Source of the DNA: a virus
Strand: one strand, 5' to 3'
Length of the DNA: 64,000 bases
Virus record (IMG/VR): IMGVR_UViG_3300009157_000001
Span: 1-64,000 of that record
Shown: positions 1-64,000 of the stretch, piece by piece
Position numbering within the stretch: position 1 is the first letter of the stretch
Layout of the letters: each line of letters begins with the position of its first letter
Program-made: the position numbers and the translations under genes
The notes under the pieces: generated by a model
The model's input: the letters and a program-made list of their open reading frames with translations, nothing else
The model's database searches: none
Told to the model about the DNA's origin: nothing

Positions 1-12
1 GAATGTGGAGGT

Positions 13-1530
13 ATGTATAAGAAATCCAGACTGGCCCATGGAGGTGCATATGAACCAGGATCTACAGAATATGCAAAACCTACACCAGCTCAGAAGAGAT
101 CTTATCCCATGTATGCAAAAAGAGTTGTAGATAATGTACCTACTTATTACAAGGGATCTGGTTATTATACTTCTGATGAGTTTTCCAAACTTAACAGAAG
201 AAGTTTTGTTCCCGGGGTACCACAAGTAGTAACTCAAGAGGAATATGAAAAGACCTTAGCAGAAACTCCATACAATATAGTTTATCCCACATATAGATCG
301 GGAGGACAGAATGATTCAGATCTTATGGGAGAGAACCTAATTTCTTATAGACATGGAGGAAGAGCAGTAAAGGGATACTCTCAGGAACAAGTTATGCAAG
401 CAATGGCTCCTTATCACAATCTCCCCCAAGAAGAATATGATCAGATGTTTTATGAGATGTTTGGTCAGTATCCAGAATATAGATACGGTGGATCTAAGGA
501 TTCTAGTCTTCTAATCGAAGACACAAGATCTTTTGCTAAAGGAGGGTCTAAGAAGAAGTGGATTCCCAAGAATTTAAAAAAAGGTAGATGTACCCCTGCA
601 CCAAATCCGGATTGTCCCAAAGGTAGTCCCCAGTACAACCTGGCAATGACCTTTAAAAAGTACCACGGATTTCATAAGAAGAAACAAGATGGAGGAGAGG
701 CTCCCTTCGGAGAGACCTCTGGGGACTTTCTTGAAGGTAAAAGAATCAACTTCATGGATACTATCCGAGATAATACTATTAGATCCATGGCCTTTGATGA
801 AGCAGATGGCATCACTCAGGAGGTAAGTCAGTTTATGCAAGAAGGAGGATATACTGGATACAATCCAAATCTCTATAACCAAAACTCTTTCCAGCAATCC
901 TCCGATAATCTACAATATTCCCCTGAGGAATTTATAGGAGATATCCAGGGAATAGGCAACATATCCTCTGACTTTTATAGACACGGTGGATATTACAAGG
1001 CCCAGGGGGGTGTTGAAGTTCCAGGGAAAGAACTTCCTCCTTATCTTCCTTCAGGAGAAACTCAGTATGTATATAATATTCAAGGATTTCCTACTACAGC
1101 AGAGGACCTCTATAGTCCAGAGAGTAATATTAATGTTCAGAATATGGGACTGGCTTATCTGGAACAACCACAACAACCAAGAAGAGGATTCCAACCTGGA
1201 CCAGGGGCTGCTGATGCTTTACTAGCAGGTATGAGTATGGGATCAAGTCTTATGGAACAGAGGGAAAGAAGGAAAAGAGAAGAAGAAATGAGGAAACGCA
1301 GGATAGGAGATGCAGTTTTTCAACCAGCACCGGCTTCTCAAGGATCCCGAGGAGACTATGATCCAAACTCTGGATTATTCAGACCTGATCAGGATGTTCC
1401 TGTACAGTTCCAAGGAAGGACGTCCCGATATGGAGGGATGAACTACAAACAGGGAGGAGAGTACGAACTCACAGATGAAGAGATATCTCAGATTGTCAAA
1501 TTAGGGGGTGTCATAGAATATCTTGATTAA
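13..1530 (+). CDS. Low-complexity virion cargo/internal protein (crAss-like) with repeated xxGG motifs
   Basis: 505-aa Y/Q/G/E-rich ORF at the head of the + strand block; about 12 GG motifs, mostly of the form [YF][RKAQ]xGG; function inferred from position. Confidence 0.6.
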   Translation: MYKKSRLAHGGAYEPGSTEYAKPTPAQKRSYPMYAKRVVDNVPTYYKGSGYYTSDEFSKLNRRSFVPGVPQVVTQEEYEKTLAETPYNIVYPTYRSGGQNDSDLMGENLISYRHGGRAVKGYSQEQVMQAMAPYHNLPQEEYDQMFYEMFGQYPEYRYGGSKDSSLLIEDTRSFAKGGSKKKWIPKNLKKGRCTPAPNPDCPKGSPQYNLAMTFKKYHGFHKKKQDGGEAPFGETSGDFLEGKRINFMDTIRDNTIRSMAFDEADGITQEVSQFMQEGGYTGYNPNLYNQNSFQQSSDNLQYSPEEFIGDIQGIGNISSDFYRHGGYYKAQGGVEVPGKELPPYLPSGETQYVYNIQGFPTTAEDLYSPESNINVQNMGLAYLEQPQQPRRGFQPGPGAADALLAGMSMGSSLMEQRERRKREEEMRKRRIGDAVFQPAPASQGSRGDYDPNSGLFRPDQDVPVQFQGRTSRYGGMNYKQGGEYELTDEEISQIVKLGGVIEYLD

Positions 1531-1541
1531 AACTTTTTCTA

Positions 1542-3860
1542 ATGAGAAAAGTCAAAATAACAAGGATACCGAGCAAGACTAACAACCAGTCTTTCTGGAA
1601 TAGTATAAATAGTAACAAACTATCTTCTCCTGGAATAAAGGTCAGATCTACCATAGAACCAGTTCCTGAAGAAGAGAGTAACCTAGAGGCAGAAAAAGGA
1701 GAGGTTGTTGTTGGAGATATTAATAATGATACCTTACCTGAGTTCTATAAGGTAGGAGGTGACCGGCATTATGATGGAGGGACCCCTTTGTCTTTACCTG
1801 AAAACACCTTTATCTTTTCCCGGGACAAAGATATGAGGATCAAAGAAGAGATCATTCAGAAGGAATTTGGAAAAGCTTATAAGAAAAAAGGATATACCCC
1901 TGCAGAACTTGCTATAAAATATGACATAAATAAGTATAGGAAACTTCTCCAGGATCCTGATTCTGATGAGATCCTAAAGAGGACTGCCGAGAGCATGATT
2001 GCAAATTATAATCTGAAGCTTGGTAAACTCGCCCTGGTACAAGAATCTATGAAAGGATTTCCTCAAGGAATCCCCCAGATAGCTATTCCATATCTCACAG
2101 TTAACAATATTGACCCCGCTTCCTTTATTGCACCTGCCGGTCCAGCAGAAGGTCCCAGTCAGACACAGGGAGCAAGACATGGTGCTGAGGTCATGAAGAA
2201 ACTTAAGAAGAATAAGTACTTGCCTGTCTATGAACACGGATCAGAAGTATCTACTGTTAAAAGGAGAATAAAGATAAGCTCTCTTCCTAGATACCAGGAA
2301 GGGTCTGAGACAAAGAAGCCCGGGGAAACTACTCCTACAGCATCTCTTAGTGGATTAACTCCATCTGAAAGGTACAAGAAGCTCTATGGTACTGATATCA
2401 CAGAAGATACTTCTAAAGCTGCACTTCTTCTTGAGGCTAAATCCAAAGATAAAGACAGTGGGGTAACCTTAAATAAGAAGACAGGTAAGTATGAGTTTTT
2501 CCCGGGATCTAAGAGATCTCTGAGTCTTCAGGATAAGATACTTATAACACAGGTGGCTTCCTATAACAAAGAGAATAACCTGGGTTCAGGAGAACTTAAG
2601 ATAGGTACCCAACATATAGATAAAGGATCCGGATTTGTGGGCTTTATAACCCCAGATGTTATTGAGTACCAATACTGGAAGTCTAATAGAAAGAATCTGA
2701 ATAAACCTCTTTCTGAGTTTGAGGGCCTTCCCAAAGAAGACAAGGAAAAGAACCGGGTTAATTATCTCAAATATATGGGATATACTCCCGAAGAGGTAAA
2801 GGATCTTGGAGATAAGATATCCTCTCCTGATCAACTGTATACAGAGGAATTTGTAGGAAAACCAGGAAAAGAAGGAGCAAAGTCTCTCACCCGGAGAGTT
2901 GAGGAAGGTTTTGGAGAAGAAGAATTCAGACCTGTACTGGGTAAGAACTACTTTGGTCTGGAGCATGCTGACTTCTATATACAACCGGAAGAGAAGGAGA
3001 CTACAAAACCTGCAGTTACTAAAGAGACCGGTCCAGTAGCAGAAAGAAAACCTTTTGTTATACCTGATGTTAAAGGGCAGGTTCCTAAGGGAGCAGACTG
3101 GTGGTTGCAGGATGTGGTGAAGACTTTTGGGTCAGCTGCAGATCTTGGCAGGATAAAGAAATACACCCCCTGGGGAGCTCCTATTGAGCCTTTCTTACCT
3201 GAACCTACCTTCTATGATCCTACAAGAGAACTAGCTGCTAATGCAGAACAAATGCAAATTGGGACTCAGGGAGCAGCTATGTTTGCAGGCCCTCAGACTT
3301 ACAGTGCCCGATTTTCCAGAATACAAGGAGAAGGTGCCCGGAATGCTGCAGATATCCTGGCCAAGTACAATAACATGAATGTTACTGCGGCTAATCAGTT
3401 TGCCTTAACCAGAGCCGAGATACTCAATAGGGCAGAAGGAGCCAATAAGCAGCTCTCCCAGGATCTTTATGACAAGACTACTATAGCAAACCAACAGTTT
3501 GATAATGCCAAGGCAAAAGCCCGGGAGCAGCTCAGATCCTCTTTTATAGATGCTATTACTAATAGAGCAAATGCTCAGGTCTTAAATGAGCTTTACCCTC
3601 AATACAACATTGCTCCATTAACCGGAGGTATGATGAGATTTACCGGAGGAAGAGATCTTATTCCATCTTCAGGGCAGGAAAGAGATGTGATGAAAGAAGT
3701 CTCTAAACTTAAATATGAGAACCCTGGATTTGATGATAGTGTTTATCTCAATGCTGCTAAACTTAATATGAACTATGACCAACCTACTACAAATGTTCCT
3801 GATTCTGAATATTTTGACAGGTATACAAAAACAAGAAAAAAAGTAGGAGGGACTAGATAA
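1542..3860 (+). CDS. Virion cargo/internal protein (crAss-like)
   Basis: 772-aa ORF; N-terminal EAEKGE...GGDRHYDGG...FIFS block; Q/A/N-rich helical C-terminus typical of ejected proteins. Confidence 0.6.
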   Translation: MRKVKITRIPSKTNNQSFWNSINSNKLSSPGIKVRSTIEPVPEEESNLEAEKGEVVVGDINNDTLPEFYKVGGDRHYDGGTPLSLPENTFIFSRDKDMRIKEEIIQKEFGKAYKKKGYTPAELAIKYDINKYRKLLQDPDSDEILKRTAESMIANYNLKLGKLALVQESMKGFPQGIPQIAIPYLTVNNIDPASFIAPAGPAEGPSQTQGARHGAEVMKKLKKNKYLPVYEHGSEVSTVKRRIKISSLPRYQEGSETKKPGETTPTASLSGLTPSERYKKLYGTDITEDTSKAALLLEAKSKDKDSGVTLNKKTGKYEFFPGSKRSLSLQDKILITQVASYNKENNLGSGELKIGTQHIDKGSGFVGFITPDVIEYQYWKSNRKNLNKPLSEFEGLPKEDKEKNRVNYLKYMGYTPEEVKDLGDKISSPDQLYTEEFVGKPGKEGAKSLTRRVEEGFGEEEFRPVLGKNYFGLEHADFYIQPEEKETTKPAVTKETGPVAERKPFVIPDVKGQVPKGADWWLQDVVKTFGSAADLGRIKKYTPWGAPIEPFLPEPTFYDPTRELAANAEQMQIGTQGAAMFAGPQTYSARFSRIQGEGARNAADILAKYNNMNVTAANQFALTRAEILNRAEGANKQLSQDLYDKTTIANQQFDNAKAKAREQLRSSFIDAITNRANAQVLNELYPQYNIAPLTGGMMRFTGGRDLIPSSGQERDVMKEVSKLKYENPGFDDSVYLNAAKLNMNYDQPTTNVPDSEYFDRYTKTRKKVGGTR

Positions 3861-3895
3861 ACTTTCAAAGGTTAGGATATAAGATTTAAACTTCT

Positions 3896-3903
3896 TAGGT
3901 TTG
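3896..3903 (+). promoter_or_regulatory. Bacteroidota -7 promoter element (TAnnTTTG)
   Basis: TAGGTTTG ends 4 nt before the HNH ATG at 3908. Confidence 0.5.
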
Positions 3904-3907
3904 TTCC

Positions 3908-4405
3908 ATGAAGCAAATACCACTATCAAAGGGGATGGCTACAATGGTAGATGATTCTGATTTTGAATATCTAAATCAGTGGAATTGGCACATACAGGAA
4001 TTCTCTACAGTAAGATATGTTATAAGAAGAGTTTACTGTGAGGGAGGTCGTAAGAAAACTATATTAATGCATAGACTCATCTTAGGATTAACAGATTCCT
4101 CTGAATTATGTGATCATATAGATCATGATGGTTTGAATAATCAAAAGTCAAACTTAAGAAAATGTGAAAGAAGTGGAAATAATAAAAATACAACATCCAG
4201 GAGAGGGTCTAGTTCCAAATATTTGGGTGTAGGGTTTTATCCAGATTCCGGAAGTCTAGAGAAACCTTGGAAAGCTCACATAAGAGTAGATAAAAAACTT
4301 AGAAATCTTGGTTTCTTTTCTACAGAAGATATTGCAGCAAGAGTATATGACAAGGCTGCCAAAAAGCATCATGGTGAGTTTGCCAATTTAAACTTTAAGA
4401 ACTAA
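3908..4405 (+). mobile_element. Free-standing HNH homing endonuclease with C-terminal AP2 domain
   Basis: MHRLIL...DHIDHDGLNNQKSNLR (HNH) followed by SKYLGV...WKAHI...LGFF...AARVYDKAA...HGEFANLNF (AP2); inserted between cargo genes. Confidence 0.9.
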
Positions 4406-4408
4406 TCT

Positions 4409-7400
4409 ATGGCCACATATATCCAGGGGCTGTCCGACTATATACCTGAAGTTCAGCCATTTAGACCTGACTTTAACTTTTATGCCTCGGCACTCCAAAC
4501 TAAACAGAGTCAGTATGAGGCAGGTTATCAAAAACTTAGTAGCATATACGGGAGTCTTCTTAATTCTCCCATGTCCCGGGATTCTAACATAGCCCGGAGA
4601 GATGAGTACTTCAAAGCAGCAGATGATAGTATCAAGAAGATATCCGGTCTGGATCTCTCTCTTCAAGAAAATGTAGAGCAAGCATACCAAGTATTCAAAC
4701 CTTTTTATGAGGATCCTTACATGGTCAAAGACATGGTCTGGACCAAACAGTACAACAATGAATTAGGAAGAGCAGAGAATTTCAGGAACTGTATTGATGA
4801 GAAGAAGTGTGGAGGAAAATATTGGGACACCGGGGTAGCTGCCCTTAACTACAAAATGGAAGAGTTCAGGAATTCTTCTGATGATCAATCTCTTCAATTC
4901 AATTCTCCCAGGTTTACTCCCTTTGTAAATATGACCCAGAAGGCTCTGGAAGCTGCTAAAGAAGCTGGGTTCAATGTGAAAGTTGATAGTAGACGGGGGG
5001 GATATATTGTAACCACAAAGAACGGAGCAGCTCTTTTAGGATCTGGTACCAAGAATGATCCGGGTATATTACCCTCTTTCTTCACAAATCTATTTGGTAG
5101 TGATCCTGCTATTATGGATACTTTCAAAACCCAAGCTTATGTAAATAGGAAGAACTTTGAAAGAGAGAACCTGGATATATATGGAGGAGACCCTATTGCC
5201 ACAAATCAAGCTTATATGCAACAGTTTCTTACTGGTGTAGTGCCTGCTCAAAAAAGACTCCAGACAAATGCTAATAAAGACCATGATACACTCTTATCAA
5301 GAAAACAAGCTTATGATGAAATCATTGAGAGAGATGGAGTTGTTCCCGGGAGTGATGAGCATAAGGCCTATCTTGATCTCAATGAAGAACTGGGAATAGC
5401 AACAGGTAATAAGGAGTTTTATGGTCAGGTTGGAGATCTTATAGATAGTATCGGGAATGCATCAAACATTACTATGATGCAAGACAGGGTTGATGATATT
5501 GTTGCCCGGAGTCTTTTTGGTGCAGAGGTCAAGCAAGCAGCAAACACCTTTGCATATATGAATTATGAAGAGACTATCCAGGCAGATCCTTATGCTTTAG
5601 CTTCTTATACTTCTTCTCTTTCTCTAAGGAATTCACTTACTTTAAAACAAGAAGATTTAAAAGGGGATCTTATAAAAGAGGGATATAGTCTTGAAGAAGC
5701 CGGTAAGATAATGAGTGGGCAACTTGCTGCTTATAAGAAGAATAACCCTCATGGCACTTTTGAGGATAATACTACAATGGCAGTTATAAAATCGGGAGCA
5801 ACAACAGGCACTGATGTTAAATATGAGACTCTTCAGGTGAACGAACAGGAGAGAAACAGACTCTATGGGGAAAGATGGAATGAAGAAAAGACCTTTCTTC
5901 AACAAATGGCCGAGAGGTTATCTACAGCATGGACTGTTGCTAAGAACTCTACAAATGGGGCTGCACAAATGAAACAGATTGTAGATGCTGCAGATCAGGT
6001 ATTTAAAGGATTAGGTATATCCGGCAATGAGGTGGTAAGTGGTGCTGCCTCAGGTAAGATAGAAAAAGCTCCATGGCAAGGAGGAACCGGTGTAGTAGGT
6101 GCTGCTTATGCAAAAGCTTTGGAGATTGCAAATCCTAATAGTAACTCTCCTTGGAGAGAACTTAATAAGTCTTGGTCAAAAGATTTCTGGGATGACACAG
6201 AACAGATGAGACAGGGTATCCAGGATAGGGAAGTTATGGTAAGTGAGCATGATCAGTTCTACAAAGAAAATTCTAAGAAAGTTCTTAATCTGCTTAAAGC
6301 AGAACAGACAGGAAAGAACAAAGACAAAAAAGTAGAAAGTCTTAACAATTTCCTTGCTCCTGACGGAAGAAGAAAGACTGTAAAGGAATTTCAGGAATGG
6401 TACTATAATGAACACAAAAATGACCCTGAGGTATTAAATCAAGAGATTAATATATATGACCCCCAGGTGTATGGACAGCCCGGGACACAGATAGGAACAC
6501 AACCCCTCACAGTTAAGACAGGGCCTGCTGTAGTACGGATTAAAAGAGGACAGAGTCCAGAAAAAGTTAGGGAGTTTTTGTATGCCGCAGCTCAGAAAGA
6601 ACATAAAGAACTGGACTTTGCTTATAAAGACAAGTATTTGAATCATGGAAATGCTTTTAATGGTATTCTTGCTTATGAAAACAGAGGAAAAGGAGGAGGA
6701 CTTACAGTTCAGGGAAGACAGTTCACAGCAGATTCAGCCAGTCCCCTGTCCGGTAATACTATGAATCTTATGACTGTGGTTAAGGATATCGAAAGATTAG
6801 AAGGAGAACCCGGTAAGATCAGATTTGGTTATGGAAATGCTACAGAACTACCCGAGGTAGGAGATAATTCTGGGGCTAAGACTATCCTTAAAGCTCTCAT
6901 CGCAGATTTCAAAGCAGGTCCTAAGGGTAAAGGGGATGATCCCAATAGAGCTCTTCCTACCGTGACTTATCAAGATATAGCAGCAGGATCAGATGAATGG
7001 ACTGCAGTGACTTTCAGTTTCAATGAAGGATGGGCCCAAAATAGAGGTCTTGGAAAGGAGAAGAGTCCTATACCCCAGACTGAGGGAACTGGTAAATGGA
7101 GGGAAGATGTAGTAGTATATATTCCTAAAGCAGATGCTCAGAATATATTTAGAAGAACTTCTGATCTGACTCCAGAACAAGTCATACTAGATAGGGGAAA
7201 ACCTCTGGAGGTCTCAGTAGCAGGTGGAGGAAAAGTTGTATATAAGAAAATTGCAGAAGGCAAGTTCTCAGTCAATACTTATATAGATGTCTATAAAGAT
7301 GGTCAGAGAGTTGAACAGGTTTATGATTCTAATGTCATGTCTGGAACATTCAGTGCAAAAGACCTGAGAGACAATGCACAGGCTATGATGAAGGCTGTCT

Positions 7401-7492
7401 CAAGAAATAACCAAGCCCAAGTTGATGAATACAGGAGAAATAATTCAGTAAGGAATCCTCAACAACTTCTCCCAAGTGCCGGAACAAGATAA
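4409..7492 (+). CDS. Large virion/ejection protein upstream of the RNAP block
   Basis: 1027-aa helical ORF overlapping the next giant gene; position typical of crAss-like genomes. Confidence 0.6.
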   Translation: MATYIQGLSDYIPEVQPFRPDFNFYASALQTKQSQYEAGYQKLSSIYGSLLNSPMSRDSNIARRDEYFKAADDSIKKISGLDLSLQENVEQAYQVFKPFYEDPYMVKDMVWTKQYNNELGRAENFRNCIDEKKCGGKYWDTGVAALNYKMEEFRNSSDDQSLQFNSPRFTPFVNMTQKALEAAKEAGFNVKVDSRRGGYIVTTKNGAALLGSGTKNDPGILPSFFTNLFGSDPAIMDTFKTQAYVNRKNFERENLDIYGGDPIATNQAYMQQFLTGVVPAQKRLQTNANKDHDTLLSRKQAYDEIIERDGVVPGSDEHKAYLDLNEELGIATGNKEFYGQVGDLIDSIGNASNITMMQDRVDDIVARSLFGAEVKQAANTFAYMNYEETIQADPYALASYTSSLSLRNSLTLKQEDLKGDLIKEGYSLEEAGKIMSGQLAAYKKNNPHGTFEDNTTMAVIKSGATTGTDVKYETLQVNEQERNRLYGERWNEEKTFLQQMAERLSTAWTVAKNSTNGAAQMKQIVDAADQVFKGLGISGNEVVSGAASGKIEKAPWQGGTGVVGAAYAKALEIANPNSNSPWRELNKSWSKDFWDDTEQMRQGIQDREVMVSEHDQFYKENSKKVLNLLKAEQTGKNKDKKVESLNNFLAPDGRRKTVKEFQEWYYNEHKNDPEVLNQEINIYDPQVYGQPGTQIGTQPLTVKTGPAVVRIKRGQSPEKVREFLYAAAQKEHKELDFAYKDKYLNHGNAFNGILAYENRGKGGGLTVQGRQFTADSASPLSGNTMNLMTVVKDIERLEGEPGKIRFGYGNATELPEVGDNSGAKTILKALIADFKAGPKGKGDDPNRALPTVTYQDIAAGSDEWTAVTFSFNEGWAQNRGLGKEKSPIPQTEGTGKWREDVVVYIPKADAQNIFRRTSDLTPEQVILDRGKPLEVSVAGGGKVVYKKIAEGKFSVNTYIDVYKDGQRVEQVYDSNVMSGTFSAKDLRDNAQAMMKAVSRNNQAQVDEYRRNNSVRNPQQLLPSAGTR

Positions 7493-10400
7493 AATACCAC
7501 TTCCAGCAAGTCCCTTGCTAGGGAATATACTTGCTCCGCAGGAAAGACTTACTCCAAAAGTTCTGGAGTCTGATACATTCACCTCATCTATACCTGATCC
7601 AGGACCTGCTGCATATGTAGCCCAGAAGTCTAAGTCCATGGATAGTATGGAGATGGCTAAGTTGGCCAAGGACTTTTTAAGAAAAGCTCCTGAGTATGCT
7701 TATGAAGAGGCTCCTTATACTAAAGTACACTCTTATGGTGCAAGTCATTATCATAAGAACTTTGAGAGATATTACAATAAAGCAGAATTCAAAAACCTGG
7801 GATTTAGTCCTTTTAGAGATAATGAATCTATCTACAATGACAACACCTCAGGATGGTCTGATTTTAAAAGAGCAACCGGTCAATGGGGAAGACTTGCAGG
7901 AACTGGTTTTAAGAGTGCAATAAGATCCTGGGGAGATATCTTAACCGGAGAATTTGACAGTGCAGATCTGGAATCAGCAAAAGAATTCGAGAAGGCTATG
8001 TCCGTGGGACAGTCATCAAGAGGAGGACTAAGTGGATTTGTTGCAAACACTTTCTTAAGTTCAGGATATACTTTCGGTATCATGGGGGAAATGATCTTAG
8101 AAAGTGCAGTATTTGGGGTCCTTACCGGAGGAGCTTCCGTAGCAGCTAGACTGCCTGCCCAACTTGCAATGCTTGCCCGAACCGGTCAGAAGTTTGGGTC
8201 CGTTGCTACAATGGCCGAGCAAGTAAAGAATACCACTCAGGCTATGAAAAACCTGGAGAATCTTCAAACTGCCAAGAACTTTTGGGAAACAACAAAGGGG
8301 GTAGGTAAAACCCTTCTACCAACAGAAACTATATCATATCTAGCCAATGCAGGAAAGGCAGAAGCAGTAGCAGGTCTTGCAAAGAATAGTAATCTCTTTG
8401 GTTCTTTCTATAGAGATATCAGAGAGGTTAACTTTGCTTTGTCTGAGGCAAAGCTAGAAGGGGGGATGACCCAGAGACAAGTCCAGGATGATCTTACCAA
8501 TGAGTTCTACAACAAAGAGGGAAGACTTCCAAACGAGGAAGAGGCCGGTAAGATATTCCAAGCAGCTCAACAAGCAGGTAATACAACTCTCTTAACTAAT
8601 ATCCCTGCGATTTACTGGACCAACCGGATAACCTTTGGGGATAATCTTTTTAGAGGGTTCAGACCTCTTGCTAAGCTAGAAAAGGAATATATTACTGCAG
8701 CAGGATCCAAGATAGGATTTAATGAGAAGTTGGCTAAGGCAGGAAAAGACCCCTTCTCATTTATAGAGACTAATTTTAAGAATGCAGCTAAGTCTTTATA
8801 TAACCCAAGGATATATGCCAAGACTGGTATAAAATACTTTAAGGCTAACCTCTCAGAAGGTCTTCAGGAATCCATGCAGGAGGTTATTTCAGGAGCATCT
8901 TCTGATTATTACAAGTCAATATATCAGGACCCCTCAAAGGCCAATACTGACAATATGATTGGCTCTGTTCTTACTAATACAGCAAAACAATTTACAGCAC
9001 AAGGGTTTGAGACTTTCATGGGAGGATTTCTTATGGGAGGTCTTATGCAGGTTGCTGGAGGCATTCCTGCTTGGGCAACTACTTCTTATAACAAGATATT
9101 TAAACCTTCAGAGTATCAAGCTTACAGAGACTCTAAGAAGACCTATACCGATAAGAAAGTACAGGATCTTAATGAGTTATACAAAAGCCCTCTCAAGTTC
9201 TTTGCTCCAGAACTTGTAAATCTTTCTGCTCAGACTTCTTTATCAGATAAGATGGGAGAAGCTGAAAGACAAGGAGATCAGAAGATTTACCAAGATCTAA
9301 AGGATGAGTCTACCTATAGTCATATTGTAACAGCAATTCAGACCGGGAGTTATGATATTTTTCTTGATAGGCTCAAGTCTATTAAACAAATGGATCCCAA
9401 AACTATATCTGAGGCATATGGTACAGACGGAAATCAGACCCTGGCCGATGTGGACAAGATTATCACCCGGGCAGAAGCTATTAAGAAGAATTACGATCTG
9501 GTAAAGGATAATTTCCCAAGTCCTTACAATCCAGGAAAGTTTGCATTAAATACTCCGGATAGAACCAATGAGGAACTCTCAGAAAGAGCTTGGCAAAGAA
9601 CTCTTACTGATGCTGTATTTATGCCTTATTCCTTCAATAGATCTGTTGAGAGAATGGATGGTTTACTTAAAGATTTTACCACAGATAAAGCAATAAGTAA
9701 AGCAACCAGTAATGATTTTTCAGTTTTACTGGATCCCACTAACTTGGCCAATGAGATTGGTCTTTTAAAAGCTGAGGTTAAGACATATAAGGAAGCCACA
9801 ACACCTCAAGGAAAGAAGACCGGTACTGACAAGAAAGAAAAACTTTCATTTCTTGAGGATTACGCAGAAAAGGTAAGAACCTATCAGGAGTCCCTGGCAA
9901 TAAGAGAACTTGCTTCCAGAACAGATCTGACAGAAGAAGATACAGAAGAGATTGCAAAGATCCAGGAAGAAGCTCTTACAAACCTACATAAGTCTTATAA
10001 GGAGTATGTTGGTCATCTTGCTTCTTCTACCGACTCTCACAGTTTTAATGAGGCTGTAGATAATTCTTTTATAAAGATTAAGGACTATTACTCTTTGAAG
10101 CAAGACGGGAAAAATCTAGCCCAGGCAGTTAATTTATTACACAGTCCTGAAGGATTTACCGAACATCTCAGAAGAACTCATGCCTTCATGAGGCAGGAGT
10201 ATGACAACAGAGGAGAGCTCATCAAGCAGGGGCAGGATAGGATGAATAAGGATAGAGAAACAAATGCGCTTCTCAACCGTCTCTATGAGAGAGGTCTTGT
10301 TATGACTCCTGAGGATCTGGATGCTTATCTTAAGGACGGATCAATACCTGATGTATTCTATGACATAGCTAATAAAGTACCTGTATATCAAGGATCTCCT

Positions 10401-13004
10401 GAGTACTCAGAAGCTGCCAGGATCTTGGTTGAACATGAGGTAGCTACAGCTCCTACAGAAGCTGTTCCTACGGAAGTAGAGGAAAAGCCAGAACTTATCT
10501 TGGCAGAACCTCAGGATGTAACCACAAAGACTCCCTGGGAGGAACTCCCGGAAGAAGTTAGATTACAACTAGAACCTGTCTTTGCAAGACATCTGGAAAA
10601 ACAAAAAGAACTTGGTCCTATAGAGGATTTTATTATACCAGGAATGAGACAGAACTGGATGTTAATAAATCCTAAAGTTCGGGAAATAATCAATGCTTAC
10701 CGGTTAAAATACAAGATGCAGGCCCTGGAAGGATCCAAGAGAATACTTCCTCCCGTAATTAAACTAATGCAACTATCCTCTCAACAGGTGGGAGAGATGT
10801 CTATTGATCAGCTAGACAAACTTCTTGATAAGATTCAGGATAGACAAAACAGAGCAAAAGACAAGAAAGAGCCGGAGCAACAGGTAGAGATCCGTGAAGT
10901 AGACATTAGAAACTTACAGGAGTATATTGACTACAGAAGATCCCTGGCTCCAAAACCTACATCAAAGGACAAACTTATTGATACTATAGAACGAATCAAG
11001 ATTGCTCAGACCCAGGTTCAGGGAAGGAGTGAGGATGAGAAATTCTATATTGTCAACGGCACCCCTTACAAGAGAGTCACTACAGTTATCGATCCTTTAG
11101 AAAAGGAGATCACAGGTAAGGCTGATTTCATGTATCCCGGAGTACAATCCGGACTGGATGTGTATAATCAAACAATAGGAACTGGTCAATCTCTTCAGAC
11201 TTTCATAGATCAATTTAAGGCTCTAAACCTGAAGCAGTTCAATCCCAGGAAGTATGATCTATTACAAAAAGCTCTTGAGAAGGATAGTTCAAGTGAGAAC
11301 CTTGTAAAACTTCTGAATGAACTTTCTTATGATGATTCTAGAATTGCGGGAAACACTGTAGATGCTGCAGTTAGAGAATTCTTCCAGACCGGATCTATAA
11401 AGACTAAGTCTGAAGGGATGACTGAAGGGGCTTTTGTAGATTTACTTACTAATCTGAAACTTCTTGAAAAAGAGTTTGATAAGAGAGGTCTGGCAATCAT
11501 GGCAGAGAACATTGTAATTTATGATCCTAATCTTCAGATAGCAGGAGAGGTAGATATGCTTGCTGCAGATAGAGAGGGTAATGTTTATGTCTTTGATATC
11601 AAGACTTCCAGGAAGGATAAATGGGAGGCTTATGAGGATCTGAAGAACTTCAAATCCAATAAGATAAAACACCAGTTACAACTTTCTGCTTATGGAAATA
11701 TTCTATTCAATAATTACGGCATTGATGTAAAAGGCCTTGGTGTAGTACCTTTTGAGATAAAGTATGATACAGATGGAAACATCCAGGAACTAAAAATTCC
11801 TAGTTTTGATGTAACTAAACCTGAGAAAGGATCTATAGTATATGCTTCACCAGGTTTGGGCAAGACCACCCTGGCCGAGAAGTTCCCCAGGCAATATGTT
11901 GATGCAGATAAAGTTTTGTACAACTTTCTCTTAGAAAATAAAATACCCACCGAGTCTGCTCAAAAGTCCGGAATAAACTTTGCAAATTACTTATCAACCC
12001 AGTCTGCTGAGATACAGGAGAGTTTGAAAAATCAGGTCCGGGATCTGTTACTGCAAGCTAAGGAAAAGGGCAAGATCGTACTTACCAGTAACTTCTGGGC
12101 ATATGACATGGCTGATCAGATATATCTTACAAAGGACCCAGAAAGGATTGCTAAGGAGTTTGAGAAAAGGGGAGATAGTCCAGAAGAAGCTCTGGCAGCA
12201 GCTAAGAGAATTGTTGCAAAAGAAACTGCCAGGTTTGAGTTAGAGGGAAAAGAATTTGTTATTGTTCCTGAAGGGTCTTTTGTCGAAGATATCATAGACA
12301 AGACCCCTACCATAATCCCTTTAGAATATATACCTGAGATAGAGAAGGTAATACCCAAGAAAAGAGTAAAAGGAGCTGCTGAAGAAGAGATCATAGAACC
12401 ACCTATATCTGAACCAGATGTCTTTGAGAAGAAGGCTCCTCTATCAGGTATGAATGCAGAACAGGTCAGGAAGATGATCCAGGACACAAAGACTGAGCAA
12501 GAGTTAGAAAGAGTAAGAGAGATCCTCTTACAACTTCATGCAGGAGATCAGTTATCTACAATTCCTACATCTTTAGTCTCAGAACTTCTTGAGTCTAAGA
12601 GGAATGAATTAGATCAGAACCTGGATAACCTTAAAGAGGGAGATATAATCCTTACAAAGGATCCTACCAAACCAGACTTTAAAGACAGGCTTCATAAAAT
12701 AGAACAGGTTTCAGAAAACACAATAACTATCAGAAAACTCAATGCACCAAAAACAGAAATTACTACCATTAATAGGGAAGATATTCCTAAATTTGTGGAA
12801 TCCAAATGGACACCTTATATGGAAGAAAACTTACAGAAACCTGAGGTCACACCGCAGGAGAAGGTACTTGCCTCAGAGACCAAAACAGACAATCTCGATT
12901 TCACATCAGATACCGGTGCTATAAAGGATCTGGCAGATAAGACAGAGAAGAAGGACAAGAAAGAGATTAATGATGAGTTCATTAAAGGATTAGGTTGTAA
13001 ATGA
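7476..13004 (+). CDS. Giant virion protein with PD-(D/E)xK nuclease and P-loop kinase-like domains
   Basis: 1842 aa; Gly-rich hydrophobic segments in the N-terminal third; IAGEVDML...VFDIKTS...QLSAY nuclease motifs (~11040-11800); ASPGLGKTT at 11844-11870. Confidence 0.75.
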   Translation: MPEQDKIPLPASPLLGNILAPQERLTPKVLESDTFTSSIPDPGPAAYVAQKSKSMDSMEMAKLAKDFLRKAPEYAYEEAPYTKVHSYGASHYHKNFERYYNKAEFKNLGFSPFRDNESIYNDNTSGWSDFKRATGQWGRLAGTGFKSAIRSWGDILTGEFDSADLESAKEFEKAMSVGQSSRGGLSGFVANTFLSSGYTFGIMGEMILESAVFGVLTGGASVAARLPAQLAMLARTGQKFGSVATMAEQVKNTTQAMKNLENLQTAKNFWETTKGVGKTLLPTETISYLANAGKAEAVAGLAKNSNLFGSFYRDIREVNFALSEAKLEGGMTQRQVQDDLTNEFYNKEGRLPNEEEAGKIFQAAQQAGNTTLLTNIPAIYWTNRITFGDNLFRGFRPLAKLEKEYITAAGSKIGFNEKLAKAGKDPFSFIETNFKNAAKSLYNPRIYAKTGIKYFKANLSEGLQESMQEVISGASSDYYKSIYQDPSKANTDNMIGSVLTNTAKQFTAQGFETFMGGFLMGGLMQVAGGIPAWATTSYNKIFKPSEYQAYRDSKKTYTDKKVQDLNELYKSPLKFFAPELVNLSAQTSLSDKMGEAERQGDQKIYQDLKDESTYSHIVTAIQTGSYDIFLDRLKSIKQMDPKTISEAYGTDGNQTLADVDKIITRAEAIKKNYDLVKDNFPSPYNPGKFALNTPDRTNEELSERAWQRTLTDAVFMPYSFNRSVERMDGLLKDFTTDKAISKATSNDFSVLLDPTNLANEIGLLKAEVKTYKEATTPQGKKTGTDKKEKLSFLEDYAEKVRTYQESLAIRELASRTDLTEEDTEEIAKIQEEALTNLHKSYKEYVGHLASSTDSHSFNEAVDNSFIKIKDYYSLKQDGKNLAQAVNLLHSPEGFTEHLRRTHAFMRQEYDNRGELIKQGQDRMNKDRETNALLNRLYERGLVMTPEDLDAYLKDGSIPDVFYDIANKVPVYQGSPEYSEAARILVEHEVATAPTEAVPTEVEEKPELILAEPQDVTTKTPWEELPEEVRLQLEPVFARHLEKQKELGPIEDFIIPGMRQNWMLINPKVREIINAYRLKYKMQALEGSKRILPPVIKLMQLSSQQVGEMSIDQLDKLLDKIQDRQNRAKDKKEPEQQVEIREVDIRNLQEYIDYRRSLAPKPTSKDKLIDTIERIKIAQTQVQGRSEDEKFYIVNGTPYKRVTTVIDPLEKEITGKADFMYPGVQSGLDVYNQTIGTGQSLQTFIDQFKALNLKQFNPRKYDLLQKALEKDSSSENLVKLLNELSYDDSRIAGNTVDAAVREFFQTGSIKTKSEGMTEGAFVDLLTNLKLLEKEFDKRGLAIMAENIVIYDPNLQIAGEVDMLAADREGNVYVFDIKTSRKDKWEAYEDLKNFKSNKIKHQLQLSAYGNILFNNYGIDVKGLGVVPFEIKYDTDGNIQELKIPSFDVTKPEKGSIVYASPGLGKTTLAEKFPRQYVDADKVLYNFLLENKIPTESAQKSGINFANYLSTQSAEIQESLKNQVRDLLLQAKEKGKIVLTSNFWAYDMADQIYLTKDPERIAKEFEKRGDSPEEALAAAKRIVAKETARFELEGKEFVIVPEGSFVEDIIDKTPTIIPLEYIPEIEKVIPKKRVKGAAEEEIIEPPISEPDVFEKKAPLSGMNAEQVRKMIQDTKTEQELERVREILLQLHAGDQLSTIPTSLVSELLESKRNELDQNLDNLKEGDIILTKDPTKPDFKDRLHKIEQVSENTITIRKLNAPKTEITTINREDIPKFVESKWTPYMEENLQKPEVTPQEKVLASETKTDNLDFTSDTGAIKDLADKTEKKDKKEINDEFIKGLGCK

Positions 13005-16000
13005 ACTGTACCCTAGATAGAAAACAGCAGGAGCAATTATTTGCTAAGGTATTCAAGGATCTTCTTGATACAGTAGATAAGAGCAAAGAGTTTAACTTCA
13101 GGCTTTATGCCCGGTCTATATATGACCTTGTCCAAGGACACACGAAGGACAACACTCTTGCTCTTACCTATGTATCCTTACTTCCTCAGAACATAAGAAT
13201 GTCTGTGGGACAGAGAGCTTCTATAGCCAAGCTTGTTGCTCCTACCTTTTCAGAGATTGTTGATCTTGAGTCTCAGTTTGAGGATTTGGAAACTGTAACC
13301 GAGTACTTGGGTATATCAGAACAAGCTGTCAAAGATATACAAGTATCAGTAAAAACTGATAGTGAATTAACAGGAACACCTATTCCTAAGGATACTCTGG
13401 ATAAGAGAGATATTACTTTTCAGGCAATGCCTCTTAGTCCTCTTGCAACTTGGGGTCAGGAGGGATACTTCATAGATTTTGAAAGAGATCCTGCAGAAAG
13501 AAGAGCTCTCAAAGATGTTCCGGATCCCGAGAAGAAATGGCATTATGATGTGACAAGAAAGATCCTTCGGGATACCCGGGATGGGAAAAAACCCAATCTC
13601 TATGTGTCAGTAATCTCTTCCACAAGAATACCTGAGGATTCTGTATATCCTGAATTCAGAGATCCCAAAAGAAGGGCTGCTATTGAAAGATACGGAATGG
13701 ATCATAGTATAGCACTTGCTATAACTGATGGAATAGGAAACCTTGTATACTTTGATGATAACTTTGAAATCACCTCTCAGGATAAGGGTAAGGTTGCTTA
13801 TACCTATATGAGGATTCCGAAACTTGAGAAGAAAGAATTCATCCTGGATTTTGGTGAAGTTGTTTCTATAGAAGATCTTTTAAGAAAAGAAGATACACAA
13901 AGAAGAGACAATGGAGTTCCTCCTTATACTGAGAAGGAAGCCAATATTAGAAGAAAAGAACTACACAGACAAAGACAGGAGCAGTTCAGGCTTCTATATG
14001 AGATATCGCAGTACATAAAGTCAGATCCTTTAAACAATATCACTACCAACATTACTGGAGGAAGTTTTGGCTATTTCAATAATGAAGTACTTACTCCTTT
14101 ATCTGCAACCAATGTTTCAGATCAGGAGATCTTGGGAATAAGATTTGAAAGAGATCAAGGTGAGAATGCAGGGTATTCTGTAATCAAACTAAACAATGTA
14201 GATAGAACAATCAGGGTAGACCGGCCAGAGATGACTTCAGATATTGCCGAGAAGATAGCCGATGTCCTTACAAAATCTCTCGAGGTAGAAGGAACTCCCA
14301 TGTTTCCTAGTGACAGAGCTTCTTATGCTAAGCAGTTTCTGTATTTCAAGAAGAAACCCGATCCCAGTCAACCTATATTCATAGAAGCAGATGATCGTGC
14401 TAATACCTTAGTTATATCTCTTGCAGGAGAGAGAATTGAGTTATCTACCTTGAAGACTCCTGTAGAGGTAGAGAATGCTAAAAATAGGATAGTTCAGGCT
14501 TTAATGACTGCAGTATCCACAAAGACAGGCAAAAGACCTGTCAGAATGAATATTAACGGTGACCACCTGAAAACAGGTCAATATATAGACTATGAAATCT
14601 CAGGAGATAATGCCACAAGGCAGATTAAGAGCTATGCTCAGTTTCTTAGGGATACGACTAGTATATATGCTCAGGTTAATTCCAATGGAGATATATCTGA
14701 GCTTAATGCTTATCTTACTTTTTCTGTGCCTGATTCTGAATTGGGTAAAATTAGAGGGGATAAGTCTCCTGAAGAGGTTACATCGCCACTTAATACAGAA
14801 GTCCAATACAGAAGAGTAGAACCGGGAAGTGAGATAGATAAGATCCTTAGAGGAAGTCCTTTAGACAAGAAGGAGACAGGGGATCCCGATCAATTCTTGG
14901 ATGCCCTTAAGAAACTCAAGGCTATTCCTAATGATGCCAGTAAACAGCAGATACTAGATGCTAAAACCTGGTATGAGACAAGTCCTTTAAGCAAGCATGT
15001 CCCATTTACTGAGATGTTCAATATAGTGAACTCAGATGCTTTTGCTCAATGGACTGTTGATGGAATTACTCTATTTGAGGGATCCAATTATACTGATCTT
15101 TATCATGAAGCCTGGCACGGGTTTAGTCAGTTATTTCTAAGCCGGCAGCAGAAGAGGGATCTTTATAAGGAAGCCCGTAAGCTTTCAGGATCCTTCAAAA
15201 CTTACTCAGGTACCAATATTCCTTTTTCACTTGCCAGTGATCTTCAATTAGAAGAACACATAGCAGAGGACTTTAGAAAGTATGTTATTTCTAAAGGTAA
15301 AAGTATTCTGGGAGGAAGGCCTCATAGGAATTCTATATTTAGAAGAATTCTCAATTTCTTAAGAGAACTCTTTTTTGGGGTCACTATGACAGAGGCAATG
15401 AGTCAGATGGAGACTGTCTCAAAGATCAAAGATCTTTATGATAAGCTCTACCTGGGAAATCTCAACGAGTACAGATCTTCTATAGACAATGTCCAGTTTG
15501 GAAGACTTAACAAAGGACTTCAGTCATTAACTAATCCTGAAGATACTCTCTCCTTAGAAGATTCCCGTACTCTTGTGGAAAGTGTTGATTCACTATTATC
15601 TGAGGCAGTAAACAAAAAGAATTTCAGGGATACCACCCATAGATTTACTACTACTCTCTTTACAGACAGAGAAAATCTCAGGAATGCTTATGCTTATGTA
15701 AAGGCCAGACTTACTCAGTATTATAATGATTGGGTTATAAAGGCAGAGGAGGAAGAGAATCCTTTTGTTAAAGAACAGTATTTAAGTAAGGCCCGGATTC
15801 TGGGATTTGGTATTGACAATTATGGGAATATTGACCAGGTTCTTGCTGGTAAAGAGACAGAGGGACTAGTTGCTTATCAAAGACAGAAAAGCAGGTATCT
15901 GGGAGTATCAGAAAAGTTATATGATATTGGAGAAGATCCTTCTAACAGTGAGGAAGCAATTAAAGGAACCTTAAGAGTAGGAGATAGATCAGGTAATGAG

Positions 16001-19000
16001 CTTTCTCTCAAGCAACTTGCACAGGGACAGACTCTATATCTGATAAGAAGTGTACACAAAATCCGGGATGGCAAATCTGTACTAAACAAAGTAGGTATTC
16101 CAGAACTTGCTGATTTTGATAAAGTCTGGAATAGTCTTGTAAGAACTCTTGCAGGAAGTTATGAACCCATGGAGATATTCAGAAGGTTAAATGAGTATAA
16201 GAACATTCACCCCGAGTTTGCTCAGATCTTAGACAAGCTCGGTACTCCATACAAGGATTATGCAAACATACCTTCAGGAGAAGGGGATAATGCAGAGTTT
16301 GATCTTTGGACCGGTTTCTGGCAGGACTTTAACAAACCCAGGATATCTCTTGTACAGTTAGTAATAGACCGAGTAGAAACTAAAGTAGGAGGAGAAGTAA
16401 CAGAGATCAAGTATGATATGAGGGGAGGGGAAGTATCTGCAGATTTCTACAGGGTAAAATCCAATTGGAAAAACAAGTTCCGGGTTGATGATCCTACTCA
16501 AAATCCTTACATTAAGAAGGATCTGACTAAGGTAAATTATCTGGATTTGCCCAAGATTATATCTACTTTCTCAGAAAAGGGAAAGGTCCCTAAAGACAAG
16601 ACTTTTGATTTTTTAAGAGCAATAGGATTTTACTTAGATGACAAGCCTGACATAAGAGTTCTGGTATCAGATAAGTATGAGGATTTTGGTGTGAATTGGT
16701 TACTCAAGGCTCTCGTAGCTGCAGAAGAAGCAAAGGTGGTGATTAGTGATCCCATAGACTTTTTGGAATCATCTCATCCAAAGATAGGTATAGAATCTAA
16801 CAGCTCCGGACGGGTAAAAAAGATACTATCTTTTCACTCCAGAGTATCAGATGAGTTCTCAAATTTCAGTTCAATAAACCCTGAAAATAATAGGGAATAT
16901 GAACACTCTCTTAACAACAGCATGACCAAGATGGTTGAGGGAGTAAATAGAGGAACCAAATATCAGGACATGAGGGATATCCCCAAGATGAGTTATCTGG
17001 ACTCCCGGAGAAATCCTTTTGTCAAGTCATCTGTACTTTTGAATTCCATATTTATTCTGGATGTTCCTGAAACTGATTCTAGATATGGACAGAGAAGAAA
17101 GAGCAACCTTGAGGAAGGTAGCAAGGTCGTCACTCTGAAACTTGAGAACCTTTCTGGTACACAACTTCTAGTCAATTCTTTATATCCAGAGATTGGAGTA
17201 AAGACTAGTAAGTCAGATAGGACAACTAAGTTCCTGGAAGACTTTCATATGCTATTGCTTCACGGAAGAAGTGAGGTAATAAAACATGCATCTAAAAGTA
17301 CCTCTTACGATCTTGTGGTAGACAAGATTATAACAGATCCTACTAAGAAAGATTCAAACCTTTATGTTGATATTGACACATTTGTCTCAAGATCTGGAAG
17401 TGATGACTATAGTGGTTTTGGGCAGGCTTTTGATATTCTAATGAAATACCTGGGAGCAGAACTCAGTAGAGTACATGAAGTCCGGACCAACAAGGATATA
17501 TACAAAAAAGCCAAGGGATATAACAGACCTGTTGAAGGAAAAGATGATAAGGGAGAATCCCTGATAGCAGGAGAAGTGCTTACTGCATTTGATGATATCT
17601 TGTCTCAGGATGTTAAACAGAAATTATATACCTTGATAAAAACTGGAGAGTTTGTAGTAGAGATTCAAAAGGACAAGTATAATGCTCTAAAGATTAAGAT
17701 AAGAGAACAGGTAAAGAACTACTTTGATAAGCAGGTTTCTCTCAATGAGGAAATCATGAATGAGAACCGGTATATTCATCCTGAGATTATAAAGAAGATT
17801 TCTTCTAAAAGACCTAATCTTCCTCCAGGAGATATGCAGAAGGCTGCACTAAGGGCCTTTACTTATAACCAGTGGATGCATAATTTCGAGTCAACTATAC
17901 TTATCTATGGAGACTCTGCCCAGTATAATCATGACAAGAAAGAGTTTGTTAAAAGAAATTCAGGAGCTGCTTCCACAGGATATGTATTTAGAACAGACCA
18001 AGGTGCCCAGGACTTTATAAATAACTATTGGTCAAGACCTTATACCAAATCCAAGAATCTTCCTGTTTCTCGGTATGATGGTACTATGAATACTTCAGTA
18101 CTCCAGGATATGGAGATACAGTCTATATATCTTCCTCAGTATGAGAAAGCTCTAAGAGACTATTTTACCAAAAGATATTCTAAGTCCAAGTTATCTGACA
18201 AGGAAAGGAAGAAGATAGTAGAAGAAAGAGTACAAAGTGCCATAGAACCCTATACTAAAATGAAAGAAGGAGATGGTCAGGGTTGGGTAGGATTTGATGC
18301 ATATAGAATACTTAGAAAACTGGAGAACAAATGGAGCGACAGGCATGAGAAACTCTACCAGGATATCATTGCAGGTAGAGAAGTATATGAGGATATCACA
18401 TCTTTCTTCCCTGTCTACAAAGCTCAATACTATGGCCCTTTGGCTAACCAGATCAAAGAAAACGGTCTTCCTATAACAGCTATGCATAAGTTCTCATTAT
18501 TTCCTCTGATACCTACAGTTATAAAAGGTACTGAGCTTGAGAAGATGCATGATAAAATGATGAGGGAAGAAGTAGATTATACTCTTTTTGAGTCAGGATC
18601 TAAGGTTGGATCTGTTACTTCTGACGGAAGACCTGATGCTTATTATACTATAGACTCTGAAGGAAACCGTAGACTTAATGAGGAAGTGCCTTTTACAAAG
18701 AATACTATCTATCTTGACTATCTCAAAGATCAGGTGGATATAGCAGATGAGTACAAGGGTAATGCTACTTTCTCTACTCAGCTCAGGAAACTGATCATAT
18801 CCGGATTATTTGAAGGAGGTAGCCCTGTTAATAAAGAAGCAGGAGAAATAGCAGATAGGTATATAAAAAATATAGATCTGCTTACAGAACTCAAGAAGCA
18901 AGAACTTCTTAGAGAAGCTGGATGGCAAGAGGATGAGGATGGTAATATCTCCGGACCCATGAGAAATCTCCTGGAGATTGCCAGGACTACTTTATCGGCC

Positions 19001-22000
19001 CGTGACTTTTCTGATCATGAGCTTGAGTTCCTGGACTACAACGAAGAAACTGGGGATATTGCATTTGATCTGTCCTTGCATCCAAGTTCTGAACAAATAG
19101 AAAAGATTCTTACTGCTCTGATTGCTAATAGACTTGTCAGACAAAAAATAAGAGGAGAAGCTCTGGTTCAGGTATCCACTTCTATGTTTGAGAAGAAAGC
19201 TCTCATTGAAAGACATTTCAAGAATCCTAGTCAGGATGATTTAGACAAGTATGGTACAAATGATCTCCCCAGTTATAGGAAACCTCTCAAAGAAGAAAAT
19301 CCAGATTATTCTGAGAAGACTCTTGCTATGAAAGTTAAGATTGCCCTGCAAGGAGACTTTGGAAATCTTTTGAAACTCAGGCATAAAGACGGAAACAGAA
19401 TAGGAACAGGTTCTCCTGAAGAACAATTAAGAAGATTAAATGAGACTATCCGTGATGAAGAGTGGTTGAATAAAGATAAGAATAGGAAGATGGTTACTAT
19501 GGTAGGGGCCCGGATTCCAGTTCAAGGACTCAACTCCATGGAATTTATGGAGGTATATGAGTTTCTACCTACCTCAGCAGGTTCCGTTATAGTTCCTCCT
19601 TCTGAGATAGTTGCTAAAGCTGGTGCTGACTTTGATATTGATAAGCTTACTATCTTCATGCCTGCTATTAGTAAGAATGGAAGTTATCTTAGTAAGGACT
19701 TTGATTCCATAGAAGCAATAGAGAAGAGGATCCGGGAAGTAGAATCTGAGAAAGATACTGCTTATAACAACCTGGGTAAAAGATTTGATGAGGCTAAAGT
19801 AGCTTTCAAAGCAGGAAAATCTCTGGAGACAGATAAGATGAGAGAACTTCTTATTGCTATGGAAGTAGCTACAGATAGAAGAGCTCAATTACTAGATAAC
19901 ATCCGGGAGAACTTAACCCAGATAGAAGGATATACCAGAGTACCTAAAGAATTAGTAGGAGCAACAGGCATGGGGGATATTGAGTTACTAAGAGCTCTTA
20001 ACCAGGTCAATTCAGGACTCAGAAAGTTAAAAGATATTGATGAAAGTGTACATGAGGATTTTCTTGCTATAAAAAGTCTCAGAGAAGATATCGATTCAAT
20101 TAGGGAAGAACTGGAAAGTTCTGCAGGCAAGAATGAAACCTTGTATAAAAAGTACTCTGACTTAAGACAACAGGTCCGGGAACAACTTACTCCGTATAAA
20201 GATCAACTAAGATATCTCAATGAACAGAAGACTAAGTTCATGAGCACTGTAGAAAATGCAGTTATTGAGGATATAAGAACTATTCTAGAATTACCTCAGA
20301 ACTTTGTCTCTTTGATTCGACCTAATAACACAGACATAGCCAAACCAATTTCTGAGAATCTAGAACCTCATGTAAGTAAGTACAATCCCAATATGAGGAT
20401 CTCTGATACCACAAGTAAGAGATTTAGCCCCACCAGGATATTTGAGGCCGGGTACAATCTTTATGTTCATGAAACTAGTAATATAGCTGGAAAGGCTTTG
20501 GGGATAGCTGCAGTAGAAAACACCTATGATTCTATATTTGATCAAATAGGAGCATACTTACAGGAAGGTTATACATATACTACTAGAAAAGGTAAGAAGC
20601 AACCCAGGAGGATCAAGATCCTATTAAATCATAATTCTCAGATATATACTGACAATACAGGAGTAGAGAAGACTGGTATATCACTTTCCAGTCTGTATGA
20701 TGCAAACGGAGAGCACAGAGTATCTGATATCATCTCCCAGATCATGAATGGTCTGGTTGATATTGTGAAGGACACCTGGGTATCTAATATTCAGGGAAAC
20801 AATGAAATTATGCCAGTGTTTCTCTTCCTTCTCAAAACAGGAGTACCGGTTAAAGAAGCTGCATGGTTTGTTTCTCAACCTTTGGTTCTTGAGTATGTAA
20901 AACAACAAAGGTTGATGAAGTCCACCTTTGCAGAGCCTCTCGGAAGAGTACCGAGAGATTATCAGGGAAAGATAAATTACAACTTCTTCCGTGTCAGGGC
21001 CCGGGAAGCTATCACAACAGAACTGCTGGGTAAAGAATTTACAGTACTTGATTTATACAAGGAAATTGTGAATAAGACAGGAGAGGAAACTATAAAACCA
21101 GAGACTATAGAGAAGATAGTTACTACCCAAGACAGATCATCAGAAGATGCTGTTAAGGCATTTCTGCACTATATTGAAATTGAGGAAATGATGAAGGGGA
21201 TACAGGAGCTCAAGTTTGCCACAAATGTGGATACCAAAAGATCCACAAGTCTCTTTGATGCCATTATGAGAACAGTACGGATAAATTCTCTTAGAGAGAA
21301 CTCCCGACTAGCTCCTGAGTTAGTAGATAAAATAATGGATGAGTCTGTCATAGGAAGTTTCTTTGTACAGGACTTCCAGGTAAAACTTTTAGGCAAGTTA
21401 TTCAAATTCAGAAACAATGACATAGTAAATACTTTTCTCAAGGATAAGCTTAATAGAAGTCAAGCAGATGTGGAGGACACCTTTGATGACCAGGAAGAAT
21501 TTGTCAGGACATTTAAAAATGATCTGGTCTCTTTTGTCTTCCAGAATCAGATCAAAGGATTTAACCTAAGTCATTTTAAGACTTACAAAGGTTTCGATGC
21601 TACAACAGAAGTCCCTATCAAACTTATAGACAAGTTAGATTTTGGAGCTTTTGTTAAAGAGGATGTTATGTATATAGATAAAACTCAGTTAGAGAAAGAC
21701 TGGGAGTCAGGGTTATATACCAAGTCCAATAAGGAAAAGAATAACTATAACAGCAGAGGACTAGCTACTCTAGATCCTACTACTTTTACCTGGCAGGGGG
21801 TTAAGAACAAAAATGAGTTCTTCCATTTTGTGGTAGAGAGAGAATACTTAAGAAGTACAATACCTTTTTCTGACTATAGAAAAACTCTTGAGTTCAAAAG
21901 AGCCAATTTACTAAATCAGCAGATTCCTAAACTGGAAGGGGAAAACCAGGAAAGCTTTGAGAGGAGAGTTAAGAAGATTACTTATGAGGAGACTCTTAGA

Positions 22001-23263
22001 GATAAGGCCTTACAGAATATATTTAACTTAAAGACCTTATTCTCTGATCCTGTAAATAGTATAGGAGGACAGTTTCTTTCCATAGTCAATAGAAATCCCA
22101 GCCTGGAAAAAGACTATAGTCTCATAGCAAATATGGGTGTATCCACGGATCTCAATCTGAAGATGTACAACCTTGTCCTAAAAGACAGAGACCTGGATAC
22201 TCTTAAAAAAGACAATTATCATGAGAATCTTAATAATCTTTCTGATATATCTATCAAGAAAGTAGAAGATCCTCAGGAGAACCGGTTCATAAGTGAGTTC
22301 TTCATAAAACTTCCTTTCTATGCCTATTTGCAGTCAGGTCTTAGTAAGAATGAATTCTCATTTACAAGTATAGTTTCTCCTGAACCTTTTGCAAAGATTA
22401 TGGAAAAACCTACACAAGATTTTACTGATAACTATCTCAGCTGGAAAGAAATGGGACCTGAGGATATTAAATCTCTAGATCCCAATCTGAAGAAACTTTT
22501 AGATAAAGATCCTTCTGCTCATAGAGCAGGTAGAGAAGGAACAGGTCCTTATATCAAAAAGGAATCAGGGAAGTACTTCATCCAAGAAAATCCTTGGATG
22601 CTGGACATATTTTATGAGTATTTCTTAAACAACAACCAGAAGTATAACCGCAGGATGAGATCCCGGTTTAAGAACTATGTTGTGAACAGAGCCTCTTCTA
22701 AGATTGCTACTGATATACTTAACCGGGATATCCTGGTAGATTTCAACAGAACCTCTGATCCTAATACTGTAACTTTTGATGGTTATGTCAAAAGGGATGA
22801 GCTGATGAGACTTCTAAATTCTTATCCCGATATAATTTTTGTACATAAGGATACTTTTACTGCAGTTGAGAAGAATCTTCACAGAGCAGGTAATGAAGGG
22901 GATATGAAGATGGCAGATAATGCCGTGGGGATAAGAAGCTCATTCCAGACATTTAATGGAGATTGGGGGGCCAAGACCTCTGAGCAGGTGGAGAAGATAA
23001 AGAGTATGATAGAGGAAGATCTGCAGCCAGCAATTGAAGCAAGGAAAGCAGGAAAGACTATAGCATTTAGTAGTGGAGGTTTTGGTACTAAACTCAAGGG
23101 TTTAGATAGGGAAATCTTCTTATATTTGTCAAAGAGGTTATATGAAGAGTTTGGATACATCAATCCTACTTCATTAGATGAAACCTCTCTGAGAGAAATA
23201 GTAGAGTCCCAACAAGGAATTTCTCAGCAGGAAGTAGAAGAATCAATCCGGAATTGTGCATGA
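13001..23263 (+). CDS. Giant virion RNA polymerase (crAss-like, phi14:2 gp66 type) with zincin domain
   Basis: 3420 aa; RIPVQG...GADFDIDKL catalytic motif (DFDID at 19628-19642); DGQGW motif; HEAWH zincin motif at 15104-15118. Confidence 0.92.
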   Translation: MNCTLDRKQQEQLFAKVFKDLLDTVDKSKEFNFRLYARSIYDLVQGHTKDNTLALTYVSLLPQNIRMSVGQRASIAKLVAPTFSEIVDLESQFEDLETVTEYLGISEQAVKDIQVSVKTDSELTGTPIPKDTLDKRDITFQAMPLSPLATWGQEGYFIDFERDPAERRALKDVPDPEKKWHYDVTRKILRDTRDGKKPNLYVSVISSTRIPEDSVYPEFRDPKRRAAIERYGMDHSIALAITDGIGNLVYFDDNFEITSQDKGKVAYTYMRIPKLEKKEFILDFGEVVSIEDLLRKEDTQRRDNGVPPYTEKEANIRRKELHRQRQEQFRLLYEISQYIKSDPLNNITTNITGGSFGYFNNEVLTPLSATNVSDQEILGIRFERDQGENAGYSVIKLNNVDRTIRVDRPEMTSDIAEKIADVLTKSLEVEGTPMFPSDRASYAKQFLYFKKKPDPSQPIFIEADDRANTLVISLAGERIELSTLKTPVEVENAKNRIVQALMTAVSTKTGKRPVRMNINGDHLKTGQYIDYEISGDNATRQIKSYAQFLRDTTSIYAQVNSNGDISELNAYLTFSVPDSELGKIRGDKSPEEVTSPLNTEVQYRRVEPGSEIDKILRGSPLDKKETGDPDQFLDALKKLKAIPNDASKQQILDAKTWYETSPLSKHVPFTEMFNIVNSDAFAQWTVDGITLFEGSNYTDLYHEAWHGFSQLFLSRQQKRDLYKEARKLSGSFKTYSGTNIPFSLASDLQLEEHIAEDFRKYVISKGKSILGGRPHRNSIFRRILNFLRELFFGVTMTEAMSQMETVSKIKDLYDKLYLGNLNEYRSSIDNVQFGRLNKGLQSLTNPEDTLSLEDSRTLVESVDSLLSEAVNKKNFRDTTHRFTTTLFTDRENLRNAYAYVKARLTQYYNDWVIKAEEEENPFVKEQYLSKARILGFGIDNYGNIDQVLAGKETEGLVAYQRQKSRYLGVSEKLYDIGEDPSNSEEAIKGTLRVGDRSGNELSLKQLAQGQTLYLIRSVHKIRDGKSVLNKVGIPELADFDKVWNSLVRTLAGSYEPMEIFRRLNEYKNIHPEFAQILDKLGTPYKDYANIPSGEGDNAEFDLWTGFWQDFNKPRISLVQLVIDRVETKVGGEVTEIKYDMRGGEVSADFYRVKSNWKNKFRVDDPTQNPYIKKDLTKVNYLDLPKIISTFSEKGKVPKDKTFDFLRAIGFYLDDKPDIRVLVSDKYEDFGVNWLLKALVAAEEAKVVISDPIDFLESSHPKIGIESNSSGRVKKILSFHSRVSDEFSNFSSINPENNREYEHSLNNSMTKMVEGVNRGTKYQDMRDIPKMSYLDSRRNPFVKSSVLLNSIFILDVPETDSRYGQRRKSNLEEGSKVVTLKLENLSGTQLLVNSLYPEIGVKTSKSDRTTKFLEDFHMLLLHGRSEVIKHASKSTSYDLVVDKIITDPTKKDSNLYVDIDTFVSRSGSDDYSGFGQAFDILMKYLGAELSRVHEVRTNKDIYKKAKGYNRPVEGKDDKGESLIAGEVLTAFDDILSQDVKQKLYTLIKTGEFVVEIQKDKYNALKIKIREQVKNYFDKQVSLNEEIMNENRYIHPEIIKKISSKRPNLPPGDMQKAALRAFTYNQWMHNFESTILIYGDSAQYNHDKKEFVKRNSGAASTGYVFRTDQGAQDFINNYWSRPYTKSKNLPVSRYDGTMNTSVLQDMEIQSIYLPQYEKALRDYFTKRYSKSKLSDKERKKIVEERVQSAIEPYTKMKEGDGQGWVGFDAYRILRKLENKWSDRHEKLYQDIIAGREVYEDITSFFPVYKAQYYGPLANQIKENGLPITAMHKFSLFPLIPTVIKGTELEKMHDKMMREEVDYTLFESGSKVGSVTSDGRPDAYYTIDSEGNRRLNEEVPFTKNTIYLDYLKDQVDIADEYKGNATFSTQLRKLIISGLFEGGSPVNKEAGEIADRYIKNIDLLTELKKQELLREAGWQEDEDGNISGPMRNLLEIARTTLSARDFSDHELEFLDYNEETGDIAFDLSLHPSSEQIEKILTALIANRLVRQKIRGEALVQVSTSMFEKKALIERHFKNPSQDDLDKYGTNDLPSYRKPLKEENPDYSEKTLAMKVKIALQGDFGNLLKLRHKDGNRIGTGSPEEQLRRLNETIRDEEWLNKDKNRKMVTMVGARIPVQGLNSMEFMEVYEFLPTSAGSVIVPPSEIVAKAGADFDIDKLTIFMPAISKNGSYLSKDFDSIEAIEKRIREVESEKDTAYNNLGKRFDEAKVAFKAGKSLETDKMRELLIAMEVATDRRAQLLDNIRENLTQIEGYTRVPKELVGATGMGDIELLRALNQVNSGLRKLKDIDESVHEDFLAIKSLREDIDSIREELESSAGKNETLYKKYSDLRQQVREQLTPYKDQLRYLNEQKTKFMSTVENAVIEDIRTILELPQNFVSLIRPNNTDIAKPISENLEPHVSKYNPNMRISDTTSKRFSPTRIFEAGYNLYVHETSNIAGKALGIAAVENTYDSIFDQIGAYLQEGYTYTTRKGKKQPRRIKILLNHNSQIYTDNTGVEKTGISLSSLYDANGEHRVSDIISQIMNGLVDIVKDTWVSNIQGNNEIMPVFLFLLKTGVPVKEAAWFVSQPLVLEYVKQQRLMKSTFAEPLGRVPRDYQGKINYNFFRVRAREAITTELLGKEFTVLDLYKEIVNKTGEETIKPETIEKIVTTQDRSSEDAVKAFLHYIEIEEMMKGIQELKFATNVDTKRSTSLFDAIMRTVRINSLRENSRLAPELVDKIMDESVIGSFFVQDFQVKLLGKLFKFRNNDIVNTFLKDKLNRSQADVEDTFDDQEEFVRTFKNDLVSFVFQNQIKGFNLSHFKTYKGFDATTEVPIKLIDKLDFGAFVKEDVMYIDKTQLEKDWESGLYTKSNKEKNNYNSRGLATLDPTTFTWQGVKNKNEFFHFVVEREYLRSTIPFSDYRKTLEFKRANLLNQQIPKLEGENQESFERRVKKITYEETLRDKALQNIFNLKTLFSDPVNSIGGQFLSIVNRNPSLEKDYSLIANMGVSTDLNLKMYNLVLKDRDLDTLKKDNYHENLNNLSDISIKKVEDPQENRFISEFFIKLPFYAYLQSGLSKNEFSFTSIVSPEPFAKIMEKPTQDFTDNYLSWKEMGPEDIKSLDPNLKKLLDKDPSAHRAGREGTGPYIKKESGKYFIQENPWMLDIFYEYFLNNNQKYNRRMRSRFKNYVVNRASSKIATDILNRDILVDFNRTSDPNTVTFDGYVKRDELMRLLNSYPDIIFVHKDTFTAVEKNLHRAGNEGDMKMADNAVGIRSSFQTFNGDWGAKTSEQVEKIKSMIEEDLQPAIEARKAGKTIAFSSGGFGTKLKGLDREIFLYLSKRLYEEFGYINPTSLDETSLREIVESQQGISQQEVEESIRNCA

Positions 23264-26200
23264 TAGCTTGTCCAAATAAATCTTCTCCAGCATGGACCTC
23301 CTTAGTCTCAACTATAGGAGAGAATGAGACATGGAAAACCTGGATAAGAAACAAAGGAGAGTATCCTAGTCCTCTAGAGGCTGCTTACCAGATGTATCTG
23401 GAAGAGAGCAAGGATAATGCTATATCTACCCTTTGGCTCAACCTGGCTATTAAGAATGACCTAGGACTTGTTAATAGACAGATGGGTACCTTGGATCTTA
23501 TAAGAATGGCCGATACAACCTTATTTGAGGATAAGAATTTTCTTAGATGGACCACAGAAAAGAACCTAGCCAAGCCTCTTGGATTAGTTCCTGTAAAACC
23601 GTTAGAAAAATCTCTGACCATAGAACTTGCTGGTACTATGGATGTTATAAATGATATAAACAGAACATGGCCGGATCCTACCCCATATTATATAAGTATG
23701 GATTATTCCTCTCTTAAACAGGATAGGGCCCTGGAGATAGCAAGTAAAATTGCAGATAGGTTTGCTTCTCAGCTTAGTATAGCATATGAGATACTAGACT
23801 CTACCCAGGCAGATAAGTTACTAGCCAAGACAGAAACTCCCTATAGAGGACAGGCCGGGTTCTTCTTCTCTGGAAAGGTATATCTTGTTAAGGATAAGAT
23901 CACCCCGGAGATTGTAGTACATGAGTTTTCTCATCCCTTCATTAAAGCTATATCTCTGGATAACAAACCACTATTTGAGTCTCTTTATATCCAGCTTACC
24001 CAATCTCAGGAGGGATTGGATACTATAGACAAAGTTAAAGTCTTGTATCCTAATCTCGATATAGAATCTGACCGGTTCAAAGAAGAAGTCATAGTACATG
24101 GCCTGGAAGATTCTGCCACAAAAAATATGCTGGATCAAACTACTTCTCAGGGTTTTAAGAAGTTTGTACAGAATCTTCTCTACTCAATTAAGCAGATCTT
24201 AAGAAAGTTGTTTGGTAAATCTGTCAAAGTATCCGATCTATCCCCAACTACTACCCTTGAGGAATTATCCCAAATGCTTACCAGTAAAGACTTTGTGATA
24301 GATACCCAGGCTGTAACTAATCAGGATATTGCTGAGTTCAAAGAGTCTGCAGAGAAATACATGAAAGATCTCAAGGCTCTCCAGGATAGTAATAAGACTA
24401 TGAAAACTCTAAATACTGCTTACGAGATAGCAAGTAGTCAGATGAGATGGGTCATGAACAATCCCAAAGCCTTTTCAAAGATCAGGGAGATTCTGGCAGG
24501 AGAGTACAAATCAGGAATACTCAGAGATATCAAAGATCAACTTTCTGCTTTTCAAGATGTTGAGGTATTCAATCAGGAAGCTTTTGATCTTAGAAGGAGA
24601 ATGTTTGACTATAAACAGCAACAAGCCACTGCTCTGGTAGGTAGTATAATAGGACTTAAAGACTTCTCAGTAAGAGTTTTTGAAGACCTTTCAAGAATAG
24701 CCCGGGAATCTGGGGATCCTTCAAAAGAAACTATAGGAGATGTTATTTACTATAATAAGTTACTTGACTCCTGGGGAAAATTCATAAATGAAATGAAGGA
24801 GGATATGAGAAAAGCTGCAATACCAGCTACCTCAGAGCTATCCAACCTTATAAATAATATAGATGGAGTATTAGGACAGGCCAAAGCTACATCTTCAGAA
24901 CTCTACACAAGGTTTTCTGGAGGCTTCTTTGAGAAAGCAGTAGAGCAGATGAACAATCAGGTTGAGGAAAGATACCAGAGAAGAAAGAAAGAGCTAGAAA
25001 AGAAGAATGCTCCGAAGTCTGAGGTCCAGGAGAATGAGGAGTTTTATAAGAAATTCCACTTAAGCAGACAGAAATTAGAAGATATACTTACTGGTAAGTC
25101 CGGAGAGACTAGTTGGGAGCAAAAGACCAAATGGCTTAATGGTATTGCTGAAAGCTTTACTTTATCCACAAGTCCCATAGTAGGAACCTTTGCAACATTT
25201 CTCAAGGATTCCTATACAGACTTTGAGACTTCTGTGCAAAAGAAGTCTAATAAGTTCATGTCTGAATTAAGACCTTTGCTTGAGGATGCAGGATATAATC
25301 CAGATAGACTTGAGAATTTCTGGAGCCAGGTCCTTTTTAAAGATACCGTTGCCATAAGAAATGATAAGGGAGAACTTGAAAAGAAAGAGGTATGGGCATT
25401 TCTTAATCAATGGAAAGATTACAGATATGACTTATCTGTTGCAGAACAAGACCTGGAAGAGGCTAAAGAGAGTCAGGATCCGGAGGCAGTATCTACTGCT
25501 TTAGAAAAACTAAGTAGTCTAAAGAGATATTTTCATCAACCTTACTCCTCTGAACTTTATCAGATGGAGGATAAGTATAAGAAGACTCCTTTGGGAGTAG
25601 AAGCCTTTCATGAAGCAAGTATTGTACTTGCCAAGATAAGAGAGAGAACAAATACCAGTATTCCAGAGATAGAACAATACACCGGATTTGATGAGGTTAA
25701 TGAGCTCTGGAGAGACTACCTTCAGTTATCTTCTCTGACTGATATAGACGGGAACCAAAAAACCGGAAGAGACCTTGAGAAGGCCCGGTTACTTAAGTCT
25801 TACAGACAGGAATCCTCTAAGTTTTATGAATGGAAACCAAAAGAGGGTGCTTTTGAGAAGGCTCTGGATACTTTTGAAGAACAACTTGAGGCAGCAGGAA
25901 CTGCCCGGGGAACTGCTGACTTTAATCAGAATGTACAAGACTGGATAAAGAAAAATACCCGGGTGGTTTATGACCAAGCCTGGTATGAAGAACGTGCAGA
26001 TAAGTTTGCAAAGATAAAGGAGATCACTGCTAAGCTAGACCAGAAGCTTCAGTCTCAGATTGATATATCTTCCGGATGGGAAGAGATCTTAGATACTACT
26101 GCAGGGTACAGAGATAGTGAAGGACAGCCTGTTGCTAGTGATATGGGAGATAAGAGAATTGCCCGGATAAAGAGGATACAACAAGACATAGTAGATGCCC

Positions 26201-28869
26201 AAGCAAAATTTGCTGGAATGTCTGGGTTGACAGTTGAGGAAATGGACCGGTTAAATTTCTACTTTGATAAACGCAGACAAAACCTATGGCTCACTGAGCA
26301 GGAGCAAGAAGACTTTAATGACTTAAGCTCCAAGAAGATTATTCAGGGCCTGGATCAGTTTGAAAAGATAGAACTGTTTAAACTCTATGCTGAGCTCAAG
26401 GAACTACAGGTAAAGGAACCTACTGATTATTATTTGGATAGGGTAAATTACTGGATGAGGGAACTGGAGCAAGCTACTGTAGATAAGGTATCTGCAGATA
26501 ACCTACTTAAATCTGAGGTTATAAGGCCGTTGCTTAGTAAGGATGATAAGTTCCGGACCTGGTTTGAAGCAAACCATGTAAGAAAAGAGACATTTGATAA
26601 GGAGACCAGGACCAAGAAAGAGGTCTGGGAAAGGGTTTATGTATGGAATGTTATAAAACCCCGGGATCCTAAGTATATAAAGACTACTACTTTAAAGAAG
26701 ATAGATCCTACAACAGGTAATCCTATGATTATCCAAGGGGAACCAACAAGGAGGTTTCAGTACAGAACTGTAAAATCTCAGTATAGAACTAAAAGGATTG
26801 TAGGGGAGACTATTGATAATAGAGGGAAGTGGTTACCAAAAACTGTAGTTCAGGATGCCCCGGATAGCAGGTATGTTAATGAAGAGTATTTTAAACTTCA
26901 GAGAGATAACCCTAAGTTATTTAAACTTCTAAAGGTTATAACCAAACATCACCTTGAGTTTCAGGAGAACTCTCCTTCTAACAGCAGACTCTGGCTTGAC
27001 CTACCTAGGTACCGGAAGGATAACCTTGAGTACCTCCAATCGGGAGGGGCTGCTAAGACCGGTAATGCCTTAAAGACCTGGGTAAAAGGAATAAGAGATA
27101 GTTTTGCTAAATCCAAGGATGACTATGATCAGGGACTTAATTTTGAGCCGGATCAACAATTTACACTAGTCAGGGCTGATGTCTTTGGGGAGGAGATCCA
27201 AAGGATCCCTATAACCGGTTTATATAACATGGATATAGACCAGACCTCTTTAGATGTATTATTTGGCATGCACCGGTATCTTTACTCTGCAGAGAGACAG
27301 AAGAAGCTCCTGGAGATAGATCCTATAGCCCAGGCCATAAAACAAACCTTAAACAACCCGGATCATGCCATAAAGGATCTTACTAAAGTAAGTAGGTTTA
27401 GTTTTGTGAAGAGGGGTGAAATGAAGCACCTACCTCTAAAAGGTAAGAAGAACATAATGGCTCAGCAATTTAACTCCTTGTACGATAGGGAGTTCTTAGG
27501 TCAGCAGGTTGCCGGGGACTTCCAGGCATCCTCTGAATTAAACAAGTTTGCTAACTTTCTTATGAAAGGGGCCTCTATGAGCTTCCTGGCATTAAAGATA
27601 CCTTCTGCTGTTGTCAATACCTTTGGTGGGGTATTCCAAAACATTATAGAGACCGCCGGAGGGCAATATGTGAACCCGGTGAGTCTTGCTAAGGGATCCA
27701 CAACAGCAACCCAGGCTATGATGTCTGTGAGCTCTGAGATATACAAAAGAGGCCCCAAGAGTCTATTATCCCAGATGATAGATATATTTGATGCGGTGCA
27801 AGGAAGGTTTGAGACTGACTTTGGAAGATCTTCTTCAAGGACTGTTCTCAGAGACACTGCCAGTCTAAGCTGGATGATGTCTCCCAGAGAATTTGGTCAG
27901 ATGGGGTCCCAGCTACAGTTATTCTTTGGTATGATGCATAATGTATTTGTGGATCAGGTACTTCCAGACGGCACTACTAAAAAACTAGAATATGCAGATG
28001 CTTGGGAAATGCAGGAGGGTCAGATAAAGTTAAAAGAGGGGATAGATAAGTCCTGGGATACAGACGGGGAGAATTTTAAGATGTGGAAAAGGAGGATGCA
28101 GGAGAGGGCCAATCAGCTATATGGTACATATGCTAAGTTTGACCAGGCCGATGGGAACCGGTACCTGCTGTGGAGATTTGTTACTTTCCTTAGAAAGTAC
28201 TTTGTTTCCATGGTGATGTCACGCTTTGGAGTAGAAAGATATAATTGGGGAATGACTGATGTGCAGAGGGGATTTTATACAGAGGCGGGACTGTCCATGA
28301 TTAAGACTATCAGGACCTTAGGACAGCATGTGAAGTATATGAGTGCCGGTGAGAAGATAGCTTTCAGGAAACTTACTGCAGAAATGATGCAGATTACCTT
28401 ACTTACCATGTTAGGAGGATTGCTCTTTGGATATGATGATGATGACAAGGAGAGATATGAGAAGTTAAGAGCCAAGTCCGGACCTTTAGGATCTGAGAAC
28501 TTTGAACTTGCAGGATGGTTGTCTAACCAAGCCCTTTACACCATGATGAAGACCCGGGATGAGAACTCGTCTTTTATTCCTTGGCCAGGTATGGGATTAG
28601 ATGATTATATGCAGTACAAGAATGTTACTTCTATAGCTTTTGGACCTACAGTTGATGCCTGGGCTACTATAGCACAAGACCTGTGGCAAATCTCCTTAGG
28701 GGATGAAAGTGCTTACTATAAAAGGGATGTAGGTCCATATACTTGGCAGAAAGAAGAATCTGCCAAGCTATGGAACCACGTAGGTAAGATGTTGGGAATG
28801 ACAGGAACTTCTGTGGATCCTGTTCTGGCTATTAAGAACTTTGAGACTATGAAGTCGAAGATAAAGTAG
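23260..28869 (+). CDS. Giant virion protein with zincin domain (third protein of the RNAP block)
   Basis: Start moved to ATG 23260 (ATGA overlap with the RNAP stop); HEFSH...EE at 23920-23934; hydrophobic C-terminal region. Confidence 0.8.
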   Translation: MIACPNKSSPAWTSLVSTIGENETWKTWIRNKGEYPSPLEAAYQMYLEESKDNAISTLWLNLAIKNDLGLVNRQMGTLDLIRMADTTLFEDKNFLRWTTEKNLAKPLGLVPVKPLEKSLTIELAGTMDVINDINRTWPDPTPYYISMDYSSLKQDRALEIASKIADRFASQLSIAYEILDSTQADKLLAKTETPYRGQAGFFFSGKVYLVKDKITPEIVVHEFSHPFIKAISLDNKPLFESLYIQLTQSQEGLDTIDKVKVLYPNLDIESDRFKEEVIVHGLEDSATKNMLDQTTSQGFKKFVQNLLYSIKQILRKLFGKSVKVSDLSPTTTLEELSQMLTSKDFVIDTQAVTNQDIAEFKESAEKYMKDLKALQDSNKTMKTLNTAYEIASSQMRWVMNNPKAFSKIREILAGEYKSGILRDIKDQLSAFQDVEVFNQEAFDLRRRMFDYKQQQATALVGSIIGLKDFSVRVFEDLSRIARESGDPSKETIGDVIYYNKLLDSWGKFINEMKEDMRKAAIPATSELSNLINNIDGVLGQAKATSSELYTRFSGGFFEKAVEQMNNQVEERYQRRKKELEKKNAPKSEVQENEEFYKKFHLSRQKLEDILTGKSGETSWEQKTKWLNGIAESFTLSTSPIVGTFATFLKDSYTDFETSVQKKSNKFMSELRPLLEDAGYNPDRLENFWSQVLFKDTVAIRNDKGELEKKEVWAFLNQWKDYRYDLSVAEQDLEEAKESQDPEAVSTALEKLSSLKRYFHQPYSSELYQMEDKYKKTPLGVEAFHEASIVLAKIRERTNTSIPEIEQYTGFDEVNELWRDYLQLSSLTDIDGNQKTGRDLEKARLLKSYRQESSKFYEWKPKEGAFEKALDTFEEQLEAAGTARGTADFNQNVQDWIKKNTRVVYDQAWYEERADKFAKIKEITAKLDQKLQSQIDISSGWEEILDTTAGYRDSEGQPVASDMGDKRIARIKRIQQDIVDAQAKFAGMSGLTVEEMDRLNFYFDKRRQNLWLTEQEQEDFNDLSSKKIIQGLDQFEKIELFKLYAELKELQVKEPTDYYLDRVNYWMRELEQATVDKVSADNLLKSEVIRPLLSKDDKFRTWFEANHVRKETFDKETRTKKEVWERVYVWNVIKPRDPKYIKTTTLKKIDPTTGNPMIIQGEPTRRFQYRTVKSQYRTKRIVGETIDNRGKWLPKTVVQDAPDSRYVNEEYFKLQRDNPKLFKLLKVITKHHLEFQENSPSNSRLWLDLPRYRKDNLEYLQSGGAAKTGNALKTWVKGIRDSFAKSKDDYDQGLNFEPDQQFTLVRADVFGEEIQRIPITGLYNMDIDQTSLDVLFGMHRYLYSAERQKKLLEIDPIAQAIKQTLNNPDHAIKDLTKVSRFSFVKRGEMKHLPLKGKKNIMAQQFNSLYDREFLGQQVAGDFQASSELNKFANFLMKGASMSFLALKIPSAVVNTFGGVFQNIIETAGGQYVNPVSLAKGSTTATQAMMSVSSEIYKRGPKSLLSQMIDIFDAVQGRFETDFGRSSSRTVLRDTASLSWMMSPREFGQMGSQLQLFFGMMHNVFVDQVLPDGTTKKLEYADAWEMQEGQIKLKEGIDKSWDTDGENFKMWKRRMQERANQLYGTYAKFDQADGNRYLLWRFVTFLRKYFVSMVMSRFGVERYNWGMTDVQRGFYTEAGLSMIKTIRTLGQHVKYMSAGEKIAFRKLTAEMMQITLLTMLGGLLFGYDDDDKERYEKLRAKSGPLGSENFELAGWLSNQALYTMMKTRDENSSFIPWPGMGLDDYMQYKNVTSIAFGPTVDAWATIAQDLWQISLGDESAYYKRDVGPYTWQKEESAKLWNHVGKMLGMTGTSVDPVLAIKNFETMKSKIK

Positions 28870-29041
28870 TAGGGCTTCCGGCCCAGAGATACTTCTCAGC
28901 ATCAAGAAGCATTTTCCTTTGAAACTTAAGATGGATTACTTGCATTATAATGGGTCCAAAAGGTTTACTGTTCTCATTCTTGAATTTGACATAGTTCTCT
29001 ATAGTCTTATCTGATACCCAAGCTAAGTTTTCCTCTATCAT
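28847..29041 (-). CDS. Hypothetical protein
   Basis: 64 aa; ATGA-coupled to the upstream ORF; last gene of the - strand block. Confidence 0.5.
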   Translation of the reverse strand: MIEENLAWVSDKTIENYVKFKNENSKPFGPIIMQVIHLKFQRKMLLDAEKYLWAGSPTTLSSTS

Positions 29042-29274
29042 TTCTTCTTTTTGACAGCACTGTTAAGTTTTAACTGATTGATCATCTCCCTAAGAAATTG
29101 ATCTCCCCTCTTGTATTGTTCCCGATATTTTATAACCAGGTCTATCTTTTCTACACTAAACCCCTCCTGAGTAATAATTTTCATATCAGCAGAGAGTTTC
29201 TTATACCTTTCCATCAGAGATTGATAGAGAGGCCTTCTTACAAAACTCTTACTTTGGGTTTTCTTTTTTGCCAT
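29038..29274 (-). CDS. Hypothetical basic protein
   Basis: 78 aa; tiles with neighbours. Confidence 0.55.
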   Translation of the reverse strand: MAKKKTQSKSFVRRPLYQSLMERYKKLSADMKIITQEGFSVEKIDLVIKYREQYKRGDQFLREMINQLKLNSAVKKKK

Positions 29275-29656
29275 GTTGTCTTTGTATATGTCCTGTTAGG
29301 TGAATATATGACCCCGGACAATGAGGACACTTTTTCTTAGCAGAAGCTCTTAGTTGATTATATAATTTTACCCTATTTTTCTCTGTCTCAATTAGTTTAT
29401 AATGAAGATTTCTTGCTTTCCCTTCGAGTTCTGCTTTCTCCTTTGCAAACTGTTTCTTTAGTTTAGTTTCTTCAGTCTCTCCTATAAAGGTTCTAGAATG
29501 TCCATTAGGACAATAAAAACTTCCATTCCTGGCTACCAGGGCATCATATCTCTCAGAAGGTATAAGGAAAGGCATCCCACAATGTCCACAGATCAGAGTC
29601 TTGAATTTTGTGGATACAGTGGTTAACTCTATCTCTTTTCCGTTATACAGACTCAT
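29249..29656 (-). CDS. Zinc-finger/coiled-coil protein
   Basis: CGHC...CPNGH, coiled coil, C-terminal CPHC...H...H (C2H2-like). Confidence 0.7.
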   Translation of the reverse strand: MSLYNGKEIELTTVSTKFKTLICGHCGMPFLIPSERYDALVARNGSFYCPNGHSRTFIGETEETKLKKQFAKEKAELEGKARNLHYKLIETEKNRVKLYNQLRASAKKKCPHCPGSYIHLTGHIQRQHGKKENPK

Positions 29657-29898
29657 TTTCTTAGAGATTCTATCATTTTCTTTTTCTCTTTTTCTAGTTT
29701 CTTAAGATCTATTTCAAAGAATTCTGCCAGAAGATCCTGTGTAGACCTTCTTGTTTGAACTGCATGAGGATGATCCTCAGGATATTCATGTAAAGACATA
29801 CCTTTTGTATTGCACCACTCGAGAAACTCTCCTATGCTCTGGGATTTACTAGTTATCTTCTCAAGTTTTGCATGTTCCGGATAAGGATATTTACTCAT
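29653..29898 (-). CDS. Hypothetical phage protein
   Basis: 81 aa; ATGA overlaps on both sides. Confidence 0.65.
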   Translation of the reverse strand: MSKYPYPEHAKLEKITSKSQSIGEFLEWCNTKGMSLHEYPEDHPHAVQTRRSTQDLLAEFFEIDLKKLEKEKKKMIESLRK

Positions 29899-30278
29899 AG
29901 GTTCATGTTGTTAGTTTCACAGAATTTAATACAGAAGTCAGATACTCTTATGAATACTGCCTTCTTTTTAGATTCCCATATTCCAATTTCAGGATCCTCC
30001 TTCATTGAGGCAGTAGACCCACTTATCACAATATTTGAACTCTCAGGGATAGACTCAATTTTCTCTACTATCGGCATTAGTTCATTCCAGGAAGAATCAT
30101 ACTTAAACCTGGCAATCCAGGATCTGTATATAGTTCCTTCCTTCTTAAATATGTTTCCTAGTCCTGGTTCATATGGATGAGGCCGGTCACTCTCTACCCA
30201 CCCATCAAACAGGGCTATTGCTTTCTTTCTTTTGTCTATTTCACTTTGTGTCATTGTCATAAGGTTTATAGAGTACAC
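29895..30278 (-). CDS. Hypothetical phage protein (YxxSWxxLMPIVEKIE motif)
   Basis: 127-aa ORF; true start probably a few codons downstream. Confidence 0.65.
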   Translation of the reverse strand: MYSINLMTMTQSEIDKRKKAIALFDGWVESDRPHPYEPGLGNIFKKEGTIYRSWIARFKYDSSWNELMPIVEKIESIPESSNIVISGSTASMKEDPEIGIWESKKKAVFIRVSDFCIKFCETNNMNL

Positions 30279-30525
30279 ACCCGTAGTCTTTTTTTGTCAT
30301 AATAGTGCTTGAGGCAAATCCAGTAGGACTTTCTGGATTGGTACAACTTGATATGCTTATATCCCAACTCTTGGTAATACTTGGGAGAGTTGTAGGAGCA
30401 ACAGGCAACTGCTCTGATATAGTCCATGAGAACTCGGAGGGATCAACATTCTTCCTCCAAAACTTACAGGTTTTACAACTAATCAGACTTTCTAGGTTCT
30501 TCATCAGGCTTCTCCTTAGTTTCAA
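30241..30525 (-). CDS. Hypothetical Cys-containing protein
   Basis: CKTCKFW...C...YGC; tiles with neighbours. Confidence 0.55.
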   Translation of the reverse strand: MKLRRSLMKNLESLISCKTCKFWRKNVDPSEFSWTISEQLPVAPTTLPSITKSWDISISSCTNPESPTGFASSTIMTKKDYGCVLYKPYDNDTK

Positions 30526-30871
30526 CTACAGCAAGAGGTTTTGGCTCGGGTACAGTAAGAACCTCTTTGAGTAACTTAGTCTTACCTTTAAGCTGTTCCT
30601 GAAGACCTCCTATTGTTCCAGCTATCCTCAACCACTCGGCCCCACTCATTGTGTTAGACTGTACTTTGTCTGACATAAAAGTTATGAGGTTGAGATTCAG
30701 AGTTGCTTTGGCTGACTTCTCTTTGAGAGCTCCCAGCTCTTCAGATCCTTCTGCAGTAACATCTACAGAGGAAAGATATTCTGCTCTCTTAATATCCTTG
30801 TCATCAAATTTGTATTTCTCTTCCCAGTCAATGACTGCTACCCGGGTAATCAGATCTACTGTTGTTCTCAT
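30479..30871 (-). CDS. Hypothetical protein
   Basis: 130-aa ORF with A/T-rich leader. Confidence 0.6.
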   Translation of the reverse strand: MRTTVDLITRVAVIDWEEKYKFDDKDIKRAEYLSSVDVTAEGSEELGALKEKSAKATLNLNLITFMSDKVQSNTMSGAEWLRIAGTIGGLQEQLKGKTKLLKEVLTVPEPKPLAVVETKEKPDEEPRKSD

Positions 30872-30890
30872 ATAATTTATTAAGTTTAAG

Positions 30891-31097
30891 TTACATGCTT
30901 ATTACCTTGTGACCACACAGGACACAATACCAAGTAGGTACTCCGTGTCCATTCTTTCTACCGGTATATCTTACAGGATGATACTTGTGACTACACTTTA
31001 TCATATCATTAGTAACCTCATTCCTATAAGTAGGTTTCACAAGAGCTTCCTGGAACTCTATGATATTATCCTCACTCAGTATTACTTCTATCTTCAT
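30891..31097 (-). CDS. Small zinc-ribbon-like protein
   Basis: CSH...CVLCG; 68 aa. Confidence 0.5.
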   Translation of the reverse strand: MKIEVILSEDNIIEFQEALVKPTYRNEVTNDMIKCSHKYHPVRYTGRKNGHGVPTWYCVLCGHKVISM

Positions 31098-31111
31098 TTC
31101 TTGTAGATTAG

Positions 31112-31181
31112 CTGTGATAACAAGAATCGAACCTGCATACTGGGTTTAACACCTTGCTCTAACCAGTTGAGCTATATCACA
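31112..31181 (-). tRNA. tRNA-like element with truncated anticodon arm (no assignable anticodon)
   Basis: Acceptor TGTGATA/TATCACA; D arm GCTC-AACTGGTTA-GAGC; T arm GCAGG-TTCGATT-CTTGT; only 19 nt between D and T arms; ends G-CTA. Confidence 0.75.
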
Positions 31182-31185
31182 GTCA

Positions 31186-31365
31186 TGTGGAATTCACCAC
31201 CATAATCAGGTTATACCCTACCTTGAAAAGGTGCATTTATAGGCTCATGCTTTGCTCGCGCAATTACCCTGTCCTACTTCGGGGGGTTTCATGTCTGTCT
31301 ATCCACCCATCCGGACTAGTTAGGTGTTAACCTATCTCTTAAGAGTTTCCTCCCGCAGACCGGAT
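31186..31365 (-). ncRNA. Candidate structured ncRNA
   Basis: Intergenic and GC-richer; helices ATCCGG/CCGGAT, GGAG-GAAA-CTCT, TAGGT-TAAC-ACCTA, TTGC-GCGA-GCAA, ACCTT-TTC-AAGGT, GTGG-TGAATT-CCAC. Confidence 0.5.
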
Positions 31366-31369
31366 AATA

Positions 31370-31687
31370 TCAATTACCAGTACCTACCTCAAGATTATAT
31401 ACACCATGATCCGTAGTACCGGCACTAGTAACTTGCCAAGTAGGGTTACCTCCGGGAACAGGATCAACATAATAAGGCTGAAAAGGTTGATGATTAGGAT
31501 TCCAAGGAACTCCTACAGGTATATGTATGGGATTAATCCAAGTAGTAAATGTAGGTGACATTCTTAATGTATATTCCTTCCACTTATCATCAGGAAGTAT
31601 CTGATTTAGAGTTATGAGAAAGTCTTTCAGACTTACCTGTTCTTCTATCTCAATGATTTTATTGATAGTATCAAGTTTGAGTTTCAT
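31370..31687 (-). CDS. Hypothetical protein with Pro-rich C-terminus
   Basis: 105-aa ORF. Confidence 0.6.
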   Translation of the reverse strand: MKLKLDTINKIIEIEEQVSLKDFLITLNQILPDDKWKEYTLRMSPTFTTWINPIHIPVGVPWNPNHQPFQPYYVDPVPGGNPTWQVTSAGTTDHGVYNLEVGTGN

Positions 31688-31880
31688 CTTGTATATGTTT
31701 TATTTGGTGGGCTTTATAATAAGTACAGTCCTTATAAGGAAGACCCTCCTCCAGAAGGAGGACTATAGGTTCCTTTGACCCAAGTAGTTTGTATCCGGTT
31801 CCTAGTACCTTGGCACTATTGCCGGATTCAAGAAGAACCTGGACTCCCTCTTTTAGTTTTCTAAGCTGCAACCTGGTCAT
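31671..31880 (-). CDS. Hypothetical protein
   Basis: 69 aa; overlaps neighbours. Confidence 0.5.
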   Translation of the reverse strand: MTRLQLRKLKEGVQVLLESGNSAKVLGTGYKLLGSKEPIVLLLEEGLPYKDCTYYKAHQIKHIQDETQT

Positions 31881-32529
31881 AATCTAATACATCTTCTTTT
31901 TTAATATTAGCCTGATCCATTAAACCATTGTCCCAAAAGTCATTTCCATAAAATCCTCCACAGGAACCAAGCCAGACTTTAGTATTATCTCTTTCATAAT
32001 CAAGATCTGAGAAAACTTTAAAAAACTCATACCTAAATACATTTCCGGTGATGTAGTCATTCATTATTCTTACTTCATTCTCTAAGGTAGTCATGACTTT
32101 TTTCACAACCTGCTTTGTAATCTTCAGAGTATCATAGCATTCTTTTACATGATCTTTCTCTGCATATATAAATCCGATCTGACCGGAGTCCCATCTATCT
32201 CCAAATGGAGTAGTCCTTATGCTCTGACCACTGTGATCATACATATAGATAGGAAGGATAGCTACAGCTTTGAATTCTTTCTGGATGTGCTTCTCCATCT
32301 CTTGCCAGTTCTGGAAATCCTGGAAGGAAAAGGGTACAGTATCTCCAAAATCATACCTATTATGGAAGATAGCCATCGTGCCCACATTCTCCCATTCCCG
32401 AGGACTCCAGTAGTTCTCATCATGGTGTATTTCTAATAATTTATGTTCCCTGATTCTCAGGGACATGTAAGAATCCTTTTCTTCTACCATACCAGCTCTT
32501 GTCTTTATATAACATAGATAATACCACAA
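31861..32529 (-). CDS. Conserved phage hypothetical protein
   Basis: LPIYMYDHSG...WDSGQIGFIY...SCGGFYG motifs; start likely downstream of 32529. Confidence 0.7.
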   Translation of the reverse strand: MWYYLCYIKTRAGMVEEKDSYMSLRIREHKLLEIHHDENYWSPREWENVGTMAIFHNRYDFGDTVPFSFQDFQNWQEMEKHIQKEFKAVAILPIYMYDHSGQSIRTTPFGDRWDSGQIGFIYAEKDHVKECYDTLKITKQVVKKVMTTLENEVRIMNDYITGNVFRYEFFKVFSDLDYERDNTKVWLGSCGGFYGNDFWDNGLMDQANIKKEDVLDYDQVAA

Positions 32530-32579
32530 GATATATATGGAAGAGCCAACCTATAAGACCGGCCCTTCTTCTATAGTCT

Positions 32580-33446
32580 TTATATTTGCTGTTCAGTGTT
32601 TGAAAGTTGGTCATCTGTTACTTGTTCTGGATCTACTCCTGGGACATCAAATATACTTACTTGATTGGGATTTGCAATAGGTTCTCCTTCAGAATTTGCA
32701 GGTTGTTCCGGAGTTAATCCTGTGGCAGTTTCTATACTAAAACTATCACATAGAAAATGGTGGATTAATCTTTGTTGATCTAACCAATAACTTGGATGAG
32801 CTTTTCTTAGGGAATAAGTTATATGATTATACATAGTCCACAGAGAGTCCTTATCTGCATTATAATCATACTCCGGGGTATTAAACTGGTTCTTTACTAT
32901 GTTAACCTGTTCACTGTTGAGATATCCATGCTCGAAGTAGATCCTGCCCATAAGTTCAGCTCTCAGTCTCTTATTCACAATTACTTCCTTCATGTTTGCC
33001 TTGTCTGATACTAGTTGTTTGTAATAGTCCTCGGCATTCATTATCTGGTGTTCTATTACTTTAATGGTGTCTTTATCTGCTTCTCCTACATGTCTACGGG
33101 CCCAGGACCCCATTGTTCCTGATATTACCCCATTCATGCAGCAAAATACATAGCCTCCAATTGCACACTTGAATCTTCTGCTCTTATCATAAGAATTAGA
33201 CCAGGCAAACATCATACCCATCTCAGGATCTCCGTCATACTTTAAATGATATACCCCTTGGGCCAGATCTCCTGCTTTTGCACATCTGTAAAGTTCTCTT
33301 TCAATAGCAAATCCTGCAGTTGCAAGTTGCTCTATGGTTCTGTCAATCACAAAACCGTGAGGGATGACAGTATAGGTTTCACTGCCCTCAGGTAGAGTGC
33401 AGGTCTTAATAAATTCTTTTGTTGCTGTTTGTGCTCTTGATGCCAT
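32580..33446 (-). CDS. DUF932-like protein
   Basis: YTVIPH...NSYDKS...VFCCMNG...RRH...SLWTMYNHIT pattern. Confidence 0.65.
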   Translation of the reverse strand: MASRAQTATKEFIKTCTLPEGSETYTVIPHGFVIDRTIEQLATAGFAIERELYRCAKAGDLAQGVYHLKYDGDPEMGMMFAWSNSYDKSRRFKCAIGGYVFCCMNGVISGTMGSWARRHVGEADKDTIKVIEHQIMNAEDYYKQLVSDKANMKEVIVNKRLRAELMGRIYFEHGYLNSEQVNIVKNQFNTPEYDYNADKDSLWTMYNHITYSLRKAHPSYWLDQQRLIHHFLCDSFSIETATGLTPEQPANSEGEPIANPNQVSIFDVPGVDPEQVTDDQLSNTEQQI

Positions 33447-33447
33447 A

Positions 33448-33693
33448 TTATTTTATACTAAGTAAGTTCATTATTATTCTGAATTCTAGTTCTGAACTAC
33501 ACTTTCCACAATAGAAGTTAGTACTCCAGATACTCCTTTCAACCATGTCTCTTATTTCTATTCTATCATTAGGATACAGATCCATGATATATCTTCCGGT
33601 ATATTCATCACCAAATCTGAATAAAGTTCCAGAATTATTAATTTCCTTCCAACCTTGTTCTTTGATAAGAGATATATTAAATTCTTTCATCAA
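33448..33693 (-). CDS. Hypothetical protein
   Basis: 81 aa; ATGA overlap with the polymerase stop. Confidence 0.55.
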   Translation of the reverse strand: MMKEFNISLIKEQGWKEINNSGTLFRFGDEYTGRYIMDLYPNDRIEIRDMVERSIWSTNFYCGKCSSELEFRIIMNLLSIK

Positions 33694-35603
33694 AAGAGAG
33701 TTAATTGATTACTTACAGGAGGCATTATATTCTCTATCTCATTATAGATAGCCTCCAGGTAATAGTCTTCATTAATATCATAGTTTTCCCAGTTCTTACT
33801 TTCATACTTATTAAATACAGTCTGTAGCCATTTGCCACTTTCCAGTTGAATCTGCCTGGTATCTGTTTTACAGGCTTTGATGATCTTACATCCTTTATTT
33901 GATACATAATACCTTAGAGTACTCTGAAGATCCTCATAGACCACCTGACCATCTATTACACAGGTTTGCTGGAATTTCCAGTCTCCTTTGATTCTTACAC
34001 CTGCACAGTAATCATAGATATTTCTATTAGTCTTGAGATAGTCCTCCGGAGAGGTACCATTAACAAAGAACTCATAGAGACCTTTGGATACTATAAGATG
34101 ACTCTTATTCTTATGTAGAGGAAGATCCTCAAATTCAAACATTCCCTTACACTTGGTCTTTGCAGTACCTTTATAAATTGCCAGATAGTTATTTACATCC
34201 CGAAGGACTATCTTACTATACTCATCATGTTCAAGTCCTAGTTTAGTTAGATCCTCCCACTCTTTACATATTTCCATGTAAGCTTCTTTCTTCTCTTCAG
34301 GGATCATTATTTCCAAACCATCTGTATTAAGTATCAGTAGAGTAGACTCTGGTATTCTTGTAGATACCATCACATAAAGCATACAAAGAAGCATCTGACC
34401 ATTTACAGTTATTTGCATCCCAAATTGAGGATCATAGAGAAATGAGTTCTCATCTATACTAAGTCCAAAAGTTGAGTTGAGAATGATCTTATACACATAG
34501 TTCCTGGGGTCTTTCTTTGGAATCTTCTTTCTTTCCTCAAAGAACCATTCATACAGATCACAGAAATCTTTTACAGGCAAATGAGCCGGGGCCCACTTGT
34601 TCTTTATGGCAAGATTAGGATAGAAACTAGTAACATCCGAGGTCATGATTGTAGTACCTTCCTTAGCTTCATATACCCCCTCAGATCTAGCACCATGAAT
34701 TCCTCCCAGGCCAAAGTCTATCTTTACTCCCTTATGTTTTACAGAATACTTAAATCCTCCTTTTGTCTGAAGAGGGGTAATTACCACTTTTTTAAACTCA
34801 TCAAGAACTCCTTGAAATAAGGGTTCAGAGAAGTTTATTGCAGGAAGAAGTATATCAGATATTTTTATACTTTCTCTTATTGTCCTTAATGCTCTCAGAT
34901 CCCACTTGTTAGTTCCGGTCTTCTCACTTAAAAAGAGTAGGAACAGCTCCCGGGATATCTTAGGCTCAGATGCACTATATAGATTAATATTGTATTCTTT
35001 ACTCAGATCTCTTCTTAGTTTTATCTGATCCTTGCTTTTCTCCATTATCCTCTTGGTAGAGCTTACATCATTCCAACAATAATCTACAACAGTATCCAGG
35101 TCTTGCCAGGAGGTTATAGGTTTATAGTGAGGAATGGGCATCTCCTGAATATTCTCCCAGTCCATTGAATACTGGATCCATTTCAGGGAGCTTCTCTTAG
35201 CCGCATTATCCCAGTGATTTAGTTTAAATACATCAATATGCCTTATAGATAGATGTCTTTCTGAGAACTCAGGAAAACTCCTGATATCATTCTGCACCAT
35301 GATAATAGTCTGAGCTTTATCATATACCTCAGCTGCTATCCTTTCTGGAGGTAATTCCTGAAGTCTCTTATGATCCTTTATTATAAACTGTAGTATCTGG
35401 GAGTCAAATGCTAGTCCATTAAAGGCAACAAGCCATCTCCTGCTCTTTTTAAGATCCATAAGGAACTCCACCAGAGCATTAAAATCATTTCTTAAGTGGC
35501 ATACTACAAACTCTTTTCTCTCATTTGACTTATAGTCCTCAAAGCAGAAGACTGAGGTATTTACCATAGTCTCAATATCATACACGAAATTTGTGTCTAG
35601 CAT
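33690..35603 (-). CDS. polB: Family B DNA polymerase
   Basis: ExoI YDIET, ExoII FNGLAFD, ExoIII YCWND, motif A DVTSFYP, motif B KIILNSTFG, motif C NTDG. Confidence 0.95.
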   Translation of the reverse strand: MLDTNFVYDIETMVNTSVFCFEDYKSNERKEFVVCHLRNDFNALVEFLMDLKKSRRWLVAFNGLAFDSQILQFIIKDHKRLQELPPERIAAEVYDKAQTIIMVQNDIRSFPEFSERHLSIRHIDVFKLNHWDNAAKRSSLKWIQYSMDWENIQEMPIPHYKPITSWQDLDTVVDYCWNDVSSTKRIMEKSKDQIKLRRDLSKEYNINLYSASEPKISRELFLLFLSEKTGTNKWDLRALRTIRESIKISDILLPAINFSEPLFQGVLDEFKKVVITPLQTKGGFKYSVKHKGVKIDFGLGGIHGARSEGVYEAKEGTTIMTSDVTSFYPNLAIKNKWAPAHLPVKDFCDLYEWFFEERKKIPKKDPRNYVYKIILNSTFGLSIDENSFLYDPQFGMQITVNGQMLLCMLYVMVSTRIPESTLLILNTDGLEIMIPEEKKEAYMEICKEWEDLTKLGLEHDEYSKIVLRDVNNYLAIYKGTAKTKCKGMFEFEDLPLHKNKSHLIVSKGLYEFFVNGTSPEDYLKTNRNIYDYCAGVRIKGDWKFQQTCVIDGQVVYEDLQSTLRYYVSNKGCKIIKACKTDTRQIQLESGKWLQTVFNKYESKNWENYDINEDYYLEAIYNEIENIMPPVSNQLTLF

Positions 35604-35614
35604 GGTCTTAAGAT

Positions 35615-35643
35615 AAAAAGACCCGGGAGTTTCCTCCCAGGTC
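35615..35643 (-). terminator. Intrinsic terminator
   Basis: GACCTGGGAG-GAAA-CTCCCGGGTC followed by TTTTT on the - strand. Confidence 0.8.
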
Positions 35644-35665
35644 CTTGTATATGTTATTACTGTCT

Positions 35666-36064
35666 TTAGGACTTCACTGCTTCCAGTGTCTGAACTACCT
35701 GCACCTCTGTAAGGTGAGATAGATAATCAAACTCAGAAGCATTAAAGGCCATTAATTCCACAACAGTCTTAATATCCTCTTTATTTTCAATGTAGTACTC
35801 AGTAAAAGTCTCAATTGCTTTTCTCTCTTGTTTTACTGACTTGCCTCCTTTTATGATTACAGGTTTTCCCTCATCATTAAGTTTTGGGATCATGTGCATA
35901 GTAGTCTTCATTGTCTTTCCAATGATCACGAATACTTTGCTCTCCGGGTCATAGAATCCTTCTACATAGGGGCAATCTAAGGTTACCGGAATCATCTTAA
36001 ATGTCTTTTTCTCGTTCCAGACTGAATTAATAAGGAGCATTGTAGCCCCCTCAAGTTTACTCAT
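35666..36064 (-). CDS. Hypothetical protein of the replication block
   Basis: 132-aa ORF; TAAATTTG element at 36089-36096 upstream. Confidence 0.65.
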   Translation of the reverse strand: MSKLEGATMLLINSVWNEKKTFKMIPVTLDCPYVEGFYDPESKVFVIIGKTMKTTMHMIPKLNDEGKPVIIKGGKSVKQERKAIETFTEYYIENKEDIKTVVELMAFNASEFDYLSHLTEVQVVQTLEAVKS

Positions 36065-36085
36065 AGAGATGTTGGTTTTTGGTTC

Positions 36086-36655
36086 TCACAAATTTACTGC
36101 ATTATCCTTAATTTCCAAATTCCTTATCTCAATTTTTAATGTTTCTTTCTCCATATCGGGCTTACCACACAATTCTCCTACTTCCTGTAAGACTTTCTTC
36201 TGCACCCCCAGTAAATTTGAGTATATGTCAAAATACCTGTCAGGGTGAAGGAAGCTCTCCACATAAACATAATCATTCCTACTTTTTAGGTAGAACTCTT
36301 TAATCTTCTTCTTTAACTCAGGAGATAGTTTTGAGTACCGACCCCTCATAAACTTATCCCAGTCACTACCGTACTCTTTAAGATCAAAAATATAGACTCC
36401 TTTGTTATCCTCTGTCATCTTGAAATCATGAAAGAGTCTGTTTCCCAGGAGTTTGGTTTTCTCAAAGTTAATGAACTCTTGGTCTTTTCTTAGATGATAA
36501 AGACATACTAACTTTCTATCTTCTTGCTTTATCTTACCTTCCCAACAGGTAAAGATTTGGATGGGAGAATTACTCCCTCCTCTTTTTGTTCCAATTATAG
36601 GGAACAAAAACACTCCAGACTTCTGAAAATAATCCGAATATAAGGACTTAATCAT
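36086..36655 (-). CDS. Hypothetical protein of the replication block
   Basis: 189-aa ORF downstream of the nuclease. Confidence 0.65.
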   Translation of the reverse strand: MIKSLYSDYFQKSGVFLFPIIGTKRGGSNSPIQIFTCWEGKIKQEDRKLVCLYHLRKDQEFINFEKTKLLGNRLFHDFKMTEDNKGVYIFDLKEYGSDWDKFMRGRYSKLSPELKKKIKEFYLKSRNDYVYVESFLHPDRYFDIYSNLLGVQKKVLQEVGELCGKPDMEKETLKIEIRNLEIKDNAVNL

Positions 36656-36657
36656 AC

Positions 36658-37665
36658 TTACAAATATACTCCTTCCTTGATAAATCTATAAGGAAGTTTA
36701 TAATTTCTGGACTCATAATGGTATTTTGCTGCTTCTAATAGATGAGTCAATCGGAGCTCCCACTTAGTTACTGTCTCAGGACTTACCAGGAAAGGATAGA
36801 CTTGATTATACTTGTCTATTACTACAAATCTGAACTCTACTTTATAATCATCCGGGTTTCCTGTACAGTACTTTGCCAGCATCATATAAACCACAGATTG
36901 TATACAGTAGTTAAAATACTCCACAGATTCTGGGAAATCTACCAAAGACTTACCAGTCTTCTTCAGATCATTTATCTTAATAGTCTTATTCTCATGATCT
37001 ATAACACAGTTATCTATAATCCCTTTTAGTCCAAATGGATAATCAGTAAGATCCATTTGAGAGAGACTCTCATTGATTATGATAAGACTTTTAGTTGACT
37101 CACTGTCTAATTTAAGAAGATCCACAACTGCTTCATTTTCTTTAACTACAGATACAGACTCCTCACACCTCTCCATTATTTCAGCATCCAGGATAATCTT
37201 CCTTTCACTTTTCTTCAAGAAATCAAAGTATACCTCTGAATCCTGGGTTATTATCTTATCAAGTCTTTGTTTATCTGTCTTAAGTGATTGGTGCAGGTTC
37301 ATTTGTAGGAGCATCTCAAGGATCTCTGGCTCATATCCTGCCAGACTATCTCTCTGAGAACCTATTATTTCTAACTCCTGCTTATATTTGAAATAAACTG
37401 AATCAATTACCTTCTTTGTATTTTCACTTGGTACCGATCCCTGCATTATTATAAACTGCTTATCAAAACTCTTATCATCCAGGAGCTTACAGTGAATCAC
37501 TTTACCTTCAACAAGGTGGGATTCTGTAGACTCCTCCTTTTTCCTAAGGATGTAATCCTTATAAAATAGGTTTGGGGCATAATTAAGCCTACTCAATGAT
37601 GAGTAGCTAAAATAAAAAGGCTTGGAATAGAACTCTTCTTCCAGGGCCACTATGTTATCATTCAT
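36658..37665 (-). CDS. PD-(D/E)xK exonuclease (RecE/DUF3799-like)
   Basis: FSYSSL...GKVIHC...KGIIDN...INDLKKT...Y.IQ...Y; start placed at MNDNIV. Confidence 0.8.
   Translation of the reverse strand: MNDNIVALEEEFYSKPFYFSYSSLSRLNYAPNLFYKDYILRKKEESTESHLVEGKVIHCKLLDDKSFDKQFIIMQGSVPSENTKKVIDSVYFKYKQELEIIGSQRDSLAGYEPEILEMLLQMNLHQSLKTDKQRLDKIITQDSEVYFDFLKKSERKIILDAEIMERCEESVSVVKENEAVVDLLKLDSESTKSLIIINESLSQMDLTDYPFGLKGIIDNCVIDHENKTIKINDLKKTGKSLVDFPESVEYFNYCIQSVVYMMLAKYCTGNPDDYKVEFRFVVIDKYNQVYPFLVSPETVTKWELRLTHLLEAAKYHYESRNYKLPYRFIKEGVYL
36661..36668 (-). promoter_or_regulatory. Bacteroidota -7 promoter element
   Basis: TATATTTG on - strand, 5 nt before the ATG at 36655. Confidence 0.45.
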
Positions 37666-38752
37666 CGTGTTCCTCCTCTTCTGGTTCTGGAATCCTTTCT
37701 TCAAGAATATGCTCTAGCTCTTCATCCTCCCGGTCAACCACATCTGAAAGCACCTCACTTGTTGGAACTACTGACTTGACTCTAAAGCTATTTTCTCTAA
37801 TATCATTCTGAATTTCCTCTGCTACTATACCCATAACAGTTCTCAGAACCTCTTTGGTCAGAAGCTTCTTCTTTCTTAGTATAGAAATAATCCTATCTGA
37901 ATTAATCCTGTGAATTTCTCCTTTAATATCCAAAAACTCTATGAGAGCCTTAAAATTCACATGGTGCCGGGTATTACAGTCATATATAGGATTGCCATAT
38001 TCCTTGAATAGTAGAAGTAGCCAGATACAAGACTTCTCATAATCAGAATTAGTCATGATTTCCAGAGCTATCACATGATTATCTTTATCATCACTACTTA
38101 GCATAGTCTTAATTTCATCATACATCTCCCTGGTCATAACATTTGTGTTGATAGACTTGAGAATATCATTTTGATGAAAGTATCTACCTTCAGGATCCAG
38201 ATACTCAAGGAACTTCTCCAAGGTTCCTTTCTCTTGTTTAAAGAACTCGTAAAGATCATAGGTCTGTTCCATCTCAATACTTAAGGTCTCATCTATTATA
38301 CAACTATCTGTGGAACCTGTAAGTATAAAGGAGGAGTCAAGTTGTTTAATTACTCCCCTATGTTTCATATGATTAATAGTACCTTCTCCAAAGAATTTGG
38401 AAATAAACTGATTGTATATGTCCACTGGTACTTGATACTCATAGGAGTTTTGTATAAACCCTTCCAGGTACTTATCTATCCCAAAGATAGCATTAGCCTT
38501 GTCAGGATCTCTTACTACACTAACTTTGTACTTTTCACAGTAATCTTTTATCTTAAATCTGGGTACAGTACAATCAGGCAAGAAGTGAATTTTATCTCCT
38601 TCTTTTGGTGTATATCCTGACTTAAACTTAAATTCTTGTTTCTTACCCGTATAGAGAAGTTTAATCCCACCTTCTACAGTCTTCTCCTCCTGATCAATAT
38701 CATCAACAACATAGACTCTTTGAAAATCACTCAGTTTTAACATATTGAGCAA
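37658..38752 (-). CDS. MoxR/VWA-cluster protein (BRCT-like segment plus helical S-x-D motif)
   Basis: 364 aa; resembles the adjacent 350-aa gene (GDKIHFLP vs GDKVFILP; VVRDPDKANAI vs RVTDIEKATLI). Confidence 0.6.
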   Translation of the reverse strand: MLNMLKLSDFQRVYVVDDIDQEEKTVEGGIKLLYTGKKQEFKFKSGYTPKEGDKIHFLPDCTVPRFKIKDYCEKYKVSVVRDPDKANAIFGIDKYLEGFIQNSYEYQVPVDIYNQFISKFFGEGTINHMKHRGVIKQLDSSFILTGSTDSCIIDETLSIEMEQTYDLYEFFKQEKGTLEKFLEYLDPEGRYFHQNDILKSINTNVMTREMYDEIKTMLSSDDKDNHVIALEIMTNSDYEKSCIWLLLLFKEYGNPIYDCNTRHHVNFKALIEFLDIKGEIHRINSDRIISILRKKKLLTKEVLRTVMGIVAEEIQNDIRENSFRVKSVVPTSEVLSDVVDREDEELEHILEERIPEPEEEEHDE

Positions 38753-39779
38753 ACTTTTGGTTTATTGTTAGTTTCACATTATAGAACTTGTTCTCGGATC
38801 TCTCTTTGATCTCCTCTATTATTTCACCAGAGAGCTTAGAGAAGAGCTCAGTAGTGAGAAGTTTCTCATCACATAGATATTCTGCAAAGTTTTCCTCATC
38901 TAATTTCGAGAGCTGCCAGATATCTACTTTTCTTAAAAAAGCCTTTCCTATCTTGTCTCTTACTGAATAAGTAATTATTCCTGGAATACCATGTTCCGTA
39001 GATAGTTTCCATATATAATACATAGACTTTCTAACATCGCACTGCCAGAGGATATGTTTAGCTACCAGATGATCTGCTTCACTTTTGCTTTTAAACATAG
39101 CTCTTACAGATTCATAGGAGTTCTCATCCAGGACAGTTGACAAGATATTGTTTTCCATCACTGCTCTATCCAGAACTATAGGTACTTTATGAATAAGCAC
39201 TCTCTCAAGTACTTTAAGTCCCAGGGGACGTACTCCCCATACAGTATCACTCAAATAGTTACCTACTCTGGTGTGGTTCCACAGCCGTCCTGAGGAATCT
39301 ATTCTTGCTATCTTAGCTCCTTCTTGTGACAGCAGATAGTCTCGGGCGGTTCCTTTGATCTCAAACTGGTAACTTCTTTTAATTAATTCAATATCCCCGG
39401 ATCTGTAGCTACCCACAAGAGTAAAGGCCAGACAGGTCATCCTTGGCTCAGTACACCTATGTAAGATACTTCCATTACTTATTATAAGAGTTGCCTTCTC
39501 AATATCAGTTACTCTGGATGCACCTAGTTTTTTAAGTTGCTCTCTATAGTCTCTTTCTATAAACTGACTTCCCGGAAGTATGAATACTTTATCACCACTT
39601 ACTATCTTTCGGGTACCATCTCCATGAAGAGATTTCTCTATGGTTATATACCCTTCTTTATTTGTCTGGTAAACTGTATTTATCTTTTTATCCTTACCTG
39701 ATCCTTGTATAAAATACTTAGGTACAAGGTCAAGGTAAGGGGAGAGAGTCTCCTCTCTCCCTTCTTTAACTTCTGTCAT
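38727..39779 (-). CDS. MoxR/VWA-cluster protein, paralog of the 364-aa gene
   Basis: 350 aa; ATGA-coupled to the AAA+ gene; LKKLGASRVTDIEKATLII is BRCT-like. Confidence 0.6.
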   Translation of the reverse strand: MTEVKEGREETLSPYLDLVPKYFIQGSGKDKKINTVYQTNKEGYITIEKSLHGDGTRKIVSGDKVFILPGSQFIERDYREQLKKLGASRVTDIEKATLIISNGSILHRCTEPRMTCLAFTLVGSYRSGDIELIKRSYQFEIKGTARDYLLSQEGAKIARIDSSGRLWNHTRVGNYLSDTVWGVRPLGLKVLERVLIHKVPIVLDRAVMENNILSTVLDENSYESVRAMFKSKSEADHLVAKHILWQCDVRKSMYYIWKLSTEHGIPGIITYSVRDKIGKAFLRKVDIWQLSKLDEENFAEYLCDEKLLTTELFSKLSGEIIEEIKERSENKFYNVKLTINQKFAQYVKTE

Positions 39780-41116
39780 TTTACTGCCATCTCTACCACC
39801 TTTTTATCGGTCATCAATTTTTGCCATTTTTGCTTATTTCCATTAAGCAGAGTTTTAATCATATGATAGTTCAGATCATCAGTAAAGATATCAGGGTCTG
39901 TTACCAGTCTTACAACTCTCTTACTCACTGCATCACTGATTGAGTTCTTCTCTGCATAAGTCAAAGAGTAGTTCATAACCCTGGTTGCCAGGATCGATGC
40001 TATGTCTGCCCTGTACTCAGTTTTGGTACCTATACATGACCTGAGTTCTCCTATAATATAAGTTTCATTCTCATGTAAAAGAATATCCTCAGGCTTCACC
40101 AATTTGTCTAACTTATTATTAATAAACAAGGTAAACATCTGGGTAAACTCCTGACCAACAGAACCTTCTCCTAATTGAGAGATCCTGGACAAGTCCTTCT
40201 GGAAATCTTGTATAGAAAAGATAGAATTGAAGAAGTTGGTAATACTTCTGGGATTTACTTCTTCTTTAACCAATTCCGGGTGTAGTAACAGAAAGTTAAT
40301 ACACCTACCATCAATCCCTTCTCTTTCTGCCCACTCTGCCCAACATTTTATATCAAAGACCAGATTCAGTCTTGTATACCGGGTCTTTTGAGCAATATCC
40401 ATGCTGTTGACCAAGTAGTTTCCTGAGTCAGGATTGGATGAAAGGATTATATGCCAGTCTTTAGGTAACTTCCAGGATACATACTCTTGCTGGTCAATGA
40501 TGTCCATACATGCTTGAATCATACGGACATCGGCCCGGGTATAGTCATCAATAAGGAAGATATATCCTTCTCCTTTGTCTGCAACCCAAGGAGGGGGACA
40601 GTAGTCCATTCTTTTATTACCAGTAAAGGTGTATCCGAGTTTAATGTACTCTCCAAGAGCATGTTCATCAACCCAAATACAATCAGAAGATGCTTCTATT
40701 ACTTCTACTTTTGCAACAGCAGTCTCTTCTTTTGGTACCTCTTGTTGTACAACAGGAACCTGGACAAGCTTTCCATCAATGAGCCGGGCAACAGTTTTGG
40801 CTGCGGGTTTAATAGGAACACTCTTTACTTCTTTCTTTTCAGATACTATACCTGCTTCTTTACACATCTGGAACTGCCTGATAGGAAAACCACACAAGTC
40901 TCCCAGCTCCTCCAATTGACTTAGAGAGAGCTTCTGGAAATTAAGGTTCATTTCCTGAGCTATTTGTTTTATGCACGAAGTCTTTCCAAGACCTGCCGTA
41001 CCCTCAACCTCAAAAGTTATGGGCTTCTTTCCTCTTTCTTGCAAGAACCTATTGTTCTCTACATTATACTTTATTAGCTCCTTGAGCTCCTTGATGTTAA
41101 GTGTTACTTGACTCAT
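39776..41116 (-). CDS. MoxR-like AAA+ ATPase
   Basis: Walker A GTAGLGKT, Walker B FLIDDYTRA, SSNP, NPRS; adjacent to a VWA gene. Confidence 0.85.
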   Translation of the reverse strand: MSQVTLNIKELKELIKYNVENNRFLQERGKKPITFEVEGTAGLGKTSCIKQIAQEMNLNFQKLSLSQLEELGDLCGFPIRQFQMCKEAGIVSEKKEVKSVPIKPAAKTVARLIDGKLVQVPVVQQEVPKEETAVAKVEVIEASSDCIWVDEHALGEYIKLGYTFTGNKRMDYCPPPWVADKGEGYIFLIDDYTRADVRMIQACMDIIDQQEYVSWKLPKDWHIILSSNPDSGNYLVNSMDIAQKTRYTRLNLVFDIKCWAEWAEREGIDGRCINFLLLHPELVKEEVNPRSITNFFNSIFSIQDFQKDLSRISQLGEGSVGQEFTQMFTLFINNKLDKLVKPEDILLHENETYIIGELRSCIGTKTEYRADIASILATRVMNYSLTYAEKNSISDAVSKRVVRLVTDPDIFTDDLNYHMIKTLLNGNKQKWQKLMTDKKVVEMAVK

Positions 41117-41134
41117 AGTTTAGTAAAGTGGTTA

Positions 41135-42445
41135 TTAATTAAGTTTAATGGTATGGCCTGGAAGGTGCTTATGATCCTTGGACTTTGTTGAGAGAACCCA
41201 AAGAATTCTTCCTAAGGGCTTTTCTGGAGCAGGTGCTTCACCATCTGTAAGAAATATACAACAGGTATACTTTCTTCTCTGCTCGTTGTAATACTGACAG
41301 AGAGGAGAGAAGTCGGTACCCCCTCTTCCTACAATTTTGATATCCTGATCTCTTCTATAAAGACTAATATCACTTATTGCAGCATCTGTCTGAGCCACTG
41401 TGACTTCAGCACCAGTTCTATGGATATGATCTATCTCTTTAAAGAACTCTACCAGTTCATCATTAGAGACTGATCCGGACGTGTCCACGGCAACCAGAAT
41501 ATGCTTCTTAGGCTTGATCTTAAGGCCCGGGTTATCCTCAAACCTCTTGTTGAACTTTCTCCTGAGCTTCTTTGTATAAACCCGGGTAGATCCTCCTGCA
41601 AAACGCCTAAGATACCCTCTCCAGTCAAATTTAGGAGGCTCCGGATTTTGAAGAGCTTTAATATAATCACTCATCTCTCCAGGAACAGTCCCCCTGCTCT
41701 TCTCTACCTGCTCAGCAACAGCTTTTAACTGGTAGTCAAGTTGAGACTTAAGTAACCTCTTTGTTGCATCATCCAGTCCTTCAAACTCACTCCAATCATG
41801 ATCACAAGGACCAGGTACTCCATCTTTCAGATCTTTTATAAGATCTCTAAGATTAGAATGACCCGGAGACTGTTTCTTTGACTTAGCCTCTTTTAATAAC
41901 TTGTCATAGTAGTAATCAGCTCCTCTTTTTAATTCCAGGTTAAGATCTTTGAAATCTTCAATGTATACTCCTCTTGGAGGAATATCCTTGCAGGCATTCA
42001 TATAATCTTCCCGGGTTATCTGTTTAGATAAGAACTTTACTTTTAGGCCTTCTACAATAGGATTCCACTTAGCATCAAACTGCTCTTTGGTCACATCTTT
42101 TGCAGGAAGATACAGATCTTCTATGTACTGATTCACACAGATATCAATTGCTATAGCATAGACTTCTTTCTCAGGATACTTACCACTCATACCCATTTCT
42201 ATATGAAAGAAGCATATATGCAAAAGCTCGTGCTTGAGAATTCCGGTTTTCCATGGATCCAGAAGTCTATCCCAGAAGCCCTCTCCGATAGTAAGCTGGT
42301 AGTTTATACCATTCTTACTTACTCCTGCAGTAGGAAAAGTGGAATGCCAGACTTTGTTTAAACCTATGAGAAAAAGCCCCCAAAAGGGCTCTTTCAACAT
42401 AAGGGTTTTACTAGCCTTAGCCAGGGATTCACTTCTGCTTCTCAT
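41135..42445 (-). CDS. Metallopeptidase-like plus VWA domain protein (DUF2201 type)
   Basis: KHELLH; MIDAS VDTSGS; GRGGTDF; LTDG. Confidence 0.9.
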   Translation of the reverse strand: MRSRSESLAKASKTLMLKEPFWGLFLIGLNKVWHSTFPTAGVSKNGINYQLTIGEGFWDRLLDPWKTGILKHELLHICFFHIEMGMSGKYPEKEVYAIAIDICVNQYIEDLYLPAKDVTKEQFDAKWNPIVEGLKVKFLSKQITREDYMNACKDIPPRGVYIEDFKDLNLELKRGADYYYDKLLKEAKSKKQSPGHSNLRDLIKDLKDGVPGPCDHDWSEFEGLDDATKRLLKSQLDYQLKAVAEQVEKSRGTVPGEMSDYIKALQNPEPPKFDWRGYLRRFAGGSTRVYTKKLRRKFNKRFEDNPGLKIKPKKHILVAVDTSGSVSNDELVEFFKEIDHIHRTGAEVTVAQTDAAISDISLYRRDQDIKIVGRGGTDFSPLCQYYNEQRRKYTCCIFLTDGEAPAPEKPLGRILWVLSTKSKDHKHLPGHTIKLN

Positions 42446-42866
42446 CTTCTTTCAGTGTTATTTTTATATCTACTTTCTCAATAAAATCATACCCCCATTC
42501 CAGGAGATTATCTTTCACTTTGATAGCAAACTCATCAAACATAAAAGCAACCTGTTCAATAGGATATCCATTCTTTCCCAGAATAGTTATAATTTTATTC
42601 CAGGTGGGGTTATCATCCCCTTTTATCCCAAGACCTTCTACTTTTTTCAGAGTGTTTGGAGCATTCTCTTTCCATAAGGAAGCACCAAGCTCAGACTTTT
42701 TGTGAAGAAGTAGGATTGGTCCAATAGAGTTCTTAAAATCACAGTTCTCAATCGACTGAAGACCTACTACTTTGTCTTCCTGATTTGAGGAGATGAGAAG
42801 TTGAAGTATCCCATCAAAGTTGCTTGAGTTAATTACTACCTTTTCAGTTGTTGTTTTTGTTGCCAT
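42429..42866 (-). CDS. MoxR/VWA-cluster helical protein
   Basis: 145 aa; N-terminus aligns with the C-terminal module of the 364- and 350-aa proteins. Confidence 0.6.
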   Translation of the reverse strand: MATKTTTEKVVINSSNFDGILQLLISSNQEDKVVGLQSIENCDFKNSIGPILLLHKKSELGASLWKENAPNTLKKVEGLGIKGDDNPTWNKIITILGKNGYPIEQVAFMFDEFAIKVKDNLLEWGYDFIEKVDIKITLKEDEKQK

Positions 42867-42867
42867 A

Positions 42868-43209
42868 TTAATCTTCCAGTTTTTGAGTTTTTAACATCCA
42901 TTTCTTGGGGGTTTTAAGGTTATCCACCCATTCCTTTGCACATGGGAGATATCCGTCACAGTCTTCACGGACATGTCTTTCTCCCACATAGCGAGTATAG
43001 ACGGTCTTCCCGTCTGAATTTACAAAAGAGGCCCCGAAGAGCCTCTCCATTTCAAATATACCTTCTGAGTGATGTCTGAACATCCTATGCACAGAATGTG
43101 ATATCCAACTTTTGGTTTCATCTAGCCAATTGTGCAGATGAATGTAATCTTGTTCCTTGCCTCCCCATTTCTTGACTGAGGATTTTGCATGCAATAAAGG
43201 ATGAGCCAC
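42868..43209 (-). CDS. DUF6915-like protein
   Basis: HPLLHAKSS..KWGG...H.WLDETK...HR..RHH...GERHVRED. Confidence 0.75.
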   Translation of the reverse strand: MAHPLLHAKSSVKKWGGKEQDYIHLHNWLDETKSWISHSVHRMFRHHSEGIFEMERLFGASFVNSDGKTVYTRYVGERHVREDCDGYLPCAKEWVDNLKTPKKWMLKTQKLED

Positions 43210-43583
43210 TATCTCTCTCCTCCTTTCAGCATTCCTTCATGATTATAAGTTTCATACTGCTCTATCCTGATATTATTCTCAACAGTATACTCTCCGGAAG
43301 GAACTTGTATTTTAACAGTACCCCTTCCTCCTTCATTATTGATCCAATCTTCAATAATATCAGTATTAAGAATATGATCATAACAGTAGTCATGTACAAA
43401 GTCTACTATACTCTCAGAGATTTCTTGGATGAGATCCTCTCCCTCTTTATTCTCAAAGAATGTTTCATCTATCTGTCCACTGTCCCCTTCTCCAGAATAT
43501 TCTACTTTTATTTGTTTCACTCCAAGATCCTCAAGTTTGAACATAAGACCTTCCCAGTCTAAATTCTCATCTCTACCCCTCAT
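43209..43583 (-). CDS. DUF6878-like protein
   Basis: YSGEGDSGQI...DWINNEGGRG. Confidence 0.7.
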   Translation of the reverse strand: MRGRDENLDWEGLMFKLEDLGVKQIKVEYSGEGDSGQIDETFFENKEGEDLIQEISESIVDFVHDYCYDHILNTDIIEDWINNEGGRGTVKIQVPSGEYTVENNIRIEQYETYNHEGMLKGGER

Positions 43584-44101
43584 GAAAACTTTCTTCTTGC
43601 ATATTCGGACATAAGAAGAGCATCAACAATACCTTCATGGGCATTCTTGGATTTCTCGGACCCTCTCAGGTCCAGATCTGGAAAAAGTCTCTTTGCTGAA
43701 AGAAGTGCCATTGCTTTAGTGTCTTTAATCATAGTCTTTTTGCTTTTACTTGGTTTACTTATTTCTTGAACACCTTGGAATAGTTCCTTTTGCCAATCTT
43801 TAGCATTTACTTTAGTATAAGGAAGTCCACAGGCAATTACAGCCATCTCAGTTGCCCCGGCCACATGACCAAAGGTAAAAGTAGCCCCTGCAGCACTCCC
43901 AAAAATAGCTCTTAGATTCTCAAATACTACATGACATGGTTTATCTTTGAACTCTGACAAAATCTTGTACAGAGCATGATAATCCACCTCATTGTTTATT
44001 AGGGGTATGGTTACAAGAACAGTACTAAGTGGAGATTGTATTGCAATACCACCTTTTTTTCCTATATCTACACCTATGAAGGTCTTATCCATACATATCA
44101 A
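43580..44101 (-). CDS. RuvC-like Holliday junction resolvase
   Basis: IGVDIGKKGGIA, VVFE, FTFG, DALL. Confidence 0.85.
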   Translation of the reverse strand: MICMDKTFIGVDIGKKGGIAIQSPLSTVLVTIPLINNEVDYHALYKILSEFKDKPCHVVFENLRAIFGSAAGATFTFGHVAGATEMAVIACGLPYTKVNAKDWQKELFQGVQEISKPSKSKKTMIKDTKAMALLSAKRLFPDLDLRGSEKSKNAHEGIVDALLMSEYARRKFS

Positions 44102-45068
44102 AATTTAAGGATTCTTTGAATACCCCGGCAAGTCTTCTTCTGACTTTGGTTATGCCATGGGTCTTTACTGCATCTGCTATGTCCTTCTCCATACTAAGTT
44201 GGATATAAGGAAGAGCATAAATTTCCTTGTACTTCTTCATTGCAAGAAGTCCGGATTTATCATTGTCCAGAAGAGTGCACACTATAGGATAGACCTCTTT
44301 GTAATACTCAATCTTTTCCTGAGGTATTAGGGTATTCTCACTATCCGGAGCTACTACTTCTAGGTTCCAACCGGTCTTGAGCAGACAAAGAGCATCCTTA
44401 AGTGAAGCACAAATTACCAGGATTGGTGAGGTAAAGGTCAGTTGATCACTTCCCTGGATATAACTCTTTACTTTGAGAAACTTCTTTTGTAAGATGGTAG
44501 GTTGATATATCTTATACAAGGTTCCTTCCTTATCAAAATACCCATAGATATAATGTCTGCAGATATTTATCTCTTCCCCGGTCCCATCTCTTCTCATAAG
44601 ATATGATTCCAGGGGTACAACATTATATTTCTCAAGAATAGTAGATGTTATACCATACTTAGTCCAGTATCTTTTGTCCAAGACATTCCAACCTCTTTTC
44701 TTAAAGTCTATAACCCGGTATCTTCCCTGGAGCCTCATCTCAGGAAACCGATATTCCCCATCCTGGATGAACCTTTCATAGTCCTCAATTATCCGGGTAG
44801 TAGCTTCGTCCTTAGACCTTAAGTCAAATAGGAGTCTTACCAGTTCCACTGCTGTTCCCTTGTGACCCGTAGAGAAGTCATTAAACATATACCTTCCTAC
44901 TTTTCCATTCCAGTATATACAGAATGAAGGATTGCTTTCCCCGGGATTAAACAAAGACTTCATCTTTATATCCTGTCCAGAGAGCTTCTCAGAAAGACTG
45001 CAGTACCTTTCAAATATCCACTCTGTGGGAACTTCGTGGAGACCCGTTACAATTTTAGTACTTATCAT
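44085..45068 (-). CDS. DNA primase (Toprim)
   Basis: SLF...E.NPSF...FNDFSTG; SLKD; APDSE; LDNDKSG; KDIAD. Confidence 0.85.
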   Translation of the reverse strand: MISTKIVTGLHEVPTEWIFERYCSLSEKLSGQDIKMKSLFNPGESNPSFCIYWNGKVGRYMFNDFSTGHKGTAVELVRLLFDLRSKDEATTRIIEDYERFIQDGEYRFPEMRLQGRYRVIDFKKRGWNVLDKRYWTKYGITSTILEKYNVVPLESYLMRRDGTGEEINICRHYIYGYFDKEGTLYKIYQPTILQKKFLKVKSYIQGSDQLTFTSPILVICASLKDALCLLKTGWNLEVVAPDSENTLIPQEKIEYYKEVYPIVCTLLDNDKSGLLAMKKYKEIYALPYIQLSMEKDIADAVKTHGITKVRRRLAGVFKESLNFDMYG

Positions 45069-45082
45069 ATAGAGGAAAGTAA

Positions 45083-45106
45083 AATAGGGGGATTTCTCCC
45101 CCTATT
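45083..45106 (-). terminator. Intrinsic terminator
   Basis: AATAGGGGGA-GAAA-TCCCCCTATT perfect 10-bp stem with T-rich tail on the - strand. Confidence 0.75.
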
Positions 45107-45109
45107 GAT

Positions 45110-45808
45110 TTAATCAAGATTGAAATCCGAGTCTACAGATGAAGAAGACTTGAGTCCTTCTTCTTCTTTATCATCAAAAGATGATACACTTTCTACTTTC
45201 TTTTTTCTTTTATGAGCAGTCTCATCAAATTTCATGAGTTTACTCACTTTGGGATCAGTATCTGCCAGTTCGAACATTACTTTGCCATCAGCAGATCTCG
45301 GCAAGAAAAGATCATAGTTTGTATAACCACTTTTACCTACATACTCTTTTCCTCCAAGACACCAATTCAGAGACTTCCCTTTGAATGGTTTTGCTTTGGC
45401 AAATGCTGCAACAAACCTTTCTATGGTCTCGTGCTTGTTATCCTGGGCATCAAACCACTTCATGGCTCCGGTTGCCTGACAAAGATCTCTGAGGAACTTA
45501 AGGATCTCCTTGTCCCTAAACATTTTTCTACCGCCTTTGGTTACCCTGTCTTCGTATGCATACTCATTGCTTCTCACTTTTCCTACCTGTCCTTTGTACC
45601 TTCCTAATTCTGGTTTGTCTTTGTCTATGAAAAACCCTTCAAATCCTTCTATTGGAGCAGTCTCCAGAAATAGAATCAAATGATAGGCTCCTTCTTTAAA
45701 CTGATATTTTTCCAGTTCTACTTCCTTGATTTCACAAGTGTTATTTCCTGGCTTAATTGATTTTGGTATTCCCCCACCTTCCTGTGGGAGGTCTTTAGTA
45801 CTTAGCAT
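45110..45808 (-). CDS. Putative single-stranded DNA-binding protein
   Basis: 232 aa; acidic tail ending DSDFNLD; lies between the AAA_24 ATPase and primase. Confidence 0.55.
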   Translation of the reverse strand: MLSTKDLPQEGGGIPKSIKPGNNTCEIKEVELEKYQFKEGAYHLILFLETAPIEGFEGFFIDKDKPELGRYKGQVGKVRSNEYAYEDRVTKGGRKMFRDKEILKFLRDLCQATGAMKWFDAQDNKHETIERFVAAFAKAKPFKGKSLNWCLGGKEYVGKSGYTNYDLFLPRSADGKVMFELADTDPKVSKLMKFDETAHKRKKKVESVSSFDDKEEEGLKSSSSVDSDFNLD

Positions 45809-45832
45809 AAACTTCTAGTGGTTACAGGTTTA

Positions 45833-46612
45833 TTAATCAATGAAAATTTTATCCCAATAAGTAGTCAGTTTGTTATCTTTCTTCTCGGATATCAGAATTA
45901 CATTATTACTCAGATGAGGGGCTCTTGCACCACAAGAGACTTCATCCGAGGTTTTAAAACTAATAAAGTTCTGATCTTTTACTCTGTATAGATACCCCAC
46001 AGCATCTGAGTATGAGGTTGTAATCCTCTTCAGTTTACCTGTTAGATCTAAGTCCAGGGAGGTAAACTCACTGGTAGCTTTGTCTAGTTGGATGTCTTTG
46101 ACATGTCCCATCAGAATAATACGAGGGGCCCAGGTCTTTATATAATCTAAGGTCTTGGTAAAAGCCTCCCTTTGCCACATCCAACCTGCCCCATTCGGCA
46201 TATTGATGATACTTCCATACTTTGCTTTACCACTATCCGGAGCATACTTATCCGGATCATTGGGATCTTTCTTAAACCAGTTCATCCCCATAGGGGTCTT
46301 TGAGTAGATATCTTCTGCATAAGGAGTAACAATTTCCTCCAGAGCAGTAATTGTATCTACAACTATATAATCATAAGGCTTTGAGGCCTCCCTAATCTTC
46401 TTACCTATAATCTTAATATCTGCTACTGATCTTGCCTTAAGTTTTATAGCACTTACAAAATCTGAACCTTCTTCAAGATCCAGTAGAAGTGCATTATCCA
46501 GTGCAGCCGCAAGTTCTGTCTTACCAGTCTTGGGCTTTGAAAAGATAATTAAATTCCTTGGACTGGTTGAACCAGCCGGTACTTTCTTTGTTGGAAGAAT
46601 TAACTCACTCAT
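45833..46612 (-). CDS. AAA_24 / Sak4-like ATPase
   Basis: SKPKTGKT, LDLEEG, IVVDT, ILMGH, GAR. Confidence 0.85.
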   Translation of the reverse strand: MSELILPTKKVPAGSTSPRNLIIFSKPKTGKTELAAALDNALLLDLEEGSDFVSAIKLKARSVADIKIIGKKIREASKPYDYIVVDTITALEEIVTPYAEDIYSKTPMGMNWFKKDPNDPDKYAPDSGKAKYGSIINMPNGAGWMWQREAFTKTLDYIKTWAPRIILMGHVKDIQLDKATSEFTSLDLDLTGKLKRITTSYSDAVGYLYRVKDQNFISFKTSDEVSCGARAPHLSNNVILISEKKDNKLTTYWDKIFID

Positions 46613-47127
46613 TTTACCAGATTATTCAACCATTCCTTTAAAGAAATAGGTTTCCTTGTGAGAATTGCTGCCAGGTCCCTTATAGTCATCTGACTTATTG
46701 GAGCATCCAGATTTGGATCCAGGATCTCAAAATTATCAGGATTGGGTACAACAGAACCTCTATCAATTTTGATAAGTTCTGCTATAGGTACCAGATATCT
46801 GGTGTATCCTTTCTTCTCATCCTTAACCTTTTCAAATTCTTCTTCCCAGTGAGGATTATGCTTAAGCTTGTACAAGATCCTGGCAGGATCTTCTGAGTTG
46901 TAATCCTTATCTATAAACTCAGTATAGATATCTTCATTTTTTCTTAACTCACTCTCAAATAAACCTATATGGTGCTCAGCCCCGGATCTGGGTCTGTAGC
47001 TCATTTTAGGTATATATAAAGCCTCTGGCATTCCCAGTGCCTCAAACAAAGGTTGTTGATGTTCCCTAAGCTTAGCAATCTTGACCTTTCTTTCTTCAGG
47101 TCTGTTTGTTGTTTGGATCATTGTCAT
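46609..47127 (-). CDS. Hypothetical protein of the replication block
   Basis: 172 aa; ATGA-coupled on both sides. Confidence 0.65.
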   Translation of the reverse strand: MTMIQTTNRPEERKVKIAKLREHQQPLFEALGMPEALYIPKMSYRPRSGAEHHIGLFESELRKNEDIYTEFIDKDYNSEDPARILYKLKHNPHWEEEFEKVKDEKKGYTRYLVPIAELIKIDRGSVVPNPDNFEILDPNLDAPISQMTIRDLAAILTRKPISLKEWLNNLVK

Positions 47128-48128
47128 GTTCTCATTCTTGTTTGTTTGGGTGGTGTCTTCATTTCTATGATTCTCATCCTGTCAAATTCTGCTTTGAAAA
47201 AACTCATTCTATTATCTCCATTCCGGCACTTTAAGAAGTGCATAACCAAAGTTTTATCATCTTCAATGATATACCGGTCCGGTCCATAAAATCTTATTTT
47301 CTGTTTACCCGGTCTGTTAAGACCCACTACCATATCTGCATGTTGTAGTAAAGCATCTGCCCCAAAAATATCACTCTCCAGGACATAATTGCCATACTTC
47401 CCATCTTCATTTCTGTCAGGACTATCTATCCCACGATTAAGTTGACTTAGTATTACAAAAGCTATTGGGTATTTCCTTTTAAGGTCAGTTACTACTTCTC
47501 CAAGTTCATAGAGCATATCTTGTTTGTCCTTCTGACCAACGGCCTTTTTTAGAAGTAAAGAGTGATCTATTGCAATAAGGGTTTTCAAATAAACAGTAGC
47601 ATCTCCAGATAGTACAGCATGATCTTTCATATACAACTTTATAATGTCATAGAATTCTCTCACAGTAGGAGGGGACTCAACAACATCAACAGGATAATCT
47701 GATCTTTTTTTAGCATACTTTAAGCACAACTCAAGATCCTCCCGGGTAAGAGGAGAATCTTCTGCACTACAGAGATATTTATAGGACTTTCCTAGACTAC
47801 TTGCATATTCCCTAATTGCAGAAGTTCTTGCCAACATCTCCATTTGAAATTCCAAGACCCTAAAATTCTCTCCTGGATTCAATTCAAAAGATTCTCTTAC
47901 TATTTGATTTAAGATAAGACTCTTACCTGAACCCGGTCTACCTGCAATTACAGTAGTGGAATTCCATTCTATACCCGCAGTACCTGCATCATTGAATTTG
48001 CTCCAGGGAGTTGATAGGCTTTTTATCTCTCCTTTCATTCTCCCTTGCATATATCTTAGAGAAGCAGTGAATCCTTCCTTCTGATCTTTCCAAGGTCTGT
48101 CTTTGGGTTTTTCTATAGGTTTTATCAT
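47124..48128 (-). CDS. DnaB-like (SF4) replicative helicase
   Basis: AGRPGSGKS, FQMEM, IDH, LSQLNR, DALLQHAD, KCRNG; start moved to MIKPIE. Confidence 0.9.
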   Translation of the reverse strand: MIKPIEKPKDRPWKDQKEGFTASLRYMQGRMKGEIKSLSTPWSKFNDAGTAGIEWNSTTVIAGRPGSGKSLILNQIVRESFELNPGENFRVLEFQMEMLARTSAIREYASSLGKSYKYLCSAEDSPLTREDLELCLKYAKKRSDYPVDVVESPPTVREFYDIIKLYMKDHAVLSGDATVYLKTLIAIDHSLLLKKAVGQKDKQDMLYELGEVVTDLKRKYPIAFVILSQLNRGIDSPDRNEDGKYGNYVLESDIFGADALLQHADMVVGLNRPGKQKIRFYGPDRYIIEDDKTLVMHFLKCRNGDNRMSFFKAEFDRMRIIEMKTPPKQTRMRT

Positions 48129-48316
48129 ATACTGAACCAACCCAGAAATCTTACCTTTTTCTGGGTGACCAAGGTATAAAATAAATGTGAAATTACCAAT
48201 ACAAACTCCACAATTATATAGTGAAGAAAGTCTATAGGAATCACCAGAATGTTCACAACTTGCCAGCATATAACTGACAAAATTGCAGCTAGAATTATTT
48301 TATTGATTGTCTTCAT
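48125..48316 (-). CDS. Small membrane protein
   Basis: 63 aa from MKTINK; two hydrophobic segments. Confidence 0.55.
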   Translation of the reverse strand: MKTINKIILAAILSVICWQVVNILVIPIDFLHYIIVEFVLVISHLFYTLVTQKKVRFLGWFSI

Positions 48317-48317
48317 A

Positions 48318-48929
48318 TTACACAACATTTTCTGGGAACTTGAATGAGTCATCACTCTTATTCCCTGATTTAACAATAGCACAGTAATTAGCCAATTCAC
48401 TCTCCCAGGACTTATCTGAAAGTTGTTTCCTTAAGAAATATTGACTATTTCTACAGTACATCCAGTTTTTGTCCTCATACTCAAAGACATATCTTTCAGT
48501 AGCTTTTAATACTGTTTCCCAGTCATACTTATAATTCCTGAAGAACCATACAAAAGCTCCTTTGAGATTGCCTGCATTAACCCGGGCCCTTTTACCACTG
48601 GGAAGTTTTATGTCAGGCCAGATATTCAGGTACTTTTCTACCTGAAGAGCAACAAGAGCAGCATCTGCACAAGGATCAATCATAGAAGGATCTTTGTCCA
48701 AAAAACTCTCAATCTCTGAAATAGCTTGTAAGCCCTTCTCAGAAATCTTTCCTTCGGAATCCAAGAACTCTGTTAGTATTAACCCTCTTACTTCCTGGTG
48801 TATGTTTACTCCGGGAAGAGCTGTATTCTTCTGTATATTAAGAAGTACATAAACCCTATTAGGGGTCAGACCCTGTTCAGACATCATCTGAAACAAATTC
48901 CAAAGACTGTAAGATTCAAGTTTTTTCAT
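48318..48929 (-). CDS. Putative replication-associated protein
   Basis: 203 aa upstream of the helicase; function inferred from position only. Confidence 0.55.
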   Translation of the reverse strand: MKKLESYSLWNLFQMMSEQGLTPNRVYVLLNIQKNTALPGVNIHQEVRGLILTEFLDSEGKISEKGLQAISEIESFLDKDPSMIDPCADAALVALQVEKYLNIWPDIKLPSGKRARVNAGNLKGAFVWFFRNYKYDWETVLKATERYVFEYEDKNWMYCRNSQYFLRKQLSDKSWESELANYCAIVKSGNKSDDSFKFPENVV

Positions 48930-49359
48930 TTATCTCAGATAATCTAAAGTTAAGTTTCTCAGTTATTATTTGAACAATCCTAGTAACATTAGGGTCTTTT
49001 ATTTCCAACTGCTGAGTGATTCCTTTAATTGCTAAACTTATTGTAGAATGAGACCAAGTATTGTCCAGGTACCTCCTCATATGATTTTGACTATATCCAT
49101 AATTTTTACCAAAATAGAAGAAGATGTGTCTATAAAGAACGACACACTGATCCCTTACATGTTCTCTTATCCCTGGAGGTTTATATGAAGGATTACAAGA
49201 ATTTATAATATTCTCTATATCCTCAAGAGGGGGGACCCTTTTAGGTCTACCTATAGTCTCTAAATAATACACCTCCGGATAGTATCCAAATTTGCCTTTA
49301 AATTCTTCTTTGAATTTATCAGCAAATTGTCTCATTTGCTGTGATATCTCATCTTGCAT
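48916..49359 (-). CDS. Protein with DnaA C-terminal-like HTH
   Basis: R..VV.YRHIFFY...GYS......L...HSTI pattern; start at MQDEIS. Confidence 0.6.
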   Translation of the reverse strand: MQDEISQQMRQFADKFKEEFKGKFGYYPEVYYLETIGRPKRVPPLEDIENIINSCNPSYKPPGIREHVRDQCVVLYRHIFFYFGKNYGYSQNHMRRYLDNTWSHSTISLAIKGITQQLEIKDPNVTRIVQIITEKLNFRLSEINEKT

Positions 49360-49399
49360 ATTAGTATTTTTTTTGTATCTTGCCTCAAAATTACTCATC

Positions 49400-49675
49400 A
49401 TGTGGAAGAAAACAGTGAACTTTACTGATAAATTCTTAGGGGCCATGGGGAACACCCCAGGATCTTTCTCTCTTAGAAAATGGTTATCTGTAGGTCTTTT
49501 CTGGCTTGTATCTTATGTGACCATTAAGAATACTAATGAACAGAATATTGAGATGGTACTTACCATTCTCACTCCTTGTATGGTAACCATGGCCGGTATT
49601 TATAGTTACTTCAATAATAAGGATAAAAAGCTAGATCTTGAAAAAAAAGAAGAACCAGCCCGTCCTCAACCATGA
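49400..49675 (+). CDS. Putative holin
   Basis: 91 aa from MWKKTV; two TM segments and a charged C-terminal tail. Confidence 0.5.
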   Translation: MWKKTVNFTDKFLGAMGNTPGSFSLRKWLSVGLFWLVSYVTIKNTNEQNIEMVLTILTPCMVTMAGIYSYFNNKDKKLDLEKKEEPARPQP

Positions 49676-49986
49676 ATAAATCAACATTTGCAATTATTCT
49701 ACTAATCCTTCTGGTAGGAACTGTGGCATATGATATCTTCCTGAGAAAGACTGATATTTCTGCACCAGAGCTCTTTAATGAGAAACCTTATCGGGACTCC
49801 ATTAATTCTCTGGCCAGGAATATCAAGACCCTACAAGTAAAAATTGATAGTTTGGGATCTGAGAATCAAACTCTTTCTGAGCAAAAGTCTAAAACCAAAA
49901 TCATATATGTCCAAAAGATCAAGTTTATATCTGGTGCTTCTGTTTTTCAGTGTGATTCCATTATCCGGAATCTGTCAGGTTTCTGA
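49672..49986 (+). CDS. Putative spanin-like protein (N-terminal TM, coiled coil)
   Basis: FAIILLILLVGTVAY anchor, heptad region, single C-terminal Cys. Confidence 0.5.
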   Translation: MNKSTFAIILLILLVGTVAYDIFLRKTDISAPELFNEKPYRDSINSLARNIKTLQVKIDSLGSENQTLSEQKSKTKIIYVQKIKFISGASVFQCDSIIRNLSGF

Positions 49987-50311
49987 TACTACCAAGTGTT
50001 ACGGACTTACTGAACTTAGAAAGATTGCCATTAAATTAACCAAGTGCCAGGAATCGGATACCCTACTTGTCATAACCACCAAACAGTTAGACAATAGAAA
50101 CCAGACTATTCTTCTGAACGAGAAACAGATACAGAGTCTGTACCTGATCTCAGATCAGAAGGACAAAATAATTGAGGGCAAGAACCAGGATATCTCTAAC
50201 CTGACCCTCACCCTCTCTGACACACAGAAATCATTGAAATTCACTAAGTTAAAATGGTTGGGTACCACACTAGTTCTATCAGTCGGACTTATCTACTTTA
50301 TTGTGAACTAG
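49907..50311 (+). CDS. Putative spanin partner (signal peptide, coiled coil, C-terminal TM)
   Basis: Starts inside the previous gene in another frame; signal peptide ending SGIC-Q. Confidence 0.5.
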   Translation: MSKRSSLYLVLLFFSVIPLSGICQVSDTTKCYGLTELRKIAIKLTKCQESDTLLVITTKQLDNRNQTILLNEKQIQSLYLISDQKDKIIEGKNQDISNLTLTLSDTQKSLKFTKLKWLGTTLVLSVGLIYFIVN

Positions 50312-50651
50312 CCTTTGCTTTAAGAACTGTATTGTAGAACCAGGAAAATACTACATTCCACACTACCCCTAGCAAAATCAGATATACCAGTTTATCCAAC
50401 CAAGAATCTATCCAGGAAGGACTAAGGCATATAGCAATACATAGGAGAATGATCATAATACTCTTGAATAGGTGCCATGCATCAAATTTCCACCTTGTAA
50501 GTGGTGCATACTGAGCCTCTTTCCAACTTATGTCCGGGTTCCAGAACTTGGGGTTCTTGTCTTTAAAGATACTCACATAAAAATGATGGGCCAGGGTATC
50601 CATGACAGCATTACAGATAGCAGCCAGACAAACCAGGATTACAGAGATCAT
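50298..50651 (-). CDS. Membrane protein
   Basis: Three hydrophobic segments; DAWHLFK motif. Confidence 0.65.
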   Translation of the reverse strand: MISVILVCLAAICNAVMDTLAHHFYVSIFKDKNPKFWNPDISWKEAQYAPLTRWKFDAWHLFKSIMIILLCIAICLSPSWIDSWLDKLVYLILLGVVWNVVFSWFYNTVLKAKASSQ

Positions 50652-50878
50652 ATTGACCCCTTTCTCCTGAGTCTTTTAAAAGTCACCCAGGTCCCTACAA
50701 AGTTGCCAACATTGATTCCTACAAGGAATAAAGCTACCCATGGAGTTTCCGGGACCAGTTCCCATACAAAGAACAGATCAAACAATACCACCAGGGTAAA
50801 GATGATCAGGAACCAACTGTGAACTACTGCAAAGCTCTTCCTCCACAGGAAGAACTGGAAAAAGGTCATCTTCTTCAT
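50648..50878 (-). CDS. Small membrane protein
   Basis: Two TM segments; ATGA-coupled. Confidence 0.55.
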   Translation of the reverse strand: MKKMTFFQFFLWRKSFAVVHSWFLIIFTLVVLFDLFFVWELVPETPWVALFLVGINVGNFVGTWVTFKRLRRKGSI

Positions 50879-51264
50879 ATGAATAGTTTATAAATTATTA
50901 CTAAGAGGGACTGACAGAGAAACTGATCTATCCCTAAAATCATGAAAGAGTTGGTATGCTCCCGATTTCTCTCAAATTTGGCTATAAGCCGGGAAGAGAA
51001 GTATTTCACTATCCAGTGACTTAGATAAGTCAAGGGTAATACTGCTATAAATCTCATAAGGTTAAACTCCTCAGGTTTATGAGCTATAACCATCAAAGCT
51101 ACAAAAAGCCAGCCCATAGATAGCATAAGACTATACATACCAGAATGAATGCTTAACCAAAGTATCCCCCGGCTCTTCTTAGCAGCCATCTCTGGGGTCT
51201 GACATATGTAGTCTCCCACAAAATGAGCTGCCAGTAGTACTATTATTGGTATAGTCTCCATCAT
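50875..51264 (-). CDS. DUF3307-like membrane protein
   Basis: AHFVGDY..Q...MA..K...H..Y...SH...GIDQ. Confidence 0.75.
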   Translation of the reverse strand: MMETIPIIVLLAAHFVGDYICQTPEMAAKKSRGILWLSIHSGMYSLMLSMGWLFVALMVIAHKPEEFNLMRFIAVLPLTYLSHWIVKYFSSRLIAKFERNREHTNSFMILGIDQFLCQSLLVIIYKLFI

Positions 51265-51265
51265 C

Positions 51266-51475
51266 TTATACTTTATTTAGTTTAGACATCTTACGACAGT
51301 GCTTGCAATACATCCTGGCATAGATCCAGAACTCTTTTTCTATCTCTTCCTTAGTCCATTCATGATCTGCAGGTCTTGGACTAAACTCACAAGGAAGTCC
51401 TTCCTGAACCTTACTGGTCCAGTGATGGTATCCGAAGATATAACAATTAATCCAGTTTAGCAATTTCTTTCCCAT
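51266..51475 (-). CDS. Small Cys/His protein
   Basis: C.IFG.H.W...CKHC. Confidence 0.55.
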   Translation of the reverse strand: MGKKLLNWINCYIFGYHHWTSKVQEGLPCEFSPRPADHEWTKEEIEKEFWIYARMYCKHCRKMSKLNKV

Positions 51476-51486
51476 AGTTCTTAGTT

Positions 51487-51777
51487 TTATTGTTCTCCAA
51501 ACCCCATTCTCAGGACATTAGCTCTACTTTTTATCCTGGAAATGCACTGATCAATGGCACCTTCCAGTATCTCTCTAAGTTCTGTCTGAAACTCTCGGTC
51601 CATATAGATAGGGCATGTGTCTGCAAATTCATCAATCCTAACCATAGTAGAACTTCCCTGCTTCAGTTCAAAAGGATATGCTCTGAAATTTATCTGATTA
51701 AGCTTATCTTTGAGATCATTGAGAGCTCTTGAATCTCTAACCAGATTATTTATCTTATTTAGTCTTTCTTCTGTCAT
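51487..51777 (-). CDS. Hypothetical protein
   Basis: Start moved to MTEERL, just after the UDG stop. Confidence 0.5.
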   Translation of the reverse strand: MTEERLNKINNLVRDSRALNDLKDKLNQINFRAYPFELKQGSSTMVRIDEFADTCPIYMDREFQTELREILEGAIDQCISRIKSRANVLRMGFGEQ

Positions 51778-51779
51778 GA

Positions 51780-52493
51780 TTACCAGGTTATTCCAGTTCC
51801 ATTTTGACCAATTAGTATATTGTTCACTTTTTGAAATACATCCCCAGAATCCCACTTCTCCTGTCTATTATGAGCAGCAGCTGCGGGATGCACTGTAAAG
51901 ATCTTGTGGTTCACATCCGGAATGGATTCAGACCACTCCTGAGCCTTCTTACCCATAAATATATATACCAGACCGGTATTAGTAAAACAGAGGACATCAA
52001 AGAGATATGCCATAAAAGGCTGCCAGATATTATAATGCTGACCTATCTTACCTACCGTGGTAGTCAGGGCACAGTTTAGCATCAGTACTCCTTGATTAGA
52101 CCATCTTTTAAGATCCAGTTGGTCCTTGTAAGGATAAGGATCCCCTTTATATACAGTTCTCTCTATCTCCTCAAACATGAATCTTAAGGAAGGTTGAGCT
52201 TTCTCCATCAAACTGCATGAAGTAGCTATCCCATCAGCACAATTGACGAAAGGATAAGGATCCTGAAGTAACATAATAACTCTCAGGTCCGAGTACTTAC
52301 ACTCCTCAAAAGCCCTAAAGACAAGTTTAAGAGGAGGAGTAAATCTTCTTCCTTCCCGAGACTCCTTTGCTAGGTATTCCAAGAGCTTATCCATATCTTC
52401 TGATAATAGAAATGCCTTGAGCTTGTCGGCCCAACCGGAAGGCCGGAGTCTTTCATACAACTTGGACTTTATATCCTGAATATTTACACTCAT
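51780..52493 (-). CDS. ung: Uracil-DNA glycosylase (family 1)
   Basis: QDPYP, ADG, PSLR, QGVLMLN.ALT, HP motifs. Confidence 0.92.
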   Translation of the reverse strand: MSVNIQDIKSKLYERLRPSGWADKLKAFLLSEDMDKLLEYLAKESREGRRFTPPLKLVFRAFEECKYSDLRVIMLLQDPYPFVNCADGIATSCSLMEKAQPSLRFMFEEIERTVYKGDPYPYKDQLDLKRWSNQGVLMLNCALTTTVGKIGQHYNIWQPFMAYLFDVLCFTNTGLVYIFMGKKAQEWSESIPDVNHKIFTVHPAAAAHNRQEKWDSGDVFQKVNNILIGQNGTGITW

Positions 52494-52765
52494 GGTATCT
52501 GATGAGTTGTATGAAACCTTACCCGGGGGAGATAACCTATCTCTGCCAGGCTTCCTTTTTTAACCTTCTTTTTGGGGATTCTCTTAGTCTTGATCTCGAT
52601 AATACACTCTTCTCTAATTTCCAGATCCTTAATAGTCTTCTCCAGAAAGTTAAGAACCTCATTTAAGACTCGATACTCCTTTTTTTCATAGAGAGTATGA
52701 AGATTTGATCTTTGTACCCTGAGGTTGTCATACCAGTTCTCTAAATCTTTAAGATTTACTTTCAT
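52490..52765 (-). CDS. Hypothetical protein
   Basis: Start at MKVNLK; ATGA overlap with ung. Confidence 0.5.
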   Translation of the reverse strand: MKVNLKDLENWYDNLRVQRSNLHTLYEKKEYRVLNEVLNFLEKTIKDLEIREECIIEIKTKRIPKKKVKKGSLAEIGYLPRVRFHTTHQIP

Positions 52766-52782
52766 ATTACACTTTTTAAGTT

Positions 52783-52790
52783 TAAATTTG
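52783..52790 (+). promoter_or_regulatory. Bacteroidota -7 promoter element
   Basis: TAAATTTG ends 4 nt before the ATG at 52795 of an isolated + strand gene. Confidence 0.55.
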
Positions 52791-52794
52791 CTCC

Positions 52795-53088
52795 ATGATA
52801 AAGACCAGAGCAATAGAACCAGATTCACTCATTGACATCAAAGTCAGTGGGTACTTCTATGGAAGACTCCAAGTCTTATTAATATGGCTTGCTAGTCACT
52901 ATGAAGAAAAAGACTTCATAAAGCATATGCAAATCATAAAAGACAAGGAGGTCGATTTAAAGACCCATCCCGAGGCTTATAACCTGGAGACAGTACTGTC
53001 TATCATAAATGAGCTAGAAGTCTCTGCTAAAGACCAGGATAAAGTCAAAGAGGTAGAAATTCCAGAGGAAGGAGCTAGTCCTACCTAA
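52795..53088 (+). CDS. Hypothetical protein (isolated + strand gene)
   Basis: 97 aa filling the gap between - strand genes. Confidence 0.65.
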   Translation: MIKTRAIEPDSLIDIKVSGYFYGRLQVLLIWLASHYEEKDFIKHMQIIKDKEVDLKTHPEAYNLETVLSIINELEVSAKDQDKVKEVEIPEEGASPT

Positions 53089-53491
53089 GGTTTATATTGA
53101 CCAGATCTCCTGCTTCTATACAGGCCTGGATAAATAGACCAAGTTCTTCTACACTGCACTTGCTTAGGGATTTGCATATTATATACATCTCTCCTTCAAG
53201 TTCTTTCTTGACACAGAGTCCAGCTTTCTTCTTAATTTCGAGTTTAAGATCTTCAAAACTGTACCCCATCTCTGGGGCTAGTAGTCTTACACACTTATGG
53301 GCCTTGGCCAGTTGAGCCAAGGTCTTATTCTCAGTATTAGCATCAAAGAAGGCATCTACTACCTGACCTTCTTCTAATAAGTTGACAAAGTCTGTATACC
53401 TGATATCCCCACCACTCATAGCATTGGTGAGTTTACCATTCTCCTTCTTCAGGAGTATATGAAGCATGTTATCCTTTTGCTTCTTCCCCAT
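53081..53491 (-). CDS. NinB-like protein
   Basis: KTLAQ..H...LA..MGY...K...KSLSKCSVEELGLFI. Confidence 0.55.
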   Translation of the reverse strand: MGKKQKDNMLHILLKKENGKLTNAMSGGDIRYTDFVNLLEEGQVVDAFFDANTENKTLAQLAKAHKCVRLLAPEMGYSFEDLKLEIKKKAGLCVKKELEGEMYIICKSLSKCSVEELGLFIQACIEAGDLVNINLR

Positions 53492-53996
53492 CTTGCTGAG
53501 TTGTGGCTTTGTTAGAATTGAGCCTGATCACTAACTGACTTATCTCATTCCTAAACTTCTGGATATCTTTCTCCAGGTTTGCTATTTTCTTATTCTTGTT
53601 AGTGATTTCATTCTTTAGAGAAGTTACATACTGATCCTTTTTGAACTGGTCCATTTCCTCTTTGGAAAAATGGATCTTAAACTTCTCTCCAACAGCTTTC
53701 TCTAGTACTTTCTTTTCTTTCTCAAGCTCTTCTATCTTCCTTCTTAGTTCTACAAGTTCACCATGTTGAGTCTTTACTATAACTCTATCTGGAAGTTTTT
53801 GAGGCTCAGTATTTTGATCTGCTTCTTTCCACTCTACATATATCCTTACAATACCTTTTTCTTTATGTATCCAACTCATTGCATGCCTTACATCACTATC
53901 GAGGTGGCATCCTAAAATAGGGAAGAGTTGATATTTAGACACATTATTTTTGGTAAGATGCCAACTATAATCTATACCATTAGGAGTCTTCTCCAC
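53469..53996 (-). CDS. Coiled-coil protein
   Basis: 175 aa with long heptad C-terminal half. Confidence 0.55.
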   Translation of the reverse strand: MEKTPNGIDYSWHLTKNNVSKYQLFPILGCHLDSDVRHAMSWIHKEKGIVRIYVEWKEADQNTEPQKLPDRVIVKTQHGELVELRRKIEELEKEKKVLEKAVGEKFKIHFSKEEMDQFKKDQYVTSLKNEITNKNKKIANLEKDIQKFRNEISQLVIRLNSNKATTQQDGEEAKG

Positions 53997-54186
53997 GATC
54001 CAGTATTACACCAATAGCAGAAGCCCCTCTCGGACTAGATTTCTCGTCAAAGAGAACCCTATCATCCATCTTAATCTTATCTATGCACCCACTTACATGA
54101 GTGAATATATCAGGTCCACCATCATCAGGAGTGATGAACCCGTATTTTTTGTCCTGGTTAAAGAATTTAACTTTTCCCTTCCTCAT
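53980..54186 (-). CDS. Cold-shock domain protein (CspA family)
   Basis: GKVKFFN..KKYGFI...DIFTHVS (RNP1/RNP2); start at MRKGKV. Confidence 0.9.
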   Translation of the reverse strand: MRKGKVKFFNQDKKYGFITPDDGGPDIFTHVSGCIDKIKMDDRVLFDEKSSPRGASAIGVILDRGEDS

Positions 54187-54796
54187 CTTCTTCTGTTTTT
54201 TGTTGTTCTTTTCTGGTAAGCCAGACAGGAAAGACACTTTGGTCCATTCCCATTTCTCTGGTAAATTCTTCTACAAGTTTACACATATCACTTCTGTTAT
54301 ACAAATCCTTTCTTGTAGTTGCAGCAAGATGAAACCTCTTCTTAGGAATTAATAAAGCAACTGATTGTTTCTCACAGCATTCCTTACAGAGCTTCTGCTT
54401 GGGATATCCCTCAAAATCATTACTACAGAGTCTACACTGTAAGGCAGAGTGACCGGAATAAAAAGGGGTAGGACTTATCTTAGCCTCAACTATAACTCCC
54501 TTATCCAGTTCATCATTCCTAATAATGGGCATCCACTGATGATACTTTATTTTTACCTCAGGACCATCTGTTGGAAAAGGAACAAAGACCGGATAAGCTA
54601 ATCTATCCAGTTCCATAATCTCTTCCCCCTGTACAGTATCTTCTCTTAAGAAATACCAATTCCCAGACGTAGCCAGATGAGTTAGGGTACCTACTGAGAG
54701 ACTTTTCTTCTGCCAATCAAATCTTATAACCCGGAGACCCTCAATGATTTCCTCCTTCTTGTAATCTCTGCTTTCTATATGTCCACTTAGTATCAT
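54167..54796 (-). CDS. Hypothetical protein with CxxC...CxxC
   Basis: CRLC...CKEC. Confidence 0.55.
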   Translation of the reverse strand: MILSGHIESRDYKKEEIIEGLRVIRFDWQKKSLSVGTLTHLATSGNWYFLREDTVQGEEIMELDRLAYPVFVPFPTDGPEVKIKYHQWMPIIRNDELDKGVIVEAKISPTPFYSGHSALQCRLCSNDFEGYPKQKLCKECCEKQSVALLIPKKRFHLAATTRKDLYNRSDMCKLVEEFTREMGMDQSVFPVWLTRKEQQKTEEDEEGKS

Positions 54797-55368
54797 CAGG
54801 TTTTGATTCTTGGCATTATTATAGCAACTCTTTCTGATACTGAATACTCCTTAAAAGTAAGAAGTACACTATCTTTTGCTGACTTAAAAGTACATATAAG
54901 AGCACCTTCCTTATCATCAAACCCAAGGACTTCCTGACAAGCAAGAAGAGCTTTTGGATTAATACTTATGCTCTTATCCCAAATAATCTTAGTTCTTGTC
55001 TTGACCAATCTCTCTTTTATAAGTTTGTCAATAGAGTTTACAAACTTCTGGGAGGGAAGATCTGTCTCCTCTGGTTCATACTTCCAATCAACCCCCTTTT
55101 CTATTCCTATAATACATTTGGTATAAATAAAAGGAACATAAGCCCTCTTGTTTTTCTGATAAAGTTCCTGGTAAATATACCAAGGAACTGATGCAAAGTT
55201 CAGACAAACCGGAAGATCATCCATTTTCATTCTTACTGCCATAAAACCATTGGTTGCATAAGCATACTTATCTGTGAAATGAACCTTTGTCATGATAGGT
55301 CTGATATCATCTTTGCTACATACTTTGTGTAATGGTATATCAAAGATACTTTCTATTCTTTTTGCCAT
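54796..55368 (-). CDS. Beta-clamp-like fold protein (partial similarity)
   Basis: SKDDIRPIM..V...YATNG and C-terminal IIMP resemble DnaN domains 2-3. Confidence 0.5.
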   Translation of the reverse strand: MAKRIESIFDIPLHKVCSKDDIRPIMTKVHFTDKYAYATNGFMAVRMKMDDLPVCLNFASVPWYIYQELYQKNKRAYVPFIYTKCIIGIEKGVDWKYEPEETDLPSQKFVNSIDKLIKERLVKTRTKIIWDKSISINPKALLACQEVLGFDDKEGALICTFKSAKDSVLLTFKEYSVSERVAIIMPRIKT

Positions 55369-55949
55369 AGTTTATACTTGTTAATTAATCTGTGATTGTA
55401 ATTAGTGCTCATTCTGATATTATCACTGAATCCATCGTGTTGAATAGCAACCATAGGATAGCATAGATGACTAAGATAATTCCCGTGTCTTTTACTCCCT
55501 ATCCACTTATCCAGGTTAGTATTCTCATCAGCTCCTAGAAAAGTATCATAAAACCGGTGACTTACCATATAACAGTGAAGTCCACTGAATTCTCTGACTT
55601 GGGCCAGTTCTTCTGTGATTGGATATATCTTACCTTCATATACTCCCGATAAATAGATATTCCAGTCAACTGGTAGATCCTTTTTAAGGTTAAGGAATCT
55701 CTGGTAAGATCCTTCAGATGTAAATTTTATATCATCCTCCCAGATGTTTACTTCAGACCACCCTTCCTGTTTAGCCCATCTAACACAGTTTTTATGTGCC
55801 TGGGAGATGTTTACCACAGGTTTCTTAGAAGTATGTACTGAAGGCATCAGGGCATAATCACTTATACCCTGCTCCTTCAGTTCTTTCTCAAGGGTCTCCC
55901 AGCGATCTTTTCTAAGAGGATTGTGAATTATTAAGACCTTAGTTGACAA
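55353..55949 (-). CDS. Glycosyltransferase family 25-like
   Basis: R.DR; AH...A...IWEDD; LP.DW.IY; HCYMV. Confidence 0.75.
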   Translation of the reverse strand: MSTKVLIIHNPLRKDRWETLEKELKEQGISDYALMPSVHTSKKPVVNISQAHKNCVRWAKQEGWSEVNIWEDDIKFTSEGSYQRFLNLKKDLPVDWNIYLSGVYEGKIYPITEELAQVREFSGLHCYMVSHRFYDTFLGADENTNLDKWIGSKRHGNYLSHLCYPMVAIQHDGFSDNIRMSTNYNHRLINKYKLWQKE

Positions 55950-56199
55950 GTTCTATTGAGGTTCCTTTAGGTAATGCATTGTAGTCCTCACCACTTACAT
56001 CAGATTCCCAGGTCTTACCTATATCCGGTGAGCTAGGATTTTTCTTATCGTGTAATACTGTTACATATGTTGCAGAAGCAGAACCATCCTCCTTCTTATC
56101 ATTGCTCTTGGTTACAAGTACAATTTGTCCGTACTTACTTACCATCAATCTGGGGAACTCCCCTGTGTTCTTCTCAATTGGTTTATAGGTTACTTGCAT
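55939..56199 (-). CDS. Hypothetical protein
   Basis: Start at MQVTYK after the leader AAAACCAATAATAATT; the same leader precedes the gene starting at 57265. Confidence 0.6.
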   Translation of the reverse strand: MQVTYKPIEKNTGEFPRLMVSKYGQIVLVTKSNDKKEDGSASATYVTVLHDKKNPSSPDIGKTWESDVSGEDYNALPKGTSIELVN

Positions 56200-56217
56200 A
56201 ATTATTATTGGTTTTAG

Positions 56218-56303
56218 TTGTGATGACTGGCATCGAACCAGCAACCTCCAGTCAGAAATGGGTTCAGAACTGACTGGTGCTCTACCAATTGAGCTACACC
56301 ACA
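56218..56303 (-). tRNA. tRNA-like element with extended anticodon arm (no assignable anticodon)
   Basis: Acceptor TGTGGTG/CATCACA; D arm GCTC-AATTGGTA-GAGC; 8-bp stem CCAGTCAG/CTGACTGG with 14-nt loop; T arm GCTGG-TTCGATG-CCAGT; ends A-CTA. Confidence 0.8.
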
Positions 56304-56310
56304 AACTTCT

Positions 56311-56646
56311 TTATATTTCCTCAATCTCAGCAGTTAGGCCGTTCTCAAGGAGTGCTTCACAAATAGGTAGGAGCTTGTCATAAGTCCCTCTCTTAACATC
56401 ACACCGACCATTATTGTGGACGATAAGAGCACACTGGTGCCCTTGATGAACCGAGTGTTTACAGTACTTGACTAAACACTCAATGACATGATCAAAAGAA
56501 TTGAAATCATCATTAATTAAAACAATAGACTTCTGTCTATCTTTCTTTTCTTTAACAATGACTTCTTCTTCATCCTGCCACTGAGGATTGAACTTAACCA
56601 GGAGAGGATCATCTCCTCTTCCTGGTCTTGGTTTTTCTCTTTGCAT
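56311..56646 (-). CDS. clpS: Clp protease adaptor ClpS
   Basis: IVLINDDFNSFDHVIECL...LIVHNNGRCDVKRG...GLTAEI; start uncertain. Confidence 0.85.
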   Translation of the reverse strand: MQREKPRPGRGDDPLLVKFNPQWQDEEEVIVKEKKDRQKSIVLINDDFNSFDHVIECLVKYCKHSVHQGHQCALIVHNNGRCDVKRGTYDKLLPICEALLENGLTAEIEEI

Positions 56647-56938
56647 TTTTCCTAGGTTTAGATTTAACCTTCTTTTTCTTGAGTTTTGGAAAGTAGGCCT
56701 TGGCAAATACTTTGTTGTAGTCAGCAAGCATTTTCCTGGGATCTACCTCTATGCAAGAACTAGTATTCTCCCTTACTTTAAGTATAGAAGCTTTACCACC
56801 ATCTGGAGAAGTTCTCATTATAACTCCTTCAAGATACACTCCTCCATAAGAATCATCCCCAACATGACTTACCTTTATAGGCCCTCTATAAGGAAGCCAG
56901 TATACCTTACCTATCTTAAACTCTTTTTTCTTAGCCAT
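56609..56938 (-). CDS. Basic hypothetical protein (weak CarD N-terminal resemblance)
   Basis: FKIGKVYWLPYRGPIKV; K/R-rich tail; TAAATTTG at 56946-56953 upstream. Confidence 0.5.
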   Translation of the reverse strand: MAKKKEFKIGKVYWLPYRGPIKVSHVGDDSYGGVYLEGVIMRTSPDGGKASILKVRENTSSCIEVDPRKMLADYNKVFAKAYFPKLKKKKVKSKPRKNAKRKTKTRKRR

Positions 56939-56950
56939 AATTTTACAAAT

Positions 56951-57265
56951 TTAGTTAATTCTCCAGATACTTGTTCCTTTGTACTTTTTATTCATATCCT
57001 GAATTGCCCTACAAGCATAATCACAGGATTTCATGGTTTTGTACTTCTCCCGGAATTCTGACTTCAGTTTACTTACCAAGTAAGATACTGTTTGTTTATT
57101 AGGAATCTGTGTTCCAGGAACAAATACACTCTTAAATTTATCCACAGGAAGAGCCAGTAGACTTTCTTTGAGATAGTTCATTATCTCAGGACTCATAGAT
57201 CTGGGTCCTGTAAGAGATGTGTCCTCCAGTATCTGGAAGGGGTTTTCTTTGCTTAGTTTAGTCAT
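56951..57265 (-). CDS. Hypothetical protein
   Basis: 104 aa with A-rich leader. Confidence 0.6.
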   Translation of the reverse strand: MTKLSKENPFQILEDTSLTGPRSMSPEIMNYLKESLLALPVDKFKSVFVPGTQIPNKQTVSYLVSKLKSEFREKYKTMKSCDYACRAIQDMNKKYKGTSIWRIN

Positions 57266-57280
57266 AATTATTATTGGTTT

Positions 57281-58366
57281 TTAGTATTCAACATAAGTGA
57301 TTTTTGATTCATCAAAGTCCTCTAAGGCACTTGCCACCCACCGGGTGTCAACTGTGTCCCTATAACAGAGGATATGAACTGTTGCTGTATCTTTTGGGTT
57401 CAGAGAAAGCATTCTACCTATCCTCTGAGCAGTTTTGGTATTATTCCCATAAGAATGAAGAAGAATCCCTTCCTTTAATTCAGGGATTGTAATGCCCTCA
57501 TTCAACTGTAATACACAGGAAAGTCTGATTATTTCCCCACTCTTAAATTTCTGAAGGTTCTCCTCAGAAGTAGGATTCTTACTATGATAACTATAAGGAC
57601 ATAACCGGTCTGCTTGTTCCTGGGTATTAGCAAAGAGTATGCATTTATTCTCAGACTTAAAAAATATCTCTTTTGCAATTACCTCCTTACTAGGAAATCC
57701 CATAAGAGCTTTCATTCTCATAATAGACATAATCTGTTGTTCCTTGGCAGTAGAGGCATTGTCCAGTCTACCACTCCAATACTCATAAGATTTTAACTCT
57801 GAGGTATACCAGGATTTCCCCCGGACTTCTACTTTGAGTGTATTATCTGTAGCTAATGAAAGGTTGTGTATAATGATCCTGTAATCATTTAGGATCTTAT
57901 CTGCTACTGCTTCTTTGACTATGTATTTATAGACAATAGGACAGTACATATCTACCATCTTTCCTTTCTCCGATACAGGAACCCTTGGAGGAGTACCAGT
58001 CAATCCTACAATCTTCCCCTTAAAGTTAGACAACCACTCATCATGATTATACAATAAATTATGACACTCATCCAGATAAACTATATCATAATCCAAAGTC
58101 TGTTTGGTCAAGGAAAGATATGTGGTAAATGTGATATGATCCAATAAATGAACCAGATCAAACTTCTCAGCATCATCTTTCCAGCTCTGGAATATAGACA
58201 ACTTCGGGGCAACTACCAGAACCCTTAAAGTATCTGAGTAGTGGTTGTCCATATGTCTGAGCCCTACAAGAGTTTTACCAACCCGCATTGACACAGCTAT
58301 AGTGCCTCTCTCAACTTTAGACATTGCTTCTAATGCCTCATCTTGCACTATGTTTCTTGTTTTCAT
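57281..58366 (-). CDS. Superfamily 2 helicase (DExH)
   Basis: MRVGKT, DECH, TGTP, LNEG, QRIGR. Confidence 0.9.
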   Translation of the reverse strand: MKTRNIVQDEALEAMSKVERGTIAVSMRVGKTLVGLRHMDNHYSDTLRVLVVAPKLSIFQSWKDDAEKFDLVHLLDHITFTTYLSLTKQTLDYDIVYLDECHNLLYNHDEWLSNFKGKIVGLTGTPPRVPVSEKGKMVDMYCPIVYKYIVKEAVADKILNDYRIIIHNLSLATDNTLKVEVRGKSWYTSELKSYEYWSGRLDNASTAKEQQIMSIMRMKALMGFPSKEVIAKEIFFKSENKCILFANTQEQADRLCPYSYHSKNPTSEENLQKFKSGEIIRLSCVLQLNEGITIPELKEGILLHSYGNNTKTAQRIGRMLSLNPKDTATVHILCYRDTVDTRWVASALEDFDESKITYVEY

Positions 58367-58808
58367 AAGTTACCTTAATTATATACCTTTTCCTAAAAGG
58401 ATAGTTCCATCCTCGAGCTCTTTTAATACTAGTTGCAGAACATCTCAAGTATCTAGCAGCCATCTCCATACTAGGAAAATACATCTGATTCATACTTTCC
58501 TTATCAAAACAACTTACCAAATATCCATCAGTCTTGACTGGCTTTACATAAACTTTACAAGGACAACCTAATTTATAGATAAGGTGGTTATTGAATTTTG
58601 GTTGCTTTCTTCTACCTTTTCCAAGAATGATTTGGGAAATCATAGATTGAATACTTTTTCTAGGAAGATTATACATCCCAAGTAAATATCTAGAAGCATC
58701 ATTCTGAGATTCAGCCTTATACACCTCCTTACACTGAAGAGTATAGACAGTAACTGGAATTTTCTTGTCATCATGAGAAGGATATTTAAGAGTACCTTCT
58801 GCTTTCAT
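58338..58808 (-). CDS. NUMOD1-like DNA-binding repeat protein
   Basis: ESQNDASRYL and FPSMEMAARYL...SI repeats; no nuclease motif seen. Confidence 0.55.
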   Translation of the reverse strand: MKAEGTLKYPSHDDKKIPVTVYTLQCKEVYKAESQNDASRYLLGMYNLPRKSIQSMISQIILGKGRRKQPKFNNHLIYKLGCPCKVYVKPVKTDGYLVSCFDKESMNQMYFPSMEMAARYLRCSATSIKRARGWNYPFRKRYIIKVTYENKKHSAR

Positions 58809-58934
58809 CCTGAATCTGATTCTTATCTTTTTTCATAGTACTTTGTATTAAGGTCCTTTCCAGTTTCCTTACTAAGGTCCTTCTCTGTTCAGTCATTTTC
58901 TGGCAAGAGCCAAAGCTTTATACTTATTTGTAGA

Positions 58935-59010
58935 CAAAGTAGTAGCTACCTGGATGGTTAGAATTGTCATGATTGTAATTCACATCATTCAGTACCTAGC
59001 TAGAGGTAGT
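58935..59010 (-). repeat. DGR template repeat TR-B
   Basis: 76-bp non-coding copy of 59087-59165; 15 of 16 substitutions are at TR adenines (- strand); AAT/AAC/TAC-rich. Confidence 0.92.
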
Positions 59011-59018
59011 ATAAAAGC

Positions 59019-59525
59019 TTAATCTAAGTAATCTATCCATACATCCATAAAAGTAGAAACAGCAAATTTACACTTTTCTTCAGTCTCAAAGTAGCAGCCA
59101 CCCGGACGGTTAGAAACGGCACGAGTGAAGGAAATCCCAACATTCAGCACCCAGCCAGAGGTAGTCTTCTTAAACCAAGGATAATACTTCTTCTGATCAC
59201 CATTATTGAAGTCAGCAATCCACTCACCATTTAGAATAGTGGATATATTGTTAATTCTATGTAATGCAAACTGTCTCTTTCTCTGATCCTCAGGTAAAAA
59301 AGAGAAGTGTTCTAAAGTAAGTTCTTCAAATCCACCTTCTTCACAAATATCCTGGTAGTCTTTTATCCTACTAACAAGATCAATCTTGCTCAGAAGAGAC
59401 TTTGCAGATCTCTTATTAAGACAATGACTAGTCCCACGAAGAATAGTAGCAGCAAGATACATAGACTGCGGATCTTTACTTGTAACCATTTCTTTTAAAG
59501 AATTATAGTTCTGATTTGTCTTCAT
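59019..59525 (-). CDS. DGR target protein B
   Basis: 168 aa; contains VR-B; paralog of target A (LN..W...F....QKKY.PWF.KT.SGW); ATGA-coupled to the RT stop. Confidence 0.88.
   Translation of the reverse strand: MKTNQNYNSLKEMVTSKDPQSMYLAATILRGTSHCLNKRSAKSLLSKIDLVSRIKDYQDICEEGGFEELTLEHFSFLPEDQRKRQFALHRINNISTILNGEWIADFNNGDQKKYYPWFKKTTSGWVLNVGISFTRAVSNRPGGCYFETEEKCKFAVSTFMDVWIDYLD
59087..59165 (-). repeat. DGR variable repeat VR-B
   Basis: 79 bp encoding TTSGWVLNVGISFTRAVSNRPGGCYF; one extra codon relative to TR-B. Confidence 0.9.
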
Positions 59526-60476
59526 ACTGAATACTTTTTTCTTAGATTCTTACTATCACAATACTTAAGCCATCCATTGTAGGAATTAAGAGATGCTCTG
59601 TTCTTTCTGTACTTTACCATCTTTATAAACCTCTTCTTTATTCCTTTTCTGAGAAGAATATGTGTATGATAAAACTTGTACCCCACAAAATCTATTCCTC
59701 TGGAACTAACCGGGAATACCTGATGATTGAAATTAACCAGAAGTTTTAGATTATTCCATAAATACTGCTTAATTTTTACCAAAAGATCATGTAACTCCTT
59801 CTTGTTTGATCCCAGGATAACTATATCATCACAATACCTAAAATAGTATTTTACCCCCCCCTGAACTACTCTTAATCCAATGGTCAAAGTAAGTAAGATA
59901 GAAATTGGCCAAGTATTGTGAAAGATAATTTCCGATTGGTATACCCGGAGCACTGTTAATTATCTCATCTAGAAGTAATAAGAGCCTGGGATCTTTGAAC
60001 TTTTTCCTAAGAAGAACTTTCAGAATATCATGATCTATAGAAGGATAGAACTTCTTTATATCAAGTTTTAGACAGTAAGTTGTTCCCTGGACATCCAAAA
60101 GAGATTTTCTTAAAGTTCTCCAAACCCCATGTATACCCCTACCTTCTATACAACTGTAGGTATCTGCTGTAAAAATGGACAGGAATATAGGCTTTAGAAT
60201 ATTCATTATTCCATGATGAACTATCCGATCAGGATAATAAGGAAGTCTATAAATCTCTCTTTTCTTAGGCTCGGAAATTGTATAAACCGTATAAAGAGAG
60301 GTCTTGTACTCTCTCTTATTCAGAACATGATAAAGATTTATGATATTGTCTTCCTTATTCTTGTCATGGAGAATCACTCCATACTGTCTGGACTTTCCCA
60401 GTCTAGCTTTGGAATCTGCTAACTTGAGATTAGCTATAGTACATATTTTTGAGTAAAGATTTCCAACTCTTTTCAT
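59522..60476 (-). CDS. DGR reverse transcriptase, split by a +1 frameshift near 59851-59875
   Basis: PYYPDRIVHH, YSCIEGRG, LKLDIKKFYPSIDH, GIPIGNYLSQ (DGR-type SQ) in frame 1; YFRYCDD and IDFVGY in frame 2; 955 nt, i.e. 317 aa if one base is removed. Confidence 0.93.
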
Positions 60477-60581
60477 AGATTCACTTCACTTAAGATCTTC
60501 TTCCCAAAGATTTTGGTACCAAAGCTCTTGTTACTAATGTTTGTCTTTTACCTAGAGGTAAGATCATACTACACATAAAGA

Positions 60582-60650
60582 AGTGGAGACTGAAGCTCAT
60601 GTTAGCATTATCATCATTCCAATTAGTATAAGAATTCACTCGCTAACTAG
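60582..60650 (-). repeat. DGR template repeat TR-A
   Basis: 69-bp non-coding copy of 60745-60813; 16 of 17 mismatches are at TR adenines. Confidence 0.95.
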
Positions 60651-60670
60651 CTGAGAATTAATAATATGAC

Positions 60671-61189
60671 CTACTCAGGAAGCCACTCTATATATTGTGG
60701 AAGGAAGATGTTTCCTCCAAATAGAGCAAGCTCCTCAGATTTATAGTGAAGACCGAAGCCCACGTCAGCACTACCATCAGCCCAACCAGCACAAGAACTC
60801 ACCCGCCAACCAGAAGAGGTTTTCTCAAACCAGGGAAAGTACTTCTTCTGATTTTTGTCCAGGAAATTTGGTATCCATCCTTCATTAAGGGCTAGAATCC
60901 CATACTGAAGTTTGGCCTGTCCATTTTGTGATATCTGATACTTGTTCTTGGGGTTTAAAAAAGGCAAGATATCTGACTCTATAACCCCGGTCTCATCATA
61001 AGCATCGGATATTGATTTGATCCTTTCCATAATAGGAATCTTACCAAGAAGACTCCTTGCCATTCTCTCTTCTATATGAAGAGAATTACCTCTCAAAAAA
61101 CAAGCAGCTAAGTATCTTGACTGAACATCTTTAGACTCAATCAGTTCCTTTATTCCCTGAATTGTTTTTATTTCTGTGGTTTTCTTCAT
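60671..61189 (-). CDS. DGR target protein A
   Basis: 172 aa from MKKTTE (ATGA overlap with the upstream gene); contains VR-A. Confidence 0.88.
   Translation of the reverse strand: MKKTTEIKTIQGIKELIESKDVQSRYLAACFLRGNSLHIEERMARSLLGKIPIMERIKSISDAYDETGVIESDILPFLNPKNKYQISQNGQAKLQYGILALNEGWIPNFLDKNQKKYFPWFEKTSSGWRVSSCAGWADGSADVGFGLHYKSEELALFGGNIFLPQYIEWLPE
60745..60813 (-). repeat. DGR variable repeat VR-A
   Basis: Encodes GWRVSSCAGWADGSADVGFGLH; ungapped match to TR-A. Confidence 0.93.
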
Positions 61190-61692
61190 CTCGGTAAACA
61201 TATATCATGTAAATAGATCATTCCTGTTGCAAAACCGATTGATTCCTCCGGAAAAAATACTTGGGTAAGCCTCTCCATATTATGATACACATGGTACAGA
61301 TCGTCTCTTCTACAAAGAGCTGTATGTCTTGTTCTTACTTTCTTACTTGTTATTTTCTTTGCTTTTTCAATACTTAGTACTAAATTCTTATATAATGCAT
61401 AAAGATCAAATTCTGCTACTGAGGGAATAAACTCACAGTATAAAACTTGCTTATACATTAATCCTTTACTTACAATAGACTTGTGTTTTGCTGTACTATT
61501 AGAATATCCCTGACTTGTAAAAAGATAGAGTATAGACCCATCTTGTTTAAGTACTCTCTTTGCTATAGGGAAATGATATCCATAAGAATAAATTGCATTT
61601 TTCTCAAAAAACATACTTCTACTATAAGTTTCTCCTTGAATATCTCCTGCTACAAAACCTTCTACAAGTTCTTCCTGACTTCTATACTTCAT
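61186..61692 (-). CDS. Hypothetical phage protein
   Basis: 168 aa; IYSYGYHFPIA...YSNSTAKH. Confidence 0.65.
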   Translation of the reverse strand: MKYRSQEELVEGFVAGDIQGETYSRSMFFEKNAIYSYGYHFPIAKRVLKQDGSILYLFTSQGYSNSTAKHKSIVSKGLMYKQVLYCEFIPSVAEFDLYALYKNLVLSIEKAKKITSKKVRTRHTALCRRDDLYHVYHNMERLTQVFFPEESIGFATGMIYLHDICLPR

Positions 61693-62102
61693 GCAAGTCT
61701 GGATTCTGAAAATCCCAGGGCTTTTGCCATTGAGGGCATCGTCTCAATCATATGATGACAGTTAGCACAGGAAGATAACCAGGTAGACACATCAAGATAG
61801 TACTTCCCCCTACCTTTTTTATGATGGACCTGACTAGCTCTTGTCTGACACTTAGAAAGTCTTGCTTGACAGAAAGGATTCTTTTCCAAGAACTCTTTCC
61901 TGAGTTTTGAGTATTCTTTGTCTTGAACCTTCCTCTTAGAAGATCGAGGGGAGATGGGTTTCTGTTTCCTTGTTGGTTTAAACTTGGACTGACTAGTGTT
62001 GGCAACTCCAGCACAGTATCTACAGAACCCCTTCCCCTCAATTCTTTTCCAAATTGGTCTTTTCCTTTTACAATTACTACAGATCTTTTTTTTCTGTATC
62101 AT
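61689..62102 (-). CDS. HNH endonuclease-like zinc-binding protein
   Basis: CSNC...CRYC; CQ....C...VHH..GR...CANCHH. Confidence 0.75.
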   Translation of the reverse strand: MIQKKKICSNCKRKRPIWKRIEGKGFCRYCAGVANTSQSKFKPTRKQKPISPRSSKRKVQDKEYSKLRKEFLEKNPFCQARLSKCQTRASQVHHKKGRGKYYLDVSTWLSSCANCHHMIETMPSMAKALGFSESRLA

Positions 62103-62325
62103 TTACTTCAGGGATTTCTGGTTCACCCTCTTGTTTTCTTATCATACCCCTCCTTGTAAGAGCCAGGCCATTTTTAACTGTTTTGTTAAGAATGCTCATA
62201 CTACTCCGGAACTCCACTATATCATTATCCTGTCTGGATAAAGTTTTGAGAAGTTCCTCTTCCATAGGATTTTCTGGAGTAAGTACAAGAGTAACATAAT
62301 CACTCACTATAAAGTCATATTTCAT
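62077..62325 (-). CDS. Hypothetical protein
   Basis: 82 aa; tiles with neighbours. Confidence 0.55.
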   Translation of the reverse strand: MKYDFIVSDYVTLVLTPENPMEEELLKTLSRQDNDIVEFRSSMSILNKTVKNGLALTRRGMIRKQEGEPEIPEVNDTEKKDL

Positions 62326-62645
62326 GCTAGTGCCTCCACTCCTTTAAACATTTGGTCAAGATGATCATACATTTCTACCTCACTTTCTTTTATCAGGGTC
62401 ACAATAGGTTCTAACTTACTATTGACCTCACGAGCACACCTATAAAATTCTGACTTCTTCAGTTCTTCTATGGCATCAGGTTCTACCGGTTTGAAGATCT
62501 TCACATCCCCAAGTCCTGGTAAAGGAATATTAGCATTCACATGAAAGCCTTTATTCTCTATACACCTCTGGTACTTTAACATGGTAATTCTATTACACAT
62601 GTATAGGTATACTATCTCTTCGTTGTTTAAGTTGTGGTAGCCCAT
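62322..62645 (-). CDS. Hypothetical protein
   Basis: 107 aa; ATGA overlap. Confidence 0.6.
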   Translation of the reverse strand: MGYHNLNNEEIVYLYMCNRITMLKYQRCIENKGFHVNANIPLPGLGDVKIFKPVEPDAIEELKKSEFYRCAREVNSKLEPIVTLIKESEVEMYDHLDQMFKGVEALA

Positions 62646-63129
62646 GAGGATCAGTTATTAGTTCATAAAAATTAGGAGGGAGTATCCCTTCCTGGATAAA
62701 CTTGTCAACTACTACCCTTTTATCAATTTTCAAGTCCTTAAGACTTAACTCAATAGGATAATCAGGATCAATCAGCTCAGATTCTGAGAACAGTTCTGAT
62801 CCCAGGATACTCTTAGGAAACATCTGATCTGCAAATCCACCTACTATTTTATTCACTTTTTCCTGCTTAAGGATATTAACCAGGATCTTAGCCTTTTTGT
62901 GGACTTTCAAAATCCTCTGTTTTTTCTCCCTATGCATCTCCTTTAACTCATTTGGCTGGAATATATCCAGACCATATAGTGCTCTCTGGTACAGAAACTT
63001 CTGGTACTTGGTCATAGATAATGCACTGTATCTGCGTCCTTTATACTCAGAACCCTCCTGCTGAAGTTTTTCTAGTTTGCCGAGATACTGCAGGGATTTC
63101 TCAGACAACTGATCAATGATTGGAACCAT
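62593..63129 (-). CDS. Hypothetical protein
   Basis: 178-aa ORF. Confidence 0.6.
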   Translation of the reverse strand: MVPIIDQLSEKSLQYLGKLEKLQQEGSEYKGRRYSALSMTKYQKFLYQRALYGLDIFQPNELKEMHREKKQRILKVHKKAKILVNILKQEKVNKIVGGFADQMFPKSILGSELFSESELIDPDYPIELSLKDLKIDKRVVVDKFIQEGILPPNFYELITDPHGLPQLKQRRDSIPIHV

Positions 63130-63163
63130 AAATATACAGATTTTTGGATGAATACTAGGAGAG

Positions 63164-63198
63164 AAAAAAAGAGGAGAGGCCTGTATGACCCCTCCTCT
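63164..63198 (-). terminator. Intrinsic terminator
   Basis: AGAGGAGGGG...CCTCTCCTCT stem running into a T tract on the - strand. Confidence 0.8.
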
Positions 63199-63215
63199 GT
63201 TATAGATGATCTGGA

Positions 63216-63665
63216 CTACTTCTTTTCCAGTCCGGCTTTCTGAAGCTCCAGGTAAGCAGCCTTGATGGCCTCACCATTGGTATGAGCAACAAGCTCATCT
63301 TAAGCATCAGGATCCAAGGTGAACATCTGCTTGCGGTAGATAGGATCCCCACCTACACAACAAACAATCTTGGTTTCACCAGCCACTTTATAATCCCTCT
63401 CAGGATTTTTAGGATTGAGGGCTTCCAGAGATTCTTTGATGATAATCTTACCATCAATCTCCTGGCCATTTGCCCATTTCATTCCTTCCAGGTCAGCAAC
63501 TGTACCCGGGATGAAAGCACTTACTTTCTGCCTGCGCAAAAAGCCTGCTTCATCAATCATAGCACGGGTTTGTTCTACTCTCACTGAGCCATACTCAGGA
63601 TTGTTTTTGGAAGCTACCACGACTTTTCCATCGGGTGATGCAACCACTTTCACTTTTGTGTTCAT
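63216..63665 (-). CDS. Phage hypothetical protein with apparent premature TAA at 63300-63302
   Basis: 121-aa ORF continues in frame for 27 protein-like codons (DELVAHTNGEAIKAAY...) to a TAG just before the terminator. Confidence 0.6.
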
Positions 63666-63767
63666 TTTGAGTTGATTTTTGAGTTAAATAAGGACCATGA
63701 GTTGTAAAGATCACTCCAAACCCGGTCCGGGATCTGGATGACCTATATAGTGAAAGCACCTTCTTAC

Positions 63768-64000
63768 TAGGATTCAGTGCTGTCTATATCTTCTTCTGGA
63801 ATTTCAAGAGTAGATTGATCAATCTCCTCTAATTTGGGTTTTTGTAGAGTATCCTCCTCTGGAGAGATATCTAGTTCATTACTAAGTCTTATAGACCTTT
63901 CTTTCTTTCCCAGGGCTGAACCATACCAGGGATATTGTATTACTTCACCGGCATTAATAGAGAGGAGGTATTGATAATCCTGATCATCAAGATCAAGATA
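63768..64000 (-). CDS. 3' part of a hypothetical gene entering from outside the window; possible frameshift near 63900
   Basis: YLDLDDQDYQYLLSINAGE...PWYGS stops early; an acidic tail (ELDISPEED...EEDIDSTES) continues in the +1 frame. Confidence 0.45.

Follow-up and report, generated by a model that had tools for sequence, protein, structure and literature searches.

A MoxR AAA+ ATPase with a metallopeptidase-fused vWA partner has been described in jumbo phages of group 2.2 (Iyer et al. 2021, PMC7824862). In that paper's account of the pair, the AAA+ gene adjoins one whose product combines an N-terminal zincin-like peptidase with VWA, as it does in the locus studied here; the same account proposes a role in virion assembly and is silent on a helical domain. 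The present locus differs in that the pair lies amid replication genes (polB-like, PD-(D/E)XK nuclease) and always occurs with two to three ARM/HEAT-like domain proteins. A second related system is found in bacteria, in the MoxR-vWA 'VMAP ternary' conflict systems with DGR-diversified sensors (Kaur et al. 2020, PMC7159879; Dore et al. 2024, PMC10907252). As outlined in the relevant sections of these two papers, a MoxR ATPase and a vWA protein are functionally linked, in cellular defence loci, with a ligand-binding protein that a DGR diversifies; there, C-type-lectin/FGS targets are fused to vWA or adjoin MoxR and a VMAP protein is also present. On that description, DGR sensors tied to MoxR-vWA are already known from bacteria. 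The present locus belongs to a phage, its targets are small and not lectin-looking, its DGR lies 17 kb off, and the link consists of a 24-28-aa hairpin only.

The window is a stretch of 64,000 nucleotides of viral DNA (positions 1 to 64,000 of IMG/VR record IMGVR_UViG_3300009157_000001). All module genes are located on the minus strand, in the order DUF6915 protein, small domain protein, zincin-VWA (DUF2201), MoxR/midasin-like AAA+, one or two longer domain proteins with a BRCT-like N-terminal part, and PD-(D/E)XK nuclease. The DUF6915 protein (42868..43209, 113 aa; PF21866, E 1.6e-38) normally opens the module; in most of the 80 related loci its gene preceded that of the small domain protein. 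It is followed by a 145-aa protein (42429..42866), identified by BLASTP, family profile and position matrix as the ARM/HEAT-like domain alone, and by the zincin-like metallopeptidase fused to VWA (41135..42445). The latter exceeded both Pfam thresholds, with 39.5 bits for DUF2201_N (PF13203, cut-off 23.2) and 59.7 bits for DUF2201 (PF09967, cut-off 26.4), and HExxH (zincin) and DxSxS (MIDAS-type) motifs were readable in its sequence. The AAA+ ATPase (39776..41116, 446 aa) matched phrog_1297 ATPase (E 4.8e-29) and exceeded its homologs in length by about 50 aa. It scored 15.3 bits against AAA_3 of Pfam, below the cut-off of 27, with the pairing with a VWA gene present; AAA_5 gave no match to it in the Pfam search. 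A profile search of PDB sequences returned midasin AAA domains only (E 3e-11, about 43 residues aligned). In phage FSL SP-058 a homologous AAA+/VWA pair carries the annotation COG0714 MoxR-like, and distant homologs (25-29% identity) were found in Bacillus PBS1-like, Vibrio, Moorella and N4-like phages. The two longer domain proteins, of 350 aa (38727..39779) and 364 aa (37658..38752), come next, and the PD-(D/E)XK nuclease (36658..37704, 348 aa; PF12705, E 3.8e-5) is, by synteny, a conserved neighbour downstream of the module. Searches of the accessory proteins of the module against Pfam, NCBIfam and PADLOC families gave no match.

The initial annotation had described a 24-aa N-terminal helical motif common to two DGR targets and to three proteins flanking the AAA+ and VWA genes, and had read it as a docking tag. 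Its statement on gene position was correct. The 364-, 350- and 145-aa genes directly adjoin the AAA+ and zincin-VWA genes, and reading frames in the cluster overlap. In these three proteins, however, the motif does not stand by itself as a tag. They share whole-domain homology, beyond the motif, over one ARM/HEAT-like domain of about 130 aa, located at the C-terminus of the 350- and 364-aa proteins. BLASTP aligned the 364-aa protein with the 350-aa protein at E 1e-9 across 135 aa, and with the 145-aa protein at E 7e-7 across 92 aa. Family profile scores were 192, 108 and 72 bits for the 364-, 350- and 145-aa proteins, respectively, and the match covered most of the domain. What had been described as a 24-aa motif corresponds to the first helix-turn-helix repeat of this alpha-solenoid (ARM/HEAT-like) domain. 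The family is unnamed, comprises 828 clusters at E<=1e-3 and occurs in two architectures. Across its loci the AAA+ gene was adjacent in 80/80 and the DUF2201 zincin-VWA gene in 78/80, the gene order being fixed; a smaller locus sample gave AAA+/VWA adjacency in 6/6. Two or three proteins with the ARM/HEAT-like domain are constant members of a conserved module of phage genes, and the family invariably accompanies a phage AAA+/zincin-VWA pair that is itself widespread.

In phages, DGRs are mostly known for diversifying receptor-binding tail proteins. In the present case the DGR targets are small proteins encoded within the early/replication block, and their family is common in uncultured phages. 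The whole cassette is on the minus strand. Target A (60671..61201, 176 aa; VR_A 60743-60819) is followed just downstream by template repeat TR_A (60580..60656), and target B (59019..59525, 168 aa; VR_B 59082-59167) by template repeat TR_B (58930..59012). VR/TR mismatches fell at TR_A adenines in 17 of 22 cases for A and at TR_B adenines in 16 of 22 for B. The reverse transcriptase (59522..60476) sits between the two targets in two overlapping frames of 212 aa and 143 aa, which switch at a G run near 59860; RVT_1 and phrog_1423 matched both pieces. The frame is broken in this assembly, and intact homologs of the reverse transcriptase adjoin A/B relatives in 54/64 loci. A and B are paralogs (E 8e-31) within a family of small DGR targets that is widespread: both matched phrog_11581 (B, E 4.8e-14; A, E 2.3e-9), and a family profile of 48 members gave 84 bits for each. 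In the PDB, no match to this family was found. Both targets are 17-19 kb from the module genes and not adjacent to them.

The five 24-aa segments reported earlier were all encoded, on the minus strand, at 61094-61165 in target A (residues 13-36), 59439-59510 in target B (residues 6-29), 38054-38125 in the 364-aa protein (residues 210-233), 39048-39119 in the 350-aa protein (residues 221-244) and 42750-42821 in the 145-aa protein (residues 16-39). The N-terminal location held for three of the five only, since it begins only at residue 210 in the 364-aa protein and at residue 221 in the 350-aa protein. The invariant Ser and the conserved A/G were found in 5/5 segments, at positions 11 and 20. 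The signature is roughly a hydrophobic helix, an S-x-D turn and Ala 7 residues past the Asp, a spacing that appears unlike that of the classical HEAT consensus. In the family consensus, the Asp of the hairpin turn (position 13) was present in 130/149 members, Asn16 in 119/149 and Glu22 in 131/149. A and B retain Ser11, Asp13 and Ala20, and have Ser at position 16 and Thr/Cys at position 22 in place of the family Asn16 and Glu22.

Between A/B and the cluster proteins, plain BLASTP detected nothing. The likeness extends over about 28 aa, and A and B aligned to profile positions 26-53 only, not to the rest of the domain. A and B may be read as cases of convergence or chance, in which a tight amphipathic helix-turn-helix with a Ser/Asp helix cap gives a structural resemblance with neither a common partner nor common descent, a reading with which the short span, the silence of BLASTP and the loss of Asn16 and Glu22 agree. 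The profile and matrix searches pointed the other way for B. With a family profile of 150 representatives searched among the 180 genome proteins, B was the best non-family match (13.9 bits, E 3.4e-4). An ungapped position matrix made from 147 family members, the window's own three excluded, scored B at +14.3 bits, rank 4 of 36,192 genome windows and straight after the three true members, close to the 18.3 bits of the 145-aa protein. The matrix maximum over 361,663 decoy windows was -4.3, 18 bits lower than B. Identity of the B hairpin to family members was 7/24 at the median and 11/24 at most (P0113), compared with a within-family median of 9/24. The comparison by hhalign was less favourable (B, P 0.0028, probability 11%; A+B pair, P 0.0066; probabilities 6-11%) and is more in keeping with convergence. 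As judged by the profile and matrix scores, the likeness of B to the domain hairpin is beyond chance. A alone was weak (matrix -5.3, rank 6; HMMER 3.2 bits, 1-3 bits across searches; hhalign P 0.05), a point for convergence as well; it is not significant alone and counts mainly as the paralog of B.

AlphaFold2 and VIA-align were used to characterize the fold. In the model of the 364-aa protein (pLDDT 92.7), the beta-rich N-terminal part (residues 49-203) resembled BRCT domains at a Z of about 5, and residues 203-293 resembled ARM/HEAT/VHS repeats at Z 5-6; the hairpin formed helices 208-219 and 223-234. In the model of target B (pLDDT 89.3) it formed helices 2-14 and 19-31. Both models matched ARM/HEAT-like structures, with several PDB chains in common, among them 9bba_A over the same residues. 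Structural matches at Z 5-6 included AP-2/AP-3, UNC-45, importin-alpha, beta-catenin and Gcn1, and HEAT clusters of the ESM Atlas were recovered with TM 0.6-0.74. Like the repeats of HEAT/ARM alpha-solenoids, the motif is a helix-turn-helix of about 12+12 residues of the kind that stacks into a solenoid. The models support the HEAT-like hairpin proposed at the outset as a real helix-turn-helix with HEAT/ARM-like character, and predict that A and B open with a diverged copy of it folded as a three-helix HEAT-like cap. Two of these observations are also what convergence would give: both parts resemble generic alpha-solenoid repeats at a Z of only 5-6, and many members of the A/B family own an N-terminal two-helix extension. 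The third helix of B aligns with that extension, so that part of the cap may be ancestral to the A/B family. Against convergence, Pfam HEAT/ARM models matched none of the five motif proteins, even at E<=10.

Profile searches and BLASTP comparisons indicate that proteins of this phage group with no other relation to one another also carry the hairpin, without the rest of the domain. Three of the four complete related module-bearing genomes contained 13 hairpin-only proteins; in the fourth, G096, no clear one was found. They comprise SF1 Dda-like helicases with an N-terminal hairpin, past which the helicase core begins, a 267/338-aa family, and small proteins of 68-120 aa with a C-terminal hairpin. 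Between differing architectures, BLASTP likeness was restricted to the hairpin region. A profile made from the hairpin-only proteins of the other genomes ranked B second in this genome (9.0 bits, E 0.0074), above the 350- and 145-aa proteins; A was not significant. The same profile had matches in 33/34 module-bearing records (30/31 without the three source genomes), many of them being the domain proteins' own hairpins, and in 0/50 records with A/B relatives but without the module. The module-bearing records are kin, so these counts are not phylogenetically independent. A further point against is the one N4-like locus examined, which has a MoxR-DUF2201 pair with neither the ARM/HEAT-like domain nor a clear hairpin.

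Among the more than 130 A/B relatives examined, the hairpin was confined to the two of this phage; relatives without it numbered about 125 in 64 other phage loci, with 12 metagenome loci in addition. The absence of the hairpin from all of the roughly 125 relatives in module-less phages and its spread over unrelated proteins in kin phages add to the decoy margin of B in arguing against convergence, which we regard as unlikely while allowing it some real weight. A different origin would be recombination, in which part of a domain gene became joined to an incoming DGR target gene at its 5' end and persists as a cap that is neutral or at most stabilising. A and B have the first repeat alone and two conserved polar residues are gone, as expected of a remnant. 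Because such a fusion can arise only where domain genes exist, a remnant would explain the single co-occurrence equally well. However, the hairpins of A and B are 50% identical (12/24 residues) and the N-terminal extensions 47%, compared with 34% overall; both paralogs thus appear to have kept the hairpin among their best conserved parts. B also follows the family-wide conserved positions and not the copies encoded in its own genome (7/24 identities to the 364-aa hairpin, counted by eye; 11/24 to P0113), and many hairpin-only proteins have been kept in kin phages. A neutral or stabilising remnant is, in our judgement, rather improbable.

The presence of the hairpin on module proteins, on the DGR targets and on many other proteins of related phages makes it look like a portable contact piece, and on this distribution it is plausibly a contact or docking unit. 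The hairpin of the targets would have been taken from the first repeat of the domain, or would share common descent with that repeat. As a putative protein-protein contact unit, it would bring its carriers to one shared partner in the replication/MoxR-VWA module, and the DGR-diversified C-terminal surface of the targets would thereby act at that partner. Candidate partners are the VWA MIDAS site, which might read the invariant acidic turn, the AAA+ protein, or the domain proteins themselves. Midasin (Rea1) docks through its MIDAS domain on the UBL domains of Rsa4/Ytm1 by way of a conserved acidic residue. The phage AAA+ belongs to the same broad clade, and in the hairpin the Asp of the turn is nearly invariant, as would suit a MIDAS/VWA that reads an exposed acidic residue; the parallel serves purely as an analogy for a possible mechanism. 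The account as a whole, in which the hairpin is the first repeat of the domain, is portable, is carried by the DGR targets and is a contact unit for one common candidate partner, seems to us evenly poised between right and wrong.

The initial annotation had gone further, with the hairpin docking on the AAA+ or zincin-VWA protein and the DGR targets acting as hypervariable substrate adaptors that deliver, for example, host defence proteins for remodelling or cleavage. The matrix scores, hairpin-only proteins and co-occurrence would favour such adaptors, as they do a portable contact unit. The domain proteins are fixed neighbours of AAA+/VWA with overlapping frames, the VWA protein has both MIDAS-type DxSxS and zincin HExxH, and the Asp of the turn is present in 130/149 members. 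Bacterial DGR-diversified sensors coupled to MoxR-vWA, as proposed in the sections concerned of PMC7159879 and PMC10907252, fit it too. However, helicases and many small proteins also carry the hairpin, so that a replication-linked hub fits equally with a protease. A/B relatives were found in 0/50 module-bearing records, and the combination of DGR and module was seen in this phage only; the module therefore needs no such adaptors. The cassette is 17 kb from the module and, in this assembly, the reverse transcriptase frame is broken. We consider adaptor delivery improbable. A broader version would make the hairpin an address label that recruits helicases and small early proteins to a hub of MoxR-like AAA+, zincin-VWA and ARM/HEAT-like scaffolds. 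The DGR cassette would be wired in, so that an ATP-driven machine could remodel or cleave the changing targets, perhaps host proteins, that the hypermutable surface brings to it. Such a viral reprogrammable adaptor system is a long shot. If the link between DGR and module is true, it would be a viral-side parallel to the DGR-plus-MoxR-vWA sensors proposed for bacterial immunity, and a shared address-like hairpin would give a first handle on the site of action of intracellular DGR targets.

The phage genome is complete, measures 126,634 bp and carries direct terminal repeats; the window covers its first 64 kb. The five peptide segments that the initial annotation had aligned were all encoded on the minus strand where it had placed them. 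According to minus-strand gene order, the genes of the 145-, 350- and 364-aa proteins are indeed grouped with the AAA+ and zincin-VWA genes: a DUF6915 protein (42868-43209, -) is followed by the 145-aa protein (42429-42866, -), the zincin-VWA protein with DUF2201_N and DUF2201 (41135-42445, -), the AAA+ protein (39776-41116, -), the 350-aa protein (38727-39779, -), the 364-aa protein (37658-38752, -) and a PD-(D/E)XK nuclease (36658-37704, -), beyond which a polB-like gene is located. This gene set is referred to as the module. The shared 24-aa helix-turn-helix had been described as an N-terminal motif. It was N-terminal in the DGR targets A (residues 13-36) and B (6-29) and in the 145-aa protein (16-39), and internal in the 364- and 350-aa proteins, where it started at residues 210 and 221.

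The motif was present in the three cluster proteins as claimed, although not as an isolated motif, since a whole helical domain of ~130 aa is common to all three. The 364-aa protein matched the 350-aa protein over 135 aa (BLASTP, E 1e-9) and the 145-aa protein over 92 aa (E 7e-7). A three-protein profile searched against 1.84 billion representatives retrieved 828 clusters at E<=1e-3, of which 343 passed E<=1e-10. They showed two architectures: longer proteins (~350-460 aa), in which the domain lies at about 200-340, and the domain by itself in proteins of ~130-195 aa, to which the 145-aa protein belongs. None of the Pfam, PHROG, NCBIfam or PADLOC models covered the domain, and a scan of viral contigs with the single 364-aa protein gave no match. 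AlphaFold2 modelled the 364-aa protein (pLDDT 92.7, pTM 0.85) with a beta-rich and BRCT-like N-terminal half and an all-helical C-terminal domain. The motif corresponds to the first two helices of the latter (208-219 and 223-234) and is thus the first repeat of the domain. Residues 203-293 aligned with ARM/HEAT/VHS repeats (VIA-align, Z 5-6) and residues 49-203 with BRCT domains (Z about 5), both weak matches that give a fold class at most; no Foldseek match to PDB was obtained with this model at E<=1e-3. In the long domain proteins, the weak BRCT-like matches (Z about 5) of the N-terminal parts included 7scy_K, XRCC1 and PARP4. A P-R-x-K motif was nearly invariant in the N-terminal halves of these proteins (37658-38752 and 38727-39779, both -).

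The domain family is tied to the AAA+/zincin-VWA module. Among 80 viral loci found via the 364-aa family, an AAA+ homolog adjoined the domain gene in all 80 and a zincin-VWA homolog in 78; gene order was constant, and each module contained two or three domain proteins. The same order was found in six loci retrieved via the VWA protein and in one further locus (L001). The module region had no DNA or protein match in GenBank phages, and distant homologs of the zincin-VWA protein occurred in 61 GenBank phage records. In the one N4-like phage locus examined, a MoxR-DUF2201 pair had no domain nearby, which indicates that the domain marks a subgroup of such pairs. As midasin AAA domains were the sole matches of the AAA+ profile among PDB sequences and the Pfam MoxR-type model remained below its cut-off, the label 'MoxR-like' is reasonable but loose.

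Several features of the two genes were recorded in addition. The AAA+ protein (446 aa) exceeds its homologs (about 394-399 aa) by about 50 aa owing to a Lys/Val/Glu/Pro-rich stretch following the Walker A region. In related phages (L070, L071 and others of L088-L167), 23 of 80 loci had the AAA+ gene in two pieces, and 6 of 80 the VWA gene. The inserts, ~1.1 kb in the two loci inspected, probably represent introns, inteins or insertions of homing endonucleases. The zincin-VWA protein matched PHROG 1314 (E 7.6e-53), which is labelled 'HNH endonuclease', as are its homologs in several GenBank phage records; this label looks wrong because the Pfam domains of the protein disagree with it.

Targets A (176 aa, 60671-61201, -) and B (168 aa, 59019-59525, -) are paralogs (E 8e-31), each with its own template repeat directly downstream. 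In A, 17 of 22 VR/TR mismatches fell at template adenines; in B, 16 of 22 did. The two TRs (58930-59012 and 60580-60656, -) are similar to one another, and the cassette has one TR per target instead of a single TR for both. The reverse transcriptase between A and B (59522-60476, -) is split over two overlapping frames (212 and 143 aa), and the frame shifts within eight consecutive G near 59860; in other loci the homologous gene is one ORF of about 320-330 aa. The split could be a homopolymer assembly error, a real frameshift or a slippery site. The A/B family (phrog_11581) is widespread, with about 125 members in 64 viral loci, often as tandem pairs, and an intact reverse transcriptase adjoins a member in 54 of these loci. 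Target A had no DNA or protein match in GenBank phages and none in viral contigs scanned with the single protein, and a word-indexed search with A gave one relative. The B model matched nothing in PDB by Foldseek at E<=1e-3 and only uncharacterised phage proteins in BFVD. A third paralog (141 aa), whose N-terminal helical region differs, lies outside the window (genome 81778-82203, -). The phage also encodes a ClpS homolog (window 56311-56727, -; PF02617, E 4.9e-16) 2.3 kb from target B; ClpS is an adaptor of the host ClpAP protease.

Likeness of A and B to the domain proteins was invisible to plain BLASTP. B obtained 5.3 bits with a three-sequence profile and ranked behind a plainly false hit in the reverse transcriptase, and without a deeper profile the link to B would have had to be rejected. 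With a profile of 150 representatives, B was the top non-family match of the genome (residues 3-30, 13.9 bits, E 3.4e-4 over 180 proteins), and A scored 3.2 bits. An ungapped 24-column hairpin matrix was built from 147 members, leaving out the three from the window. Among 36,192 genome windows, the true members scored 61.4, 30.6 and 18.3, B 14.3, a spurious ORF -2.3 and A -5.3; the decoy maximum was -4.3 (361,663 windows, 3,339 ORFs of module-less phage loci). The genome scans for the motif placed B directly after the true domain proteins. In hhalign, B was first among non-family proteins (P 0.0028, probability 11%), A gave P 0.052 and the A+B pair P 0.0066; the domain profile showed no likeness to a profile of A/B relatives (P 0.17). 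Identity of B to family hairpins (median 7/24, maximum 11/24) was within the spread of the family itself (median 9/24, 5th percentile 5/24), and A was at its lower edge (median 5/24). In favour of a specific link, Pfam HEAT/ARM models did not match. Both A and B are without the conserved Asn16 and Glu22 of the family (hairpin numbering).

In the AlphaFold model of B (pLDDT 89.3), helices 2-14, 19-31 and 38-45 form a three-helix unit that aligned with HEAT/ARM/TPR repeats (Z 5-6) and for which the ESM Atlas listed HEAT clusters. This unit and the domain model matched several common target chains, one of them over identical residues. The hairpin likeness of B to the domain family is real and family-specific. 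A carries it by virtue of paralogy with B, the two being 50% identical in the hairpin and 34% overall. The core of the A/B family begins at about residue 48 of A and B, and in other members the N-terminal extension is absent or of a different two-helix type. A word-indexed search with residues 1-56 of B found only B itself, and no relative with an A/B-type N-terminus was found in viral, metagenome or protein collections. A diverged copy of the hairpin thus stands at the start of both DGR targets and is unique among the members of the target family examined.

Within this phage group, the first repeat has also spread on its own to proteins that are not otherwise related. A scan of four complete related module-bearing genomes (202,610 windows) yielded 11 full-domain proteins and 13 hairpin-only proteins. 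Of the latter, G070 had six, G062 five and G055 two, and G096 had no clear one. The hairpin-only proteins comprised two SF1 Dda/RecD-like helicases (552 and 562 aa; hairpin at residues about 25-70, helicase core from about 74), a 267/338-aa family, and small proteins (68-120 aa) in which the hairpin lies close to the C-terminus. Across architectures, BLASTP likeness was restricted to the hairpin region. The hairpin-only genes were located at 2-60 kb from the module, and the 17 kb that separate the DGR from it here therefore do not speak against a link. A profile built from the 13 hairpins and searched against the genome of the window ranked the 364-aa protein first and B second (9.0 bits, E 0.0074). 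This phage had no ortholog of the hairpin-bearing helicase or of the other tagged proteins; the hairpin-only class is represented in it by A and B alone.

Among the records scanned, the motif was not equally frequent in phages lacking the module. The 13-hairpin profile matched 0 of 50 module-less records with A/B relatives, including 0 of 20 at least 90% complete, whereas of 34 module-bearing records 33 matched (30 of 31 once the three source genomes were excluded), although the latter are kin and not independent trials, and many of the matches were the domain proteins' own hairpins. The A/B family was found in none of 50 module-bearing records (4 complete) and none of 5 in another set, and DUF2201 in none of 49 records with A/B relatives. 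In these records the A/B family and the module are otherwise apart, which indicates that their pairing here is a single event.

For a MoxR AAA+ protein of jumbo phages whose vWA partner is fused to a peptidase, a role in virion assembly has been put forward (PMC7824862), and in bacteria a coupling of DGR-diversified sensors to MoxR-vWA 'ternary' systems has been proposed, with the sensor linked by fusion or adjacency and with lectin-fold targets (PMC7159879, PMC10907252). The system studied here differs from these in its phage setting, unnamed domain, portable hairpin and small target family. Among the papers listed for DUF2201 in phages, none dealt with this module; the domain itself has no name to search by.

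The hairpin of the DGR targets would have been captured from the first repeat of the domain, or would share descent with it, and may serve as a contact unit to one common partner. It is possible that the VWA MIDAS site reads the nearly invariant Asp of the turn, on the model of midasin. Other candidate partners would be the AAA+ protein or the ARM/HEAT-like scaffolds themselves. Complex prediction for the zincin-VWA protein with full-length B scored 0.00 in two runs without controls, which speaks neither for nor against such contact. The helicases, the nuclease and the BRCT-like parts fit a hub linked to replication no less well than a protease. Elsewhere in the window, very large plus-strand ORFs (1027, 1842, 3420 and 1871 aa) occur in a run at 1-28869 (+), and gene strand polarity changes near 28.8 kb.
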